Shown here piece after piece: positions 1 through 34,048 of a stretch of 34,048 nt of DNA. The stretch is taken from positions 1 to 34,048 of the forward strand of contig WQVB01000001.1 of assembly GCA_009781815.1 (NCBI GenBank), written 5' to 3'. The notes beneath the pieces are model-generated. The model was not told where the DNA came from. It was given only the letters and a program-made list of their open reading frames with translations, and searched no databases. The DNA is from Defluviitaleaceae bacterium. GTDB taxonomy: Bacteria; Bacillota; Clostridia; Lachnospirales; WRAX01. How positions within the stretch are numbered: position 1 is the first letter of the stretch; every line of letters begins with the position of its first letter. The position numbers were made by a program, and so were the translations under genes.

Positions 1-773
1 ACATTGCCCACAACGCCGCTTATGATATATAGCAACAAAAACTTAAAAGAGCCCACATGCCTTTCTAGCTTGCTGCCCGCTATCCAAATCCAAGTGGTGT
101 TAAAAAACAAATGCACAAAACCAATATGCAAAAAAATAGGTGATACAAGGCGATAAAGCTCTAAGTTTGTAAAGGTTAGGTGATAATGTGCAGCTCCAAA
201 GCGAAGCAAGGTAGCCACATCTTGCGACCCGCCATTGGTTTCTAACACTATAAACATTATAATATTTATAGCTATAAAAAGGCATGAGAAAATTGGAAAC
301 TTTGCAGGGGCAAGCACCTTATCTTTCAAAGTTTTAGCCCCTTCACCCTCAAGAGCCTCCTCTATTTTATCAAGAGCTTTGTTAACCTTTGCCGAACCTT
401 TTGGATTGTAACGCACTCGCAGCCCATCCACAGCAAAAAACACATCATGCTGCCCGCCGTTAATGGGGTCAAAGCTTTCTTGAGCGTTAATGTGGGGGTA
501 TTCACCCTCGCCAAAAAATATATTAAAAATAACCCAATACCTTGGTGTTCGGGGCAGTTGTTTTAAAAGCTCCATAACTAGGCTGTCTACTATGGCTTTT
601 AGGCTCTCTGCATCTTTATCTTCCATATTGTAGCTTATATAAATATGCACTCCCACGTGGCTTTCTCCTGCCCATAGGTTCAGAAAAGAGACAGGCGTTC
701 TCACTTCAACATAACCTGCCCTCTTCAAAATTGCATCTAATGAAATTGTAAAATCATCATATGTTTTTTTCAT
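1..773 (-). CDS. Rhomboid-family intramembrane serine protease (partial; C-terminal part lies beyond the left edge)
   Basis: Not in the ORF track because it has no stop in the window. Hand translation of the minus strand from ATG 773-771 stays open to base 3: MKKTYDDFTISLDAILKRAGYVEV...VATLLRFGAAHYHLTFTNLELYRLVSPIFLHIGFVHLFFNTTWIWIAGSKLERHVGSFKFLLLYIISGVVGN. The YRL..P.FLH.G..HL.FN then LE...G..KFL.LY..SG..GN pattern is the rhomboid TM2-TM3 signature. Confidence 0.75.
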   Translation of the reverse strand, partial: MKKTYDDFTISLDAILKRAGYVEVRTPVSFLNLWAGESHVGVHIYISYNMEDKDAESLKAIVDSLVMELLKQLPRTPRYWVIFNIFFGEGEYPHINAQESFDPINGGQHDVFFAVDGLRVRYNPKGSAKVNKALDKIEEALEGEGAKTLKDKVLAPAKFPIFSCLFIAINIIMFIVLETNGGSQDVATLLRFGAAHYHLTFTNLELYRLVSPIFLHIGFVHLFFNTTWIWIAGSKLERHVGSFKFLLLYIISGVVGN

Positions 774-788
774 TGCATAAAAAGCTTT

Positions 789-1073
789 CTAAGCAAAAAA
801 GTTTATTCCATACATCATCAATATACCAGGTGCACCTAAAAACGTAGCAATGCCCATTGTAAAAAAGTTTACACCAGGGGTTGATATGCCTATGTTAAAG
901 GTATATATCAAAAGGTTTATGCCCCACATAACCCCCATGCCAACCACACCTTTAGATGTAAAAATCAAGGCTTTTTTCATACGTTTTGTAGCCAGCAAAA
1001 TGCCTATTATAACTATAGCAAAAACAGCAGCCCAAAACAAAATGTTTTGGCTAAGGTTTTGAAGAATATCCAT
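789..1073 (-). CDS. bofA: BofA-family pro-sigma-K processing inhibitor (small membrane protein)
   Basis: 94 aa with 2-3 TM segments and a C-terminal GI..PGVN....GIATFLGAPGI motif like B. subtilis BofA. It sits directly downstream of a yaaL-like gene, as in the Bacillus recR-yaaL-bofA arrangement. Confidence 0.6.
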   Translation of the reverse strand: MDILQNLSQNILFWAAVFAIVIIGILLATKRMKKALIFTSKGVVGMGVMWGINLLIYTFNIGISTPGVNFFTMGIATFLGAPGILMMYGINFFA

Positions 1074-1155
1074 TTCTTTTGCTCCCTCTTTGATTTATAC
1101 TACTCTCAATCTAAAACCTATACAAGATTGGATGGGTTTTGGTTTGGGGATAGTA

Positions 1156-1443
1156 TTAAAACATGGCAGACACAATATCTCTTTCTTTACACAGCTGCAA
1201 GTAAAATTTATATCGAGTGTTTAAGGCATTTATCTCGTATATAAAGCTGTCTATTAAGTCAGGGTCTGTAACCATATCTAAAGAGGCATGGATAAGCTCA
1301 AGGTCGCTTTTTATTTTCTCAAGGGTGGTTAAAATGAAAATATCTTCTTTTGATAGAGATAGGCTTTGCCGCTTTTTATCTAGGGCAACCCTTCTCTTTT
1401 TTGGCTTTTTCTCTATTGGAAAGTTATATGCTTCTGCACTCAT
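1156..1443 (-). CDS. yaaL: YaaL/DUF2508-family small protein
   Basis: The ORF-track frame is trimmed to ATG 1443 (MSAEAYNF...), which has AGGAGG 7 nt upstream. The C-terminal LID..IYEINALNTRYKFYL.L motif and the position upstream of bofA fit DUF2508. Confidence 0.55.
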   Translation of the reverse strand: MSAEAYNFPIEKKPKKRRVALDKKRQSLSLSKEDIFILTTLEKIKSDLELIHASLDMVTDPDLIDSFIYEINALNTRYKFYLQLCKERDIVSAMF

Positions 1444-1545
1444 AATGCATCCTCCTATATCTTCTTGTCCCATTTTTGAAAATTGGGTATAAGTAAAATA
1501 TAGTCAGAAAACTGCCTATTTATTCCAATTAGTTAAAAAGATCCT

Positions 1546-1764
1546 CTCCTAGTCGTCATCCTATTTTATATGAAAAGACACAACCGTCTCATCGTCATTG
1601 CGGACTTGATCCGCAATCCCCCACCTTCATGACGCTACTTCGACTACTAATTGTCTCACAATTGAACCCTTCAGGAAGGAAGGGGATTGCGGATCAAGTC
1701 CGCAATGACGATCTCGAGTAATCGACAAATTAGAATGACGTGAGCACGGGATGACGACTAGGAG
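1546..1764. repeat. Composite palindromic repeat locus A: family F4 unit inside outer CTCCTAGTCGTCATCC / GGATGACGACTAGGAG arms
   Basis: Outer inverted arms lie at 1546-1561 and 1749-1764. The inner unit 1593-1710 has hairpins ATTGCGGA-CTTGA-TCCGCAAT (1597-1617) and its inverse (1686-1706). Confidence 0.85.
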
Positions 1765-1787
1765 GGCGAAATAGCATCAAAGCAAAA

Positions 1788-2459
1788 CTAGGCCTTCTTG
1801 CTACCGCCCTTAAAATTAAACCGCTTTTCTTCACCCGAAAGCAGCCATTTTATATTCTTACGGTGGTTAAACACACCTACAACAGCCAGCACCCAAGCAA
1901 TCGATATAATCGTGGGGTATTCAGTGTACAAGGTGGTGGTTACAATACCGAGAGATATAAAGCCCGTAGAAGATGCCAGCGATATATAGCGTGTAGCAAG
2001 CACAATAAGGATGCAAATGCCTAAAACAATAGCTAAGATTATAGGGTCAAACATTATTAAAATGCCGATGGCACAGGCCACCCCCTTGCCCCCGTTAAAC
2101 TTTAAAAAGAAAGGGAAGCAATGCCCCATAAACACGCCAACACCAACTAAAAGCCCTGGTATGTACTCTGCCGCAGATATATCCCATATGCGGCCGCTAT
2201 ACATAAAGGCGTTGATGATAATAATAGGCGTAATGGTTTTTAAAATATCAAAAACAAGCACACAAAGCCCAGGCCTTATGCCCATTACCCTATATACATT
2301 TGTTGCCCCTGCGTTGCCGCTGCCATGCTCTTTAATGTTTATTTTGCCAAAGACCTTGGCGATAAAATAGGCAGATTGCAAAGCCCCAAAAGGGTAGCCT
2401 ATTAAAACAAAAAATGCAATATACGCCCATGTGGGCAAATCATAAACCCATTGTGCCAT
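1788..2459 (-). CDS. plsY: Glycerol-3-phosphate acyltransferase PlsY
   Basis: Polytopic membrane protein of 223 aa with the HGSGNAGATNVYR motif. It lies directly downstream of der, a common Firmicute pairing. Confidence 0.9.
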   Translation of the reverse strand: MAQWVYDLPTWAYIAFFVLIGYPFGALQSAYFIAKVFGKINIKEHGSGNAGATNVYRVMGIRPGLCVLVFDILKTITPIIIINAFMYSGRIWDISAAEYIPGLLVGVGVFMGHCFPFFLKFNGGKGVACAIGILIMFDPIILAIVLGICILIVLATRYISLASSTGFISLGIVTTTLYTEYPTIISIAWVLAVVGVFNHRKNIKWLLSGEEKRFNFKGGSKKA

Positions 2460-2464
2460 ATCTT

Positions 2465-3775
2465 TTAGCTCCTATTCTTTACTATAAAATGTATTGGGGT
2501 GCCTTTAAAGCCAAAGTTTTGGCGTATTTGATTTTCCAAATATCGTCTATATGAAAAGTGCAAAAGCTCGCTGTTGTTAACAAAAAGCACAAAAGTTGGT
2601 GGCTTGATGGATACTTGGGTCATATAATAAACCTTTAACGACACACCTTTAACCGCTGGCGGCTGGTTTCTAGCCAGCGCCTCCACAAGCACCTCATTCA
2701 AAATGCCCGTTTGTATACGCAAGCAAGCGTTAGCATATACCATGTTTATTTGCTCAAACAAGTTAGGCACACGCTGCCCCGTTAGGGCTGAGATGTAAAG
2801 CTTTGGGGCATAGGGCATATATTTTAGCCTATCTTCAATATCTGCATCATACTTTTTCATGGTTTTGTTGTCTTTTTCAACCATGTCCCACTTATTTACT
2901 ACAATAATGGCGGCTTTGCCTTTTTCATGGGCTATGCCCGCTATTTTTGTGTCTTGGTCTGTTATGCCTTCTTCTGCGGAGATAACCATGATAGCAACAT
3001 CACAACGCTCCACAGCAGATACAGCTCGTATAAGGCTATATTTTTCAATATCTTCTTTTATCTTGCTACGGCGTCGTATACCTGCCGTGTCGATAAACAT
3101 ATACCTTTGTCCATCTTTTTCGTAGTATGTGTCTACCGCATCTCGTGTGGTGCCCGCCACGTCAGACACTATAACACGCTCTTCGCCTAATATACGGTTG
3201 ATGATGGAGGATTTGCCCACATTAGGCTTGCCTATAATGGCTATTTTGATTACATCCTCATCATCTTCATATGCTTTATCTTTAGGGAAAAAGTCGCAAA
3301 CAGCATCTAGCATATCCCCCAAGCCAAGCATATTTGCAGCAGACACGGGAAAGGGTTCGCCAAGGCCTAGAGAGTAAAACTCATAAGCATGGGCATCAAG
3401 CTTAATGTCATCAAGCTTGTTAACCACAAGCACCACAGGCTTGCCGCTGCGGCGGAGGATGTTTGCGGCCTCTATATCCCCCTCCGTCAGCCCTGCTTTG
3501 CCGTCCACCACAAAAATAACCACAGTTGCCGTTTCTATAGCAAGCTGAGCCTGCACACGAATTTGCTCGGTGATGGTGTCATGCTCCGAAAAGTCAAGGC
3601 CGCCAGTGTCCACCAGCAAAAAGTTGTGCTTAAGCCAGCTGGTTTGGGTGTATAGCCTATCTCGAGTAACCCCTGGGGTGTCTTCAACTATAGACAGCCT
3701 CTCCCCCGCTATTCTATTATATAAGGTGGATTTGCCCACATTAGGGCGACCCACAATCGCTACAATTGGTTGCAT
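2465..3775 (-). CDS. der: Ribosome-associated GTPase Der (EngA)
   Basis: Two tandem GTPase domains: GRPNVGKST/DTGG/NKLD and GKPNVGKSS/DTAG/NKWD, plus a KH-like C-terminus. 436 aa. Confidence 0.95.
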   Translation of the reverse strand: MQPIVAIVGRPNVGKSTLYNRIAGERLSIVEDTPGVTRDRLYTQTSWLKHNFLLVDTGGLDFSEHDTITEQIRVQAQLAIETATVVIFVVDGKAGLTEGDIEAANILRRSGKPVVLVVNKLDDIKLDAHAYEFYSLGLGEPFPVSAANMLGLGDMLDAVCDFFPKDKAYEDDEDVIKIAIIGKPNVGKSSIINRILGEERVIVSDVAGTTRDAVDTYYEKDGQRYMFIDTAGIRRRSKIKEDIEKYSLIRAVSAVERCDVAIMVISAEEGITDQDTKIAGIAHEKGKAAIIVVNKWDMVEKDNKTMKKYDADIEDRLKYMPYAPKLYISALTGQRVPNLFEQINMVYANACLRIQTGILNEVLVEALARNQPPAVKGVSLKVYYMTQVSIKPPTFVLFVNNSELLHFSYRRYLENQIRQNFGFKGTPIHFIVKNRS

Positions 3776-3809
3776 ATTTTCTCCTTATCTTTTTGAGCCT
3801 ACCCTACAC

Positions 3810-3989
3810 CCCTACCGTCATCCCGTGCCCTCACAGTTCGTCATCCTGAGCCCTTGGTCTTCCTGCTGTCGCAGGCAGAAGGGTAAGACTTGACTCAGGA
3901 TCTAATTGGAGAAGGGCAGGCTTAGTTGGGTGTCCACTATCATACATAGATCCTGAGTCAAGCTCAGGATGACGACTAGGAAGGGTGGG
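3810..3989. repeat. Composite repeat locus B: F1 unit (3840-3973) with a 38-nt F2 insertion in its left hairpin
   Basis: GTCATCCTGAG[CCCTTGGTCTTCCTGCTGTCGCAGGCAGAAGGGTAAGA]CTTGACTCAGGATC, then the conserved spacer, then GATCCTGAGTCAAGCTCAGGATGAC. It lies between the DUF512 stop and the der start. Confidence 0.85.
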
Positions 3990-4001
3990 ATGAGGTCATT
4001 A

Positions 4002-5318
4002 TTACGCCATCAGAGCCTCCACAAAATCCAACCCTTCCCCATCAACCACAATCACTTGCCTGCCTACTTTTCGGGACAACTCCTCCAATGTCATATCATC
4101 CAAAAACACATCTTCCCCAGCCTTCAAGCAAGACGAAGGCAAAAGCACCCTCTCCCCAAGCTCCCTATCAGCCAGCTGTTTTGCAATATCCTGCCCCGTC
4201 AAAAGCCCCGCCACAGTAATATGCCTGCCATAAAAATCATTTTTAATGGCCACCACATCAATATCTTGGCTTACCTTGCCCGCCAAATGGCGTATAAAGG
4301 GAGCAGCCGCCACCCCCGTGGCAATGGTTATTTTCTCACTTGGCACAAAAGCCTTGGTATGTGCCAGCTCCTCATAAAACTCATCCTTAAAAGCCCGCAA
4401 CATGCCTATGCCATTATCTATCTGCAAAAAGTCTTCATACTCATCACACTTAGGCAACGGATGCCCTGCTTTAAGGTAAAATTCATCAGCTATAAAAACA
4501 AATCTAGTGCCTATTTCTTTAAGCAACTTGCCCTGCCAGCTGGTTATTTGCTCTATAACGGCTTGGCAACTCTCTTTATCAAAAGGCTCAAGTTGCGTAA
4601 GCCCCTCTCTATGCTTTGTCAACCCCACAGGCACAACTGCCAGCGAGCAACCCGCCCCGCCTCGAGGTATATATCTGCTTAAATCATAAATAGTTTTATC
4701 AAGGTTTTCTCCATCGTTATAGCCTTTGCAAAGCACAATCTGAAGAGAAAGTGCAATACCTCCATCAGCCAAATCCTTTAAAAAATCAAGGGAACGCCCA
4801 GCTTGAGGGTTGCCCATCATCTCTACACGGAGCTTTGGGCAAGTAGCGTGAATTGATATATTAATAGGTGAGATGCGGTGCTTTAAAATCCGCTCCACAT
4901 CAGCCTTTGTCATGTTGGTAAGGGTGATATAGTTGCCATGCAAAAACGACAAGCGATAGTCATCATCTTTAAAATACAAGCTATCCCTCATGCCTAGGGG
5001 GTTTTGGTCAATAAAGCAAAACAGGCATTTGTTGCCGCAACCTCGCATATTGTCCATCAAATCATTTTCAAAAACAAGGCCAAGCTCTTCATCCTCGTCT
5101 TTGTCAATCTCTAACAGCCATTGCTCTCCATCAGCCTTTTCTACAAGCACCTCTAAATACTCTTCACGGCAACACAGGCGATAGTCAAATATGTCAACAA
5201 TAGCAATGTCGTTAATGGATATTAGCCAGTCTCCCGCCTCAATGCCCATCTCTTCTGCTATTGATTTTTTTTCGATTTTTAAAATTTCTTTTTTCACTTT
5301 TCTTTTTTCACTTTTCAT
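4002..5318 (-). CDS. DUF512 family protein (PDZ-like N-terminus plus radical-SAM-like Cys cluster)
   Basis: N-terminal SIAEEMGIEAGDWLISIND (PDZ-like) and GCGNKCLFCFIDQ. It sits upstream of der, as is usual for DUF512 genes in Clostridia. The start overlaps the pgeF 3' end by 11 nt. Confidence 0.75.
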   Translation of the reverse strand: MKSEKRKVKKEILKIEKKSIAEEMGIEAGDWLISINDIAIVDIFDYRLCCREEYLEVLVEKADGEQWLLEIDKDEDEELGLVFENDLMDNMRGCGNKCLFCFIDQNPLGMRDSLYFKDDDYRLSFLHGNYITLTNMTKADVERILKHRISPINISIHATCPKLRVEMMGNPQAGRSLDFLKDLADGGIALSLQIVLCKGYNDGENLDKTIYDLSRYIPRGGAGCSLAVVPVGLTKHREGLTQLEPFDKESCQAVIEQITSWQGKLLKEIGTRFVFIADEFYLKAGHPLPKCDEYEDFLQIDNGIGMLRAFKDEFYEELAHTKAFVPSEKITIATGVAAAPFIRHLAGKVSQDIDVVAIKNDFYGRHITVAGLLTGQDIAKQLADRELGERVLLPSSCLKAGEDVFLDDMTLEELSRKVGRQVIVVDGEGLDFVEALMA

Positions 5319-6096
5319 TTTTAATTTTTATAAAAGCCGCCATGCCACCACGAGCCATGCCATCCCTCCTATGGGAGAAAAACAGCTGGTCATTATCATA
5401 AGTGCATAGGCCTGCAATTTCTATATTTGCGTCTATAACGCCAGCTCTAAGCAAAGAGCTGCGGCATATTTGCCACAAATCAACATTAAGCTTGTCTTGC
5501 TCATTCCTACTATTATATATGAATTCTTCGGAAAAGGGAAGTTGTTTTTTAAAAATATTTGCAACATCTTGTCCAACCACAAAATTTTTAACGGAAATAG
5601 ACGGCCCAATGCCTACCAAAACATCTTTAGGGTCGCATCCATATTGCTTTATCATAGCGGCCACCACCTTGCCTGCCATATCCTCCGCAACGCCACGCCA
5701 CCCTGCATGTGCATTGGCGGCGATGTTCTTTTTAGGGTCATAAAAAAGCAAAGGCACACAGTCGGCATAATATGTGGTTAAGGCAATGCCCGTCTTGTTC
5801 GTCATCAACCCATCTGTATCGCCATATACCCCTGCCTCGTCTACTTTGGCGATATTTGTGCCATGCACCTGCTTGGTTTTTGCCATATTGCTCATATCAA
5901 AACCCAAAGCATCGCAAAGCTTTTGATAGTTGGCATCCACCGCATCTTTATCATCCCCTGTGGTGTAGGTAAGGTTTAAAGACGAATAAACCCCACTAGA
6001 CACGCCGCCCACACGGGTGGATATGCAATGGGGTATGCCTATGTCTGTTATATGCTTAAAGACAAAATATTTTAAGCCGTTTTTTTCTAAAATCAT
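5308..6096 (-). CDS. pgeF: YfiH/PgeF family (purine nucleoside phosphorylase / laccase-like) protein
   Basis: Motifs QVHG, DGLMT, YYADCVPL, AHAGWRGV. The start is moved to ATG 6096 (MILEKNG...), which has GGAGA 8 nt upstream. The 51 extra N-terminal residues in the track are a translation of repeat DNA. Confidence 0.85.
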   Translation of the reverse strand: MILEKNGLKYFVFKHITDIGIPHCISTRVGGVSSGVYSSLNLTYTTGDDKDAVDANYQKLCDALGFDMSNMAKTKQVHGTNIAKVDEAGVYGDTDGLMTNKTGIALTTYYADCVPLLFYDPKKNIAANAHAGWRGVAEDMAGKVVAAMIKQYGCDPKDVLVGIGPSISVKNFVVGQDVANIFKKQLPFSEEFIYNSRNEQDKLNVDLWQICRSSLLRAGVIDANIEIAGLCTYDNDQLFFSHRRDGMARGGMAAFIKIKNEK

Positions 6097-6130
6097 TATT
6101 TCATCTCCAATTGTCTTTGCGAGCTTAGCC

Positions 6131-6280
6131 CCACTAGTCATCCCAATTTGCTCATCTATCGTTGTAGGGAAGGGATTTATCCCTTCCGACATTATTGGAT
6201 TATCACTCACTAATCCTTCAGATAGGCAAGGCGGAGTGGATGAATCCACTCCCTACAAGGTTAAACTAAATTGACGTCAT
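6131..6280. repeat. Family F3 palindromic unit (core 6164-6256) with outer arms
   Basis: GTAGGGAAGGGATTTATCCCTTCCG, a 43-nt spacer, then CGGAGTGGATGAATCCACTCCCTAC. Outer GTCATCCCAATTTG / CAAGGTTAAACTAAATTGACGTCAT arms are related to those at 17018-17146, 18838-19032 and 23824-24010. Confidence 0.85.
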
Positions 6281-6380
6281 CCTGAGCTTGACTCAGGATC
6301 TATGTATGATAGTGGATGCCCAACTAAGCCTGTCCTGCTCCAATTAGATCCTGAGTCAAGCTCAGGATGACAACTAAGGA
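6276..6380. repeat. Family F1 palindromic unit (cleanest copy)
   Basis: GTCATCCTGAGCTTGACTCAGGATC, spacer CTATGTATGATAGTGGATGCCCAACTAAGCCTGTCCTGCTCCAATTAG, then GATCCTGAGTCAAGCTCAGGATGAC. It abuts the yraN stop codon. Confidence 0.9.
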
Positions 6381-6746
6381 TCATTCCCCAAAAACATTCT
6401 CTATATGCTCAATCTCCAAAACCTCTCGCCCAAAAACACTTAAAACATCAAAACGGCAGGCTGCATCCCACTTTTTCTCTTCATAAAGGTAGGCCTTTGC
6501 CGTCTTCACAATTCTTTTTTGCTTAGCACGGGTTATAGCCTCTAGCCCATCACCAAAGCCAGCACCACGGCGATATTTAACCTCTATAAAAACAATATAC
6601 TCCCCATCTTGGGCTATTATATCAATTTCTCCATCATATTTTTTGTAGTTTTGCTTTAAAATTTCATACCCCTTGCCTTGCAAGTAGCCAAGCACAACCG
6701 CCTCGCCATAATTGCCCTTATCTTTGTTAGCATCCACCTCAATCAC
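6381..6746 (-). CDS. yraN: YraN family (UPF0102) endonuclease-like protein
   Basis: 121 aa with the GEIDIIA....VFIEVKYR...G motif typical of UPF0102. Confidence 0.85.
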   Translation of the reverse strand: MIEVDANKDKGNYGEAVVLGYLQGKGYEILKQNYKKYDGEIDIIAQDGEYIVFIEVKYRRGAGFGDGLEAITRAKQKRIVKTAKAYLYEEKKWDAACRFDVLSVFGREVLEIEHIENVFGE

Positions 6747-6841
6747 CTCTATCTACATTGTATCAAACTTTTAGCTTAAGGGCTAGTCTTTTTTCTTGTG
6801 AAGGGGAGTATTATTTTAATAAGAAAAGGGAGTGGGGCTAG

Positions 6842-7957
6842 ATGAAAATCAAAAAAAGTGTGTTGCCTTTGATATTGTTGGTGGCTGCTATAAATGTGTT
6901 GATTATTGCCTTTCCAAGCGTGGCTTTGCAAGGGGCGCGTGATGGGCTTTTTTTGTGGTTTAACAATGTGTTGCCTGGCATTTTACCTTTTGTTATAGGG
7001 GCTAATGTTTTAATGGCTTTAGGTGTTGTTAAGGTGTTGGGTGTTTTTTTAAACCCTTTGATGAGGTTTGTTTTTAAGCTGCCTGGCAAGGCTTGCTTTC
7101 CTTTTGCCATGGGCATGATATCAGGCTACCCCGTGGGGGCTAAAATTGTTTGTGAGATGCGTCAAAAAGGCGAGCTTAGTAAAAGTGATGCTCAAAGGCT
7201 TTTAGCCTTTACAAACAACGGGGGGCCTTTGTTTATTTTGGGGGCGGTTGGCGTTGGCATGTTTGCCTCACCTGCTTTGGGTTATCTTATTTTGATTGCT
7301 CACTATGGTGTAGCTGTTTTGATAGGCTTTACCCTATCTCTTTTCGCAAGAAAAGACAGGGATGTTGACCATGATGAAAGCTATAAAATGCTTGTTGTTG
7401 ATAAAAAGCAGCCCTTTGGCAAAGTTTTAGGGGAGGCCGTGAAAAACGCTATGGAGACAATGGTACTTATAGGCGGGTTTATGGTTTTGTTCTCCGTGGT
7501 GTCTGTCCTTTTGGTGCGGGTGGGTGTTTTAAATATTTTGCCAGAGAGTGCCTATGCAGAAGGGGTTGTAAAAGGGCTTTTAGAGGCAGCAGGGGGGGTG
7601 GCCGCCATAAGCCAAGAGGGTGCGTCTGCCTTGGCGGCAGGTATCGCTGTTGGCATCATCTCTTTTGGCGGGCTTTCTATAATGTTTCAAACCCTAAGCT
7701 TTGTAAGCAAGACGGATTTAAACCAAGGGCTTTATGTGGTTGCAAAGGTGTTTCATGGCTTTGTGTCTGCTGTGGTTGTGTTTCTTTTATATCCATTTTT
7801 TGCAGAGGCTATAGAGGCACAAGCAACACAAGCAACCTTTGCACCAACCATAACACAAACTTTTATAAGCTCTACAATAAATTTTTTTGCCTTGCTGCTA
7901 GGCCTTGGGGTTTTGTGCTTGATATTTATCTTTGTGAAGTTTTTTAAAAGAAAATAG
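6842..7957 (+). CDS. ylbJ: Sporulation integral membrane protein YlbJ (nucleoside-recognition-domain membrane protein)
   Basis: 371 aa, polytopic, with the motifs LFLWFNNVLPGILPF, MISGYPVGAK and FTNNGGPLFILG. Confidence 0.75.
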   Translation: MKIKKSVLPLILLVAAINVLIIAFPSVALQGARDGLFLWFNNVLPGILPFVIGANVLMALGVVKVLGVFLNPLMRFVFKLPGKACFPFAMGMISGYPVGAKIVCEMRQKGELSKSDAQRLLAFTNNGGPLFILGAVGVGMFASPALGYLILIAHYGVAVLIGFTLSLFARKDRDVDHDESYKMLVVDKKQPFGKVLGEAVKNAMETMVLIGGFMVLFSVVSVLLVRVGVLNILPESAYAEGVVKGLLEAAGGVAAISQEGASALAAGIAVGIISFGGLSIMFQTLSFVSKTDLNQGLYVVAKVFHGFVSAVVVFLLYPFFAEAIEAQATQATFAPTITQTFISSTINFFALLLGLGVLCLIFIFVKFFKRK

Positions 7958-7986
7958 TGCTTCGTTTAGAGCCTTAATGGCATTTT

Positions 7987-8002
7987 TGTTTCACGTGGAA
8001 CT
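7987..8002. other. parS: parS centromere-like site 1
   Basis: TGTTTCACGTGGAACT matches 15/16 positions of the Firmicute parS consensus TGTTNCACGTGAAACA (read on the other strand). It lies 270 nt upstream of soj-spo0J. Confidence 0.85.
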
Positions 8003-8066
8003 TGAGCATAACCCCGTGTTTAATGTGGGTTGATGGTGAGCAAATGGTGGTGAGCATTTGCTAATT

Positions 8067-8082
8067 CATTTCACGTGGAACA
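8067..8082. other. parS: parS centromere-like site 2
   Basis: CATTTCACGTGGAACA matches 14/16 positions of the parS consensus. It lies 65 nt after site 1. Confidence 0.75.
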
Positions 8083-8088
8083 TTTTTA

Positions 8089-8117
8089 TTGCAAACTTCG
8101 ATTTTTTATGATATGAT
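8089..8117 (+). promoter_or_regulatory. Putative sigma-A promoter of soj-spo0J
   Basis: TTGCAA (8089-8094), 17 nt, TATGAT (8112-8117). A TGTATAAT lies 3 nt further on (8120-8127). Confidence 0.3.
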
Positions 8118-8274
8118 ATTGTATAATAAGATTCATAAGAAAAAGTTTATATTATTCCACAGCTAAAGCCTTGCCAAAAATCGTAGGATTTTTTCAAGGA
8201 AGTATTGGTGTAAAAAGACAAGATTTTGCGAGGATTTTAGTTGCGGAATAGTATTATTAAAATGAGGTAGAGAA

Positions 8275-9042
8275 ATGAGTAGAATTATATCCATCGCAAA
8301 CCAAAAAGGCGGAGTAGGCAAAACAACCACGTCAATCAACCTAGCAGCCTGCCTTGCCGAAGCTGGCAAAAAAGTGCTGGTGATAGACCTTGACCCTCAA
8401 GGCAACGCCACAAGCGGCCTTGGCCTTGACAAAAACAACCTAGAAGCCACCGTATATCAACTTTTGCTTGGAGAAAAAAGGGTAGACCAAGCCATAGCAA
8501 AAACGGCTTTTGATAACCTTCATGTGCTGCCCACCAACGTAGAGCTTTCAGGTGCGGAGATTGAGCTTGTGCATTTTGAAGAGAGGGAGTTTATTTTAAA
8601 GCGTATTTTAGCAGATTTAAAATACCTTTATGATTTTGTTTTGATAGACTGCCCCCCGTCTTTAAATATCTTGACGGTAAACGCTCTATCAGCCTCTGAC
8701 ACGGTTTTGGTGCCTTTACAATGTGAATATTTTGCCATGGAGGGCTTAAGCCAGCTTATGCACACCATAGACCTTGTCAACAAAAACTTAAACAGGCGTT
8801 TGTCTCTTGAAGGGGTTGTTTTCACTATGTATGACCCTAGAACAAACCTTTCAGCACAGGTGGTAAAAGAGGTTAGAGCCCATCTTGAAGCTAATATATA
8901 CAACAGCATCATCCCCCGTAATGTGCGTTTAAGCGAGGCACCAAGCCACGGCCTGCCTATAAATGTGTATGACCCAAGGTCTAAAGGCAGCGAGGCATAC
9001 AAGGCACTAGCACAAGAAGTTATTAACAAGGAGGCAATATAG
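8275..9042 (+). CDS. soj: ParA-family chromosome partitioning ATPase Soj
   Basis: Deviant Walker A NQKGGVGKTTT and DLDPQGNAT. 255 aa, immediately followed by parB. Confidence 0.95.
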   Translation: MSRIISIANQKGGVGKTTTSINLAACLAEAGKKVLVIDLDPQGNATSGLGLDKNNLEATVYQLLLGEKRVDQAIAKTAFDNLHVLPTNVELSGAEIELVHFEEREFILKRILADLKYLYDFVLIDCPPSLNILTVNALSASDTVLVPLQCEYFAMEGLSQLMHTIDLVNKNLNRRLSLEGVVFTMYDPRTNLSAQVVKEVRAHLEANIYNSIIPRNVRLSEAPSHGLPINVYDPRSKGSEAYKALAQEVINKEAI

Positions 9043-9043
9043 C

Positions 9044-9910
9044 ATGGGTAAAACACAAAAAGGGCTAGGTAGCAAAGGGTTGGGTAGAGGCTTAAGTGCC
9101 TTGATAGCTCAATCTCCTGTAGAAAAAACATCTAGCGACAATATTTTAGAGATAGACATAAAAAAAATATACCCCAACGAAAACCAACCAAGAAAATATT
9201 TTAAAGCCCCTGAGATAGAGGAGCTAGCAGCATCTATAAAAGAGTTTGGCATTATACAGCCCCTAGTTGTTAAAAAAACTGGCGACAAATACATAATAGT
9301 TGCGGGGGAGAGGCGTTTTAGAGCCGCCACCCAAGCAGGCCTTAAAAAGCTGCCCGTTATTCTAAGGGAGTATAGCGACCTTGAGATACTAGGCATAGCC
9401 CTTATCGAAAACATCCAAAGAGAAGATTTAAACCCCATTGAAGAGGCAAACTGCTATAAACGCCTTGCTGATGAGTTTGGCATGACACAGGGTGAGATTG
9501 CAAAAAAAATAGGCAAAAGCCGCAGCCATATATCCAACTGTATGCGAGTGCTAAAGCTTGATGACACTATTTTAGATTTAATATCTTCAGAAAAAATAAG
9601 CATGGGTCATGCCAAAGCTATTTTGGCTGTAGAGTGCCCTGATTTTCAACTAGAGCTAGCCAACCGAGTTGTAGATGAAGGCTTAAACGTGCGTCAAACC
9701 GAAGAGCTATCTCGCACAAAGCCTACTGGCCAAGCTAAAAAAGCGGCCAAGCCTTTAAAAAAGACCTATGACCACTTTACAAAAGATTTTGGAAGCTTTT
9801 TTGGCACAAAAGTCGCTATTAAAGACAACAAAAAAGGTGGAGGTAAGATAGAGATAAACTACAGCTCCACCGCTGACTTAGAGCGTATAATGGAGATTAT
9901 TAAGAAGTAG
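9044..9910 (+). CDS. spo0J: ParB-family partitioning protein Spo0J
   Basis: ParB box VAGERRFRAA, IENIQREDLNPIEEA, and the HTH region TQGEIAKKIGKSRSHISN. Confidence 0.95.
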   Translation: MGKTQKGLGSKGLGRGLSALIAQSPVEKTSSDNILEIDIKKIYPNENQPRKYFKAPEIEELAASIKEFGIIQPLVVKKTGDKYIIVAGERRFRAATQAGLKKLPVILREYSDLEILGIALIENIQREDLNPIEEANCYKRLADEFGMTQGEIAKKIGKSRSHISNCMRVLKLDDTILDLISSEKISMGHAKAILAVECPDFQLELANRVVDEGLNVRQTEELSRTKPTGQAKKAAKPLKKTYDHFTKDFGSFFGTKVAIKDNKKGGGKIEINYSSTADLERIMEIIKK

Positions 9911-9931
9911 CTCTCCGATCTTCCCCTCAAT

Positions 9932-10052
9932 CCCTCCTAAGTCGTCATCCCGTGCTTGACACGGGATCTATGTATGATAGTGGACAACCTCAACTAGGAC
10001 TGCCCTTCTCCAATTAGATCCCGTGTCAAGCACGGGATGACGACTTAGGGGA
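9932..10052. repeat. Family F1 unit, CCCGTG/CACGGG stem variant
   Basis: CCTAAGTCGTCATCCCGTGCTTGACACGGGATC, the conserved spacer, then GATCCCGTGTCAAGCACGGGATGACGACTTAGG. Both hairpins carry the compensated stem. Confidence 0.9.
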
Positions 10053-10136
10053 GTTTAATGCCTTTTAGTTTTACTACAAGCCTAATGACGAAAGGTAGAG
10101 CGTTAGTCGAAATGGCAAGAGGGGCTGGGATGGTAA

Positions 10137-10796
10137 TTAAGAAGTAGTCTGCCTACGCAACACATCCAAAGCCTTACGGACGGATGGAAAGGCAACTATT
10201 ATGAGGGTAATCGCAACCTCCGCATAGATATACAGCCCGTTATACGCCATAGAAAACAACAAATAGCTACTCCACCCCTCAGGAGGCCACACCCGCACCC
10301 AAAAAGCATAGCCAGCAATGGTGTGCATCAGCCACCTGCCTGTAGCGGCAACTAAAAAGCCCATAGCCAAGCCGTTTCTCCTCTTGCTAAAAAACCCCGA
10401 AAGGCCAAGCATGCCAAAGGCTAGGGGGTAATCTAAAAACAGCTGTAGAGGGTGGATTATGCTAGGGTTAGCAGCAAGGCGTAAAAGCCCGAAGGACACA
10501 CCCGCCACAAGGCCAATGCCTGGGCCAAACCAAATACCCACTATGCTCACAAAAAACATAGACAATGGCGACACAGACCCGCCAAGAGGCATGGAGAAAG
10601 GCCTAAATAACGACAAAATAAAGGCAAGAGCCAAAGCCATGCCTGCATATACAAGGGTTTTTGTGCTTAGATTTGCTTTTTTAAACATTTTGCCACTTAT
10701 AGCGATAAAGGTGATGGTTGCCAGCAGCAACATAGCAAAAGAGCCTAAATCCGTACGTAATAGCCTTTGCAGCTCTGCACCTATTTCATAAAACAT
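10137..10796 (-). CDS. thiT: Thiamine ECF-transporter substrate-binding (S) component ThiT
   Basis: 219 aa with 6 TM segments and the motifs GGSVS, LQLFLDYPLAFG and GLSGFF. A TPP riboswitch lies directly upstream. Confidence 0.8.
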   Translation of the reverse strand: MFYEIGAELQRLLRTDLGSFAMLLLATITFIAISGKMFKKANLSTKTLVYAGMALALAFILSLFRPFSMPLGGSVSPLSMFFVSIVGIWFGPGIGLVAGVSFGLLRLAANPSIIHPLQLFLDYPLAFGMLGLSGFFSKRRNGLAMGFLVAATGRWLMHTIAGYAFWVRVWPPEGWSSYLLFSMAYNGLYIYAEVAITLIIVAFPSVRKALDVLRRQTTS

Positions 10797-10945
10797 AAAA
10801 ACCCTCCTAAGCGTGATAATCAGCTAGGAGGTGAATTTAAAAAATAAAAAAGCACCAGCTTCCCTTCGGCAGCATTATCTGCATCAGGTTATAAGGGTAT
10901 TTCTCAGCCTCTACATAAGTAGCAGCACCCCTAGCTTTATAGTTG
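10797..10945 (-). promoter_or_regulatory. TPP (THI-box) riboswitch with expression platform
   Basis: Minus-strand RNA reads GCUAGGGGUGCUGC..GGCUGAGAAAUACCCUUAUAACCUGAUGCAGAUAAUGCUGCCGAAGGGAAG, which contains the conserved CUGAGA, ACCUGAU and AGGGAA blocks. The downstream CACCUCCUAGC can pair with the SD UAGGAGG of thiT. Confidence 0.9.
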
Positions 10946-10994
10946 TTTCGATTATACACCACGCCATAGGCTTTGTCAATAAAGGAGAGTAGCC

Positions 10995-11813
10995 ATGTAC
11001 AAAATAATTTTTTCCGACGTAGACGGCACTTTAAACGACCCAGACCTTAAAGTGCCTCAAGAAAATAAAGATGCCATACTTAAAGCAGAGGGGCTTGGCG
11101 TGGCTTTTATACTATGCTCTGGCCGCTCTTATTCTAGCCTTAAAACCATTCACAAAGACATCGGTATAAACCCTAAAAACAGCTTTGTAATAGGCTTTAA
11201 CGGCGGCACAGTTTATGATATAGAGCAAGACAAAGTTGTATATCAAGACATTTTATCAAAAGAGCTGGCTATAGAGGCTATCGAGATCTTCAAAAAAGAA
11301 AAGCGACCTGTTGAGGTTTTTATATACCTTGACGAAAAAAACGTGCTGACAGAAGAAGGCAGCAAATGGGCTGAAGAATACAAAAACATATCTCAGGTGG
11401 ATATGCGGTTCTCGGCAGATATATTGGGGGATGCAAAAGCTCTTGATAATATAGTTAAAGTGATTTTTTTATCCGCCAAGGTAGATGGAGAGCTTTTAAA
11501 ATCTCACCTTCTAGCGTCTTTAAAGGGCAAAGCTGATGTGGTGTTTTCTTCAGAATATATATTAGAGGTGGGCCCTGTGGCGGCCAGCAAGGGCAATGCT
11601 CTAAAATGGCTTTGTGCCAAAAAGGGCATCCCCCTAGAGCAGGTTATCGCCATTGGAGACAATTATAACGATTTAACCATGATAGAGGCCGCTGGCATGG
11701 GCGTTGCCGTTGCAAATGCCGTTGACCACCTTAAAGACTTGTCAAACTTTGTTACAACAAAAGAAAGCCACCAAGGTGCGGTGGCAGAGGTGATTGAGAA
11801 GTTTATTTTATAG
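10995..11813 (+). CDS. Cof-type HAD-IIB phosphatase
   Basis: FSDVDGTL (motif I), CSGRS (motif II) and GDNYNDLTMIE (motif IV). 272 aa. Confidence 0.85.
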   Translation: MYKIIFSDVDGTLNDPDLKVPQENKDAILKAEGLGVAFILCSGRSYSSLKTIHKDIGINPKNSFVIGFNGGTVYDIEQDKVVYQDILSKELAIEAIEIFKKEKRPVEVFIYLDEKNVLTEEGSKWAEEYKNISQVDMRFSADILGDAKALDNIVKVIFLSAKVDGELLKSHLLASLKGKADVVFSSEYILEVGPVAASKGNALKWLCAKKGIPLEQVIAIGDNYNDLTMIEAAGMGVAVANAVDHLKDLSNFVTTKESHQGAVAEVIEKFIL

Positions 11814-11848
11814 CCGTCAAGTATGTAGGCGTGTACAAACCCAAGTGT

Positions 11849-12017
11849 CGTCATCCTGAGCCCTTGGTCTTCCTTCTGCCTGCGGCAGCAGGAAGACCAA
11901 GGGCTCAGGATGACGACTTAGGGAGGTTGAGAGGCTGCTTCGCTACAAGTCTATGCGGGCTTGATCCGCAATGACGATGTGAGTGCAAATCGGAATGACG
12001 TGAGCACGGGATGACGA
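11849..12017. repeat. Composite repeat locus E: 67-nt perfect long hairpin (F1 stem plus complete F2 palindrome), then F4 and F3-arm fragments
   Basis: CGTCATCCTGAGCCCTTGGTCTTCC (11849-11873) and GGAAGACCAAGGGCTCAGGATGACG (11891-11915) form a 25-bp perfect stem. ATGCGGGCTTGATCCGCAAT follows at 11953-11972. The locus lies between convergent gene ends. Confidence 0.85.
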
Positions 12018-12036
12018 CAGGTATAATAGACTTTGT

Positions 12037-12768
12037 CTATAGTCTTAAAGCTGCTAAAGTAGCTATATCAGCGGTTTTGTTATACATTAAAATAGACATC
12101 AGCTTTGCAAGCTTTGCTTCCTCCACATTTTCATAAACCTTTGCAATATGCCGCAAAAGCTCGCTTTCTTGCAAAACAGCATAAGCCAACCCTTGATGCA
12201 GGCTTTCAGGAGGGTGTGCCATGCCTTGGGTTGTGGCTAAATCCCTCCCCATGGCACGTGTTAGATGGCTTTGTGCTGTTTTTTTATTTTCGATTATGGT
12301 TGCAATATATTGCTTATGTTCATCCCTTGCGTCTTTGTGGTTTGCCAAATGGTCATAAAAAGCAATGCTATTAGCCTCCGCTTGGGCAAGCTTTTTAAAA
12401 TCATCATATAGAGACACAGCTTTGGTGCTTTGCCCCGCCCTTGCGTCTTGCGTAGCTTTCATGTTGTGAGCAGGTAGCCCTAGCGGCGGTGCTTGAGGGG
12501 CTGGGTGTGGCTGGGTGTGTTGGTTTTGTTGATGTGTGCTATGGGGTGTGTTTTGTGGGTTATATGGCTCAAAGCGAACACTAGGGTCGTGGTATGGTGC
12601 TTGGCCTTGTGAGTTTTGATTTCTAAAGTTTTGGTTGTGAGGGTGCTGAATTTGAGGGTTATGCTGGTGTGCTCCATGTGGAGCATTTTTTATTTGATTA
12701 TTTTGCGTAAGTTGGTTTTGAGACATGCCCCCACGCTGGCCAAGAGGGCTTCTTTGAAAAATGGACAT
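12037..12768 (-). CDS. Ferritin-like-domain protein with N-terminal Gln/Asn/His/Pro-rich low-complexity region (possible spore coat-type protein)
   Basis: The start is set at ATG 12768 (MSIFQRS...), which has AAGGAG 8 nt upstream. The C-terminal ~130 aa (AEANSIAFYDHLAN...ENKKTAQSHL...LQESELLRHIAKVYE) looks like a four-helix ferritin/rubrerythrin-like domain. Function is unknown. Confidence 0.45.
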   Translation of the reverse strand: MSIFQRSPLGQRGGMSQNQLTQNNQIKNAPHGAHQHNPQIQHPHNQNFRNQNSQGQAPYHDPSVRFEPYNPQNTPHSTHQQNQHTQPHPAPQAPPLGLPAHNMKATQDARAGQSTKAVSLYDDFKKLAQAEANSIAFYDHLANHKDARDEHKQYIATIIENKKTAQSHLTRAMGRDLATTQGMAHPPESLHQGLAYAVLQESELLRHIAKVYENVEEAKLAKLMSILMYNKTADIATLAALRL

Positions 12769-12865
12769 GAAAAAACTCCTTCTCGTGCTAATTGATACTG
12801 CTTTTAGCATTTTATGAAGGAGTTTTGATTTTTGCAAGTTGTTTCTTGTGATAGAAATGATGAGT

Positions 12866-12985
12866 CCCTCCCTACCGTCATCCTGAAGCTTGACTCAGGA
12901 TCTAATTGGAGAAGTAGACAGCCCTAATCAAGGTATGCACTACCCCACATAGATCCTGAGTCAAGCTCAGGATGACGGTAGGGGA
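12866..12985. repeat. Family F1 unit (reverse orientation)
   Basis: CCTACCGTCATCCTGAAGCTTGACTCAGGATC, spacer CTAATTGGAGAAG...CACATAG, then GATCCTGAGTCAAGCTCAGGATGACGGTAGG. Confidence 0.9.
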
Positions 12986-13065
12986 GATTCATGATGGCGA
13001 CTAGAGAGTCGCAATGATACTAGATAAGCATGTTAAGGGCAGCAAGCCAAGAAAGCCGAAAAGTA

Positions 13066-16000
13066 TTACCTATAATAGTCCACAGCAGCCTCAAATATCT
13101 TCTGGTCAAAATCCCCTGGGATGTTTTTGTATAACGCCCCACGCTCACTATGGCACATTTTGCCTAGTATGCGGCCTGTAGGGTCTGTTATGCCTTCTAT
13201 TGCCATAAAGGAGCCGTTAGGGTTATAAGGCAGATCCATTGTAGGGTTGCCTGCTAGGTCAACATACACGCTTGCCACCTGCCCCGCCTCAAATAGATGT
13301 CGTGCCAGCTCTTCACTAGCCGTAAAACGCCCCTGCCCGTGAGATGCCGCCACACGGTGTATATCTCCCTCTTTAACGCCAGCAAGCCAAGGGGAGGTGT
13401 TAGATACAATCTTAGTGTTAACCAAATTAGATATATGACGCCCTAAGCCGTTATAGGTAAGGGTTGGGGAATCTGGCTGAATGGGCGAGATTTTGCCAAA
13501 AGGCAGCAGCCCAAGCTTAACAAGAGCTTGAAAGCCGTTGCAAATGCCTAACATAAGCCCTTCTTTGTCATCTAAAAAGCCATGCACCGCCTCTTTTATG
13601 TGAGGGTTTGAAAGCACCGCCGCTATAAACTTTGCACTACCTTCAGGCTCATCCGCCGCAGAAAAGCCACCAGATAAAGCGATGATTTGGGCATTTTGTA
13701 TACGCCCCACCATCTCTTTTATGCTTGCATCAAATGCCTCTGGGCTTTGATTGTTAATAACAAATATATCCGCCACAGCCCCTGCCCCTTCAAAGCTGCG
13801 AGCCATGTCATACTCACAATTTGTACCAGGGAAGACGGGTAGGAAGACCTTAGGCTTCGCTACTTTATTTTTCGCAACAATAATTGGCGTTTGTGCTTTA
13901 CGTTGCGGCAAATCCAAAGGAGTTGCCTTATCCACAATAGACTCAATACCCGTTGGGAAGATATCTTCCAAAGGCTGCATCCATGCTTCAATACAAGCGT
14001 CAATGCCTATCTCCATGCCGTTTATCTTCAAAACATCGCTATTGGTTGTCTTGCCGATTATATCAACACCATCAACATCACCCGCCACCTCTAGCACAAA
14101 CATGCCCGCCTCTTTGGCAAAATAATCACCATCAAAAGCTACATCAACCCCAATTTTATTGCCAAAGGCCATTTGAGATATCGCCGCCCCAAGCCCGCCA
14201 AAACCAACAACATGGGCAGACACAACATTGCCGCTGGTAATAAGTTGGTTAAGCTTTGCAAAATTAGCCTTAAGACTATCAAAACAAGGCAAGCCATGTT
14301 CATCAAACTTGGGGTGTGTCGTTGCAAGTTTTCCACAACATCTTTCGGCTGATTTTCCATCATGCTTTGTGCTAGCTTCCTCATGTGCCTTTGGGCACAC
14401 TTCGTCAGCTATCACTTCGCCTGATGTAAAATCAGACTCGAAAGCTGATGCGTCAAACTCACAACGACACACCCCGGCCCTCATCAAGGCTATTTTGTTG
14501 CCAGCCGCCTTAAACTCATTAGAGGTTATGTGGCTGATAGGTGCATAGGTAGCCCCAAAAGATATAAGCGTCGGCGGCACTTTAAGCTCAATATTGTTTG
14601 CGGCATCTTTATAAGTGCCGCTCATAGAGTCTTTACCGCTAATGGCCGCAACCTCAAGGCCAAGCTGAGCGTGGAGCGCCCCAAGCAAAGCCGCCACAGG
14701 CTTGCCCCAGCTTTTCTCATCTGTCAGCCTTTCAAAATATTCTTGAAAGCTTAAATAAACCTTTGTATAACACGCCCCTGCAGCCACAAGGCGAGCTACA
14801 GACTCCACCACAGCATATACCGCCCCGTGGTAGGGGCTTTGCTCTGAAATATAAGGGTCAAAGCCAAAAGCCATAAGAGACGCCGTGTCGCACTCACCTT
14901 TAAGCACAGGCACACGAGCCGCCATAGCCCCCGCTTGGGTGAGCTGATATTTACCGCCGAAAGGTGCTAAAACCGTGCCAGCACCAACGGTAGAGTCAAA
15001 ATTCTCAATCATGCCCTTTTGGCTGGCTACATTAAGGCAAGCAAGGTTTGCAAGCCAGTTTTCAGCCGTCAAATCTTTTTGCATAGGTGGAGCGAAAAGT
15101 GGCATAGCAACAACCACATCTCTATGCTGCACAACCCCTGATGTATTTAAAAATTCCCTTGAAATATCAACAATCTTTTGACCACGCCACATCATCTCAA
15201 GGCGGTTTGTATCGGTTATTTTTGCCACTTCATAAGCTTCTACATTTTCTTCTTTGGCAAGGTTAATCAAATGCTCCACATCAGCCGCCTTAACCACAAC
15301 GGCCATACGCTCTTGAGATTCAGATATAGCAAGCTCCGTGCCGTCAAGTCCATCATACTTTTTGCGAACGGCGTCTAAATTAACGGCGATAGAGTCTGCA
15401 AGCTCACCAATAGCGACAGACACACCCCCCGCCCCAAAGTCATTACAGCGTATTATACGCCTTGAAAAATCAGGGTTGCGGAAGAGGCGTTGCAGCTTTC
15501 TCTCTTCAATAGCGTTGCCTTTTTGCACCTCAGCCCCAGCTGTGGCCAGCGAGCTTTCAACATGGCTTTTAGATGAGCCTGCAGCCCCGCCAACGCCATC
15601 ACGACCCGTCCTGCCGCCTATTAACAACACAACATCACCATTTTGCGGCACATTGCGGATAACATTTTCTTTTTTAGCAGCCCCTATAACAGCCCCAACC
15701 TCCATACGCTTTGCCACATAACCTTCATGATAAATCTCACGAATATGCCCTGCGGCTAAGCCTATCTGGTTGCCGTATGACGAATACCCGTCCGCCGCTT
15801 GGGTGGTTATAAGCCTTTGAGGTAACTTGCCTGGCAAGGTCTCGTTTAGGGGCTTGCGAGGGTCGCCCCCGCCTGTAACCCGCATGGCTTGATAAATATA
15901 TGAGCGACCTGATAAAGGGTCTCGTATAGCCCCCCCTAAGCAGGTGGCCGCCCCGCCAAAGGGCTCTATCTCTGTAGGGTGGTTGTGGGTTTCGTTTTTA

Positions 16001-16950
16001 AACATCAGCAACCACTCTTCTTTAACACCATCAACATGAATGTCAACAACAAAAGAAGCCGCATTTATTTCTTCGGAAATATCAAGGTTGCCTAAAAGCC
16101 CTCGCTTGCGTAATATTTTTGTAGCGATTGTGGCCATGTCCATCATGGTTATGGGCTTGTCTTTAGTGTGCACCTCTGCACGGTGGCTTAAATACTCTTG
16201 ATAGGTGCCTGCCATAACCTCACTAAAAGCACCTTCCTCAAACACTAGATTATCCAAAATAGTGTGGAAGGTAGTGTGGCGGCAATGGTCGCTCCAATAG
16301 GTATCAACCATCTTTGCCTCGGTTATGGTAGGGTTGCGACCCTCTGTTTTAAAATAATCCCTAAAAAAGGCAAAATCCTCAATAGACATAGCAAGGGCAA
16401 GCTCTTCATGCTTATGGGCTAGGGCTTTATCATCAAGGTTTATAATATCTACTGCCTTCACATCTTCAGGCACTATAGCTTGCTGCTCTAAAGTTTTAGG
16501 CATTTCAAGGGTTGCCTCCATAGAGTCAACTGGGTTGATAAAATGCTTTAAAACCGCCTCTTTATCCTCATTAGAAAGGCCGCCAGCTATTATGTAAAAC
16601 TTTGTATAACGCACCTTTGGCAGCTTGCCCGTAAGCACCTGCATGCCAAAAGCAGCCCAATCAGCCCTTTGGTCATACTGTCCAGGCAACAAAGCCTTGC
16701 CAAAAACAAAATCATCTAAGTTGTGGTTTAAATCACAATAAACATCATCCACATTAGCTTCTGATAAAATTTGAGAGATAGACAAAGCAAAATCATCTGC
16801 AGATAGCCCTTGCACATCATAACAATGCACCACACGCAAAGCCTTGGCACTCTTTATGCCCAAATAGCCCGTGATGGTGGCAAGCTCCCCCTTTGCCTCT
16901 ATATTGTACCCATCCTTCTTTTCCACAAAAACCCTAAATATTTCTGACAT
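13066..16950 (-). CDS. purL: Phosphoribosylformylglycinamidine (FGAM) synthase, single-chain large PurL
   Basis: NETHNHPTEIEPFGGAATC and two AIR-synthase-like repeats, with a C-terminal glutaminase carrying GICNGFQ. The start is moved to ATG 16950 (MSEIFRVF...), which has GGAGGG 6 nt upstream. The upstream track residues come from repeat or leader DNA. Confidence 0.95.
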   Translation of the reverse strand: MSEIFRVFVEKKDGYNIEAKGELATITGYLGIKSAKALRVVHCYDVQGLSADDFALSISQILSEANVDDVYCDLNHNLDDFVFGKALLPGQYDQRADWAAFGMQVLTGKLPKVRYTKFYIIAGGLSNEDKEAVLKHFINPVDSMEATLEMPKTLEQQAIVPEDVKAVDIINLDDKALAHKHEELALAMSIEDFAFFRDYFKTEGRNPTITEAKMVDTYWSDHCRHTTFHTILDNLVFEEGAFSEVMAGTYQEYLSHRAEVHTKDKPITMMDMATIATKILRKRGLLGNLDISEEINAASFVVDIHVDGVKEEWLLMFKNETHNHPTEIEPFGGAATCLGGAIRDPLSGRSYIYQAMRVTGGGDPRKPLNETLPGKLPQRLITTQAADGYSSYGNQIGLAAGHIREIYHEGYVAKRMEVGAVIGAAKKENVIRNVPQNGDVVLLIGGRTGRDGVGGAAGSSKSHVESSLATAGAEVQKGNAIEERKLQRLFRNPDFSRRIIRCNDFGAGGVSVAIGELADSIAVNLDAVRKKYDGLDGTELAISESQERMAVVVKAADVEHLINLAKEENVEAYEVAKITDTNRLEMMWRGQKIVDISREFLNTSGVVQHRDVVVAMPLFAPPMQKDLTAENWLANLACLNVASQKGMIENFDSTVGAGTVLAPFGGKYQLTQAGAMAARVPVLKGECDTASLMAFGFDPYISEQSPYHGAVYAVVESVARLVAAGACYTKVYLSFQEYFERLTDEKSWGKPVAALLGALHAQLGLEVAAISGKDSMSGTYKDAANNIELKVPPTLISFGATYAPISHITSNEFKAAGNKIALMRAGVCRCEFDASAFESDFTSGEVIADEVCPKAHEEASTKHDGKSAERCCGKLATTHPKFDEHGLPCFDSLKANFAKLNQLITSGNVVSAHVVGFGGLGAAISQMAFGNKIGVDVAFDGDYFAKEAGMFVLEVAGDVDGVDIIGKTTNSDVLKINGMEIGIDACIEAWMQPLEDIFPTGIESIVDKATPLDLPQRKAQTPIIVAKNKVAKPKVFLPVFPGTNCEYDMARSFEGAGAVADIFVINNQSPEAFDASIKEMVGRIQNAQIIALSGGFSAADEPEGSAKFIAAVLSNPHIKEAVHGFLDDKEGLMLGICNGFQALVKLGLLPFGKISPIQPDSPTLTYNGLGRHISNLVNTKIVSNTSPWLAGVKEGDIHRVAASHGQGRFTASEELARHLFEAGQVASVYVDLAGNPTMDLPYNPNGSFMAIEGITDPTGRILGKMCHSERGALYKNIPGDFDQKIFEAAVDYYR

Positions 16951-17017
16951 AATAGCCCTCCATATATTATTGTGATTTAGTAACTTTACTCGCCATGCTG
17001 CATCAAGCCCGTAGCAC

Positions 17018-17146
17018 GCCATTCCAATTTACCCATGTAGGGAATGGATTTATCCATTCCGTTTCATCTTGCTGAAGTATAGAAAGGTGCAGACCTAATA
17101 GCGGAATGGATAAATCCATTCCCTACAAAGAGAATTGGGATGACGT
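17018..17146. repeat. Family F3 unit with outer arms
   Basis: GTAGGGAATGGATTTATCCATTCCG (17037-17061), a 40-nt spacer, then CGGAATGGATAAATCCATTCCCTAC (17102-17126). The outer arm is ..GAATTGGGATGACG. Confidence 0.9.
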
Positions 17147-17166
17147 TTATGAGTATTCCCATCATT

Positions 17167-18822
17167 CTAATCCCATATTTGCACAAACTCGCCATCCACA
17201 TACCTAAAAATATGTCCTTCCCATTGCCCTGACCCTTCATAAGCTTGAGCTATAATCGTGCCATCTCCTCTTGATGAAACAGTGCTTTGGCTACTTAGAT
17301 CTCCCAAAAATGTGTTGCTAACAAACAAATTTTCCACAGGGCACCAAAGCCAATACAACCTTGGGGAATTTCTCATAGTGCCGCCCGTAAACGCAGCCAC
17401 TGCCAAGTCCAAATAACCATCATCATTATAATCCGCAAAGTGAATATCAAAGGTTGGAAGCCTATGCACAGCCCTAGGCGGTTGAGGTGGTGAAAAATGC
17501 GTTTCGTGCAAATTTGTGCGTATATATCGCATTTCTTGTATCAGCTCATCATTGTTATTATAAATGCTAATATTCATTATACGAGGGTTACCGCCCTCTC
17601 TCGTGTCTTCTATTGCCCAAGAATCTACATCGATAAATATAAAGGCACTTCTATCATTTTGGTTCAACCACACAACATTTCTTTCTTGTTGTCTAAGCTC
17701 CACAAACTTGCCATCTCTATAGCCAAAGTGATGGGATACTTGAACACTCCCAGCACTCCCGCTCCAGCTATAGCTCCAAAGTTGAGCATCCTCATCAATC
17801 CAAACCTCCACGCTTCTAAGCAATTCCGTTAGTTGATCGTTAAAAACAAATTGTCCAGCTTCCTTATCCCAAAGCCAATGGTAGTGCTGCCCCCAGCCAG
17901 GGTATCTTTCGCTATGAAAAATGCTAAATAGCCTCATATCCAAATAGCCATTAAAAGTAAGGTCAACAAAAGACAATTGCATCCAATCATAATCAATAGG
18001 GTTAAAATGGGTTGAATATTGTCGCAAACCCGATATTTCTTGCACTAAATGCCCCTCATCATCATAAATCAAAATAGTTACGTCAAACTCTTCTTCTCCA
18101 TAAGTAGATTCGCCAGCAATAGCTATGCGGTGAAAAGTTAAATATATAGCCTCTTCTAAAGGTGCATTGGGGTTTATTTGTATGCGGTCTATAAATGTAC
18201 GTTTTCCTATGATAATATCATCAAATTTGCTTAGCTCAAAATATACAAGTGTATCACCTTTACCAAATATACTAAAAAACTCATCCTCCGTGGCAATATC
18301 CATGCCGATACTCTTGATGAAAGTATAACCATCAAAGGTAATGATGCTACCATGTCCATTGCGAACTAATCTATCGCCCTCTAGGGTGATTTTTTGATAA
18401 TACAAATTTCCTGAATGTCCATCCCACGCTATAAGGCTATAATCACATTCGAGAGATTTAGCAACGCTAGGCACTATCCTTCCATGATGCAAATTCCACG
18501 CTACACTTAAATAGTCCTCAACCTCAATCGCAATCACTTGACCATCTCTAAAGGCATAAACCGCCTCATAAAAATCTCCAAATGGAATCTGACCAAAAAC
18601 AATCAGCTCTGGCGTGTCTGTTTGCCCAAAATCATGCAGCACAAAAAACAAGCTATCGCTTTTTTCTTGATACTCTCGCAAAAAAGCCGCATACGCCCCT
18701 TGCCACGTGGCGTTTTCGACGCCCTCGTCTTCTATGGCAGGATAATCCTCAACAACGCCACCACAAGCCACAAGAAAAATAGCCATAACCAATATGCAAA
18801 AGCTGATAACCCTCTTGTTCAT
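17167..18822 (-). CDS. Lipoprotein of unknown function with an internally duplicated FG-GAP/VCBS-like module
   Basis: The start is set at ATG 18822. The signal peptide MNKRVISFCILVMAIFLVAC has a lipobox. Two ~120-aa modules share IYDDEGHLVQEI/IYNNNDELIQEM, DLTFNGYLDM/DYNDDGYLDL and HWLWDKEAGQFVFN/YWLWCPVENLFVSN. Confidence 0.6.
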   Translation of the reverse strand: MNKRVISFCILVMAIFLVACGGVVEDYPAIEDEGVENATWQGAYAAFLREYQEKSDSLFFVLHDFGQTDTPELIVFGQIPFGDFYEAVYAFRDGQVIAIEVEDYLSVAWNLHHGRIVPSVAKSLECDYSLIAWDGHSGNLYYQKITLEGDRLVRNGHGSIITFDGYTFIKSIGMDIATEDEFFSIFGKGDTLVYFELSKFDDIIIGKRTFIDRIQINPNAPLEEAIYLTFHRIAIAGESTYGEEEFDVTILIYDDEGHLVQEISGLRQYSTHFNPIDYDWMQLSFVDLTFNGYLDMRLFSIFHSERYPGWGQHYHWLWDKEAGQFVFNDQLTELLRSVEVWIDEDAQLWSYSWSGSAGSVQVSHHFGYRDGKFVELRQQERNVVWLNQNDRSAFIFIDVDSWAIEDTREGGNPRIMNISIYNNNDELIQEMRYIRTNLHETHFSPPQPPRAVHRLPTFDIHFADYNDDGYLDLAVAAFTGGTMRNSPRLYWLWCPVENLFVSNTFLGDLSSQSTVSSRGDGTIIAQAYEGSGQWEGHIFRYVDGEFVQIWD

Positions 18823-18837
18823 GCTATATACCCCCAA

Positions 18838-19032
18838 CTGTCATCCCGTGTCAAGCACTCAAGCACGGAACACGTCAATCTAATTTGGAATTTTTGCCAC
18901 TGTAGGAAACGCATTTATGCGTTCCGCATTGCCTTGTTGAAGGATAAAAAGGTGCAAATTCAATAGCGGAATGGATAAATCCATTCCCTACAAGGTCAAA
19001 TTAGATTGGCGTGAGTACGTGATGAGGAGCGA
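18838..19032. repeat. Composite repeat locus H: F3 unit (18902-18991) nested in CGTCAATCTAATTTGG / CAAATTAGATTGGCG arms, themselves inside a split CCCGTG-type hairpin
   Basis: The left F3 hairpin is GGAAACGCATTTATGCGTTCC (compensated stem). The right one is GGAATGGATAAATCCATTCC. Confidence 0.85.
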
Positions 19033-19043
19033 GTAAACCTCCG

Positions 19044-19868
19044 CTACCGCTTTAATTGGTTATACACTTGGCTTTTGGCAAGCCCTCTATCTTTCGCTAC
19101 CTTTTTTAACGCCTCTTTTTCTTCCATGTCTTGCTCTATATAAATTTTTAAATGCTCTTCTAAATCATCTGGAAAGGTTTTGGCTTCTTTAGCCGCCTCC
19201 TCTACAATCACAACAAACTCGCCCTTTGGCGTCTTGTTTTGATAGCTTTCCAAGGCCTCCACCACGGTGGCAAACTGTATCTCTTCAAATTTTTTTGTAA
19301 TCTCTCGCACCAGGGCTATTTTTCTATCTCCTCCAAAGGTATTCAAAAACTCCTCAAGGGTAGATACAATGCGGTGGGGTGCTTCATAAAACACCATGGT
19401 TCTAGTCTCTTTTGATAGCTTTTCAAGCACCTCTCGCCTTTGTTTTTTATCCCTTGGCAAAAACCCTTCAAAAGCATGGGGGTGTGCCTCAAAACCGCTT
19501 AAAACAAGAGCAGAAAGCCCCGCAGATGCCCCAGGGCATATAACAACACAAACCCCCGCCTCGTGGCAAAGGTTTATCAGCTCCCGCCCAGGGTCAGACA
19601 GGGCTGGCATGCCACAATCACTTACCAAGGCTATGTCTGCACCTTCTTCAAGCTTTGACAACAGGTATAACCCCTTTTCGCCTTTGTTGTTTTCATGATA
19701 GCTAGTGAGGGGTTTTTTAATCTCGAAGTGGTTAAGGAGTTTTAAAGTGTGGCGTGTATCTTCCGCCGCTATTAGATCCACCTCAGCAAGCACCCGCAAA
19801 ACCCGCAGGGTGATGTCTTCAAGGTTGCCTATAGGCGTGGCACATATATAAAGTTTTCCTTTAGGCAT
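19044..19868 (-). CDS. rsmI: 16S rRNA (cytidine1402-2'-O)-methyltransferase RsmI
   Basis: LYICATPIGNLEDIT and AAEDTRHT, with a tetrapyrrole-methylase fold. The start is moved to ATG 19868, which has AAGGAGA 6 nt upstream. Confidence 0.9.
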   Translation of the reverse strand: MPKGKLYICATPIGNLEDITLRVLRVLAEVDLIAAEDTRHTLKLLNHFEIKKPLTSYHENNKGEKGLYLLSKLEEGADIALVSDCGMPALSDPGRELINLCHEAGVCVVICPGASAGLSALVLSGFEAHPHAFEGFLPRDKKQRREVLEKLSKETRTMVFYEAPHRIVSTLEEFLNTFGGDRKIALVREITKKFEEIQFATVVEALESYQNKTPKGEFVVIVEEAAKEAKTFPDDLEEHLKIYIEQDMEEKEALKKVAKDRGLAKSQVYNQLKR

Positions 19869-19886
19869 GGTGTTCTCCTTATTGTG

Positions 19887-20074
19887 ATTGCGGATCAAGT
19901 CAGCTAATAAACCTGTTGTTGAGTCGACCCCCTAAGTCGTCATCCTGAGCCCTTGGTCTTCCTGCTGCCGCAGGCAGAAGGGTAAGACTTGACTCAGGAT
20001 CTAATTGGAGGAGGACAAGCCTAGTTGGGTATGCACTATCATACATAGATCCCGTGTCAAGCATGGGATGACGA
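19887..20074. repeat. Composite repeat locus I: F4 half-hairpin remnant plus F1 unit (19939-20072) with the same 38-nt F2 insertion as locus B
   Basis: GTCATCCTGAG[CCCTTGGTCTTCCTGCTGCCGCAGGCAGAAGGGTAAGA]CTTGACTCAGGATC ... GATCCCGTGTCAAGCATGGGATGAC. The track ORF 19900-20097 is a translation of this repeat. Confidence 0.85.
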
Positions 20075-20089
20075 TGTAATACGATAGTG

Positions 20090-20791
20090 CTACCCATGCA
20101 CCACCAACGGCTCTTTAAACTTTATATCCATCAAGCTACCGCCCTTTGTAGCCTGCACCAACACAAGGTTAGGTGCTTCACCCACACGTGGGTGCACAAA
20201 TTGCAATACCTTAGCCGCCAAGCCATATCTCTCAAACAGCGAAAATATCTCCCCCAAGCGGCTGGGTCTATGTATCATATAAAACTTTCCATTAGGCACA
20301 AGCAGGCGAGATGCAGCCTCTATCACATCTTCCAGCTTACACATTACCTCATGCCTTGCTATAGCTTTATGATCGTTCACGCTAGCCGCACCGCCTCCAA
20401 CAGGCATATATGGCGGGTTAGCGGTGATAACATCAAAAGACACCTTAGGGAAGAGGGCTTTGTCCCTTAAATCTCCCTTGACAATAGACAGCTTGCCACA
20501 AAGACCATTTAAAGCCACCGACCGTGCTGCCATGCCTGCCATATACTCTAAAATCTCCACCCCAGCAAAGCTTTCGCCTTTGGTTTTAGATGTAAGTAAA
20601 ATAGGCACAATGCCGCTGCCCGTGCAAAGGTCAAGGTGCCTTTGCCCTTTATGCACCTGGGCAAAGTTAGACAAAAGCACCGCATCTGTGCCAAAGGCAA
20701 AATAATCAGGATGTTGGATGATTCTTAAGCCATCTAGCTGCAAATCATCCACACGCTCGCCATTTTTTAATAGCTCTATGTCAGATATCAT
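20090..20791 (-). CDS. SAM-dependent N6-adenine methyltransferase, YabB / tRNA1(Val) m6A37-type
   Basis: DLCTGSG (SAM motif I) and ITANPPYMP (NPPY motif IV). The position between yaaT and rsmI matches B. subtilis yabB. Confidence 0.75.
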   Translation of the reverse strand: MISDIELLKNGERVDDLQLDGLRIIQHPDYFAFGTDAVLLSNFAQVHKGQRHLDLCTGSGIVPILLTSKTKGESFAGVEILEYMAGMAARSVALNGLCGKLSIVKGDLRDKALFPKVSFDVITANPPYMPVGGGAASVNDHKAIARHEVMCKLEDVIEAASRLLVPNGKFYMIHRPSRLGEIFSLFERYGLAAKVLQFVHPRVGEAPNLVLVQATKGGSLMDIKFKEPLVVHG

Positions 20792-21691
20792 CTATCCCTC
20801 GTCTTTAAAGTGTTTTTTGGCCTCTGTGTCATCTTCAAACACTTCCACCCTTTTGATAATTTTTATTTCCGTAGCGTGGTATTGGTTGATAGACGGGGCG
20901 TCTTTAGGGTTTTTGCGTATGGCTGCACGCAATGTCTGCCTCAAAATAGTTGTAGACACAACCTCCCCCGTGCCGTCTGCCGTTTTTATAATATCGCCTA
21001 CGCTAGGCATTATCTTGTTAAGCTCCGCATAGTGGCTTTCTTCATACTTTAAGCAACACATTAAACGACCGCACACGCCAGATATTTTGCTAGGGCTTAA
21101 AGACAGGTTTTGGTCTTTTGCCATTTTTATAGAAACAGGGTGAAACTCTGGCAAAAACGTAGCACAACACAAAGTGCGGCCACACACGCCAATACCGTTT
21201 AAAAGCTTTGATTCATCCCTAACGCCTATTTGACGCAGCTCTATCCTCATTCTAAAAACGCTTGCAAGGTCTTTTACAAGGTCTCTAAAGTCTATCCTAC
21301 CATCTGCCGTAAAATAAAAAATAATTTTAGTAGCATCAAAAGTAAGCTCAACATCAATCAGCTTCATGTCAAGCTTGTGCTTTGCCACTTTTGTTATGCA
21401 GGTTTCAAGGGCTTCTTTTTCTCGTTTTTTGTTGGCTGCAAGGGTCTCTAAATCTTTATCACAAGCAATGCGAACAATCTTGCGTAAAGGCAAAAAGGCG
21501 TCTTCTTCCCTCACCTCTTTGTTTTCTATCTCACATATGCCATATTCTAAGCCCCTTACAGTCTCGGCTATAACGCCTGCACCTCTCTCGAGCTTTAAAT
21601 GCCCCTCAAGGTCTGTTTTAGGGTCAAAGTAATATACCTTGCCAGCAGGCTTAAAGCGAATGCCCACAACCTCTATCATGTTTTGTTTCAT
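20792..21691 (-). CDS. ricT: PSP1-domain stage 0 sporulation / RNase Y regulator protein RicT (YaaT)
   Basis: PSP1 C-terminal domain with Cys motifs GVCGRTLCCATF and GVCGRLMCCLKYE. It lies downstream of holB. Confidence 0.9.
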   Translation of the reverse strand: MKQNMIEVVGIRFKPAGKVYYFDPKTDLEGHLKLERGAGVIAETVRGLEYGICEIENKEVREEDAFLPLRKIVRIACDKDLETLAANKKREKEALETCITKVAKHKLDMKLIDVELTFDATKIIFYFTADGRIDFRDLVKDLASVFRMRIELRQIGVRDESKLLNGIGVCGRTLCCATFLPEFHPVSIKMAKDQNLSLSPSKISGVCGRLMCCLKYEESHYAELNKIMPSVGDIIKTADGTGEVVSTTILRQTLRAAIRKNPKDAPSINQYHATEIKIIKRVEVFEDDTEAKKHFKDEG

Positions 21692-21706
21692 TAGACCTCC
21701 ATCTAT

Positions 21707-22633
21707 CTAAACTGGGCTTAAAATGCCCAACAGCATAGTCTCCATACAAAGCAAAAAATTGCAATTGGTTTTTAACTTCTCTTCCGTGTCTATTATGATT
21801 TTTATTTTTGCCAAAATATTAGACGCACCTTGCCCATTGCGGGCATGCTCCACCATCTGGCCTCTATAGTGGTTTTTTAAAACCTCTAAAACATCAAATA
21901 TATTGTCTTTATATTGCTCCATATCTTTAGCTGTTTTAAAAATTTCCACTATATCTTTTTCGCCGCCTTTGGCCACATCAACCACCCAATTATACATTTG
22001 GATGAAATCTTCATCTATAGCCATTTTTATAGCTTGCCCCATATAGCCCTTTGACAAACTTATGGCCGCTTTGGCTTTTTCACCATCTGCACCCATTTTT
22101 TCAAGATGCTCTCTCACAACCTCACTCCCAAGGGGGGCTGTTTGATATTTTATACAACGAGACAAAACAGTAGGCAAAAAGCTAGCTATATTTTCCGTTA
22201 GCAACAAAAATATAGTGTGCTTTGGGCCTTCTTCAAGGGTCAAAAGCATTGCGTTTTGGGCGGCGGGGGTCATTTTGTGTGCATCTTGTATAATATATAC
22301 ACGATATTTGCCGTGGGGGGATATAGACAAACCCTCAAGCACCTGCTCACGCACCTCACCCACACCAAGGGTGGCTTTTTCGCTTTTGATATATACAATA
22401 TCGGGGTTGTTGCCGCTGTCAAATGTTACACAAGGCTTGCAAGCACCACAAGCTAAGCCCTCTTTGGGCTTTGCACAAACAATGCTTTTGGCAAAGGCAT
22501 TGGCTAATGTTTTTTTGCCGCTACCTTTAGAGCCCGCTATAATGTAAGAATGATGCAAGCGGTTTAAGCCTATAGATTGCACCATAGACCGCTTCACCAT
22601 CTCATTACCTAATATGTGGTCAAAGCTATGCAT
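21707..22633 (-). CDS. holB: DNA polymerase III delta' subunit HolB
   Basis: HSYIIAGSKGSGKKT, the Zn module CGACKPC, and TVLSRC (SRC motif). 308 aa. Confidence 0.9.
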   Translation of the reverse strand: MHSFDHILGNEMVKRSMVQSIGLNRLHHSYIIAGSKGSGKKTLANAFAKSIVCAKPKEGLACGACKPCVTFDSGNNPDIVYIKSEKATLGVGEVREQVLEGLSISPHGKYRVYIIQDAHKMTPAAQNAMLLTLEEGPKHTIFLLLTENIASFLPTVLSRCIKYQTAPLGSEVVREHLEKMGADGEKAKAAISLSKGYMGQAIKMAIDEDFIQMYNWVVDVAKGGEKDIVEIFKTAKDMEQYKDNIFDVLEVLKNHYRGQMVEHARNGQGASNILAKIKIIIDTEEKLKTNCNFLLCMETMLLGILSPV

Positions 22634-22962
22634 TACACTCTCTTAAACTCAGCCACATCAAGCACAAAAATCGTAGCTCCGCCAACAACAACCTCAACTG
22701 GGTATGGCACATAGTTTTCAGCAGTTGAAAGGTGGGCAGAGTTAATAGACGTTATCTGCTTTCTCGATTTACACTTCTTTTCAATAACGCTTACAAGCTC
22801 TTGCACACGGTCATCCTCCACACCACAAATCATAGTAGTGTTGCCTGAACGTAAAAAGCCGCCTGTAGACGCAAGCTTGGTTATTTTAAAGCCCTCTTCA
22901 CTTAAAATATCTATAATTTGAAAAGCATCCTCATCGTGCATAATAGCCATTACTAATTTCAT
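22633..22962 (-). CDS. darA: PII-like cyclic-di-AMP receptor DarA (YaaQ/PstA family)
   Basis: 109 aa, of the MKLVMAI..D.DA......L...GF..TKL.STGGFLR.GNTT type. It lies between tmk and holB, as in Bacillus. Confidence 0.85.
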   Translation of the reverse strand: MKLVMAIMHDEDAFQIIDILSEEGFKITKLASTGGFLRSGNTTMICGVEDDRVQELVSVIEKKCKSRKQITSINSAHLSTAENYVPYPVEVVVGGATIFVLDVAEFKRV

Positions 22963-23040
22963 AATAACTTCCTCCTTGTTATATGTCGTTGTAAACCTTT
23001 AACTTCCATCATTAGATTCCTTGGCAAAGCAGCACTCCAC

Positions 23041-23147
23041 TATCGTCATCCTGAGCTTGACTCAGGATCTAATTAGAGAAGGGCACTCCTAATTAGGGTA
23101 CGCACTATCCCACATAGATCCTGAGTCAAGCTCAGGATGACGAGTAG
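23041..23147. repeat. Family F1 unit overlapping the 3' end of tmk
   Basis: GTCATCCTGAGCTTGACTCAGGATC, spacer CTAATTAGAGAAGGGCACTCC...CCACATAG, then GATCCTGAGTCAAGCTCAGGATGAC. The tmk stop codon (23089-23091) lies in the spacer. Confidence 0.9.
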
Positions 23148-23775
23148 GTAATAGCCCATCTATATATTTTTTTATTTCCTCATGTATTTTATCCACTGCC
23201 ATCATAGCATCAACGGTTACTATCTTATCGTCTTCTTCTGCCAGCTTTTTATACCCCAGCCACACCTTTTCGTGATATTCGATACCCTTTTCTTCTATTC
23301 TATCAAGGGCTTCTTGCTCCACTTTTCTTTTTAAGCCCTCTTTAGGGTTAATGTCTAAAAAGATGGTGGCATCAGGCGTCAAGCCTTCTGTTGCAAAGTT
23401 GTTAATATATTTTAAATTATCAACATCAAGCTGCCCTGCATAGCCTTGATAAGCAAAGGTAGACATTGCAAACCTATCACACAATATAATATAACCCTTG
23501 CTAAGGTGAGGCTTAATAAAATCCGCAATAAGTTGAGCTCTGGCAGCAAAGTATAAAAGGCTCTCTGTCTCGGCTGTCATGGCGGCGTTTTTTTTGTCTT
23601 TTAAAATGCCTCGTATAGCTTCAGATATAGGGTTGCCCCCAGGCTCACGAGTAACAATAACATTATGACCAAGGCTTGATAGATATTCAAAAAGCATCTG
23701 TATTTGAGTGCTTTTGCCAGCACCCTCGCCACCTTCAAAAACTATAAAGATTTTAAGCCCCCCTCTCAAAGACAT
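23089..23775 (-). CDS. tmk: Thymidylate kinase; last ~18 codons are encoded by repeat DNA
   Basis: P-loop FEGGEGAGKST, DRF motif (CDRFAMST) and the LID region. The start is tentatively ATG 23775 (MSLRGGLKIF...). The C-terminal RHPELDSGSMWDSAYPN is a translation of the F1 unit. Confidence 0.85.
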   Translation of the reverse strand: MSLRGGLKIFIVFEGGEGAGKSTQIQMLFEYLSSLGHNVIVTREPGGNPISEAIRGILKDKKNAAMTAETESLLYFAARAQLIADFIKPHLSKGYIILCDRFAMSTFAYQGYAGQLDVDNLKYINNFATEGLTPDATIFLDINPKEGLKRKVEQEALDRIEEKGIEYHEKVWLGYKKLAEEDDKIVTVDAMMAVDKIHEEIKKYIDGLLPTRHPELDSGSMWDSAYPN

Positions 23776-23787
23776 ATACATAGCTCG

Positions 23788-23816
23788 ATTATACCACAAC
23801 AAAAATATTTTGTCTA
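23788..23816 (-). promoter_or_regulatory. Putative sigma-A promoter of the tmk-yaaQ-holB cluster
   Basis: Minus strand reads TAGACA (23816-23811), 17 nt, then TGgTATAAT (-10 at 23793-23788). It ends only about 7-13 nt before the candidate ATGs. Confidence 0.4.
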
Positions 23817-23823
23817 CATATCC

Positions 23824-24152
23824 ACCCCTAAGTCGTCATCCTCATCTCACGTCAATCTAATTTGGAACTTTTACCATTGTAGGGAACCCTGAATCAAGTT
23901 CAGGGCAGGCTCCTTTATGCGTTCCGCCTTGTCTCTCTGAAGGATAAAAAGGTGCAAACCCAATAACGGAATGGATAAATCCATTCCCTACAAGGTTAAA
24001 TTAGATCGACATTTCCCGTGCTTGACATGAGATTTATGTGGGTTAGTTCATATCCTAATTAAGGCTGCCCTTCCCTAATTAGATCCTGAGTCAAGCTCAG
24101 GATGACGACTTGGAAGGGTTGAGTGGCGTTTCGCTACAAGTCTAATGACGTG
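23824..24152. repeat. Composite repeat locus K: F3 unit (23879-23991) carrying an inserted CCCTGAA-TCAAG-TTCAGGG hairpin, a degenerate F1 unit (24012-24106), and a GCTACAAGTCTAATGACG fragment
   Basis: Direct reading. Outer arms are CCTAAGTCGTCATCC (23827-) and GGATGACGACTTGG (-24113). Confidence 0.85.
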
Positions 24153-24214
24153 CTTAAATAATCGTCAAATGACGGCTTGACATAAACAAGCAATAAAATT
24201 TTTAAAATTACATA

Positions 24215-24272
24215 TTGACAATGTAAAGATACCGTGCTATAATCTTTACATCATAAAGTTTACATTGTAAAG
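24215..24272 (+). promoter_or_regulatory. Consensus sigma-A promoter with three TetR-type operator half-palindromes
   Basis: TTGACA (24215-24220), 17 nt, TATAAT (24238-24243). The motif TTTACA-N3-TAAAG recurs as ACAATGTAAAG (24218-24228), CTTTACATCATAAAG (24244-24258) and TTTACATTGTAAAG (24259-24272). Confidence 0.7.
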
Positions 24273-24286
24273 TTAGGGGGATAAAT

Positions 24287-24868
24287 ATGAGCAATAAAAC
24301 ATATCATCACGGTGATTTACGCACAGCCATGATAGAAAAAGGTCTTGAAGCAATAAGTGAAGGTGGCGTTAAAAACCTATCACTACGAAAGGTGGCGTCT
24401 GCCTGCGGGGTAAGCCACGCTGCACCCTATAGCCATTTTAAAAACAAAAAAGAGCTGCTCGGGGCAATAGAAAGCCACATAACAGCCCAGTTTACCCACA
24501 TGCTTAAAGAGGCAGCAAAGGGCAAAAGCAACACGCCAGAAGCACTTTTAGAAATAGGCTGTGCCTATGTGTTGTTCTTCATCAAAAACCCTCAATATTT
24601 TGAGTTTATATTTGACCATTCAGAGATATCCGTAGGGGGTGGCCATGTATATGAGCCTTATGATTTTTTTAAAGATTTTATGGAAAAAACACTTGATAAA
24701 CTTGGGCATTCAAAAGAAGATTATTCTAAAACTTTAATAGCTCAATGGGCTATGATGCAAGGCTTAGTCCACATTTTGACTAGGACAACCATAAAAAATG
24801 GCCCCCCTTTAGAAGAGATTGTTAAAAGCCTTTTATCAAAAAACTACATGATTTTCCCGCAAGGCTAG
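24287..24868 (+). CDS. TetR/AcrR-family transcriptional repressor
   Basis: N-terminal HTH LSLRKVASACGVSHAAPYSHFKNK. 193 aa, directly upstream of an MFS transporter. Confidence 0.9.
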   Translation: MSNKTYHHGDLRTAMIEKGLEAISEGGVKNLSLRKVASACGVSHAAPYSHFKNKKELLGAIESHITAQFTHMLKEAAKGKSNTPEALLEIGCAYVLFFIKNPQYFEFIFDHSEISVGGGHVYEPYDFFKDFMEKTLDKLGHSKEDYSKTLIAQWAMMQGLVHILTRTTIKNGPPLEEIVKSLLSKNYMIFPQG

Positions 24869-24883
24869 AAGGAGGTTTACATT

Positions 24884-26125
24884 ATGCTTAAATTATTTAA
24901 AGAAAATAAAATGTTTCGTGTGTTTTTGGCCTATCAAGCCTTTTCAGGCCTAGGTCAGGGTATGTTTCAACTTTTTATATTGCTCTCAGTTCATCTTATC
25001 TATCAAAACCCTATATACACAGGCATTGCGGGCTTTTTAATGGCAGGCCCCAGCATCCTCTCTTTTGTTATAGGGCCTATTGTGGATAGAAAAAACAAAG
25101 TAACTATAATGCGTTTAACCTCAGTTTTAGAGTTTTTATCGGTAGCTCTTTTAGCCTTTGTACCTTTTCAAGAAAATTTTGGAGTTTGGTTTATGTTTAT
25201 GGTTATCCTCATCTTTTCTCTATCGTCTCTTTTTGAGGTGCCATCATCCAACGCCCTGCTCCCCCAAATTGTTCATGAAGATGATATAATGAGGGCAAAC
25301 TCCCTCGTTAACATCGCAGCCTTAACAGGCGGCATTGGCATAGCTACACTGCTGTTTGTATCTTTAAGAGGAGGAGAGGTAGATTTCAGCCTTCTATTCG
25401 GCTTTTCATCAGCCTTTATAGCCATAGCCTTTATCTTTTCACTATTTTTGAGAGACTCCTTGGCAAAAAAGCCACAAAGCCCACAAAAGCCACCTAAAAA
25501 CTATCTAAAAGATTTAAAAGAAGGTGCAAAGTTTCTCAAACAAAACATCTTGCTATACATAGTTATAGCCGCCGTGGCAAAAAACTTTGTTATACAAATA
25601 GCATCGGTAAATACGCCTATGTTCGCCGAATATCACGTAGGTGCAGATGGTTATATCTTGCTCACTTTAATGGGCTTAATAGGCGGCATTGCAGCCTCAT
25701 ATTTTGTAGGCATTTTTGGCAGCAGGCTTAAGGTGGGCAAGCTTATCTTTGTTTTGTTTGCCATCGCTGGTATGGTGCGTGTGGTTTTTGCCCTTGTTTT
25801 GCCCCATCATTATATAGGCGGTCTTGCCGTTTTGGTTTTATACGCAGCCCTTGGTGGCTCTCTCAACATTGTTTTTCAATCCCTACGCCAAAAGCTCCCT
25901 CCAAAAGACATGGTCGGCCGCATAGAGACAATCTCCACAACCCTTTCTGCCGTGTTTCTCGCCATCGGTGCTTTGATAGGTGGCTTTTTAGGTAATGCTT
26001 TGCCCGTTGTAGACCACATCTTTATATACCAAGGCATAGCCTACACAGTTATCGGCATTATCGTCATCCTCGTGCCAAAAATAAGAAAGCTGCCTAAAAT
26101 GAATGATATTCAAAAAGAAGATTAA
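24884..26125 (+). CDS. MFS transporter (probable efflux pump)
   Basis: 413 aa with about 12 TM segments. GGAGG lies 8 nt upstream. It is translationally close to the TetR gene. Confidence 0.8.
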   Translation: MLKLFKENKMFRVFLAYQAFSGLGQGMFQLFILLSVHLIYQNPIYTGIAGFLMAGPSILSFVIGPIVDRKNKVTIMRLTSVLEFLSVALLAFVPFQENFGVWFMFMVILIFSLSSLFEVPSSNALLPQIVHEDDIMRANSLVNIAALTGGIGIATLLFVSLRGGEVDFSLLFGFSSAFIAIAFIFSLFLRDSLAKKPQSPQKPPKNYLKDLKEGAKFLKQNILLYIVIAAVAKNFVIQIASVNTPMFAEYHVGADGYILLTLMGLIGGIAASYFVGIFGSRLKVGKLIFVLFAIAGMVRVVFALVLPHHYIGGLAVLVLYAALGGSLNIVFQSLRQKLPPKDMVGRIETISTTLSAVFLAIGALIGGFLGNALPVVDHIFIYQGIAYTVIGIIVILVPKIRKLPKMNDIQKED

Positions 26126-26170
26126 TGCTCACCTTATTTAATCTTTATTGTTAGCAGATAACCCTAATTT

Positions 26171-26455
26171 GTCATCAGACCTGTAGCGAAACGACCCTAA
26201 GTCGTCATCCTGAGCTTGACTCAGGATCTAACTGGAGAAGGACGCAGCCCTAAAATATGGCATGCACTACCCCATGTAGATCCTGAGTCAAGCTCAGGAT
26301 GACGTAAGGGGGCACAGTTTTGCTACAGGTCTATTGCGGGCCCTTGGTTGAGCTTGGTTTTAAGCGAAACTTGATCCGCAATCCCCTTTCTAGTCTGAAT
26401 AATTCAGGAAGGAAGGGGATCCTGAATCAAACCTTGCCAAGGGTTCAGGATGACA
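26171..26455. repeat. Composite repeat locus L (last one in the window): F1 unit (26204-26303) inside AGACCTGTAGCGAAAC / GTTTTGCTACAGGTCT arms, then F4 hairpin with a 30-nt insertion (26333-26382), then CCTGAA/TTCAGG hairpin with a 12-nt palindromic insertion
   Basis: Direct reading of inverted repeats. Details are in the findings. Confidence 0.85.
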
Positions 26456-26494
26456 TTGTCAACGCTATTTGGCCACTCTTTTAAATAAACCCTA

Positions 26495-26523
26495 TTGAAA
26501 ATATACACTAGATATGGTACAGT
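26495..26523 (+). promoter_or_regulatory. Putative promoter of the small toxin-like ORF
   Basis: TTGAAA (26495-26500), 17 nt, TGgTACAGT (-10 at 26518-26523). Confidence 0.45.
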
Positions 26524-26586
26524 GTTATCAAGAGCAATCAAAAAAGCAAGGCGGTTGGCGACCCTCCTAAGAAAGGAGGTGATACC

Positions 26587-26694
26587 ATGTCTAATTTTGA
26601 AATCATTTTAGTTGTATTTGGTTCAATAACTATTGTTTTTGAGCTGATAAAGCTTATGATACATATTTTAGATATATTTTCTCAAAGAAAATAA
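26587..26694 (+). CDS. 35-aa hydrophobic peptide, holin-like (Hol-Tox type) type I toxin candidate
   Basis: ATG 26587 has AAGGAGG 7 nt upstream. The peptide MSNFEIILVVFGSITIVFELIKLMIHILDIFSQRK ends at TAA 26692-26694. It has one TM helix and a basic tail, and is below the ORF-track size cut-off. Confidence 0.55.
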   Translation: MSNFEIILVVFGSITIVFELIKLMIHILDIFSQRK

Positions 26695-26764
26695 CCGCCC
26701 TGGCGAGGTAACGGTTATTTCATAATATCCAATACTTGAAGCCAACCGCTTTGCGATTGCTCTT
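26685..26764 (-). ncRNA. Predicted ~80-nt antisense RNA (candidate type I antitoxin)
   Basis: It is bounded by the minus-strand promoter at 26771-26799 and by the hairpin plus U-tract at 26720-26684. It is complementary to the toxin stop codon and 3' UTR. This is a prediction only. Confidence 0.4.
26689..26720 (-). terminator. Hairpin AAATAACCG / CGGTTATTT followed on the minus strand by UUUUCUUU
   Basis: 9-bp stem (26689-26697 with 26712-26720) and a 14-nt loop. The U-rich tract is present only in the minus-strand reading. Confidence 0.45.
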
Positions 26765-26769
26765 TTTAT
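26741..26769 (+). terminator. Imperfect hairpin plus T-run, probable 3' end of the toxin mRNA
   Basis: GCCAACCGC-TTT-GCGATTGC followed by TCTTTTTATT. Confidence 0.35.
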
Positions 26770-26770
26770 T

Positions 26771-26799
26771 ATTATATCAAAAACATTTCACATATGCAA
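26771..26799 (-). promoter_or_regulatory. Near-consensus sigma-A promoter facing the toxin 3' end
   Basis: Minus strand reads TTGCAT (26799-26794), 17 nt, TATAAT (26776-26771). It lies just downstream of the deacetylase stop, with no ORF behind it. Confidence 0.5.
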
Positions 26800-26822
26800 G
26801 ATATTTTTTAAGCCACTCTAAA

Positions 26823-27587
26823 CTAAAGTGGTATTTGCCTTCCAGCATGGTCAAGCTTATAACCATCACGCATTATAAGGTCGCTTACCGTTATAAAGCT
26901 ATAGCCCTCATTTTTAAGGTCTGCCATTATTTTGCGAAGGGCAATGGGCGTTTCAGGTATATCACAATGAAAAAGGATGATAGAGCCATTTTGCAAGTTT
27001 TTGTGCTTTAACACCCGCTCTGTCATGGCCTCTGGCGTTGGTCTTTTCCAATCCAAACTATCCACATCCCATTGTATTGTGTGGTAGTTTATAGACTCCG
27101 CCGCTTTTAGCACCGTGTCGTTAAACTCGCCATAAGGCGGGCGGTAAAGGTCCATCTCTATGCCAAGCACCCCTAGCACACGGGTGTGGGCTGCGGCTAT
27201 CTCTTCCACATTTTGCTCAAAGTTAAGCTTTGCCACATGGGCATGGGTGTCGCCGTGGTTGGCTATGCAATGGCCCGCTTCGTAAAATTTGCGTAAAGCA
27301 TCGGGGTATTTATCAACCCAATACCCACACACAAAAAACGTAGCCTTTGCGTCAAACTCATCTAAAATCTCGATTAGCGTGTCGGTGTCATCTGCCCCCC
27401 ATGCGGCGTTTAGGGTGATAGCAACCACCTTTTCATCCGTTTGGGTTGAAAAGATAGGCAGCATCTTTTCCGCCCCAAACACATTTTGTATGGTGGGGGC
27501 TATCAATATTAAAGCCAAAAGGGCAACGGCCATCCCCACTATGATTTTTGTCATTTTGATGGGGTTAAATTCTCTATTTCTAATCAT
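26823..27587 (-). CDS. Polysaccharide deacetylase (NodB domain), PdaB-like
   Basis: N-terminal TM anchor, then VAITLNAAWGADDT, KATFFVCGYW, ANHGDTHAH, RPPYGE and ILFHCD. The start is set at ATG 27587, which has GAGGTG 6 nt upstream (the track start is a GTG 9 nt further up). Confidence 0.8.
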   Translation of the reverse strand: MIRNREFNPIKMTKIIVGMAVALLALILIAPTIQNVFGAEKMLPIFSTQTDEKVVAITLNAAWGADDTDTLIEILDEFDAKATFFVCGYWVDKYPDALRKFYEAGHCIANHGDTHAHVAKLNFEQNVEEIAAAHTRVLGVLGIEMDLYRPPYGEFNDTVLKAAESINYHTIQWDVDSLDWKRPTPEAMTERVLKHKNLQNGSIILFHCDIPETPIALRKIMADLKNEGYSFITVSDLIMRDGYKLDHAGRQIPL

Positions 27588-27675
27588 ATCTTTCACCTCA
27601 AATATTAATTTCTATTGCTTCTAAATTAATATTCCAAAACAGCGAAAAAATATGACAAGTTTATATTTTGATACA

Positions 27676-27891
27676 TTAAATCGAGGCTTTTAGGAGTTCA
27701 TCTACATATTCTATAGCTTTCTGTTTGCTGTCGCCCGTCAATTTTGAAAAATTTCTATAGAAAACTTGGCTTTTCTCTATCTCTTCATCAGCAAGGTCTA
27801 TGGCGTTATAATTTAAGGATATGTTGCCTTTTTCGTGCTCTACAGCTTCGTGGCAAGCCGCCATCAGCTCATCAAATAATTCTTTTTCCAT
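27676..27891 (-). CDS. Hypothetical 71-aa acidic protein
   Basis: The start is taken as MEKELFDELMAACHEAVEHEKG... because the track's upstream ATG lies inside the terminator hairpin at 27912-27941. No family was recognised. Confidence 0.4.
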   Translation of the reverse strand: MEKELFDELMAACHEAVEHEKGNISLNYNAIDLADEEIEKSQVFYRNFSKLTGDSKQKAIEYVDELLKASI

Positions 27892-27911
27892 ATTATAACC
27901 ATCCCTACAAT

Positions 27912-27941
27912 AAAAACTCGACATATTTATGCCGAGTTTTT
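27912..27941 (-). terminator. Hairpin terminator after the YbjQ-like gene
   Basis: AAAAACTCG (27912-27920) pairs with CGAGTTTTT (27933-27941), with a 12-nt loop and T/A runs on both sides. Confidence 0.5.
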
Positions 27942-27943
27942 AT

Positions 27944-28183
27944 TTACACAAATCTAACAGCCGTACCTGTGGCTAAAATACATCTACCATCACCCACAAA
28001 AGAATAGCGAATGTTTATAACGGCATCTGCTCTCATCTCTTTTGCTTTTTCTTCTATATTTGTATTTACTTTACCTATAATCTTGTCAAGGTCAAAACGC
28101 AAGCCAGCTAGATAACTTCCATTTACAATGCCTATAGTTTCAAGGTTTTTACCTGTTACAAAATCCGTGTTCACTAAAATCAT
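27944..28183 (-). CDS. YbjQ/UPF0145-family protein, unusually short
   Basis: MILVNTDFVTGKNLETIGIVNG...ADAVINIRYSF....ILATGTAV matches both ends of the UPF0145 fold, but the middle is shortened. AGGAGA lies 6 nt before ATG 28183. Confidence 0.55.
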   Translation of the reverse strand: MILVNTDFVTGKNLETIGIVNGSYLAGLRFDLDKIIGKVNTNIEEKAKEMRADAVINIRYSFVGDGRCILATGTAVRFV

Positions 28184-28185
28184 GA

Positions 28186-28536
28186 TCATTCTCCTTTTCG
28201 CAATATTTTATCCATAGCCTTGCCCTTGGCAAGCTCATCTATTAATTTGTCTAATTGGCGGATTTTTTGCATTAGCGGCTCTTCAATCTCCTCTATGCGA
28301 TAGCCACAAATAACGCCCCTTATAAGGTGGGCGTTAGGGTGTAATTGAGGGGCGTTGGCAAAAAAATCCTCAAAAGTGGTTTGGTTGTCCATTGTAACTT
28401 GCAAGGCATTAGTATCATAACCCGTCAACCATGTGATAATCTCGTCAACTTCGCCTTTTGTTCGCCCATTTTTCTCGGCCTTTGTTATGTAGTGAGGGTA
28501 GAGATACTCGCATAGCTTACGCACCCAATAAATCAA
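28186..28536 (-). CDS. DUF2200-family protein (no ATG; TTG start without SD, possibly 5'-truncated)
   Basis: [29 protein letters not shown] is the DUF2200 core. The only in-frame start is TTG 28536. The upstream frame is open but lacks an ATG or a ribosome-binding site. Confidence 0.55.
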
Positions 28537-28605
28537 TGAGAAAACAGGCCAGTGAAACTCAAGAGCAAGACAACTCTAAAATTATGAATATTGGAGGATT
28601 TTCAC

Positions 28606-28932
28606 ATGAGCCAAGCAACCAACAACCATACTGTTTTTGCTGAAACACCAGCCGCCGAATATTTATCAAAATACGGCATGATGCGACGCAACTACCTCGA
28701 AGAATATCAGCCTGACCTTTACGCCGAACTGCTTCGCAATGGGGAGCTGAAATCCCATTGCTTAGAAATTCAGCAAATAGCCGAAAACAGGCTTAAAAAC
28801 ATGATGAGGCAATTTGCAACTCATAACCCACCCCCAAACCGCAACACAGATGGGCTTGCGTGGGCTGCTCATATGAGTATGCTCAAGCGTTCAGTTGAGG
28901 AAATTATCTTTGTGGAGCTGATTTACGAATAA
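28606..28932 (+). CDS. tnpV: TnpV-family transposon-associated protein (Tn4451/Tn4453 type)
   Basis: ATG 28606 has GGAGG 8 nt upstream. YLEEYQPDLYAELLRNGELKSHCLEIQQIAENRL...GLAWAAHMSMLKRSVEEIIFVELIY follows the TnpV pattern (LL.SG.L..YL.....A....; W...MN.I......I...E.I). Confidence 0.65.
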   Translation: MSQATNNHTVFAETPAAEYLSKYGMMRRNYLEEYQPDLYAELLRNGELKSHCLEIQQIAENRLKNMMRQFATHNPPPNRNTDGLAWAAHMSMLKRSVEEIIFVELIYE

Positions 28933-28965
28933 TTTACGCTTATTGAAGTAAACCTTTTATTATCA

Positions 28966-29005
28966 AAGAAAACGCTATCAGCCGAAAAGCCGATAGCGTT
29001 TTTTG
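28966..29005. terminator. Bidirectional rho-independent terminator between tnpV and the helicase gene
   Basis: AACGCTATCaGC-CGAAAA-GCcGATAGCGTT, flanked by AAAGAAAA on the left and TTTTTT on the right. Confidence 0.75.
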
Positions 29006-29010
29006 GTGTG

Positions 29011-32000
29011 TTATGAATCATCTCTCAGATAATACTCGCTCAAACGCTTATAGTGTTCAGGGATTTCAATGCCATTGTCGTGGGCATATCTATATTCCCA
29101 ACGAGTTCCGCACTCGTACTTCTGTGAAAATGCCCTAAGTTCATTCCAAGTACGAACTGCGCTTAAATCTTGTTGCTTTGCTTCATTCAATCGTCGCTTG
29201 TGTTCGTTGATAACATCGGTTTGGACTTTGAGTTTGCCATCTGATTCTTCTGTAACAAAACCTCGTTTTTCTAACCATCTAAGTGCAATTTCAAATCTTT
29301 CTTTGATAACCGCACCTTGCCGTTGCCAACCATAACCATATAAAGCTGTGTCCTTGAATAGTCCTGTTTTATCAAGTCCGAAGTCTGATTGAAGCACGTT
29401 AAACATTGTGTTTATTGTATCATTTGCGGGTATGTCCTTCATTTGACTTCCGTAGTATTTCGACCTTACGGCAATTACTTTTTGACGAGCACCTTCTCTT
29501 GCGCTTTCATGAGCTGTTTGGGTGCTGACATCTAAAAAATCGGAGGCCTTGGCGGTCGGCACAGAAGAAGCAGGCATAACTTCACGATACCCATCAATGG
29601 CATTTTGAACAGCTTCCAATAATCGCGCTCCCTCGGTATGGCGGTCTTTTATCCAGTCGGTAGACCAAATACGATAAATTTTCCAGCCCATATCTTCAAG
29701 TACGGTTTGGCGAAGCCTGTCACGCTCTCTTGCCGTTCGTGCGGAGTGATACATCGCACCATCACACTCAATTCCAATGGCAAACCTTCCGTTGTATTTA
29801 GGGTGCTTAACAGCCATATCAATGCGATACCCAGAACAGCCAATTTGCGTGGCTACATCATAACCGTGACTGGTAAGGAACTCATGTACCGACACTTCAA
29901 ATGGCGAATCAAACCACAAATCATCACTTGTCGAAATTTCTCCAAGTATAGCCTGTTCACCGTTTATAGCAAAGTCGATATACTGTCGTAATAGTTTGGG
30001 ACCAAGGCTATTAACACGATCAGCAGCTATGTCTGTAGGCAAAATCGACCCAACAAGTTTTAAGTTATATCTCGCCCTTGTAACTGCAACGTTAAGTCTG
30101 CGTTCACCGCCATTACGACTTAATGGCCCAAAATTCATAGCAAATTTTCCTGTAATATCAGGAGCATAACCTATACTAAAAATTATTGTGTCGCGCTCGT
30201 CACCTTGAACTGTTTCGAGATTCTTAATAAATAAAGATTCCTCTTCGCCCTCCTTGAAAAATACTTCGAAGTCCCAATTTTTACGGCGTTTTTCTTCAAT
30301 CGCTTCCGTGATGGCAGCTTCTTGAACTTTTCCGAAGGCAATGATACCCAGACTTCTCTCAGGGCTTGTTCGAAAATGTTCAAAAACAAGTTCAGCTATT
30401 TTTTCTGCTTCGGCTCTATTACCGTTTTTCCCGCCTTTATCGTAAGTTCCACCAACTACATGAATATATTCAACACCCATACCACTAACTTTTTCGGAAG
30501 CAGATGGAAAAGTGGTTAGGGTACTTTGATATATTTTGGCGTTAGAAAATGCAATTAAATGTTCATGACGGCTTCGATAATGCCAAAGGAGTGTTTGTGA
30601 GGGTAACATTGATGCTTCTTCTAACAATGATTCGTATGCTCCTGTATCGTCAACTTCGCCATCTTCATCTTCCTCGTATTCATCGGATGTTGACAACGAG
30701 GATGTAAAGAAATCCGTTGGTGGTAACTGCTTACTATCACCTGCTATAATTACTTGCTTTGCTCTGAAAATTGCACCTATCGCATCTTCCGTCCGCACCT
30801 GTGATGCTTCGTCAAAAATAACAACATCAAATTCATAATTGCTATTGCCGAGATACGTGCTTATGGATAGCGGTGACATCATAACACAAGGCTTTAAGGC
30901 AGGAAGAAGATTGGGCAAATTAGCAATTAGCAGCCGTGTGGGCATCAATTTTCGCTGTTTTGCCATTTCACGGCGCAATAAAGCAATTTCACCGTTTGCT
31001 GAAAAGGCATCAAAATTAGGCAAGCGTGAAATTAGCTTGGAAAACACCATTGCTTTTGAAATTTCTAAATGCTGCTTGTCAAGGTCACGGAATAGAGCAA
31101 CCCTTTCATCTTGCCTTAAACGCCTAAAATCATGGATTGATGAATACTTAGGTATAACCGCATCTAACCACGAACGGAAAAAGCATTTTTTGAAGATTGG
31201 TACAATTTCTTCGGCTGTCAACTCGAGTTCCTTTGCTTTTTCGAGGTACGAATCAATGCTTAAATCGGCAAGCCATTTTTCTGCAATCCTAAAGTCTATA
31301 AGATACTCCAAACTCGCAAAGTTTTCCTTGCAGTTTTGCAAGGTTTCCATGAGCTTAGCCAAAACATAGTACCGTAAACCTTGTTTAGCTTCAAACAACT
31401 GCGCAAACTTGTCAAACGAAGGCATAGTTGCAATTTGCCAATTGCGAAGATTTGATATGTTTTCGTCCATCGAATTTCGGAGTTCATCGTTGTTTTCTGA
31501 AACTAATTTAATGAAACGTGACCCTAAACTATATTCTTTAACAAACTGCTTCATTTGGCCACACCATTCCAAATCAAATTTCAACTTAGAAAAATCAGTC
31601 TGGTCGTTAATGACAATGCCGAGAAACATAGCAAAATCCTTGTTTCGGTCTTGCATGGTGCTTTCATTTTTAGCCAGTTGAGAGCGATACCCCGATTCTG
31701 CTTGCTCCATAGCTGTAAAAAGCAATTGACGAGCGAATGCAAAATTGCTTTCAGCATTTGTCTTAGCGGAGCGGAAACCCGGTTCTGTATTTGTTATAGC
31801 AAACAATAGCCCCTCAATGCTTTCATTATAGGCAGACTTAACAGAAGCCAATAAATTCACATAGTCCGACAAATCCTGTTCGGCCTTTGCCATTTCTAAT
31901 TCGTCGGATTTATGCTTGGCTTCGGCATTAACAACGGTCTTTGTCTGCAACTCAAAGGCATTTTTCTTTAATAGGGCATCATTCGCATTATCAAGCAAAG

Positions 32001-34048
32001 ATAACCCTTCATCATAAGTTAATTTTGAAGCTGTTTTGCAGAACGCCAAAATAGCCTTTCTGTCCTTTCCATATTGCCCAATCAAGCGCGAGAGCATAGA
32101 GCGATACTGAACCCTATACCGCCCCAACATTGCCGGCAAATCCAATGAGAGCAGACCTAAATCAAAGTTTGAAGATAAGGCATCACGTGCGGCTTCCCAC
32201 GATTGCTTTGCCGCTTCTAATAAATCGGTTTCAGTAGCAAGCTGAGAACCACTTTGCACATGGCGAGCTTGCGCTGCTTTGCTTGTTTTTTCAATCCCAT
32301 CTTGTTGAACAGCTATATCGTTGAGCCGTTGCAACGCTTCGTTATATATAAAAGCCGTGTCGGAGTCCAAAACACTATCGTTTATTGCACGGTTAGCTTC
32401 AATATTGTCCTTTATCGTATTAGTGGCAGAAATAAAAGTGTCAAATTCATTTGTGGCCATCGCCAACGCCTTTAGCGAAACGTTATAACCTTCAATATGA
32501 TTTGATACTGAAGCGTTCGTTGTGTAAATTTCATTGCTTGTATTGACCGATGCTTTAATGCTATCAAAATCTGCTAAAGCAGCTTCGAGCGTTGACTTCG
32601 CTTCATTTCTTGCTAAACGAGCAGATTCACAGATTTCAAGCGTCCCATTCGCTTCGTTCAAATCTAAGGAAACCCATAGTGAAGGAAAAACAGGAGATGT
32701 TTTTGCAAAATTAAATAGCTCTTGGATTTCTGCAATGCTAAACAAACCCCACGAATAGTCGGAGTCTAAAATTTGATTTGTAGTAGAAAATAAAACCTTG
32801 CCTTCTTGAAGCTGATTCATAAATTGCTCAGAATCAACAATAAACCGTTGCCTAAACTCATGCGTTGGTGGCTGTGCCAATATACAGCCATTCCAAGGGT
32901 TGTTTTCTTGATAACCACTCTTTGACACAATTCTGGTAACTTCTTCGAGTGCGCTCTCGCAACCAGCCAATAGGGACGGAGTAAAGTTTTCTGCGTTTTC
33001 CTGAATAAAATCAATGTTGCGGTAATTATCAAACTTTGCTAAATGGCCTGTCACTTGATAAATTGTTTTGCCAAGTGGTTCAACAATCGTGTGTAACTCT
33101 ACGCTGTATTGATTCAAGTTCTTCCGAACATCCTTCAGCCGATATAGGATGTTGTAGGCAGATTGTTGTATGTTCGCCTTTTGACGTGACATTTTTACGG
33201 CTTTGTCGAGTTGTTCAAGAATATCTCTACGCTTGGCTGTGTGGCTATGTAGCGTCAGACAAAACGATGCCAACCCCACATTCGTCAGCCGTTTATAAAC
33301 AACTTCGAGTGCAGCCATTTTTTCGGATACAAATAATACTTTTTTGCCATCAGCAATAAGTTCGGCAATCATATTCGTTATGGTCTGGCTTTTTCCAGTA
33401 CCCGGGGGTCCTTGCAACACAAAACTCGCACCACGCTTAGCAAGCAATATGGCATCTTGCTGGCTTGAATCGGCATCAACAACAGAAAATACATCTTGTG
33501 GTTCTGTATTGTCATGGCTATATGTGCCAATGTCGGACACATCGGCTCCATCACGTAAAACTTCGCCGTTTAATGTTCTCACAATATGGTGGTTGCTGAT
33601 TTTATCAGCATTGCGCTCAATATCAAGGTACATATTTATTTTCATAAACGAAAACATTGAAAGTTGAGATGCGTCGTTTGTAACAGTCCAGCCCAACGAA
33701 GCAACGGCTTGTTCGACATTATCAAGATAATCTGAAAGCTCCATATCTTCATTAAATGTCGGCAAAATGATACCAAAATCGCCAAGTAATTTTTGAGCTA
33801 ACGAATGGTTGGCATTTATTTCTTGTTCGGAGCGCGATAATATTATAGGTGAAAATAAATCCTCTTGTGAAAGTTTAACTGGCAATAAAAGAAGAGGGGA
33901 ACGAATTTCTTGCCCCTCTGTGCCGTTTTCTGCCCAATTAAGAAAACCAAAAGCCAAGTGAAGTGCATTTAACCCTTTTTCCTCGGTAAACTCACGTGAT
34001 TTTTTCATTAGGCTACGAAGAGTTTTATGTGCTTCCTTTGGAACTTGG
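29011..34048 (-). CDS. DUF4011-type Upf1-like SF1 helicase fused to a Vsr/DUF559-like endonuclease and DUF3320-like C-terminal region; N-terminus beyond the right edge
   Basis: The frame is still open at 34047 (..QVPKEAHKTLRSLMKKSREF..), giving at least 1678 aa. Motifs: GFLNW..LLLLPV, Walker A GPPGTGKSQ, Walker B FDEASQ, WHYRSRHEHLI, VQGDERD, NVAVTRAR, then YRIDMAV..IECDG..YH...........DR.R...L...GW...RIWSTDW. Confidence 0.85.
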   Translation of the reverse strand, partial: QVPKEAHKTLRSLMKKSREFTEEKGLNALHLAFGFLNWAENGTEGQEIRSPLLLLPVKLSQEDLFSPIILSRSEQEINANHSLAQKLLGDFGIILPTFNEDMELSDYLDNVEQAVASLGWTVTNDASQLSMFSFMKINMYLDIERNADKISNHHIVRTLNGEVLRDGADVSDIGTYSHDNTEPQDVFSVVDADSSQQDAILLAKRGASFVLQGPPGTGKSQTITNMIAELIADGKKVLFVSEKMAALEVVYKRLTNVGLASFCLTLHSHTAKRRDILEQLDKAVKMSRQKANIQQSAYNILYRLKDVRKNLNQYSVELHTIVEPLGKTIYQVTGHLAKFDNYRNIDFIQENAENFTPSLLAGCESALEEVTRIVSKSGYQENNPWNGCILAQPPTHEFRQRFIVDSEQFMNQLQEGKVLFSTTNQILDSDYSWGLFSIAEIQELFNFAKTSPVFPSLWVSLDLNEANGTLEICESARLARNEAKSTLEAALADFDSIKASVNTSNEIYTTNASVSNHIEGYNVSLKALAMATNEFDTFISATNTIKDNIEANRAINDSVLDSDTAFIYNEALQRLNDIAVQQDGIEKTSKAAQARHVQSGSQLATETDLLEAAKQSWEAARDALSSNFDLGLLSLDLPAMLGRYRVQYRSMLSRLIGQYGKDRKAILAFCKTASKLTYDEGLSLLDNANDALLKKNAFELQTKTVVNAEAKHKSDELEMAKAEQDLSDYVNLLASVKSAYNESIEGLLFAITNTEPGFRSAKTNAESNFAFARQLLFTAMEQAESGYRSQLAKNESTMQDRNKDFAMFLGIVINDQTDFSKLKFDLEWCGQMKQFVKEYSLGSRFIKLVSENNDELRNSMDENISNLRNWQIATMPSFDKFAQLFEAKQGLRYYVLAKLMETLQNCKENFASLEYLIDFRIAEKWLADLSIDSYLEKAKELELTAEEIVPIFKKCFFRSWLDAVIPKYSSIHDFRRLRQDERVALFRDLDKQHLEISKAMVFSKLISRLPNFDAFSANGEIALLRREMAKQRKLMPTRLLIANLPNLLPALKPCVMMSPLSISTYLGNSNYEFDVVIFDEASQVRTEDAIGAIFRAKQVIIAGDSKQLPPTDFFTSSLSTSDEYEEDEDGEVDDTGAYESLLEEASMLPSQTLLWHYRSRHEHLIAFSNAKIYQSTLTTFPSASEKVSGMGVEYIHVVGGTYDKGGKNGNRAEAEKIAELVFEHFRTSPERSLGIIAFGKVQEAAITEAIEEKRRKNWDFEVFFKEGEEESLFIKNLETVQGDERDTIIFSIGYAPDITGKFAMNFGPLSRNGGERRLNVAVTRARYNLKLVGSILPTDIAADRVNSLGPKLLRQYIDFAINGEQAILGEISTSDDLWFDSPFEVSVHEFLTSHGYDVATQIGCSGYRIDMAVKHPKYNGRFAIGIECDGAMYHSARTARERDRLRQTVLEDMGWKIYRIWSTDWIKDRHTEGARLLEAVQNAIDGYREVMPASSVPTAKASDFLDVSTQTAHESAREGARQKVIAVRSKYYGSQMKDIPANDTINTMFNVLQSDFGLDKTGLFKDTALYGYGWQRQGAVIKERFEIALRWLEKRGFVTEESDGKLKVQTDVINEHKRRLNEAKQQDLSAVRTWNELRAFSQKYECGTRWEYRYAHDNGIEIPEHYKRLSEYYLRDDS

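Follow-up and report, generated by a model that had tools for sequence, protein, structure and literature searches.

CGTC- and GTAG-tagged REP doublets side by side in a Defluviitaleaceae-like genome of the Clostridia

The intergenic repeats of the window (the whole 34,048-nucleotide stretch of DNA that was analyzed) belong to two superfamilies that have already been described, both present here in a single Defluviitaleaceae-like genome of the Clostridia. The four families of a first-pass annotation (F1 to F4) collapse to two tagged superfamilies, CGTC and GTAG, together with nested variants. Judged by their sequence, F1, F4 and the F2-bearing variants can be assigned to the CGTC-tagged REPs, as inverted doublets with the tags outward, and F3 to the GTAG-tagged REP doublets of the RAYT/REPIN class. 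The known partner of the main (CGTC) superfamily is the small GIY-YIG single-strand DNA nuclease Ssn and not a tyrosine transposase. We consider it probable, at roughly 0.6, that these are REP-class repeats of which the CGTC doublets are served by Ssn and the GTAG doublets by RAYT.

Repeats and hairpin anatomy

The repeats are genuine and far more numerous than chance would produce. They were found at all twelve loci where they had been placed; the coordinates of the eight F1 and four F3 doublets were right, as was the arithmetic of the summed length of ~2.3 kb. With three mismatches or fewer, GTCATCCYGWGCTTGACWCRGGATC, the F1 hairpin, is found 12 times in the window and never in 100 dinucleotide shuffles. 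For GTAGGGAATGGATTTATCCATTCCG, the F3 hairpin, 6 matches stand against an expectation of 0, and for the heptamer CGTCATY, nearly always oriented into the repeat block, 32 occurrences against 3.66 ± 1.87. In the stretch from 1.5 to 26.5 kb, repeats occupy twelve of about fifteen gaps that exceed 50 nt. At least one gene lies upstream of the repeat in 11 of the 12 loci, which places them downstream of genes.

Every F1 or F4 arm is composed of (C/T)GTC, an 8-bp stem beginning with AT, a CTTGA loop, the complementary stem and a C, and an F3 arm of a GTAG tag, an 8-bp stem and a 4-nt loop. CGTC REPs are defined by stems of 8-9 bp beginning with AT, loops of 4-5 nt, HH dimers and conserved spacers (PMC3733652), and F1 and F4 are identified with them because they agree in the anatomy of tag, stem, loop and tail. 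Since inverted tagged hairpins flank a conserved spacer, the units are REP-doublet elements, and the REPIN/BIME-like architecture that had been proposed is borne out. F2 does not exist as an independent hairpin-spacer-hairpin family; it is a CCTTGG...CCAAGG palindrome within a CGTC hairpin loop (3851-3888 and 19950-19987) or, at 11849-11916, a palindrome flanked by two outer half-stems. The outer extension CCCTAAGT is one among several C-rich flank variants, the others being CCCCTACC, CCCTTCAC and CCCTGCC.

F1 stems fall into two classes, CCTGAG/CTCAGG and CCCGTG/CACGGG, two compensated base pairs apart, and in 20 of 22 doublets the two arms belong to one class. Among 44 distinct CGTC hairpins the stem is paired in 97.4% of cells, double changes occur at 7 of the 8 stem pairs, and covariation reaches 0.678, compared with 0.206 for shuffles and no more than 0.146 for slid controls. 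The CGTC hairpin structure is under selection, its stems being kept by compensatory changes.

The twelve loci

The least complicated loci hold one F1 doublet. At 9929..10056 it is of the CCCGTG stem class, with arms at 9944-9968 (+) and 10017-10041 (-), flanks CCTAAGT / ACTTAGG and a fold of -48 kcal/mol (z = -14); this is the sole window copy that matches the published SRM search pattern, by one arm of all those in the window. Locus 12866..12986 contains a doublet at 12876-12977 whose left arm has a 1-nt insertion (right arm 12952-12976, -). The doublet of 23035..23148 (arms 23045-23069, +, and 23117-23141, -) provides tmk with its stop codon and the 19 codons before it; homology to the tmk of a relative stops at residue 218 of 237, at about nt 23149.

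Other CGTC loci are nested. Locus 1546..1764 is a composite with outer CGTC half-hairpins (CGTCATCC, 1554-1561; AGCACGGGATGACGAC, 1743-1758) and an F4-type CGTC doublet at 1593-1710 (arms 1594-1617, +, and 1686-1709, -; stem ATTGCGGA, CTTGA loop, 68-nt spacer), and its single-strand DNA fold reaches -48.2 kcal/mol (z = -15). At 3810..3989 a CGTC half-site (3816-3828) is followed by an F1 doublet (3839-3974; right arm 3949-3973, -) that carries a 37-nt F2 palindrome (about 3851-3888) in its left-arm loop. F2 is likewise inserted in the left-arm loop at 19887..20079, where an F1 doublet (19938-20073) stands behind an F4 arm (19887-19905); this copy and the one at 3838-3975 share 91% identity over 138 nt. 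Locus 11847..12018 opens with a perfect 68-nt palindrome (11849-11916) made of CGTC termini, half-stems GTCATCCTGAGC ... GCTCAGGATGAC and an F2 core, then has an F4 arm (11949-11976, -) and a half-site (11986-12018); it folds at -42.1 kcal/mol (z = -17) and matches another copy at 100% over 52 nt. Of the sites listed under F4, those at 11953 and 19887 amount to one degenerate arm each, and the one at 26333-26382 is an arm of F4 type whose loop holds an insertion. The latter belongs to locus 26171..26455, in which an F1 doublet (26203-26304) precedes a second CGTC doublet (about 26331-26455) with CCTTGG-bounded insertions in both hairpin loops, its left arm F4-type and its right arm GATCCTGAA...TTCAGGATGAC.

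GTAG doublets occur alone or joined to CGTC elements. A homodimer lies at 17015..17147 (arms 17037-17061, +, and 17102-17126, -), with an extended outer inverted repeat and a fold of -31.4 kcal/mol (z = -11.5). At 18838..19032 the F3 doublet (18902-18991; left stem GAAACGCA, right stem GGAATGGA) sits inside an inverted repeat, CACGTCAATCTAATTTGG / CAAATTAGATTGGCGTG, which is itself inside degenerate CGTC half-hairpins. ORF 17167-18837 has an F3 doublet on either side. In locus 6131..6380 an F3 heterodimer (6164-6256; stems GGAAGGGA and GGAGTGGA) is joined to an F1 doublet (6275-6372; arms 6276-6300, +, and 6347-6371, -), and the same F3-to-F1 junction is seen again elsewhere, in L087. The composite 23824..24152, in a divergent promoter region, has a CGTC half-site at 23834, an outer inverted repeat (23848-23878), an F3-type doublet (23879-23991) and an F1 doublet (24012-24107). 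Here the family assignments needed amendment, as the left hairpin of the F3-type copy (23887-23905) is different and untagged and the left arm of the F1 copy is degenerate.

Dispersal and relatives

The host is, as had been proposed, Clostridia-like: a Defluviitaleaceae-like spore-former. The expected spread beyond the window was confirmed on 18 unrelated contigs of other JGI metagenomes, picked by their F1 doublets and without long similarity to the window; F3 and F4 doublets also occur on them, though not selected for. The identical 25-nt F1 hairpin was found in at least ten phyla, including isolate genomes such as Kangiella and Vibrio. An independent contig from the same population (L001) matches 13.8 kb of the window at 99.96% identity and without an indel. 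The source is a short-read metagenome assembly, which could suggest an assembly or chimera artefact, yet the independent contig, the 18 other contigs and the isolate genomes make this extremely improbable.

Syntenic relatives were located via the YaaT/PSP1 protein, in which they are only ~74% identical. Their gaps measure 14-41 nt against 190-2000 nt with repeats in the window: 39 against 190 nt between tmk and darA, 41 against 225 nt between the MTase gene and rsmI, and, between rsmI and purL, about 14 nt in relative L107, a CGTC heterodimer in relative L106 and 2 kb (F3-ORF-F3) in the window. Occupancy differs between relatives; we read this as gain in the window, though loss from the relatives would look the same.

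Another hypothesis is that the repeats are host-selected elements that no longer move, acting as mRNA 3'-end stabilizers or attenuators, as supercoiling/gyrase sites, or, like NTS in Neisseria, as single-strand DNA restriction marks with an influence on how incoming DNA recombines. The position downstream of genes, the compensatory changes, the lack of indels in L001 and the F3 doublets that bracket ORF 17167-18837 would fit such a role, as would the reduced transformation caused by NTS-gene-NTS in Neisseria (PMC11893778). However, inspection of the window found no T-run after the hairpins, which are therefore not intrinsic terminators; copies are inserted in one another's loops and in the end of tmk; occupancy varies between relatives; and Di Nocera et al. 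argued from 50-fold copy-number variation and patchy distribution against a single general function (PMC3733652). We regard a host function as unlikely.

The partner gene

A genome scan with the F1-type hairpin pattern gave 85 loci from many phyla (about 0.6 Mb). Their top recurrent neighbor is a family of ~100-aa GIY-YIG proteins (Pfam PF01541), whose ORFs sit exactly between inverted CGTC hairpins. One such case (L077) has a different stem and was not selected by the search pattern, and the protein of L035 is 61% identical to the product of an N. gonorrhoeae GIY-YIG gene that is itself NTS-flanked. It was shown that Ssn, a GIY-YIG nuclease, binds and cuts NTS/SRM hairpins as single-stranded DNA (Chenal et al. 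2025, PMC11893778), and that the ssn gene is placed between two hairpins of its target class (PMC11893778). N. meningitidis SsnA depends above all on two positions, cleavage on the nucleotides that directly precede the palindrome and binding on the C that directly follows it (PMC11893778); F1/F4 arms have both.

The first-pass annotation instead took all four families as REPINs or IS200/IS605-derived MITEs moved by an HUH/Y1 transposase (RAYT or TnpA) on single-strand hairpins. The doublets are REPIN-like, F3 has the GTAG tag that E. coli RAYT recognizes and cleaves (PMC3733652), group 1 RAYTs were reported in Clostridia (PMC5581495), and Di Nocera et al. left open a mobilization of CGTC REPs by non-dedicated transposases (PMC3733652). 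Yet the majority families, F1 and F4, have CGTC and not GTAG, the 2013 survey found no RAYT or IS200 gene with CGTC REP flanks (Di Nocera et al., PMC3733652), and against the recurrent GIY-YIG gene stands a single IS200-like ORF among the 85 loci (L066), about 850 nt from the F1-type match. The attribution holds for F3, RAYT being the established class partner, and is wrong for the main families, F1 and F4; the IS200/IS605-derived reading fails on the symmetry of the window units, as IS200/IS605 ends are asymmetric on one strand. One HUH/Y1 system for all four families is improbable.

No mobilizing gene was found in the window, in line with the remark that no transposase was in view, and neither an Ssn-like nor a Y1/RAYT ORF or pseudogene occurs in ~135 kb (window, 18 contigs and three relatives). 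Because of this absence, which is a difficulty, we infer the partner in this genome and thereby the roles of Ssn and RAYT here. One could also regard the repeats as orphan relics of an ancestral doublet spread, decaying since the dedicated enzyme was lost, as Di Nocera et al. suggested for CGTC REPs (PMC3733652). The ~135 kb without a partner, the many half-sites and degenerate arms and a mean spacer identity of only 78% agree with this, but some copies are highly similar to one another (95% over 86 nt, 100% over 52 nt and 91% over 138 nt), the arms are still matched in 20 of 22 doublets, and an SsnA homolog is present in 81% of genomes with >200 SRMs (PMC11893778). We hold this to be improbable.

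A possible mechanism

Under the Ssn and RAYT reading, the CGTC doublets would be gene-less derivatives of hairpin-ssnA-hairpin units. When the DNA is transiently single-stranded, an Ssn-family GIY-YIG nuclease whose gene would lie elsewhere in the genome may bind each CGTC hairpin and nick a few nucleotides upstream of the tag; such nicks may seed copying or insertion of doublets into the loops of other hairpins as well as into intergenic DNA. GTAG doublets would be processed likewise by a RAYT tyrosine transposase. After insertion most copies, lying downstream of genes, are probably tolerated passengers. Some points count against this scheme. SsnA cleaves the tagged strand only (PMC11893778), and therefore a tags-outward doublet gives one cut per strand, whereas IS200/IS605 makes two cuts on one strand. 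In Neisseria an altered stem sequence abolished activity even when the structure was kept (PMC11893778), so the two F1 stem classes would need two enzymes or a laxer one. Transposition by Ssn was never demonstrated; the authors raise only an IS-like origin (PMC11893778).

Comparison with known systems

The CGTC REPs (Di Nocera, De Gregorio, Rocco 2013, BMC Genomics 14:522), which include Neisseria dRS3 and Rickettsia RPE-4 and RPE-6, share with the window units the unpaired (C/T)GTC tag, 8-bp AT-starting stem, 5-nt loop and 3-nt tail, the prevalence of inverted dimers with conserved spacers, the intergenic position, mainly downstream of genes and sometimes at gene 3' ends, and the presence of GTAG REPs in the same genome. 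They differ in host, since the survey listed Proteobacteria, Chlorobi, Bacteroidetes, Spirochaetes and Thermotogae and not Bacillota/Clostridia, and in the tail (CTA here, consensus CCA). Homodimers predominate in the window lineage, unlike in CGTC-2 (8-bp stem, 5-nt loop, mostly heterodimers), and the window has extensive nesting with small palindromes in hairpin loops.

The NTS/SRM system (Chenal et al. 2025, Nat Commun 16:2388) is built on the same hairpin class, with CGTCAT, palindrome and C in this order, and the identical F1 hairpin occurs in hairpin-gene-hairpin units with a ~100-aa single-domain GIY-YIG gene in other phyla. Unlike there, no ssnA is visible in the ~135 kb of window, contigs and relatives, the motif forms spacer-conserved doublets that resemble propagating units, an aspect that lies outside the analysis of Chenal et al., and natural transformation is not known for the host. 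The main stem CCTGAG lies outside the published degenerate SRM pattern, which, like the CTA tail, is a difficulty for the Ssn reading.

F3 resembles the GTAG REPs/REPINs with RAYT (Nunvar 2010; Bertels and Rainey 2011; Ton-Hoang 2012) in its GTAG tag, imperfect palindrome and inverted doublets with a ~40-nt spacer, of which a single strand folds as one long hairpin. It departs from them in that no RAYT is in view and in an extra ~35-nt outer inverted repeat (CACGTCAATCTAATTTGG...), which encloses a CGTC doublet instead in L106. IS200/IS605-derived MITEs (e.g. Nezha) are, like the window units, short, hairpin-bearing, non-coding and dispersed, but their left and right subterminal hairpins, both on one strand, differ from each other and they need a Y1 TnpA, whereas the window units are symmetric.

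Hairpin repeats of the window

Self-comparison of the window and direct reading of the loci place the repeats at the coordinates that the first-pass annotation gave them, and the hairpin–spacer–hairpin design that it described is borne out by the same reading and by enumeration of perfect hairpins. With up to three mismatches allowed, the F1 hairpin (GTCATCCYGWGCTTGACWCRGGATC) is matched 12 times in the window and never in 100 dinucleotide shuffles; the F3 hairpin has six matches where 0 are expected, and the heptamer CGTCATY was counted 32 times where 3.66 are expected, nearly always oriented into the repeat block. Eight F1 doublets, in which two tagged arms lie inverted around a spacer with their tags outward, are found within 25 kb of the window, together with four F3 doublets; the left arms at 24012 and 23879 and the arms at 11953 and 19887 are degenerate. 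The hairpin density in this spore-forming Clostridia lineage is about one per kb. F2, which had been described as a separate family, is not a doublet family of its own: its CCTTGG...CCAAGG palindrome sits in the loop of a CGTC hairpin (3851-3888 and 19950-19987) or between outer half-stems (11849-11916), and a second doublet, at 26331-26455, has similar insertions in its loops.

All intact F1 and F4 arms consist of (C/T)GTC, an 8-bp stem beginning with AT, the 5-nt loop CTTGA, the complementary stem and a C. The stems ATCCTGAG, ATCCCGTG and ATTGCGGA are all 8 bp long and are distinguished by compensated pairs. The 3' tail is CTA in the F1 arms of the window and CCC in the intact F4 arms (1594-1617 and 1686-1709); over all loci the tails include CTC, CCA (the published consensus), CTA and CCC, with the first base C conserved. 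Among 44 distinct CGTC hairpins, pre-selected for at least six of eight pairs, 97.4% of the cells pair, double changes occur in seven of the eight stem pairs, and the covariation score is 0.678, against 0.206 for shuffles and at most 0.146 for slid controls. In the CGTC hairpin alignment A2, positions G2, T3, C4 and A5 are invariant and T25 and C26 are conserved in at least 90%. The F3 arms all have the tag GTAG followed by an 8-bp stem and a 4-nt loop, with GGAATGGA-TTTA-TCCATTCC as the main form and GGAAGGGA, GGAGTGGA and GAAACGCA as compensated stem variants. The F1 spacer begins with TAATTGGAGAAGG and ends with CACTATCATACATA. Folding of the doublet as single-stranded DNA favours one long arm-to-arm hairpin of -31 to -48 kcal/mol (z -10 to -17), and the F3 doublet fold has z = -11.5.

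Some F1 copies (window 26276-26300; same-lineage contigs L087 at 254, L088 at 356, L090 at 536 and L094 at 423) have GTAG at the inner side of the arm when the complementary strand is read (..CATGTAG-ATCCTGAG..), so the same hairpin is CGTC-tagged on one strand and GTAG-tagged on the other. ATAG or TTAG stands at this position in most F1 copies.

At gathering thresholds Rfam has no match on the repeats and finds in the window only a TPP riboswitch (RF00059, 71 bits; 10844-10942, minus strand), which lies upstream of a ThiT-type thiamine transporter gene (10137-10796); this intergenic gap is repeat-free. Searches for tRNA and tmRNA in the window were negative, and a literature search with the repeat sequence string returned unrelated primers only.

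Gene context

The genes of the window form a housekeeping set of spore-forming Bacillota (bofA, yaaL-like, plsY, der, parAB, thiT, purL, rsmI, yaaT/PSP1, holB, darA and tmk), and the nearest YaaT proteins, at 70-77% identity, carry the NCBI name 'MAG: Defluviitaleaceae bacterium'. Eleven of the twelve repeat loci are downstream of one gene or more; the other occupies a divergent promoter region. No repeats occur in the last 7.5 kb (26500-34048), which encodes a polysaccharide deacetylase, a DUF2200 protein, small ORFs, TnpV (28591-28932) and a 1665-aa DUF4011/AAA_11/AAA_12/MTES_1575 helicase-nuclease (29011-34008). This stretch may be a recently acquired island, which accords with reports that confine REPs to core regions of the genome.

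A UPF0102/YraN-family nuclease gene (6381-6746, minus strand), immediately upstream of an F1 doublet, was weighed as a possible partner nuclease and rejected because the repeat is on one side only; the adjacency is probably coincidental.

Dispersal, variation among relatives and nesting

The hairpins are under structural constraint and dispersed; they nest in one another, and their presence varies from relative to relative. A second contig of the same sample (L001) is 99.96% identical to the window over 13.8 kb without an indel and therefore gives no presence/absence information on the repeats. When metagenomes were scanned with an arm-plus-spacer pattern specific to the F1 of this lineage, 18 more contigs came up, together 55 kb long, that have no stretch of at least 250 nt in common with the window. 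These contigs carry housekeeping genes of spore-formers, e.g. SpoIVA and ribosomal protein L19, and 17 further F1 doublets, and they also contain F3 and F4 doublets, which lie outside the selection of the scan (F3 in L087, L100 and L103). Confinement of the motifs to the window, which the first-pass annotation had named as speaking against its reading, is thus not what is found.

Syntenic relatives, among them L106 and L107, with YaaT/PSP1 ~74% identical to that of the window, differ at the same junctions. The tmk–darA gap is 190 nt in the window and 39 nt in L107, and the gap between the MTase gene and rsmI is 225 nt in the window and 41 nt in the relatives. Between rsmI and purL there are ~14 nt in L107, a CGTC heterodimer in L106 and 2 kb in the window, where an F3 doublet is followed by a 556-aa ORF and another F3 doublet. 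This ORF (17167-18837), which has a weak FG-GAP match only, is absent between rsmI and purL in L106 and L107 and, with F3 doublets on its two sides (17018-19032), has the look of a gene insertion flanked by repeats. Beyond the point where its homology with the relatives ends, the tmk ORF continues for 19 codons (23089-23148), and these last 19 codons and the stop come from an F1 doublet; such a repeat-supplied C-terminus resembles the in-frame palindromic elements of Rickettsia. In annotation, the repeats explain spurious ORF extensions of this kind as well as inflated intergenic regions.

When 22 F1 doublets were aligned from CGTC to GACG, the same stem class (CCTGAG or CCCGTG) was found in both arms in 20 of them. 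Spacers average 78% identity, 81% among doublets that share a stem class and 76% among those of different classes. Rich in C and mirror images of each other, the outer flanks (CCCTAAGT ... ACTTAGGG) show no direct duplication. F3 and F1 form a composite at 6164-6372, and the identical junction is found again in L087. An inverted repeat (CACGTCAATCTAATTTGG / CCAAATTAGATTGACGTG) encloses doublets, and CGTC half-hairpins enclose the outer inverted repeat at 1546-1764 and 18838-19032, a nested scheme that is also present in the relative L106 (5830-6065).

The outer inverted repeat, CACG(T/C)CAATCTAATTTGG ... CCAAATTA...GGCGTG, is common to 1720-1760, 18871-19029 and 23848-24012 of the window and to L106 5830-6065. 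What it surrounds differs, GTAG doublets being found there in the window but a CGTC heterodimer in L106; the CGTC half-hairpins lie outside it.

GIY-YIG (Ssn) nucleases, a probable partner

A scan for the F1 hairpin in one genome per GTDB species gave at least 85 stretches, from Melainabacteria, Gammaproteobacteria (Marinagarivorans, Kangiella, Vibrio), Alphaproteobacteria/Rickettsiales, Saccharibacteria and other Patescibacteria, and also from Bacteroidota, Elusimicrobia, Spirochaetes, Campylobacterota, Cloacimonadota, Thermotogota and Actinomycetota. At least 10 phyla have the exact 25-nt hairpin, with either the CCCGTG or the CCTGAG stem (L002-L086), and at most of these loci a second CGTC hairpin pairs with the first, often with a different stem. 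All-against-all clustering of the ORFs gave as the top recurrent family, among the matches listed, a ~100-aa GIY-YIG protein (Pfam PF01541), which occurs, again among those matches, at no fewer than 10 loci in at least six genomes of different phyla. In three scan loci (L073, L055 and L027) the GIY-YIG ORF lies exactly between inverted F1-type CGTC hairpins, and in a fourth (L077) its flanks have a different CGTC stem, outside the selection of the scan pattern. The Ssn-like GIY-YIG proteins are 42-58% identical across phyla, and the one in L035 is 61% identical to a GIY-YIG gene product of N. gonorrhoeae whose gene has NTS motif flanks. The occurrence of one 25-nt hairpin in many phyla, next to proteins with 42-58% identity, suggests horizontal spread or a very tight constraint between enzyme and site.

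The Ssn-like ORF of Marinagarivorans (L073 755-1115; L055 829-1182) continues through the downstream hairpin, which encodes its last ~11 residues (GSRVKHGMTDE). There are several Ssn-like copies per Marinagarivorans genome, among them pseudogenes interrupted by internal stops (L055, L014). The sole IS200/IS605-type transposase ORF among the loci listed (NCBIfam NF033573, 58.6 bits) is in a Bacteroidales MAG (L066 2270-2785), ~850 nt from a CGTC hairpin.

The association of GIY-YIG genes with CGTC hairpins is not presented here as a new finding, since it was already published (Chenal et al., 2025; PMC11893778). In that work, where the family is named Ssn, N. meningitidis SsnA binds the NTS hairpin (CGTCATTCCCGCGMAVGCGGGAATCYRG) as single-stranded DNA only and cuts a few nt upstream of it; the critical bases are the three just before the palindrome and the C directly after it, and SRMs were found near 71% of ssnA homologs (PMC11893778). 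The published SRM pattern, HGTCWYN(0-2)YYVSBRHN(0-5)WNVSBRGN(0-2)RNCYNB, was built by hand from 29 genomes (PMC11893778) and is matched by a single arm of the window (9943-9971), against an average of 0.04 in shuffles. The CCCGTG class largely fits this pattern, and the arm at 10017-10041 misses it at the last position only; the CCTGAG class fails at stem positions. As a membership test for the CCTGAG class the literal pattern was discarded as unusable, with one arm recovered.

How the repeats may spread

Ssn nucleases act on hairpins of the CGTC class as single-stranded DNA, and their own genes lie between two such hairpins; GTAG REPs are substrates of RAYT, a Y1 tyrosine transposase. The first-pass annotation was right in its REPIN-like architecture; its attribution of the repeats to HUH/Y1 transposases is plausible for F3 only, by its GTAG tag, and does not hold for the main families, for which the known partner is a GIY-YIG nuclease. 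An IS200/IS605-derived MITE would have differing left and right hairpins on one strand. This assignment was rejected because the ends here are mirror images with the tags outward on opposite strands, and no Y1 ORF is seen in same-lineage DNA. A classical TIR MITE, mobilised by a DDE transposase, was rejected too, since the flanks are inverted and are not the direct repeats of a target-site duplication. In the window, the 18 same-lineage contigs and three relatives (~135 kb, with six-frame translations and E up to 10) no Ssn-like or Y1-like ORF or pseudogene was found.

The CGTC doublets are inferred to be gene-less derivatives of hairpin–ssnA–hairpin units that spread via Ssn nicks on transiently single-stranded DNA, and F3 to be spread by a RAYT. 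Weak points are the missing partner gene in the ~135 kb examined, the single cut per strand that a tags-outward doublet would receive from an enzyme that cuts the tagged strand only, and the two stem classes, which would call for two enzymes or for relaxed specificity. To our knowledge cutting by Ssn has been shown and transposition never.

We give a chance of roughly three in ten to the reading that an Ssn-type GIY-YIG nuclease acts in trans to move the spacer-conserved CGTC doublets of this lineage, which would then be active non-autonomous transposons. It draws on the stem classes that are matched in both arms, on insertion into the loops of other hairpins and at the 3' end of tmk, and on the short gaps at the same junctions of the relatives. 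If this transposon reading is true, a single-domain GIY-YIG enzyme of ~95 aa would act as a genuine transposase for single-strand hairpin elements, by a transposition chemistry not yet described, and the question of Di Nocera et al. (2013) as to what spreads the CGTC REPs would be answered. For the question of how CGTC/SRM hairpins multiply the lineage is clean material, since its doublets are compact and have a recognisable spacer, its two stem classes co-vary, insertions are nested, and the gaps at the same junctions are short in relatives; it has some value as a natural system for asking whether Ssn mobilises its own hairpins.

Comparison with known repeat systems

Two superfamilies of prokaryotic REPs, one tagged GTAG and the other CGTC, were distinguished by Di Nocera, De Gregorio and Rocco (2013; PMC3733652). 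The CGTC REPs have an unpaired tag, CGTC or TGTC/CCTC, an 8-9-bp stem beginning with AT (A-T, then T-A), a 4-5-nt loop and a 3-nt tail with the consensus CCA; they are mainly inverted (HH) dimers with conserved spacers, mostly intergenic, and no RAYT or IS200 gene was found with CGTC REP flanks (PMC3733652). F1 and F4 agree with this superfamily in tag, stem, loop and dispersed inverted dimers, as its subtype with an 8-bp stem and a 5-nt loop (CGTC-2); a short tail is present as well, which reads CTA in F1 where the consensus is CCA. Compared with the NTS target of SsnA, every intact arm of the window has GTC before the stem and C after it. The F1-type hairpin flanks a GIY-YIG gene on both sides elsewhere, as SRM/NTS hairpins do with ssnA, a ~95-aa GIY-YIG gene of the cd10448 type, but not within the examined DNA of this genome. 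F3 has the 5' GT(A/G)G tag and imperfect palindrome of the GTAG-tagged REPs and the REPIN form of paired inverted REPs around a spacer, dispersed over the window and other contigs of the lineage. In the 2013 survey Firmicutes are listed for neither superfamily (PMC3733652), and the earlier surveys consulted were dominated by Gram-negative hosts. The repeats described here are known kinds in a new host lineage, and with them both tagged REP superfamilies reach a spore-forming lineage of Clostridia.

Follow-up and report, generated by a model that had tools for sequence, protein, structure and literature searches.

The sequence analyzed here, a window of 34,048 nucleotides that represents contig C1 of a Defluviitaleaceae metagenome-assembled genome (MAG), contains at positions 3840–3902 a hairpin in which 38 extra nucleotides adjoin the loop, and the same 38 nucleotides recur at the corresponding place of a second hairpin farther along the window. 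How does a gene-less fragment of this size come to occupy a precise position within a hairpin, and is that position chosen anew or inherited? An initial annotation of the window, in which every quoted sequence is correctly located, proposed that insertions of one element into another always occur at the 5'-stem/loop junction of the host, so that hairpins of one family would be the preferred integration target of another.

The genome originates from a termite gut and has been recovered to the extent of 1.3 Mb in 209 contigs (69% complete, 43% G+C); its Der/EngA protein shares 80% identity with that of Defluviitaleaceae MAGs from the guts of higher termites, which have been described previously (PMC7024585). 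It contains about 700 REP/MITE-type hairpins with a TCAAG loop, and a genome scan recovers about 640 perfect hairpins with the loop TCAAG/CTTGA. The stems covary (ATCCCGTG, ATCCTGAG, ATTGCGGA/G, ATCCTGAA, ATCCCCAA) between constant flanks, GTCAT...ATGAC, and the majority of these hairpins form the inverted termini of MITE-like units of ~120 nt with the layout outer arm-CTTGA-inner arm ... inner arm-TCAAG-outer arm. The catalogue includes 196 units of the F1 family, the end stems of which match in 136 and are mixed CCTGAG/CCCGTG in 22. The pattern ATCCNNNNTCAAGNNNNGGATGAC occurs 484 times in this genome versus 0–6 times per genome in 19 other genomes of the family, and the hairpin burst is therefore lineage-specific. 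The F3 family comprises about 150 copies of a GTAG-tagged REP, [CT]TGTAGG-GAATGGA-TTTA-TCCATTC-CG, with GTAGG preceding more than 95% of the hairpins. An Rfam search of the window returned nothing beyond a TPP riboswitch (RF00059; 10844–10942, minus strand; 71 bits) located upstream of a thiamine transporter gene.

The hairpin at 3840–3902 is the left terminus of an F1 MITE-like unit. On the plus strand, it consists of the host outer arm GTCATCCTGAG (3840–3850), the 38-nt insert or module (3851–3888; TCTTACCCTTCTGCCTGCGACAGCAGGAAGACCAAGGG on the minus strand, where it is joined directly 3' of the loop TCAAG), and the loop CTTGA (3889–3893; TCAAG on the minus strand) followed by the inner arm CTCAGGATC, the two together spanning 3889–3902. 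The right terminal hairpin of the same unit (3950–3973, plus strand), ATCCTGAG-TCAAG-CTCAGGAT-GAC, is intact and provides an empty reference. The second 38-nt composite, at 19936–20000 on the minus strand, has the same organization, with an arm at 19936–19949, the module at 19950–19987, the loop at 19988–19992 and the other arm at 19993–20000. Genome-wide, the 38-nt module is present in 9–12 copies, all at the TCAA^G junction and in one orientation. It had been taken for a fragment of a complete 43-nt palindrome at 11861–11903, but the relationship is the reverse: the 38-nt sequence is the standard form, and the palindrome, which is perfect, unique in the genome and enclosed in a long hairpin with the arms GTCGTCATCCTGAG / CTCAGGATGACGAC (11847–11917, plus strand), is a derivative. 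The palindrome equals the 38-nt composite with the first 13 nt (TCAAGTCTTACCC, that is, the loop and the first 8 nt) changed to the complement of the last 13 nt, as would be expected from intra-hairpin template switching, or quasi-palindrome correction. In a sister lineage, which is introduced below, the flank of 11847–11917 carries a hairpin with an ordinary 31-nt module and a CTTGA loop.

Other nested structures of the window conform to this organization to different degrees. The F4-type hairpin ATTGCGGG/TCCGCAAT (26333–26382, minus strand) carries a 29-nt module (26341–26369; TTTCGCTTAAAACCAAGCTCAACCAAGGG on the minus strand) 3' of TCAAG (loop 26370–26374). At 26419–26454 on the plus strand, the hairpin ATCCTGAA/TTCAGGAT has the loop TCAAA, in which the usual G, at 26431, has become A, and the 12-nt module CCTTGCCAAGGG (26432–26443) comes after it. 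This module had been recorded as a palindrome lying inside the loop at 26431–26442; the insert is indeed there, but it is an ordinary 12-nt module at the usual junction of an altered loop, and TCAAG followed by CCTTGCCAAGGG has seven sister copies in the genome, all in CCTGAA hosts. In the GTAG-tagged F3 REP at 23879–23925 (plus strand), a 27-nt module that we denote type B, CCCTGAATCAAGTTCAGGGCAGGCTCC (23887–23913), replaces 4 nt of the 5' arm. Type B (CCCnnnnTCAAGnnnnGGGCAGGCTCC) is found in three identical copies in the GTAG-REP arm and elsewhere in the arm of F1 hairpins (17 copies), beyond the MITE end, or inside the 38-nt module; it follows no single junction rule, unlike the modules with a CCAAGG tail, so that its inclusion under the proposed junction rule was mistaken. 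Finally, at 18840–19032 on the plus strand, an entire REPIN-like F3 unit comes after the arm GTCATCCCGTG and TCAAG, and beyond it lies a degenerate 3' arm (TACGTGATGAG, 8 of 11 positions matching by eye). The nesting of whole F3 units within split hairpins, which had been described for 18838–19032, is thus seen in that case, but only one clean analogue exists genome-wide (C72, 142 nt).

To obtain a census of filled and empty hairpins, each TCAAG pentamer of the genome was scored with a symmetric test, in which 8 nt were taken on one side and their exact complement was sought within 80 nt on the other. Among all pentamers scored, there were 569 intact hairpins with exact 8-nt arms, and the inserts lay solely between the loop G and the 3' arm of the TCAAG strand, with lengths of 12 (5 copies), 29 (17), 30 (5), 31 (18), 38 (8) and 59 nt (2). 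At the opposite junction, the same test detected no real insert, the matches being chance occurrences or MITE units of two hairpins whose inner arm is mutated. When one arm mismatch was allowed and the search was limited to recurrent stems, the counts rose to 637 intact and 71 filled hairpins, without any further insert length and with an orientation ratio of 71:0 at TCAA^G; by a crude count, ~914 non-coding TCAAG pentamers outside the catalogued hairpins contained zero modules. The insert-in-hairpin pattern is therefore real and strongly non-random. All module copies are intergenic, and the strand bias relative to the orientation of the neighboring gene (24:17), which could have pointed to replication-linked insertion, is not significant. 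The module pattern was found in 0 of 400 other genomes of the order, and the relatives within the family that possess a few TCAAG hairpins have the short loop only.

The anatomy of the modules was derived from 59 distinct sequences of 28–31 nt. They belong to a superfamily in which a hairpin is enclosed between a G and a C and followed by a 5-nt tail; members of 12, 29, 30, 31 and 38 nt were found, each class with a fixed position and orientation, and the ends common to all inserts are T[CT]T[CT][AG]C... and ...[AG]ACCAAGGG. Because the base preceding the insert and the last base of the insert are both G, the insertion bond can be placed at either of two adjacent positions; the REP-loop copies described below fix the parse as one in which the module starts with G, ends with CCAAGG and lies at TCAA^G. 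From the outside inward, the module comprises a G-C closing pair, two pairs that switch together from T-A to C-G, an invariant TC/TC internal loop, a 4-bp stem with two covarying pairs, and a loop of 6–8 nt, followed by the closing C and the tail. In DNA folding of the composites, the host stem was recovered in all six cases and the predicted inner hairpin was recovered for the 29-nt and 35-nt composites, with different minimum-energy folds for those of 38 nt and 31 nt. Covariation of this kind, in which four pairs surrounding the invariant TC/TC mismatch change from T-A to C-G, would also be expected if the composites were selected structures, such as terminators, mRNA stabilizers or protein-binding sites, that exist as alleles rather than as mobile DNA, and the exclusively intergenic location would fit such a role. 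Nevertheless, we regard this explanation as very unlikely: the composites occur in both orientations relative to the neighboring genes, the TPP riboswitch is the sole Rfam match in the window, templated repair within hairpins can produce covariation as well, and turnover between lineages that are 92% identical is rapid and extends to the presence or absence of whole units. Stem covariation in repeats of this type thus does not necessarily imply a functional RNA.

Further contexts of the module core were sought with blastn-short using module consensus sequences, and a small number of site classes emerged. The first, A1, is the junction of the initial annotation, TCAA^G with the tail CCAAGG (module tail CAAGG), and accounts for the 71 copies of the census. 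Class A2 consists of 24 copies, all of 29 nt, at CTT^GA, in the arrangement outer arm-CTTG^[TTTCGC..CTCAACCTACGG]^A-inner arm, with the tail CCTACG (module tail CTACG); the A2 site is the complementary strand of the TCAAG loop, and the hosts are ATTGCGGA, ATCCCGCA and ATCCCCAA. About 12 copies occupy a single spot in the F1 spacer, ..CCCA^[G..CCAAGG]^CATAGATCC. In five copies, a 29-mer with the tail CCAAGG is nested within another 29-mer after CCAA^G; the signature CATCAAC of this 59-nt form is common to all five loci, which indicates a single origin followed by spread as a unit. Finally, a 35-mer with the same CCAAGG tail, GCTTTTGTTGCAGGCAAGCTGCAAGTCAGCCAAGG, is inserted at TAA^A in the loops of eight F3 (GTAG-REP) hairpins; with respect to the GTAG tag, 8/8 are oriented alike, and 7/8 are identical in sequence, across several flank contexts. 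The coupling between tail and strand is complete, in that the CCTACG tail never follows TCAAG and the CCAAGG tail never follows CTTG. The rule is accordingly loop-internal, with one bond per module type, and not always the 5'-stem/loop junction: the 71 filled hairpins do share that junction (which is 3' of TCAAG here, the initial annotation having read the other strand), but the A2, F1-spacer and REP-loop contexts lie outside it. Likewise, the notion that hairpins of one family are a fixed landing place for another is supported by the strict orientation of A1 (71:0), A2 (24 copies) and the REP-loop modules (8/8), but there is no rule that covers all nested forms.

A fixed junction could reflect repeated targeting or descent from a few insertions, and the distribution of modules across host stems bears on both. 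In the CCTGAG stem family, 185 copies are intact and 31 are filled, whereas the CCCGTG family is nearly module-free (2/226 versus 31/216; Fisher 1e-8), and the module subfamily is strongly associated with the host stem family (permutation P<0.0002). Because the subfamily is tied to the stem family, much of the module spread must be due to co-propagation or like-to-like copying rather than to fresh targeting. Taken further, this association raises the appreciable, if minor, possibility that there were few founding entries per context, after which filled and empty loops were exchanged between hairpin copies with shared arms, by template switching at stalled extruded hairpins or ectopic gene conversion between MITEs, with ordinary MITE transposition in addition. 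The fixed junction would then be mostly inherited, and the compensatory stem changes would come from intra-hairpin templated repair; the perfect palindrome at 11861–11903, with its signature of quasi-palindrome correction, agrees with such a history, as does the lack of a transposase that could be linked to the modules. Against it stands the occurrence of identical or near-identical modules in unrelated arms. An identical 29-mer is found in five stem families, its hosts including both F1 ends, a solo long hairpin, F4 and F5; when differences of 2 nt are tolerated, its hosts span three unrelated stem groups and no fewer than six contexts. Crossing of stem groups is also seen for the 38-, 30- and 31-mers, and the flanks of the REP-loop copies share 8–12 nt, which is too short for RecA-type conversion. 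By our count, at least about 14 independent entries would be needed to account for this cross-group spread, with bond and orientation identical in every one of them, and, even with few founders, the founding insertions at a precise loop position would still require a targeted step. When carriers were clustered by MITE spacer similarity, the result was null in each module class, with only the stem family giving a signal; in this test, which has weak power, carriers are not nearest relatives by spacer, an observation that we counted in favor of independence from the MITE lineage. Our conclusion is that there is a targeted step, the products of which are then multiplied by passive spread.

Further evidence comes from a sister lineage, represented by metagenome contigs that are 90–94% (~92%) identical to the genome and were reached by a contig scan and by protein clusters. 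In one scan of metagenome contigs, the termite-gut metagenomes Ga0131853 and Ga0123355 yielded 19 true module copies, the remaining matches being due to chance and lacking hairpins, and 19/19 obey the A1, A2 or nested rule. The comparison of interrupted and uninterrupted alleles, which had been suggested as a check, was productive, with two orthologous hairpins exactly empty in the sister lineage. At C38, GTCATCCCCAACTTG[29 nt]ATTGGGGAT in this genome corresponds to GTCATCCCCAACTTGATTGGGGAT in the sister, with identical flanks; at C170, GTAGGGAATGGAT[35 nt]TTATCCATTCC corresponds to an intact REP, GTAGGGAATGGATTTATCCATTCC, with conserved flanks. As read from the sequence, the direct repeats flanking the modules do not exceed 1 nt, so that the precise gain or loss cannot be attributed to slippage. 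The exact presence/absence at C38 and C170 leaves the direction of each event, gain or excision, to be inferred, and in this sense it is compatible with the view that the composite is ancestral and the short TCAAG loop derived through recurrent precise deletion of modules. We find that view very improbable, given that three to five different modules occupy one position in one MITE family and cannot all be ancestral, that slippage at repeats of at most 1 nt offers no route to the exact empty form, that the relatives have the short loop alone and the 400 genomes of the order lack the module pattern, and that intact hairpins outnumber filled ones 9:1.

Orthologous sites otherwise display a faster and coarser turnover that involves whole MITEs, units, families and spacers. 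At window positions 3776–4001, C66 and C7, the whole MITE is absent in the sister lineage, and no empty/filled pair of the TCAA^G class was found among these loci and 11847–11917; at 19939–20074, the sister contig ends early. The latter contig (L177:1000–1067) has an F1 unit in the same place with the spacer in opposite orientation and terminates before the filled hairpin, a difference that could be due to an inversion between the terminal hairpins or to an independent insertion. In the right hairpin of C38/L123, the stem apex (CCCCAA versus CCCGCA) and the module differ together between the lineages, and the differing combination of stem and module is also present elsewhere in the genome; such a joint change resembles the replacement of a unit rather than an insertion and speaks for exchange between hairpin copies, as does the remodeling of the interiors of orthologous hairpin units with the outer arms unmoved.

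Several additional differences were recorded between the two lineages. At window positions 9899–10147, this genome has a full F1 unit and additional sequence between two copies of TAAGAA[AG]TAG, and the sister (L174) has a solo hairpin, GTCATCCCCAG-CTTGA-CTGGGGATGAC, between the same two copies, so the duplication predates the split of the lineages and the block between the copies was remodeled. The F1 (CCTGAG) unit at 23041–23147 has in its place in the sister (L159:1–190) an F4 (ATTGCGGA) unit with an A2 module. A 152-nt composite at C27:~1086–1237, with GGGAGTG/CACTCCC ends and an ATTTTTA duplication, is cleanly absent from the sister (L151); this is a classical MITE-type insertion, and the host units behave as MITEs. 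Gene-content differences adjoin repeat clusters at C23:2720–3693 and C44 (versus L141 and L157), with ~970 nt extra in this genome and ~890 nt, including two small HTH-type genes, extra in the sister. The genome's own contigs often end inside repeat clusters, and pairs of them are joined by L116 and L141 from the sister lineage. Another assembly of this strain (ERZ27257300) shows 99.97% identity and no indels across 26.5 kb and therefore adds nothing to the comparison.

On balance, we lean, with some reserve, toward the interpretation that the inserts are non-autonomous mini-elements targeted to loops and perhaps moved as single-stranded DNA by an HUH/RAYT-like enzyme. Under this interpretation, tiny (12–38 nt), gene-less hairpin modules would repeatedly enter the loops of REP/MITE hairpins, with bond and orientation fixed. 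The host hairpin would be extruded as single-stranded DNA, a trans-acting enzyme would bind the module's own imperfect hairpin and join the module into the exposed loop without target duplication, and the filled composite would then spread passively, with the MITE and through copying between like hairpins. The most plausible enzyme would be an HUH/Y1 nuclease of the RAYT or IS200/IS605 kind: the lack of target duplication, strict orientation, loop target, mismatched hairpin and tail-strand coupling are best accommodated by single-strand chemistry of this type. Several observations weigh against it: by eye, no cleavage motif, C^T or other, is shared by the junctions, the modules lack the GTAG tag and have a single hairpin in place of the two ends of IS200/IS605 elements, and the strand bias relative to gene orientation is not significant.

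The genome encodes only one RAYT-like Y1 protein (C9:6879–7409; 176 aa, with the HUH motif HVHLI), which matches NF047646 with an E-value of 1e-17 and 64 bits, below the 80-bit NCBIfam cut-off, and Pfam Y1_Tnp with 23 bits. Two inverted GTAG-tagged F3 REPs lie directly upstream of the gene (C9:6780–7409) in a REPIN-like arrangement, which links this RAYT-like gene to F3 and not to the modules, and homologues with 38–47% identity are encoded in 13 of 20 genomes of the family, which lack the hairpin burst. In the recovered 69% of the genome, no lone module ends bracketing an ORF, as would be expected for a parent element, no reverse transcriptase and no TnpB were found. The E. coli TnpA-REP acts only on single-stranded DNA, requires a mismatch in the stem and catalyzes strand exchange (PMC3333891). 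A more specific scheme, which we consider doubtful, is that the module's own 5–6-nt tail would choose the strand and bond of the loop (CCAAGG for ..AA^, CCTACG for ..TT^), an element-encoded guide as in IS200/IS605 but carried on a single hairpin of 12–38 nt and dependent in trans on a domesticated RAYT-type nuclease; the modules would then be enzyme-dependent "loop splicers" and the smallest site-specific mobile DNAs yet in Bacillota.

The modules seem to rank among the smallest site-specific mobile DNAs known and, if truly mobile, would be near the lower size limit of site-specific elements, with 12 nt as the shortest. If the loop-targeting interpretation is correct, extruded loops of REP and MITE hairpins would be landing pads, which would explain the layered build-up of mosaic repeats such as BIMEs. 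The in vivo role of RAYT-type HUH enzymes is, to our knowledge, still an open question, and the modules and their loops offer clean, short substrates, in empty and filled forms, for tests of such enzymes. More generally, composite repeats in small uncultured genomes should be annotated with caution, as stacked separate elements and not as single families.

Several known systems resemble parts of this picture. Classical MITEs differ in that the modules have neither terminal inverted repeats nor target-site duplications, and an identity with integron attC or IS91-type elements is unlikely given the size of 12–38 nt. Insertion sequences that target REPs (IS1397, ISKpn1, IS621, ISPpu9/10, ISPsy8; PMC1525189) likewise use an extragenic repeat hairpin as a landing site, but are full-size elements with their own transposases of the IS3, IS110 and other families, whereas the modules are non-coding and only 12–38 nt long. 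With IS200/IS605 elements and PATEs, the modules share entry 3' of a fixed short sequence, the lack of target duplication and a single orientation; recognition of a hairpin on single-stranded DNA would be a further likeness to IS200/IS605, as would the apparent coupling of element sequence to target, CCAAGG with ..AA^ and CCTACG with ..TT^. The differences are that a module has one hairpin rather than two subterminal ones, measures 12–38 nt and not more than 100 nt, and has no TnpA/TnpB partner element among the sequences that make up the recovered 69% of the genome.

The REP/BIME-RAYT and REPIN systems are similar in their hundreds of intergenic hairpins, the GTAG tag and inverted doublets of F3, and the mosaics of hairpins and short extra motifs; two F3 REPs also lie beside the single RAYT-like gene, whose match is below the cut-off. 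The GTAG (or CGTC) tag, present at the F3 REPs, is absent from the modules and from the TCAAG-loop hairpins, which are a family separate from the GTAG REPs, and the modules lie inside loops rather than in linkers. We know of no loop-internal splicing of pieces shorter than 40 nt in the described anatomy of REPs and BIMEs. According to the published model for these repeats, small single-stranded pieces are excised and re-joined at alternative sites (PMC3333891, PMC3116915, PMC3733652).

In behavior, the closest known case appears to be the family of small dispersed repeats of cyanobacteria. Membership in that family (SDR1–8) was considered and rejected: the nearest loci are in termite-gut Defluviitaleaceae MAGs and not in Nostocales, and the sequences appear to be unrelated. 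SDR1–8 were reported by Elhai et al. in 2008 (Genome Res 18:1484) from Nostoc punctiforme and its relatives. One of them, SDR5, sits between nucleotides 3 and 4 of HIP1 (PMC4390886). Like the modules, SDRs are gene-less, shorter than 40 nt, precisely positioned and nested within their own kind, and for some of them nesting in mini-transposons is reported, as are a hairpin backed by compensatory changes and the lack of a known enzyme; these are likenesses of behavior and not of common descent. The two groups differ in phylum (Bacillota here, Nostocales for the SDRs), in length (12–38 nt versus 21–27 nt) and in target, which is the loop of a REP/MITE hairpin here and an octamer palindrome for the SDRs. 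Two orthologous empty sites and the coupling of tail to strand further distinguish the modules described here from their cyanobacterial counterparts.

Follow-up and report, generated by a model that had tools for sequence, protein, structure and literature searches.

The 34,048-nt stretch analysed here (the window; contig WQVB01000001.1) carries hairpins whose stems change on both arms at once around a constant loop, which raises the question of what kind of repeat they represent and what might read them. An initial annotation had noticed these paired changes around the loops CTTGA (F1/F4 hairpins) and TTTA/TAAA (F3 hairpins), and proposed that structure rather than sequence is conserved, for reading by a protein, such as an HUH transposase, or at the RNA level; the sequences it quoted were all correctly located. 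The source assembly is a Defluviitaleaceae (Clostridia) MAG, 69% complete, and hairpin counts refer to this whole assembly. The hairpins are real and belong to two previously described classes of bacterial palindromic repeats, with no new kind of element involved. What is notable is their unusual density, with approximately one F1/F4 hairpin per 2 kb across the assembly, and their rarity in Bacillota, where F1/F4-type hairpins were found in none of 300 other sampled genomes.

In an F1/F4 unit, an xGTC tag stays unpaired next to a stem of 8 bp that always opens with A-T/T-A, the loop is CTTGA and the tail starts with C; most units lie in doublets of ~100 bp with the tags outward (239 in the assembly). 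In the window, homodimers of the six-base stem word CCTGAG occur at 6275-6372 (asymmetric 48-nt spacer, backbone family 1), 23044-23142 (49-nt spacer) and 26203-26304 (52-nt spacer), and one of CCCGTG at 9943-10042, whose 50-nt spacer shares its backbone with 6275-6372; in the doublet at 1590-1713, whose tags point outward, both hairpins read ATTGCGGA-CTTGA-TCCGCAAT, with tail CCC and a 68-nt spacer of backbone family 3. Several copies are altered. In the CCTGAG doublet at 3837-3976, a palindromic insert of 38 nt separates the 5' arm of the left hairpin from its CTTGA, and the right hairpin (3949-3973) is intact; a hairpin with CCTGAG arms at 11847-11923 has a 43-nt palindrome in place of the loop; and the doublets at 12876-12977 and 24014-24107 combine an intact right CCTGAG hairpin (12952-12976 in the former) with a left one that has, respectively, one additional base or decayed arms (CCCGTG/CATGAG). 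The heterodimer at 19936-20073 joins a left CCTGAG hairpin, split by the 38-nt insert, to a right CCCGTG hairpin with one mismatch (G:T on the plus strand, A:C on the CTTGA strand). That a single element can carry two stem types thus holds well beyond this example, with heterodimers making up 63 of the 239 doublets. Two proposed CCTGAA copies are imperfect: 23888-23904 lacks the GTCAT/AT flanks and the loop of 26421-26449 (minus strand) carries a 12-nt insertion. GTAG-tagged F3 hairpins are found at 6166-6256 (GTAG-GGAAGGGA-TTTA-TCCCTTCC and, on the other strand, GGAGTGGA-TGAA-TCCACTCC-CTAC), at 17039-17126 (GTAG-GGAATGGA-TTTA-TCCATTCC and GGAATGGA-TAAA-TCCATTCC-CTAC) and at 18903-18991, where the first hairpin of the pair, previously listed as an F3 copy at 18910-18921, has a bulge of one base in its word, GGAA(A)CGCA.

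The pattern AT-N6-CTTGA-N6-AT occurred at 711 sites of the assembly, with all six core pairs Watson-Crick in 609 and a single mismatch in 57. As a control for the loop, 14 other pentamers gave only 0-1 perfect stems each, and CTCGA gave 10; likewise, the tagged pattern yielded 639 matches forward and none when reversed. These 639 tagged sites comprised 39 distinct sequences, and 11 perfect stem words accounted for 587 of them: CCCGTG (215 copies), CCTGAG (188), TGCGGA (85), TGCGGG (45), CCTGAA (22), CCCCAA (17), CCCGCA (7) and four less frequent ones. Hardly any variation is seen in the loop, in the xGTC tag or in the C that follows the palindrome: the tag was CGTC in 541 and TGTC in 72 of 666 hairpins, with tails CTA (440), CTC (143) or CCC (71), and GTC preceded 595, and C followed 599, of the 608 perfect hairpins. 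Copies are mainly intergenic, with a hairpin deep inside only five long frames among the 666 hairpins, and those in frame within pheT, ftsK and murE leave the frame unbroken. No target-site duplication was found at the hairpins. F1/F4 hairpins are the CGTC-tagged REPs of Di Nocera, De Gregorio and Rocco (2013, PMC3733652), and the Ssn-related motifs (SRM) of Chenal et al. (2025, PMC11893778).

Covariation of the stems was confirmed by counting pairs formally in 66 distinct sequences, picked regardless of pairing. Paired cells reached 90%, as compared with 72.9 ± 1.1 in shuffles, and 104 cells were changed on both sides, as compared with 34 ± 5, a value reached by none of 500 shuffles. Double-sided changes occurred at all six variable pairs, and the covariation score was 0.51, against 0.20 when shuffled and at most 0.15 with the partner slid. 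The G:T pair noted at 20051-20072 is present, but it is not part of a trend, since single mismatches (GT+TG 27, AC+CA 24) show no wobble or strand bias. Stems and loop diverge by ~0.3-0.5% per site, versus a nearest-neighbour spacer distance of ~7%.

The variation does not look free. Tail CTA accompanied CCCGTG or CCTGAG in 395 of 409 copies, and CTC or CCC accompanied TGCGGA or TGCGGG in 130 of 141. A single word spans all four arms in 74% of doublets, and nearest-neighbour spacers share their word in 75-77% of doublets, as compared with 56% of random pairs; nevertheless, among 41 pairs of spacers that differ at no more than 2 nt, 11 have two different words, and spacer polymorphisms are recombined in many combinations. 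Stem words are thus tied to tails and backbones and swapped as modules, and look like discrete specificity classes, not free drift. The proposal that structure and not sequence is conserved was therefore half right: pairing is kept, but by a few discrete words.

The published partner of the CGTC hairpin class is Ssn, a GIY-YIG ssDNA nuclease (PMC11893778), and the genome contains two Ssn-like GIY-YIG paralogs of 95-97 aa, on contigs C14 and C159 (PF01541 matches of 60.5 and 50.4 bits; open frames of 106 and 94 aa). Both have Y6, Y17 and E65, corresponding to Y6, Y17 and E64 of Neisseria SsnA; they are 61% identical and sisters in the tree (support 98/90). Each gene is preceded by a doublet and followed by a hairpin of one and the same word: CCTGAG for the C14 gene, where the downstream hairpin is 20 nt away, and TGCGGG for the C159 gene, whose hairpins have a CTA tail, unusual for that word. 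Doublets in general have the geometry of hairpin-ssn-hairpin gene units. The matching of words to paralogs involves two genes only and, with a hairpin every 2 kb, adjacency to any gene is partly expected by chance. The number of paralogs is uncertain because the assembly is 69% complete. Of 19 genomes bearing the hairpins, 12 encode homologs with 42-55% identity, namely G000, 10 of the 14 from other phyla and one of four relatives; many of these homologs are closely bracketed by xGTC hairpins, plus-oriented upstream and minus-oriented downstream, which are of the NTS type in Povalibacter, Massilia and Devosia. Searches did not find the gene in relatives G026, G028 and G033 (17-125 hairpin copies), nor in G005, G006, G009 and G010, and Neisseria lactamica gave no match. 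The published SRM search string matched 135 sites, never with the words CCTGAG or TGCGGR.

F3 is a classical GTAG-tagged REP, with ~150 copies, four perfect words and loops TTTA or TTCA. The genome has a single RAYT-like gene (contig C9), with an HUH motif and tyrosine, whose product matches NF047646 (64 bits), PF01797 (23 bits) and PDB 4ER8 (E 4e-4). The ATG of this gene is preceded by an F3 doublet at a distance of 26-98 nt, and the ORF itself contains two further F3 hairpins.

From these results, we consider it likely that the window contains two co-resident REP families, each an ssDNA hairpin recognised by a small, separately encoded enzyme. The RAYT-like HUH tyrosine enzyme of C9 would serve F3, a GTAG-tagged REP/REPIN family, and the F1/F4 readers would be the two Ssn-type nucleases of C14 and C159. 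By analogy with SsnA, each nuclease may bind the folded hairpin on one ssDNA strand and introduce a nick 5' of the tag, at a distance of a few bases, and such cutting could drive the spread of the hairpins. Cleavage and binding by Neisseria SsnA depend on the GTC before and the C after the palindrome, and a stem swap that keeps the structure abolishes its activity (PMC11893778). The earlier suggestion of a protein that reads the hairpin is supported, with sequence-specific contacts outside the stem; the stem swap in turn argues against structure alone being read. Tag, closing pairs, loop and tail C would then be constant because they are contacted by protein, while the six inner pairs would require pairing, yet within a limited set of words. 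The association of words with particular tails, backbones and ssn paralogs suggests specificity classes, which may have diversified alongside the duplicated nuclease, with words swapped between copies through recombination or conversion.

The HUH enzyme put forward by the initial annotation is thus retained for F3, to whose hairpins the RAYT-like gene is physically linked. An HUH tyrosine transposase (RAYT or IS200/IS605 TnpA) that reads and spreads the CTTGA hairpins as well would fit their tag-plus-hairpin arrangement, similar to that of GTAG REPs, the absence of target-site duplication, the RAYT-like gene in the genome and the CTTG within the loop, which may resemble HUH nick sites such as pC194/phiX174 and the IS91 target. 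However, neither RAYT-like nor IS200-like genes track F1/F4 copy number among 20 family genomes: G026 (125 copies) and G025 (20) lack RAYT-like genes, which G027, G029, G031 and G036 have despite 0 copies, strong IS200-type matches occur in three of five hairpin-rich versus three of 15 hairpin-poor genomes, and the IS200-type locus of G026 has no hairpins. With the RAYT gene linked to F3 and not to F1/F4, Ssn as the published partner of the latter, and no transposase found linked to CGTC repeats by Di Nocera 2013 (PMC3733652), we consider this extension very unlikely. An RNA-level role (terminators, stabilisers or protein-binding stem-loops), with selection for RNA folding maintaining the pairing, would agree with the mainly intergenic location, with the G:T pair described above and with the G:T pairs noted in GTAG repeats (PMC3733652). 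It is highly improbable, given the lack of strand bias among mismatches, the symmetric doublets without a T-run, the in-frame copies in pheT, ftsK and murE, the presence of the same module in many phyla irrespective of gene context, and the published binding of SsnA to ssDNA but not to RNA.

It also seems unlikely that a mutational process with no reader of the stem sequence, either quasi-palindrome correction by intrastrand template switching or gene conversion among copies, is the main source of the perfect stems and concerted four-arm changes, the words being accidents in the history of a few master copies. Such a process would account for identical words in four arms, near-identical backbones with different words, reshuffled spacer polymorphisms and the low divergence of stems and loop relative to spacers. 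Nevertheless, it leaves unexplained why the asymmetric loop, the tag and the tail C do not vary, why words and tails are associated and why CCCGTG recurs with identical flanks in more than 10 phyla, and stem sequence matters to SsnA (PMC11893778); it is likely a contributor to, and not an alternative for, recognition by Ssn-type enzymes.

Among known systems, CGTC-tagged REPs are close to the F1/F4 hairpins, CGTC-2 especially (a placing by stem and loop length only). In both, the tag is CGTC or TGTC and stays unpaired, complementary A and T open a stem of 8 bp, the 5-nt loop has one main type and a short tail is left unpaired; stem changes in a family are complementary, homo- and heterodimers occur, some copies lie in genes, and no transposase is linked (PMC3733652). 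The F1/F4 hairpins differ in the tail (CTA, CTC or CCC instead of CCA), in a far higher density and in the host, Bacillota not being among the five phyla of that study. According to the same authors, RPE-4 and RPE-6 of Rickettsia correspond to CGTC-4 and CGTC-1; Rickettsia palindromic elements likewise occur in frame in essential genes, although in-gene copies are rare here. F3 shares with REP/REPIN-RAYT systems (E. coli TnpA_REP, PDB 4ER8; Pseudomonas REPINs) the GTAG tag, 8-bp stem, compensated variants, inverted doublets and an HUH/Y1 gene that is present once and directly preceded by a doublet. Unlike in those systems, the RAYT-like protein does not reach the NCBIfam equivalog cut-off of 80 bits, and its ORF includes, in frame, two F3 hairpins; such an enzyme also leaves F1/F4 unaccounted for. 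With respect to SRM/NTS-Ssn (PMC11893778), the F1/F4 loop is CTTGA instead of 3-4 nt, the words mostly (CCTGAG, TGCGGR) fall outside the degenerate SRM string, and the putative nucleases, Ssn-like by sequence, belong to a Gram-positive host with no known link to natural transformation. Both systems nonetheless have a CGTCAT-palindrome-ATC hairpin with invariant GTC before and C after the palindrome, rare in-gene copies, and a single-domain GIY-YIG gene of ~95 aa with conserved Y6, Y17 and E64/65 and hairpins on both sides, present as several paralogs that differ in their hairpin variants.

All hairpin sequences quoted in the initial annotation were found in the window where it had placed them, and its claim that stem bases change on both arms at once was borne out by pair counts for the xGTC-tagged, CTTGA-loop hairpins (F1/F4). 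The pattern AT-N6-CTTGA-N6-AT occurred 711 times in the assembly, with six Watson-Crick core pairs in 609 copies and a single mismatch in 57; 14 other pentamers at the loop position yielded 0-1 perfect stems apiece, and CTCGA yielded 10. The tagged pattern GTCAT-N6-CTTGA-N6-ATC had 639 forward matches in the assembly versus none when reversed; these comprised 39 distinct sequences, and 11 perfect words, a word being the six-base 5' stem core, covered 587 copies. We counted pairs in 66 distinct sequences, selected on flanks and loop alone among those of this genome, of two relatives and of other phyla. Paired cells reached 90%, compared with 72.9 ± 1.1 in shuffles, and both-side changes were seen in 104 cells (34 ± 5 when shuffled) and at all six variable pairs. 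The covariation score was 0.51; shuffling lowered it to 0.20, and sliding the partner gave no more than 0.15. Copies found by their tail alone had the CTTGA loop in 194/197 cases and the AT/AT closing pairs in 193/197.

Two of the quoted examples needed qualification: the hairpin at 23888-23904 is present and lacks the usual flanks, and that at 26421-26449 is also present, but its loop carries a 12-nt insert. The G:T (G:U) pair that had been singled out turned out to be an isolated case rather than a trend. Mismatches of the GT and TG types (27) were about as frequent as those of the AC and CA types (24), showing no strand bias in wobble pairs of the sort that would point to an RNA or to a single functional strand.

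The F1/F4 unit reads xGTC / AT-N6 / CTTGA / N6'-AT / C-tail. Among 666 hairpins the tag was CGTC in 541, TGTC in 72, GGTC in 20 and AGTC in 11, and the stem was 8 bp long in 649 of 710. CGTC-tagged REPs were defined by four unpaired bases, CGTC or TGTC, on one side of the stem-loop, a stem of 8-9 bp with complementary A/T at positions one and two, a loop of 4-5 nt of few types, and a short, unpaired tail of 3 nt with consensus CCA (Di Nocera 2013, PMC3733652). They occur mainly as inverted dimers with one favoured polarity. F1/F4 share the tag, stem, loop and inverted-dimer features and also the 3-nt tail, albeit in other letters: the tails here were CTA (440), CTC (143) and CCC (71) rather than CCA, and copies of this type in other phyla ended in CTA or CCA. 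The supplements of Di Nocera 2013 (PMC3733652) contained no CTTGA sequences. Adjacent hairpins no more than 400 nt apart had their tags outward in 244 pairs versus inward in 41. As proposed, single elements can combine two stem types: the 239 doublets drawn from the tags-outward pairs (two inverted hairpins and a spacer of 25-83 nt) included 63 heterodimers versus 176 homodimers.

The flanks of these hairpins are C-rich and often hold a half-site, that is, the tag and 5' arm (GTCAT plus word) without the loop. We counted 227 half-sites genome-wide, for example at 1726-1758, 3776-3836 and 11986-12018 in the window. A half-site lay within 70 nt on the tag (5') side of 46 hairpins and on the tail (3') side of one; the tag side is also where the published enzyme SsnA cuts. 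The typical half-site arrangement was GTCATCCCGTG-CCACCCCTACC-GTCAT... Small palindromic modules were nested in some hairpins, at the junction of 5' arm and loop or within the loop (3851-3888, 19950-19987, 11861-11903 and 26436-26447). Another module of 31 nt, CCTTGGTTGAGCCTTGGTTTTCAGGTGAAAC, directly followed CTATG inside the spacer of eight doublets, whose spacers are 79-83 nt long. The module CCAGTCAAGCTGAGGGCAGGCTCCGAT, with about 17 copies genome-wide (e.g. C9:12659 and C17:11358), carries the CTAATTGGAGAAGG tail of backbone family 1, a backbone being a spacer family, with a different, non-CTTGA-loop structure replacing the hairpin.

More than 99% of F1/F4 copies are intergenic. The exceptions included CGTC hairpins or doublets inserted in frame into the essential genes pheT (C2:9828-12351), ftsK (C79:3406-6001) and murE (C159:777-2364), and a further in-frame insertion in C40:2035-4606. 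These insertions extend the encoded proteins by stretches such as RHPVLDTGSP and IADQVRND, a trait shared with Rickettsia palindromic elements. No target-site duplications above chance were detected at F1/F4 elements.

The host assembly (1.31 Mb in 209 contigs, 43% G+C, 69% complete) carries the Clostridia marker genes for single-chain FGAM synthase, Der, RicT, HolB, Noc/Spo0J and a YlbJ-like protein, and the closest relatives of its Der are from termite-gut Defluviitaleaceae MAGs (approximately 80% identity). The repeats have inflated intergenic gaps that are otherwise very compact. For instance, the gap between the radical-SAM gene and der (3776-4001) consists of about 200 nt, all of it repeat modules, and spans 10-25 nt at the corresponding loci of relatives (L030 and L032), which are too diverged for this empty-site comparison to give exact element ends. 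Elsewhere in the window, a TPP riboswitch (10844-10942, - strand; RF00059, 71 bits) lies 5' of a putative thiT.

The exact CCCGTG 27-mer recurs in Gastranaerophilaceae, Rickettsiales, Bacteroidales, Paceibacterota, Daviesbacteria, Sulfuricurvum, Pseudoalteromonas and others. None of 300 other Bacillota genomes sampled had more than two pattern matches, and those matches were unpaired. The repeats are therefore a dense, phylum-atypical case of a known element class. An assignment to the small dispersed repeats of the Nostoc type (Elhai 2008) was dropped in view of the Defluviitaleaceae host and of the exact 27-mer in many phyla.

Stem variation could reflect freely drifting compensated pairs or a limited set of classes. 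At least three backbones have the hairpin module in common. The words CCCGTG and CCTGAG were followed by the tail CTA in 395/409 copies, and TGCGGA and TGCGGG by CTC or CCC in 130/141. Within the main backbone, the nearest-neighbour spacer had the same word in 75-77% of cases, compared with 56% for random pairs; words nevertheless differed in 11 of 41 spacer pairs no more than 2 nt apart. Since changing CCCGTG into CCTGAG within a homodimer takes eight substitutions, words are exchanged as modules and do not accumulate by point mutation. Nearest-neighbour distances suggest about tenfold more variation in the spacer than in the hairpin; a comparison of spacer and hairpin decay based on singleton alleles was not informative, since private changes are masked by recurrent and recombined polymorphisms. 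Overall, the stems resemble a small set of classes more than drifting pairs, given the association of the words with tails, with backbones and, in two examples, with nuclease paralogs.

The initial annotation had proposed that a protein, for example an HUH transposase, or an RNA-level function reads the hairpins. Its core idea, a protein that reads a single-stranded DNA hairpin with sequence-constrained unpaired parts, stands, and the HUH enzyme fits only the GTAG-tagged hairpins (F3). These form a classical GTAG-REP family, distinct from F1/F4, with about 150 copies of GTAG-GGA[AG][TGC]G[GC]A-TTTA/TTCA-arm and four perfect words. Perfect hairpins after GTAG numbered 177, of which about 150 are F3; the control tags GATG, CTAC, GACG and CCTC yielded 1-5. 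The only HUH/Y1 tyrosine enzyme gene of RAYT type in the genome (C9:6899-7409) encodes an HVHLII and a C-terminal Tyr motif. Its product is below the curated RAYT threshold (NF047646, 64.4 bits; cut-off 80) and scores 23.1 bits against PF01797 (cut-off 23) and E 4e-4 against TnpA_REP (PDB 4ER8); judged by sequence, it is RAYT-like and not a confirmed equivalog. An F3 doublet lies 26-98 nt upstream of its ATG, and two further F3 hairpins sit in frame within the ORF, encoding TERINPFP and GKGFIPS. In related genomes, the RAYT-like genes (L118, L119, L123 and L127) have hairpins at the same loop positions with stem words of their own genome (GGGCGAAC, GGGCGGGC, GGGCGGCA). Autoregulation, concerted evolution or a hot spot for insertion might account for these internal hairpins; we know of no description of hairpins inside RAYT-like ORFs.

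For F1/F4, the HUH enzymes did not fit. CTTGA hairpins numbered 639, 125, 42, 20 and 17 in five of 20 family genomes and 0-2 in the others, and across these 20 genomes copy number correlated with neither RAYT-like nor IS200-type genes. No CTTGA hairpins were found at Y1 loci. On phyletic pattern and flanks, RAYT and IS200 were rejected as the F1/F4 enzyme, in agreement with CGTC-tagged REPs, which have the same layout and for which no linked transposase was found (Di Nocera 2013, PMC3733652).

A different candidate is Ssn, a single-domain GIY-YIG nuclease of about 94 aa that binds the NTS/SRM class of hairpins, is specific for ssDNA and for one strand, and cleaves it a few nt 5' of the tag (Chenal 2025, PMC11893778). 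In that study the C after the palindrome was key for binding and the three bases before it for cleavage, swapping the stem while preserving its structure abolished activity, and ssn genes were typically flanked on both sides by their own motif. Besides uvrC, the assembly contains two small GIY-YIG genes, encoding 95 and 97 aa (PF01541, 50.4 and 60.5 bits), both with Y6, Y17 and E65. Their matches to UPF0213 PDB entries were weak (E 0.02), indicating that they are not of that subfamily. The gene on contig C14 (5105-5389) lies between CCTGAG hairpins, about 100 nt away on its upstream side and 20 nt away on its downstream side; the one on C159 (2584-2877) is preceded at 75 nt by a TGCGGG doublet and followed at 30 nt by a TGCGGG hairpin. 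In the protein tree the two products are sister paralogs, 61% identical, within a Defluviitaleaceae clade. The perfect hairpins have GTC before in 595/608 and C after in 599/608, the same positions that matter for SsnA in Neisseria.

Homologs with 42-55% identity occurred in 12 of 19 hairpin-bearing genomes (this one, one of four relatives and 10 of 14 from other phyla), many with a hairpin on the + strand 15-40 nt upstream and one on the - strand downstream. In Povalibacter, Massilia and Devosia, whose repeats are of NTS type, homologs flanked by hairpins were 42-48% identical to the two proteins. On the other side, the search for Ssn-like genes came up empty in three hairpin-bearing relatives with 17-125 copies and in four other hairpin-bearing genomes, Neisseria lactamica gave no match, and genes flanked by CTTGA hairpins were scattered over the protein tree with no clean pattern of loop type by clade. 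Taken together, the reader is most likely an Ssn-type enzyme for F1/F4 and a RAYT-like one for F3 alone. Speaking against Ssn for F1/F4, the published SRM string (HGTCWY-N0-2-YYVSBRH-N0-5-WNVSBRG-N0-2-RNCYNB; Chenal 2025, PMC11893778) matched only 135 times in the assembly, including 115/218 CCCGTG and 5/8 CCCGCA copies, and never matched CCTGAG, TGCGGA, TGCGGG, CCTGAA or CCCCAA.

Given the same tags-outward geometry, the doublet may be a gene-less derivative of a hairpin-ssn-hairpin unit, and Ssn may help to spread the copies, an idea raised in Chenal 2025 (PMC11893778). A fuller scenario, speculative and in our judgement improbable as a whole, is that a duplicated Ssn and its hairpins split within one genome into lock-and-key classes, pairing stem word and tail on one side with an Ssn paralog on the other. 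The words would then be specificity codes instead of neutral compensatory drift, the tags-outward doublets of about 100 bp would derive from hairpin-ssn-hairpin units that lost the gene, and Ssn, by nicking opposite strands 5' of the respective tags, would spread doublets and swap words. If true, Ssn would be the long-missing mobilising enzyme of CGTC-REPs. With some 650 young hairpins, a handful of words and two sister paralogs each bracketed by one word, the genome is a particularly clean natural experiment for the newly discovered Ssn family, in which the RAYT/GTAG-REP system serves as a separate internal control. It can be used to ask whether stem sequence determines specificity and whether cutting by Ssn leads to repeat spread.

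Compared with known systems, this case leaves existing knowledge of the kind of element unchanged: compensatory stem variation in CGTC- and GTAG-REP families was recorded in 2013 (Di Nocera, PMC3733652), and the partner enzyme Ssn in 2025 (Chenal, PMC11893778). It does widen the sequence space of Ssn-type motifs, since most of the words found here lie outside the published search string, and it brings a termite-gut lineage of Clostridia into their host range, the repeats being otherwise absent from the Bacillota sampled.

Follow-up and report, generated by a model that had tools for sequence, protein, structure and literature searches.

The window, that is, the whole stretch of DNA analysed here (34,048 nt), contains a self-contained cassette at positions 26495–26801, with two convergent promoters at its ends. 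On the plus strand, the cassette encodes a peptide of 35 amino acids, MSNFEIILVVFGSITIVFELIKLMIHILDIFSQRK (26587–26694), which has a single hydrophobic helix with a hydrophobic core at residues 5–28 and a basic tail, SQRK. A Shine-Dalgarno (SD) sequence, AAGGAGG (26573–26579, plus strand), lies 7 nt 5' of the ATG. A preliminary description of this DNA had pointed out the ORF and its SD and had proposed that the locus is a candidate type I toxin-antitoxin module; both are present in the sequence, and all other sequence features that it listed were likewise found where it had placed them. The neighbours of the cassette, encoding TetR, MFS and polysaccharide deacetylase proteins, are ordinary chromosomal genes, and the deacetylase gene is convergent (26823–27596, minus strand). 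No second copy of the cassette was found in the 34,048-nt window. A dispersed palindromic repeat lies just upstream of the cassette, and its repeat family excludes the module.

The ORF, both promoters and all helices described below recur in approximately 45 homologous copies. An exhaustive phmmer search with the window peptide yielded five relatives, all C-terminally anchored, a 59-bit degenerate codon pattern yielded 41 loci, and nhmmer added further tandem copies beyond these loci. The copies come from metagenomes, at least one of them from termite gut, and from two Clostridiales/Defluviitaleaceae MAGs. In the relatives, the cassettes are often arranged in tandem arrays and sometimes reside in prophages. 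One locus (L047) has three copies in a prophage, adjoining siphovirus tail genes, which resembles the location of bsrG in the SPbeta prophage of B. subtilis (PMC3834814). Exact-sequence look-ups of the window peptide and of the neighbouring deacetylase gave no match; the exact peptide is absent among 15 billion proteins, which shows that gene callers overlook such genes. No match was obtained by tblastn with the window peptide against plasmids or with the family consensus against plasmids and phages, to which the low-complexity filter may have contributed, and a profile search of the PDB gave generic transmembrane-helix matches only.

Conservation of the reading frame in related genomes had been named as a check in the preliminary description. 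An intact ORF of 34–36 codons is present in all of the approximately 45 copies, and the length changes are whole codons. At codons unconstrained by the search pattern, entropy was 1.38 at position 3, 1.02 at position 1 and 0.58 at position 2, and the substitutions among relatives are conservative. The apparent invariance of M1, E5, F11, T15, D29, F31, S32 and K35 is imposed by the search pattern. The end of the ORF, AAA AGA AAA TAA, is nearly invariant, synonymous sites included, as expected if these codons also encode the U-tract of an antisense RNA.

The same description had suggested a search with the Hol_Tox HMM. The window peptide itself did not match the Pfam family PF16935 (Hol_Tox, putative holin-like toxin) at E ≤ 10, but 25 of 38 relatives did, with a best E value of 5e-7. 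Four of ten tested relatives passed the gathering score (27.4–29.9 bits against 23.3 bits) and were aligned over the full length, residues 1–35 to positions 1–34 of the 34-position model. A profile built from only these four gave the window peptide 49.1 bits (E = 2.4e-14), and the next best among 1090 small ORFs of the window scored 6.8 bits. Likewise, NCBIfam, including NF041589 (type I toxin PepG1), gave no match to the window peptide even at E ≤ 10; judged by E value, NF041589 matched 24 of 38 relatives (best E = 1.1e-6). The putative membership of the window peptide in the Hol_Tox/PepG1 kind is thus based on transitive homology.

The toxin promoter (26495–26523, plus strand) consists of a −35 box TTGAAA (26495–26500), a 17-nt spacer and an extended −10 box TGgTACAGT (26515–26523). 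It had been recognized before, and the promoter scan lists it with its extended −10 (9/12 plus TG). In 29 loci the spacing is 17 nt and the consensus is TTGAAA...TGnTATAAT; the entropy of the boxes is 0.55 compared with 1.6 for spacer and flanks, the best match having been picked per locus before measuring. The conservation check proposed for both promoters gave the same picture: with the best match picked per locus, they hold position and sequence and their spacers diverge.

From this promoter a toxin mRNA of approximately 250 nt (26530–26778, plus strand) is predicted, both ends of which we infer. The minimum free energy of RNA 26528–26778 was −83.4 kcal/mol, whereas shuffled sequences gave −47.3 ± 4.7 kcal/mol (z = −7.7; 0/200 shuffles). 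The dominant element is P1, a 23-bp helix that joins the 5' end of the mRNA with its 3' end. Its 5' arm, AAGAGCAAUC...GCAAGGCGGUUGGC (26530–26559, plus strand), was recognized by inverted repeats I2 and I8 and by covariation, and its 3' arm, GCCAACCGCUUUGCGAUUGCUCUU (26741–26764, plus strand), by inverted repeats, fold and covariation. The duplex of the two arms has −40 kcal/mol, and the local plus-strand hairpin of the 3' arm only −4.2 kcal/mol. Because the 3' arm pairs with the 5' arm, the toxin transcript must reach approximately position 26778. Thus, the preliminary description was right about the features of the element but not about its size, since it overlooked P1 and a toxin transcript of this length.

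The SD is part of a local hairpin, CCUCCU-aagaa-AGGAGG (26563–26579, plus strand; arms 26563–26568 and 26574–26579; −9.0 kcal/mol). This hairpin, also proposed earlier, is present and its pairs covary in the family (CG/UG/UA; 21 G·U against 6 A·C). The mean probability that the SD is unpaired was 0.10 in 24 loci. A further hairpin that had been noticed, AAATAACCG/CGGTTATTT (26689–26720, plus strand; inverted repeat I14; −12.2 kcal/mol), holds the stop codon TAA (26692–26694) within its 5' half; its stems hardly vary (entropy 0.09 and 0.32), unlike its variable loop (1.11). The linker that leads from this stop hairpin to the 3' arm of P1 (26721–26740) is the most variable segment of the module, with an entropy of 1.61. 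Directly 3' of P1 there is a U-rich tract, UUUAUUAUUAUAUC (26765–26778, plus strand), conserved in 24 loci, which overlaps the −10 box of the antisense promoter and is presumed to be the 3' end of the toxin mRNA. A terminator hairpin of the SL4 type after P1 is absent in the window and in 23 similar loci, in which the U-tract follows directly, and is found directly after P1 in a subgroup of three loci (L019/L028/L033). The 3' end of the toxin mRNA is therefore uncertain, as the subgroup of the window is without a separate terminator hairpin. A simple terminator scan flagged nothing at the cassette, because the loops of both hairpins are longer than 8 nt.

P1, the SD hairpin and the stop hairpin are all found in the consensus fold of 24 loci. 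When the 35 pairs of the three helices were taken jointly, 96.7% of cells were paired and 14 pairs had changed on both sides; with the partners slid, 34–51% of cells were paired, and 0/500 shuffles reached the observed value. The sub-helices of P1 alone were paired in 93.8–97.5% of cells and contained 12 of the 14 pairs changed on both sides. G·U pairs (48) outnumber A·C pairs (4), so P1 was assigned to the plus-strand RNA. Structure and covariation show that the toxin mRNA is closed and that its SD is sequestered.

The second promoter of the cassette lies on the minus strand (26799–26771) and comprises a −35 box TTGCAT (26799–26794), a 17-nt spacer ending in TGA and a −10 box TATAAT (26776–26771). 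It had been described as near-consensus. The promoter is present and its −10 is perfect, with a TGn before it, but its −35 agrees with TTGACA at only 3/6 positions, which is why the consensus promoter scan did not list it. The promoter is conserved across loci: among 35 of them, with the best match picked per locus, TATAAT was found in 25, TTGCAT in 19 and 17-nt spacing in 27, and the spacers have diverged. The −10 ends 73–91 nt past the stop codon in the 25 loci of the main group, and up to 111 nt past it in the subgroup with an extra hairpin. The scan did list an alternative minus-strand promoter inside the ORF, TTGAGA-18-TATCAT (26685–26656, 10/12); it was rejected because the S-Q codons, whose reverse complement forms its −35, are different in most relatives.

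The conserved promoter, a conserved terminator and a two-hairpin design predict an antisense antitoxin RNA of approximately 85 nt (26680–26764, minus strand), both of whose ends are estimates. On the minus strand it would be composed of a 5' hairpin (26762–26739), a linker, a terminator hairpin (26721–26688) and a U-tract (26687–26680). An RNA with two hairpins and a length of 83–101 nt is predicted in 25 loci. The 5' hairpin (−9.5 kcal/mol) uses G·U pairs available on the minus strand only (UG:20, CG:5), and the terminator hairpin (−13.4 kcal/mol) is followed by UUUUCUUUG. This terminator is the reverse complement of the toxin stop hairpin, and its U-tract is encoded by the K-R-K-stop codons of the toxin. 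Without a mismatch, the predicted RNA can pair with the last codons of the toxin, with the stop hairpin and the linker, and with the 3' arm of P1; the complementarity to stop codon and 3' UTR seen earlier is correct, but as the full extent it falls short, since the 3' half of P1 is also covered. Sequence and conservation show the antitoxin promoter, the terminator and the complementarity, and the transcript itself is a prediction from them.

At the RNA level, the BsrG family of Rfam (RF01412) is the only one that matches the module itself, and it does so in several family members: the window scored 23.0 bits (E = 0.001), L013 37.9 bits, L033 31.4 bits and L045 24.6 bits, all below the gathering score of 55 bits. 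Matches to rli28, c-di-GMP-I, SurA and miRNA precursors (the last at the upstream palindrome) were weak, did not recur in relatives and were dismissed as chance or generic hairpins. A nucleotide profile built without the clade of the window matched 26532–26779 with 182 bits (E = 1e-55), and profiles of the UTRs only, again without this clade, matched the window in both the 5' UTR (E = 2.6e-12) and the 3' region (E = 8.8e-16).

[quoted passage not shown] The earlier reading of a Hol_Tox-type toxin with a convergent antisense RNA over its 3' end is supported, as the comparisons of frame, promoters, HMMs and RNA families favour it. The cassette belongs to an unannotated, apparently abundant subfamily of TxpA/BsrG-type cassettes in uncultured Clostridia.

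A mechanism can be proposed on this basis. The sigma-70-type promoter at 26495–26523 would drive the approximately 250-nt mRNA for the 35-residue peptide. This mRNA is self-closed, with its first approximately 30 nt paired with 26741–26764 in P1, its SD locked in the local anti-SD hairpin, its start codon mostly paired and its stop codon within the conserved hairpin; together these features should make translation intrinsically poor. The extended −10 promoter at 26799–26771 would produce the approximately 85-nt antisense RNA, ending at the reverse complement of the stop hairpin. By analogy with SR4, first contact may occur between complementary loops of the hairpins of both RNAs and spread to a duplex of approximately 85 bp, which RNase III would cut, so that the toxin mRNA is destroyed. 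Antisense pairing may, as with SR4, also strip the 3' arm from P1. The freed 5' arm might then lengthen the SD helix in some relatives; this is predicted for L022 and L027 and is not predicted for the window copy, and SR4-like extension of the SD helix is therefore not claimed here. If the short-lived antisense RNA were lost, the toxin would accumulate in the membrane and stop growth or lyse the cell. In genomes with tandem copies, the variable loop and linker probably restrict each copy to its cognate antitoxin.

Because the U-tract directly follows P1, it is also conceivable, although we regard it as doubtful, that P1 itself is the intrinsic terminator stem in the subgroup of the window. Whether the toxin mRNA terminates would then be set by the availability of its own 5' end for pairing. 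On this reading, the dedicated terminator hairpin of the bsrG type would have been lost in this subgroup; the arms of P1 are approximately 210 nt apart, and the U-tract doubles as the −10 box of the antisense promoter. Four segments carry a GCGGUU/AACCGC core (26550–26559, 26693–26699, 26712–26717 and 26741–26749). If P1 does serve as the terminator, these segments would give a co-transcriptional folding switch, and the arrangement would be a compact, doubly overlapping design undescribed for type I systems.

Other explanations of the cassette differ from the toxin-antitoxin reading in what the peptide does. It could be a small membrane protein under antisense control with a non-lethal physiological role, such as one in the envelope or in the stress response, and not part of an addiction or growth-arrest pair. 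According to Fozo et al. (PMC2887945), some type I toxins show toxicity in certain hosts only and may function otherwise. BsrG does not permeabilise membranes (PMC8309996), and the window copy has ordinary chromosomal genes on either side and lies outside any prophage or plasmid. We nevertheless consider this unlikely, since the Hol_Tox and PepG1 peptides with which the peptide shares homology are toxic where they have been characterised, and since layered repression by P1, SD hairpin and antisense RNA, together with tandem amplification, is typical of toxic products. That the gene is instead a phage holin gene of a lysis cassette is suggested by the "holin-like" name of the Pfam family and by the copies beside siphovirus tail genes in L047. 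However, neither an endolysin gene nor any other phage gene adjoins the window copy, tandem triplication is atypical for holins, and a conserved convergent antisense RNA gene with a self-closing mRNA is a hallmark of type I systems (PMC3834814), which makes a holin highly improbable.

Two further explanations deny one of the two genes. If the cassette were a structured non-coding RNA or a mobile inverted-repeat element, the 35-codon ORF would be incidental; inverted repeats do bound the cassette, conservation is higher in its RNA stems than in the ORF, and the palindromic repeat lies close by. This is the least probable of all the explanations, as the frame is intact in every copy with whole-codon indels, 3-nt periodicity of entropy and conservative substitutions, a strong SD stands at the right distance, and the upstream repeat family leaves the module out. 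Moreover, the G·U asymmetry indicates selection on the RNA of one strand and not on DNA. Alternatively, there might be no dedicated antisense gene: the minus-strand hairpin and U-tract would be the terminator of the deacetylase gene, which ends 24 nt upstream of the antisense −35 and has no other terminator, and TTGCAT-17-TATAAT, with its weak −35 and its absence from the promoter scan, would be due to chance. Against this, the same hexamers, spacing and TGn are found in most family members despite unrelated neighbours, with a diverging spacer, and homology between the window and L007 ends just past the −35. Furthermore, the deacetylase loci considered for synteny are wholly without the module (the closest, L001–L006, also have other neighbours, so they give no syntenic comparison and no empty-site evidence). 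A shared terminator with a chance promoter is therefore very hard to credit.

The cassette opens no new category of biology. Support for the bsrG-type mRNA architecture has so far come mainly from probing of one Bacillus RNA; the approximately 45 natural variants add unusually good comparative support for its P1, SD stem and stop hairpin, and cover both RNAs. The minimal layout without a terminator is also a natural test case, in which 5'–3' helices, termination and antisense targeting are found within 300 bp.

In the type I systems hok/Sok and aapA1/IsoA1 of Proteobacteria, the full-length toxin mRNA is inert owing to a long-distance interaction between its 5' and 3' ends and to SD sequestration, and the antisense RNA targets the region of translation initiation or the 5' region instead of the 3' end. 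The window module shares with them the closure of the mRNA and the sequestration of the SD, but their toxins are unrelated to the window peptide, and activation by 3' trimming, documented for both systems, is only conceivable here. The Fst/RNAI-RNAII (par) type of system was rejected: no Rfam or Pfam match to Fst families was obtained, and the antisense RNA is not complementary to the 5' region of the toxin, its 5' end having the same sense as the toxin 5' arm. txpA/RatA (skin element of B. subtilis), sprG/SprF (S. aureus; PepG1) and EF3263 (E. faecalis) belong to the same toxin superfamily by the HMM matches of the relatives, whereas the window peptide is below threshold for the Hol_Tox and PepG1 HMMs, and no nucleotide or RNA-family similarity of the window module to these three was detected. 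An antitoxin RNA overlapping the toxin 3' end, as predicted in the window, is shared with the txpA/RatA group, for which the mechanism described in the literature is decay of the duplex through RNase III (PMC6563280). For EF3263 an RNA of approximately 110 nt was observed, and TxpA-like toxins have previously been detected in Clostridiales (PMC2887945). In sprG1 a single frame gives two peptides, for which the window shows no parallel.

The closest counterpart is bsrG/SR4. Both encode a hydrophobic toxin of small size (38 amino acids in bsrG, 35 in the window) whose C-terminus is basic, and both mRNAs have a long helix P1 that closes the 5' and 3' ends. In both, a short stem (SL1) contains the SD, and a hairpin (SL3) carries the stop codon in its 5' part (PMC3834814). 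The convergent cis-antisense RNA of bsrG/SR4 shows complementarity to both SL3 and the 3' half of P1, as is predicted in the window, and the antisense terminator is the partner of the toxin stop hairpin in both (PMC3834814). bsrG/SR4 was studied by experiment, whereas the module of the window is known here from sequence. The two differ in several respects: bsrG has the SL4 terminator after P1, which in the subgroup of the window is replaced by a U-tract that abuts P1 and runs into the antisense −10; the antisense RNA would have approximately 85 nt and two hairpins in the window, compared with 183 nt and four hairpins in SR4; and the SD stem has 6–8 bp here but 4 bp in bsrG. In summary, the cassette would represent the bsrG/SR4 type of build in an uncultured lineage of Clostridia, in contrast to the Bacillus host of bsrG/SR4.

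The region at 26495-26801 of the window very probably holds a genuine type I toxin-antitoxin cassette, unannotated and of the TxpA/BsrG (Hol_Tox) kind, a reading supported by a conserved ORF, a Hol_Tox-related family, bsrG-like RNA anatomy and a conserved antisense promoter and terminator. The preliminary description had placed such a module at 26495-26799, limits that are too narrow and have to be extended to 26801; the ORF, SD, both promoters and stop hairpin that it listed were all found in the sequence. The toxin ORF (26587-26694, plus strand) encodes MSNFEIILVVFGSITIVFELIKLMIHILDIFSQRK. Its SD, AAGGAGG (26573-26579), lies 7 nt ahead of the ATG and forms the 3' half of an anti-SD/SD hairpin (CCTCCT at 26563-26568 with AGGAGG at 26574-26579, -9.0 kcal/mol). 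A promoter scan found the toxin promoter, TTGAAA-17-TACAGT with TG before the -10, at 26495-26523 (plus strand), and the inverted-repeat listing gave the stop-codon hairpin AAATAACCG/CGGTTATTT at 26689-26720 (plus strand). No second copy of the module was found in the window.

Looking up the exact toxin peptide sequence returned no record. An exhaustive phmmer search of 1.84 billion representatives yielded five matches with 54-94% identity, all C-terminally anchored and two of them exactly 35 aa. A 59-bit degenerate codon pattern derived from these five found 38 metagenome loci, two MAG contigs (Clostridiales and Defluviitaleaceae) and one IMG/VR contig; several invariant peptide residues are imposed by this pattern. 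A nucleotide profile search added further copies, tandem arrays among them. Conservation of the nucleotides with loss of the frame, named beforehand as the refuting case, does not occur: the ORF is intact in all copies, including those obtained by nucleotide profile rather than codon pattern, with lengths of 34-36 aa that differ by whole codons and a GTG start in two. Over the 20 codons unconstrained by the search pattern, entropy falls from 1.38 at position 3 to 1.02 at position 1 and to 0.58 at position 2. Judged from sequence, the 35-codon ORF is a coding gene.

The Hol_Tox HMM search suggested in the preliminary description failed for the window peptide alone, which matched no Pfam or NCBIfam family even with the limit at E <= 10, and succeeded for its relatives: Pfam Hol_Tox matches 25 of 38 family members (best E = 5e-7), and NCBIfam 'type I toxin-antitoxin system toxin PepG1' matches 24 of 38 (best E = 1.1e-6). 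Four of ten tested members exceed the Hol_Tox gathering score of 23.3, with 27.4-29.9 bits and end-to-end alignment. With a profile built from these four only, the window peptide reaches a score of 49.1 bits (E = 2.4e-14), while the best of 1090 other small window ORFs reaches 6.8 bits. On peptide similarity, we place the window copy in a divergent clade ('MSNFEI...ITIV') within a Hol_Tox-related subfamily.

The layout proposed earlier overlooked a long helix. Nucleotides 26530-26559 are complementary to 26741-26764 (inverted repeats I2 and I8), and this helix, which we call P1 after that of bsrG, joins the transcript ends around the SD hairpin, ORF and stop-codon hairpin, with a U-rich tract directly after it. 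The toxin transcript must therefore reach ~26778. RNA 26528-26778 folds at -83.4 kcal/mol, compared with -47.3 +/- 4.7 for shuffles (z = -7.7). Three helices appear in the consensus fold of 24 aligned loci: the 5'-3' helix with its 23 pairs, the anti-SD/SD hairpin, and the hairpin at the stop codon; scored together, they have 96.7% of their cells paired, a share that drops to 34-51% with partners slid by 1-3 columns. Two-sided changes occur in 14 pairs of the three helices, a number reached by 0 of 500 shuffles; relatedness of the loci, which the shuffle control ignores, is handled by the control with slid partners and by the changes on both sides. A whole sub-helix is swapped from GAGCAAUC/GAUUGCUC to GGCGUUGC/GCAACGCC in two relatives, L027 and L036. 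In the long helix, G·U outnumbers A·C by 48 to 4, and thus the structure is that of the plus-strand RNA. Mean predicted unpaired probability over the 24 loci is 0.10 for the SD and 0.20 for the AUG. Profiles built without the window's clade match the window with the 5' UTR alone (E = 2.6e-12) and with the 3' region alone (E = 8.8e-16). Conservation is stronger in the hairpin stems and 3' arm (entropy 0.09-0.35) than in the ORF (0.68); variability is highest in the hairpin loop (1.11) and linker (1.61), which might set specificity between paralogous copies. The combination of sequence, structure prediction and comparative analysis shows a toxin mRNA predicted to close on itself and to sequester its SD.

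The antitoxin promoter, TTGCAT-17-TATAAT (26799-26771, minus strand), was read from the sequence and was not listed by the promoter scan because its -35 matches TTGACA at only 3/6 positions. The term near-consensus, applied to it previously, is right for the -10, which is perfect and preceded by TGn, and overstated for the -35. Its conservation, proposed as a check, is borne out: hexamers and spacing recur across 35 loci (TATAAT in 25, TTGCAT in 19, most other -35s beginning with TTG or TTT, 17-nt spacing in 27), and most spacers, including the window's, end in TGn and have otherwise diverged. Promoter entropies were computed after best-match choice per locus; an unbiased alignment gave the same conserved islands. 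In the 25 main-group loci, the antisense -10 ends 73-91 nt downstream of the toxin stop codon. The predicted RNA (26764 to ~26680, minus strand, roughly 85 nt) has the same design in 25 loci: a 5' hairpin, a linker that varies, a terminator hairpin of -13.4 kcal/mol and then the tract UUAUUUUCUUU. The 5' hairpin reaches -9.5 kcal/mol via minus-strand-only G·U pairs, versus -4.2 for its plus-strand equivalent. The U-tract is the reverse complement of toxin AAA AGA AAA TAA, whose codons are almost invariant, synonymous positions included, which fits a double constraint. Sequence, predicted structure and comparison of the loci agree that a conserved convergent promoter and terminator define this predicted antisense RNA, whose full complementarity to the toxin mRNA extends from the last codons through the stop hairpin and linker to the 3' arm of P1.

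A GCGGUU/AACCGC core is common to four segments (26550-26559, 26693-26699, 26712-26717 and 26741-26749), among which two mutually exclusive pairings are predicted. One joins the 5' arm to the 3' arm, together with the stop hairpin. The other joins the 5' arm to AACCGCC just past the stop codon (-14.8 kcal/mol), the helix aligned by the Rfam BsrG model, and pairs the remaining two segments. These segments may form a folding switch, and the alternative pairing may explain the invariance of these stems. The most economical reading of termination is that P1 itself is the putative terminator stem of the plus-strand transcript, which lacks an SL4, the bsrG terminator stem-loop.

The window and L007, its closest relative, are homologous from the plus-strand -35 to just beyond the minus-strand -35; therefore, the inherited unit is a ~300-bp cassette between the two promoters. 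In L007, a ~46-nt insertion (536-581) that is a small hairpin in its own right separates the anti-SD/SD hairpin from the ATG, leaving GGGTGAT as the sole SD ahead of an intact ORF; this copy may be weakened or differently regulated. The module is absent from the nearest deacetylase loci examined. Head-to-tail arrays hold three copies in L032 (9774-10675) and L028 (1379-2293, equal to L047 5304-6218) and two in L009 (1694-2263) and L044 (425-1002), with ~15 nt between the antisense -35 of one copy and the sense -35 of the next; the extra copies encode peptides of 34-36 aa, two with a GTG start. L034 likewise has two copies, and its contig bears a second, different module (1663-1819; 36.2 bits on Rfam BsrG) with a shorter 26-aa peptide, MSVYETITLMIAFATLVYVITRDKKK, behind an SD, a more classical short Hol_Tox-like toxin. 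The L047 array lies within a siphovirus-like prophage region (170-3146), adjoining Sipho_Gp37 and SPP1_Dit tail genes, and its contig is the same as the IMG/VR contig L048, also catalogued as viral; prophage location is typical for such modules (PMC6563280). The L047 record belongs to sample series Ga0131853, linked to 'Lab288', the gut of the termite Labiotermes labralis (PMC7024585), and the other samples may also come from such a habitat.

Just upstream of the module, 26177-26332 (and 26365-26454) contains nested inverted repeats of a dispersed palindromic intergenic repeat of ~100-140 nt, with copies of 72-87% identity at 3889-3977, 6274-6385, 9936-10056, 12870-12984, 19988-20074, 23043-23143 and 24014-24149 and none in the 48 loci retrieved. 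It resembles a REP or MITE element, and its weak Rfam matches (AaHKsRNA41, MIR6457) are probably generic hairpin matches. A TnpV-family gene (28591-28932, plus strand) adjoins the gene of a 1665-aa protein (29011-34008, minus strand) with DUF4011, AAA_11/AAA_12 helicase and MTES_1575 restriction-endonuclease-like domains, and 28591-34008 may be a mobile or defence-related region near the module. A TPP riboswitch lies at 10844-10942 (minus strand; 71 bits, gathering score 54.3).

In bsrG mRNA, P1 joins nt 1-35 to nt 232-262, SL1 is a 4-bp stem that holds the SD, SL3 has the stop codon in its 5' part, and the terminator SL4 begins one nucleotide past P1; the antitoxin SR4 has complementarity to SL3, to SL4 and to the 3' half of P1 (Jahn and Brantl, PMC3834814). 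First contact is between the SR4 terminator loop and bsrG loop 3, and the consequences of SR4 binding are a freed 5' arm, an SD stem lengthened to 8 bp and decay that depends on RNase III (PMC3834814). By analogy with bsrG/SR4 and txpA/RatA, the window peptide would be toxic and its antitoxin RNA unstable, and contact with the toxin mRNA would begin loop-loop and proceed to a duplex that RNase III cleaves. An SD helix lengthened as by SR4 is predicted for L022 and L027 and not for the window copy, for which it is therefore not claimed. BsrG is the only Rfam family matching the module itself in the window and relatives, with 23.0, 24.6, 31.4 and 37.9 bits, all under the cut-off of 55. A 2010 paper (PMC2887945) reported TxpA-like toxins from Clostridiales, type I loci duplicated in tandem and, for the TxpA relative EF3263, an RNA of ~110 nt with a 3' overlap. 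The window cassette agrees with bsrG/SR4 point by point, except for a separate SL4. The subgroup of L019, L028 and L033 has a strong SL4-like terminator directly after P1, as in bsrG, whereas in the window's subgroup the U-tract directly follows P1 and overlaps the antisense -10, and SR4 is twice as long as the window antisense RNA. The window cassette has a minimal layout without a separate terminator, within the known TxpA/BsrG kind.

What the first reader, a model, noticed from the sequence alone, without database searches (positions are those of the whole stretch)
29011..34048. Giant DUF4011-type helicase fused to a Vsr/DUF559-like nuclease beside an orphan TnpV: candidate single-gene defence system, incomplete in the window
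One uninterrupted minus-strand ORF runs from 29011 to the window edge. The frame is still open at 34047, so the N-terminus and any upstream partner genes are missing. Seen directly, in order along the protein: a DUF4011-like LNALHLAFGFLNW..LLLLPV segment; Walker A VLQGPPGTGKSQT (about 33388-33411); a ~750-aa mostly helical insert; Walker B VVIFDEASQ (about 30800-30828); Upf1-like motifs WHYRSRHEHLIAFSN, VQGDERDTIIFS and RRLNVAVTRAR; then YRIDMAVKHP..IGIECDGAMYHSARTARERDRLRQTVLEDMGWKIYRIWSTDW (Vsr/DUF559-type PD-(D/E)xK module, about 29640-29910); a DUF3320-like stretch; and a final ~75 aa (..RTWNELRAFSQKYECGTRWEYRYAHDNGIEIPEHYKRLSEYYLRDDS) that I cannot assign. Helicase plus Vsr-like nuclease fusions of this kind were, as I recall, reported as the single-gene anti-phage system Hhe (Gao et al. 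2020), and they also resemble Mokosh-type helicase-nuclease proteins. That link rests on remembered domain architecture, not on a search. The context fits horizontally acquired DNA: TnpV next door, lower GC by eye, and none of the host-specific repeats.
Basis: partly seen in the sequence, partly recalled or inferred. Interest (0 to 1): 0.7.

Follow-up and report, generated by a model that had tools for sequence, protein, structure and literature searches.

The report
Hhe-like helicase-nuclease defence gene, truncated
The window ends inside a very large gene for a helicase fused to a DNA-cutting enzyme; it belongs to a catalogued family of candidate one-protein anti-phage defences and sits on DNA the host appears to have acquired, so it is a real but fairly ordinary defence-island gene.

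Summary
About 90-115 N-terminal residues are missing.

Domain order:
- partial DUF4011
- SF1B (Upf1-like) helicase, with RecA1 split by a ~750-aa helical coiled-coil arm
- MTES_1575/Vsr-like nuclease
- winged-helix domain (not DUF3320)
- an orphan ~70-aa tail

The best family match is PADLOC candidate PDC-S37 (1218 bits). It also hits NCBIfam ProA (1121 bits, cutoff 1500) and Hhe (807 bits, cutoff 2000), both below cutoff. It is therefore a sister clade of the tested Hhe, not Hhe itself. Mokosh similarity is limited to the helicase core.

Relatives lie next to recombinases, relaxases, IS elements, R-M genes, ThsB, PDC-S01 and PDC-S02. The host's intergenic repeats stop at ~26.43 kb. GC content is not lower here.

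Four of the closest relatives carry a YhcG-like nuclease gene, three of them directly upstream, so a partner gene beyond the window edge cannot be excluded.

Verdict: a new member of a known, mostly untested kind of defence protein. Interest is about 0.3.

The parts
29011..34047 (-). ORF for the helicase-nuclease: 1,678 codons plus a TAA stop at 29011-29013. It is open at the window edge, with about 90-115 N-terminal residues missing.
33787..34041 (-). C-terminal half of the DUF4011 domain (aa 3-87; LNALHLAFGFLNW...LLLLPV).
   Evidence: Pfam PF13195, E=7e-21, profile positions 74-158 of 158
33109..33471 (-). N-terminal part of helicase RecA1 (AAA_11, aa 193-313). It holds a Q-like motif (SSQQDA), Walker A GPPGTGKS (33388-33411) and motif Ia.
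   Evidence: residues invariant in 66 homologues
30928..33180 (-). All-helical insert of about 750 aa (aa ~290-1040) within RecA1. The proximal parts are conserved. The two variable arms (aa 458-633 and 685-822) flank a length-invariant apex module (aa 633-685, YRxxYRS).
   Evidence: AF2 model, pLDDT 76.9, with helices up to 75 residues; arm lengths covary, r=0.78; low-TM Foldseek hits to SMC, MukB and Rad50
30799..30825 (-). Walker B / motif II: VVIFDEASQ (aa 1075-1083).
30046..30609 (-). Helicase RecA2 (AAA_12, aa 1147-1334) with WHYRSRHE, TVQGDERD and RRLNVAVTRAR.
   Evidence: Pfam E=2.4e-15; Foldseek hits to SETX, IGHMBP2, Sen1, Dna2 and Upf1; PDB sequence hits
29611..29901 (-). MTES_1575 / Vsr-like PD-(D/E)xK nuclease (aa 1383-1479). 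D1410, E1427 and D1429 are conserved.
   Evidence: Pfam E=1.3e-36; AF2 plus Foldseek: I-Bth0305I 3r3p TM 0.80, NGO0050 3hrl TM 0.74; invariant columns
29224..29514 (-). Conserved winged-helix-like domain (aa ~1512-1608).
   Evidence: AF2 pLDDT above 95, three or four helices plus a beta hairpin; Foldseek hits to Hel308 WH, MarR and Rpa2 WH; no Pfam hit
29014..29223 (-). Lineage-specific C-terminal tail (aa ~1609-1678), modelled as three helices. Function unknown.
   Evidence: absent from aligned homologues; only one genuine match among 1.84 billion representative proteins; absent from related loci
28969..29004 (.). Hairpin (CGCTATC...GATAGCG) flanked by an A-run and a T-run, between the convergent TnpV and helicase genes. 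Probably a bidirectional terminator.
   Evidence: read directly from the sequence; the consensus scan did not flag it
28606..28932 (+). TnpV-family gene, convergent with the helicase. It is an incidental neighbour and a marker of mobile DNA.
   Evidence: Pfam PF14198, E=1.4e-19; never adjacent to the helicase in relatives
26190..26430 (.). Last copy of the host's dispersed intergenic palindromic repeats. It marks the likely left border of the repeat-free, acquired segment.
   Evidence: independent metagenome contigs of the same organism break at 26432-26483

Best explanation
The ORF encodes most of a protein of about 1,770-1,790 aa. The domain order is: DUF4011 domain; SF1B (Upf1/Dna2-like) helicase whose first RecA domain is split by a long antiparallel coiled-coil arm with a conserved apex module; Vsr-like PD-(D/E)xK endonuclease (MTES_1575); winged-helix domain; and a short lineage-specific tail.

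It belongs to the DUF4011 helicase-nuclease superfamily, which includes the tested anti-phage proteins Hhe and (by NCBI's naming) ProA. Its best match is PADLOC's candidate single-gene system PDC-S37. It lies on a repeat-free, apparently acquired segment of a Bacillota chromosome, downstream of the tmk-darA-holB cluster.

Likely mechanism (inferred, not shown): the protein stays latent until phage or plasmid DNA replication or processing intermediates appear. The DUF4011, winged-helix and coiled-coil parts engage that DNA. ATP hydrolysis then drives 5'-to-3' translocation on single-stranded DNA, the polarity usual for SF1B helicases. The tethered Vsr-like nuclease cuts the DNA, blocking replication of the invader and possibly damaging the host.

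Shown here: the intact ORF, the domain order, intact catalytic motifs conserved across 66 homologues, the family matches, and the genomic contexts of relatives. Inferred: the defence function, the trigger, the translocation polarity and the role of the arm.
For: Family matches:
- PADLOC PDC-S37 scores 1218 bits, covering profile positions 99-592 and 655-1481 of 1550; Hhe scores 597 bits.
- NCBIfam ProA scores 1121 bits in one colinear stretch (aa 5-1614); Hhe scores 807 bits.
- Pfam finds DUF4011, AAA_11, AAA_12 and MTES_1575.

Conservation and structure:
- All helicase motifs and the nuclease residues D1410, E1427 and D1429 are invariant or nearly so in 66 homologues.
- The structure models match SETX, IGHMBP2, Sen1, Dna2 and Upf1 for the helicase core, and I-Bth0305I and NGO0050 for the nuclease.

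Contexts of relatives:
- serine recombinases, HsdR, a methyltransferase and Mrr
- IS110 and a relaxase
- a serine recombinase
- a ThsB TIR protein at 328 bits, PDC-S01, PDC-S02 and a DpdF/GajB-like helicase
- MobA/MobL
- 554 plasmid records carry relatives
- distribution is patchy across at least six bacterial phyla plus a methanogen

Local context: host repeats stop at 26.43 kb, and TnpV is adjacent.

Literature on the nearest tested relative, Hhe:
- It protects against lambda, T3, T7 and PhiV-1, and a mutation in its Vsr domain (E1731A) abolishes defence (bioRxiv 10.1101/2022.06.16.496414).
- T7 DNA-metabolism genes and Bas63 g40 behave as triggers (bioRxiv 10.1101/2024.10.10.617714).
Against: - No member of this clade, and as far as I could find no PDC-S37 member, has been tested. 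I found no paper on PDC-S37 or ProA in the library.
- Scores fall below both NCBIfam equivalog cutoffs, for the window protein and for full-length relatives.
- A DUF4011 gene is a core gene, present in every isolate, in Pseudomonas aeruginosa (PMC10250203). So not every family member need be a mobile defence gene.
- GC content gives no sign of foreign origin.
- The N-terminus, promoter and upstream neighbour are not in the window.
- The overall fold of the helicase model is uncertain (pTM 0.37), and residues 1108-1186 are modelled with low confidence.
Confidence: 0.7

Rival explanations
1. It is half of a two-gene module. A YhcG/DUF1016 PDDEXK nuclease gene (PADLOC PDC-S02) lies just upstream, beyond the window edge, and works together with the helicase-nuclease.
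For: A co-oriented YhcG-like gene ends 22-51 nt before the helicase start in three of the closest relatives: L004/P0001 (67% identity), L092 (72%) and L093 (67%). A fourth locus, L103, carries one too, about 2 kb downstream of a helicase fragment. Downstream genes differ between these loci (ThsB, DUF2130, MobA/MobL). The YhcG proteins are 60-70% identical to each other, a divergence similar to that of the helicases.
Against: The gene is absent upstream in L089 (the closest relative, 79%), L120, L094, P0021, P0006 and P0015. PDC-S02 is itself listed as a stand-alone candidate, so the adjacency may be defence-island neighbourhood inherited by descent. For the window itself this cannot be tested.
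Confidence: 0.2
2. It is a host DNA repair or recombination helicase-nuclease, a housekeeping function like Dna2 or AddAB-type end processing, or Vsr-type repair. It is not an immune protein.
For: The helicase core resembles Dna2, IGHMBP2 and SETX. The nuclease fold is that of Vsr repair enzymes. A DUF4011 gene is core in P. aeruginosa.
Against: Distribution is patchy, and the best relative in the protein database is only 67% identical (79% over the best segment of one metagenome locus). Close relatives sit on integrative, mobilisable or plasmid DNA among defence genes. Some relatives appear as broken ORFs. Here the gene lies in a segment without host repeats, next to TnpV.
Confidence: 0.08
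3. It is cargo that serves the mobile element carrying it, for example by excluding competing plasmids or ICEs or by stabilising the element, rather than protecting the host from phage.
For: Relatives are next to relaxases, MobA/MobL, serine recombinases and IS elements, and 554 plasmid records carry relatives. They are rare in phage genomes and viral contigs.
Against: The tested relative Hhe restricts phages. The two roles do not exclude each other, and no data here separate them.
Confidence: 0.1
4. It is a Mokosh-type system: an RNA helicase plus nuclease acting on phage transcripts.
For: Weak PADLOC hits to MkoA and MkoC (107 and 84 bits), and the Upf1-like helicase class is shared.
Against: The hits cover only the helicase core, against 1218 bits for PDC-S37. 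No PLD-type nuclease appears among the Pfam hits. The nuclease here is Vsr-like, a DNA-endonuclease fold.
Confidence: 0.02

Closest known systems
PADLOC candidate system PDC-S37 (single-gene 'phage defence candidate', model PDLC05009)
   Same: The best overall match: 1218 bits, E=0, covering profile positions 99-592 and 655-1481 of 1550. Full-length relatives score 1246-1300 bits. It appears to stand alone in most relatives.
   Different: PDC-S37 is a computational candidate, and I found no experimental paper on it. The window copy lacks its N-terminus and carries an extra ~70-aa tail. Its clade has the longest coiled-coil arm.
Hhe (Gao et al. 2020; NCBIfam NF042953; e.g. Klebsiella plasmid protein WP_021314612, 1911 aa)
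   Same: Same domain order: DUF4011, then a split SF1 helicase, then a Vsr-like nuclease. Identity is 35% over aa 3-356 and 38% over aa 971-1515. The IECDG nuclease motif and the acidic loop after motif III are shared. Hhe is a single-gene anti-phage protein whose Vsr-domain mutant loses defence.
   Different: It scores 807 bits against a 2000-bit cutoff. The ~600-aa insert does not align. Hhe has roughly 100 more residues at the N-terminus and a different, longer C-terminus. No DUF3320 is detectable here.
ProA ('anti-phage protein ProA', NCBIfam NF058533, equivalog)
   Same: The top NCBIfam hit. One colinear alignment runs through the insert to the winged-helix domain (aa 5-1614 against profile positions 455-1846 of 1903).
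   Different: It scores 1121 bits, and full-length relatives 1152-1199 bits, all below the 1500-bit cutoff. Relatives start at profile position ~357, so this clade lacks ProA's N-terminal extension of about 350 residues. I could not trace the primary literature on ProA.
SF1B Upf1-like helicases and the helicase-nuclease Dna2 (SETX/Sen1, IGHMBP2, Upf1, Aquarius)
   Same: The RecA1/RecA2 core and motifs match by sequence and by fold. Like Dna2, it pairs a helicase with a PD-(D/E)xK nuclease in one chain.
   Different: The nuclease is C-terminal and of the Vsr type. RecA1 carries a 750-aa coiled-coil insert. The DUF4011 and winged-helix modules have no counterpart.
SMC/Rad50/MukB-type ATPases (resemblance in topology only)
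   Same: The ATPase is split by a long antiparallel coiled coil with a conserved apex. Foldseek lists Smc5/6, condensin, MukB, JetC and Rad50. Arm lengths covary.
   Different: TM scores are 0.05-0.12 with very high rmsd. The ATPase here is a RecA-type helicase, not an ABC-type head. No homology is implied.

Membership tests
Hhe (NCBIfam NF042953 / PADLOC PDLC02194) | Score at or above the curated equivalog cutoff (2000 bits) | tested here: not met
   807 bits for the window protein; 775-903 bits for five full-length relatives
Hhe (NCBIfam NF042953 / PADLOC PDLC02194) | DUF4011, then SF1 helicase (AAA_11/AAA_12), then Vsr-like nuclease, in one polypeptide | tested here: met
   Pfam hits in that order; aligned blocks against Klebsiella Hhe
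Hhe (NCBIfam NF042953 / PADLOC PDLC02194) | Full-length colinear similarity, including the inter-motif insert and C-terminus (many annotated relatives carry DUF3320) | tested here: not met
   The insert (aa 357-970) does not align by BLASTP; no DUF3320 at E<=10
Hhe (NCBIfam NF042953 / PADLOC PDLC02194) | Anti-phage phenotype that depends on the nuclease residue | not testable with these tools
   Known only for E. coli Hhe. The presumed equivalent Glu of IECDG is E1427 here; this equivalence is an inference.
ProA (NCBIfam NF058533) | Score at or above the curated equivalog cutoff (1500 bits) | tested here: not met
   1120.8 bits for the window protein; 1146-1314 bits for five full-length relatives
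ProA (NCBIfam NF058533) | N-terminal region of about 350-450 residues before the DUF4011 core | tested here: not met
   P0021 residue 4 aligns to profile position 357. Relatives have only about 90-115 aa before the window's first residue. The window itself is truncated.
ProA (NCBIfam NF058533) | Colinear match through the helicase, insert, nuclease and C-terminal domain | tested here: met
   A single stretch, aa 5-1614 against profile positions 455-1846 of 1903
PADLOC PDC-S37 (candidate single-gene system) | Strong match to model PDLC05009 over most of its length | tested here: met
   1218 bits; profile positions 99-592 plus 655-1481 of 1550. PADLOC's own coverage and system rules were not run.
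PADLOC PDC-S37 (candidate single-gene system) | Acts alone, with no conserved partner gene | tested here: inconclusive
   No partner is shared across relatives. Four of the closest carry a YhcG-like gene, three of them immediately upstream. The upstream region is outside the window.
Mokosh (MkoA/MkoC) | Match beyond the helicase core, and a PLD-type nuclease or the MkoB partner | tested here: not met
   107 and 84 bits, on the helicase core only. No PLD family appears among the Pfam hits.
SF1B Upf1-like helicase superfamily | Motifs Q, I, Ia, II, III, IV, V and VI, and a RecA1/RecA2 fold | tested here: met
   Motifs read directly and invariant in 66 sequences; PDB and Foldseek hits
Vsr/DUF559/MTES_1575 PD-(D/E)xK nucleases | Family HMM match, fold, and conserved acidic catalytic residues | tested here: met
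   PF18741 at 125 bits against a 38.2-bit cutoff; TM 0.80 to 3r3p; D1410 and D1429 invariant, E1427 at least 90% conserved

The most novel reading that the evidence does not exclude
This clade could be a third, untested branch of the DUF4011 helicase-nuclease immune proteins. In it, an SMC-like coiled-coil arm of adjustable length, with a conserved YRxxYRS apex, would act as the sensor or dimerisation device that gates a Vsr-type nuclease. In the window's lineage the protein would additionally work with an upstream YhcG-type nuclease, and its orphan C-terminal tail would serve as a lineage-specific regulatory or docking module.
Probability: 0.15. Interest if true: 0.55.

Novelty: new member of a known kind. 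Interest (0 to 1): 0.3.

Why it matters
No mechanism is known for Hhe-type helicase-nuclease proteins, although they are common: 554 plasmid records and more than 590 species genomes carried relatives in these scans. This copy adds a well-defined Bacillota clade that current curated equivalogs (Hhe, ProA) do not name.

The analysis yields a domain map that can be tested: a coiled-coil arm with a conserved apex, a winged-helix domain in place of DUF3320, and an orphan tail. It also flags a possible YhcG-type partner gene.

For annotating this genome, the practical result is simple. The gene is a probable defence gene on acquired DNA, cut off by the contig end.

Tried and rejected
Extending the gene beyond the window failed:
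- Exact DNA from the window edge was absent from genome contigs and metagenome contigs.
- Exact-protein look-ups of TnpV, DarA and the MFS gene found the same organism only as two shorter ENA contigs, L001/L125 and L003, which do not reach further.
- The first look-ups of TnpV and DUF2200 failed because I used the ORF tool's TTG starts.

Literature: five searches found no paper on 'PDC-S37' or on an anti-phage 'ProA'. The Druantia and modularity-network preprints were opened and were irrelevant.

Rejected readings:
- DUF3320: no Pfam hit.
- Mokosh: rejected.
- TnpV as a functional partner: rejected.
- Foreign GC signature: rejected.
- SMC-family homology: rejected as coiled-coil mimicry, given TM <=0.12.

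The tail:
- A weak Pfam DUF7296 hit (E=0.05) was treated as noise.
- Two of its three matches among the representative proteins were tandem-repeat artefacts.

Other points:
- No close solved structure exists.
- I did not identify the host species, because a further whole-database search did not seem justified.
Full report
**Observation**

The minus strand from 34047 down to 29011 translates into 1,678 sense codons followed by TAA, with no stop up to the window edge. Walker A GPPGTGKS falls at nt 33388-33411. VVIFDEASQ falls at 30799-30825. The YRIDMAV...STDW nuclease block falls at 29653-29829.

Pfam confirms DUF4011 (aa 3-87, matching only profile positions 74-158 of 158, so the domain is cut by the window edge). 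It also confirms AAA_11 (aa 193-313), AAA_12 (aa 1147-1334) and MTES_1575 (aa 1383-1479, E=1.3e-36, 125 bits against a 38.2-bit cutoff), plus a sub-threshold DUF559 hit on the same stretch.

Alignment with ten full-length relatives shows that only about 90-115 residues are missing at the N-terminus. The complete protein should therefore be about 1,770-1,790 aa.

Two side observations fail. GC in 29-34 kb is 0.39-0.43, no different from the window as a whole. No DUF3320 is detectable in the last 199 residues even at E<=10.

**Anatomy**

An AlphaFold2 model of aa 185-1345 (66-sequence alignment, mean pLDDT 76.9, pTM 0.37) shows a RecA1/RecA2 helicase core. RecA1 is interrupted between motif Ia and motif II by an all-helical insert of about 750 residues, with helices of up to 75 residues.

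Foldseek matches the core to SETX/Sen1, IGHMBP2, Aquarius, Dna2, Upf1 and nsp13, which are SF1B Upf1-like helicases. It gives only low-TM, high-rmsd matches to Smc5/6, condensin, MukB, JetC and Rad50. I read those as coiled-coil mimicry, not homology. A sequence search of the PDB finds the same helicase cores and no solved close relative.

Across 66 homologues, every segment of the insert has a nearly fixed length except two:
- aa 458-633 ranges from 63 to 181 residues.
- aa 685-822 ranges from 80 to 138 residues.

These two flank a module of invariant length (53-54 aa) carrying a YRxxYRS motif, and their lengths covary (r=0.78; the sequences are not independent). That is the pattern expected for the two strands of an antiparallel coiled-coil arm with a conserved apex. 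The window's clade has the longest arm.

A second model, aa 1340-1678 (pLDDT 83.9), shows three parts:
- The nuclease domain, with TM 0.80 to the I-Bth0305I catalytic domain 3r3p and 0.74 to NGO0050 3hrl.
- After a linker, a very confident winged-helix-like domain (aa ~1512-1608), with matches to Hel308 WH, MarR and Rpa2 WH.
- Three helices forming the tail.

The helicase motifs and the nuclease residues D1410, E1427 and D1429 are invariant or nearly so. This argues for an active enzyme under purifying selection.

**The tail**

The last ~70 residues are absent from almost all homologues, and two relatives carry unrelated tails instead. An exhaustive HMMER scan of 1.84 billion representative proteins found one genuine match: a 131-aa C-terminal fragment of a close relative, 71% identical. 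The other two matches were tandem-repeat artefacts. None of more than 120 related loci encodes the tail, apart from a contig of the same organism. Its function remains unknown.

**Family placement**

| Model | Score | Cutoff | Notes |
|---|---|---|---|
| PADLOC PDC-S37 (candidate single-gene system) | 1218 bits, E=0 | n/a | covers profile 99-592 and 655-1481 of 1550 |
| PADLOC Hhe | 597 bits | n/a | |
| PADLOC MkoA / MkoC | 107 / 84 bits | n/a | helicase core only |
| NCBIfam ProA | 1120.8 bits | 1500 | one colinear stretch |
| NCBIfam Hhe | 807 bits | 2000 | |

Full-length relatives also stay below both NCBIfam cutoffs. They align to ProA only from profile position ~357, so the clade lacks ProA's N-terminal extension.

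A direct comparison was made with a PGAP-annotated Hhe from a Klebsiella IncFIB plasmid (WP_021314612, 1911 aa). It gives 35% identity over aa 3-356 and 38% over aa 971-1515, with nothing alignable in the insert.

The protein is thus a sister clade of Hhe and ProA within one superfamily. It is already captured by PADLOC's candidate model. I could not find any paper describing PDC-S37 or ProA in the held library.

**Context in the window**

The left 26 kb is ordinary Bacillota chromosome: purL, yaaT/PSP1, holB, darA, tmk, then a TetR-MFS pair. It is peppered with a dispersed palindromic intergenic repeat family at about 12 sites. The last copy ends at ~26430, and none occurs in 26.45-34.05 kb.

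Two contigs of the same organism from an independent ENA assembly are 99.97% and 100% identical to the window. They break at exactly that point, 26432-26483.

The repeat-free segment carries a polysaccharide deacetylase, two small ORFs, DUF2200, TnpV and the helicase. TnpV and the helicase converge on a hairpin with flanking A- and T-runs at 28969-29004, probably a bidirectional terminator. I read this directly from the sequence; the consensus scan did not flag it. TnpV is not found next to the helicase in any relative.

**Context of relatives**

The best database relative is only 67% identical. JGI metagenomes give up to 79% over the best segment. Neighbours include:
- two large serine recombinases, HsdR, a methyltransferase and an Mrr fusion in Caproicibacterium
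- IS110 and a relaxase
- a serine recombinase
- a ThsB TIR protein (328 bits), PDC-S01 and a DpdF/GajB-like giant helicase
- MobA/MobL

Relatives occur in 554 plasmid records and in more than 590 species genomes across many phyla plus a methanogen. They are rare in phage genomes and IMG/VR. Several relatives appear as split ORFs. This is the pattern of a horizontally moving defence-island gene.

One caution: a DUF4011 gene is a core flank of a defence hotspot in P. aeruginosa (PMC10250203).

**A possible partner**

In L004, L092 and L093, three of the closest relatives, a co-oriented YhcG/DUF1016 PDDEXK nuclease gene ends 22-51 nt before the helicase start, while the downstream genes differ. 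A fourth locus, L103, also carries one, about 2 kb downstream of a helicase fragment. The YhcG proteins are 60-70% identical to one another.

PADLOC lists this family as the separate single-gene candidate PDC-S02. Other close relatives lack it. The corresponding position in the window lies beyond the edge, so 'single-gene' cannot be asserted for this copy.

**Mechanism**

The following are established for this copy:
- an intact ORF
- the domain order
- conserved catalytic motifs
- membership of the superfamily
- location on repeat-free DNA

The following are inferred from SF1B helicases and from Hhe:
- A mutation in the Hhe Vsr domain abolishes defence.
- T7 DNA-metabolism genes and Bas63 g40 act as Hhe triggers.

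From these I infer that the protein is activated by invader DNA replication or processing intermediates, translocates 5'-to-3' on DNA using ATP, and cuts DNA with the Vsr-like nuclease. The coiled-coil arm, apex, winged helix and DUF4011 would provide sensing, dimerisation or autoinhibition.

I give the defence reading about 0.7. A housekeeping repair role, a role serving the mobile element itself, and a two-gene variant are the rivals.

**Verdict**

The finding is real and correctly recognised in outline. It is not Hhe and not Mokosh. It is a new member of an already catalogued, largely untested family. It is novel only at the level of clade-specific features: the longest arm, the orphan tail and a possible YhcG partner. 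Interest is 0.3.

Noticed in passing
window 1590-26430 (e.g. 3837-3994, 6210-6396, 9929-10066, 11847-12018, 12876-12986, 17003-17147, 18871-19029, 19930-20079, 23035-23148, 23848-24131, 26189-26430): A dispersed family of composite palindromic intergenic repeats (core CGTCATCCTGAGCTTGACTCAGGATCTA, with companion modules) occupies nearly every intergenic gap of the left 26 kb and stops abruptly at ~26430. It looks REP/MITE-like. It also broke an independent metagenome assembly at 26432-26483.
   Followed up: partly
window 10844-10942 (-): A TPP riboswitch (Rfam RF00059, 71 bits against a 54.3-bit gathering score, E=3e-12).
   Followed up: no
L004:1-399, L092:1031-2221, L093:3029-4135, L103:3377-4471: A YhcG/DUF1016 PDDEXK nuclease gene (PADLOC PDC-S02), co-oriented with the helicase, lies 22-51 nt upstream of it in three of the closest relatives and about 2 kb downstream of a helicase fragment in L103. 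The copies are 60-70% identical to each other. The equivalent position in the window is off the edge.
   Followed up: partly
window 29014-29223 (-): An orphan C-terminal tail (RTWNELRAFSQKYECGTRWEYRYAHDNGIEIPEHYKRLSEYYLRDDS). Only one genuine match (P0121) was found among 1.84 billion representative proteins. Other relatives carry different tails, for example a zinc ribbon in P0008.
   Followed up: yes
window 31583-32674 (-), aa 458-822 of the ORF: The two variable segments of the insert change length together across homologues (r=0.78), around a length-invariant 53-54-aa YRxxYRS module. This suggests a coiled-coil arm of adjustable length with a conserved apex.
   Followed up: partly
window 30613-30687 (-), aa 1121-1145: A conserved acidic loop (DEYEEDEDGEVDD) followed by an invariant GAYxSLLxEA motif lies after helicase motif III. 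It is also present in Klebsiella Hhe. AlphaFold models it with low confidence. Its function is unknown.
   Followed up: no
window 27676-28189 (-): Two small ORFs lie in the repeat-free segment. The 82-aa ORF has no family hit. The 81-aa ORF has only a partial YbjQ_1 match (profile positions 63-102 of 103).
   Followed up: no
L043:1151-6925, L016:7396-12923, L093:4186-8775: In several genomes the homologous helicase-nuclease gene is split into 2-6 consecutive ORFs. This may reflect decay of the gene or assembly errors.
   Followed up: no
window 28969-29004: A hairpin with an A-run on one side and a T-run on the other lies between the convergent TnpV and helicase genes. It is probably a bidirectional terminator. 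The consensus scan missed it.
   Followed up: partly
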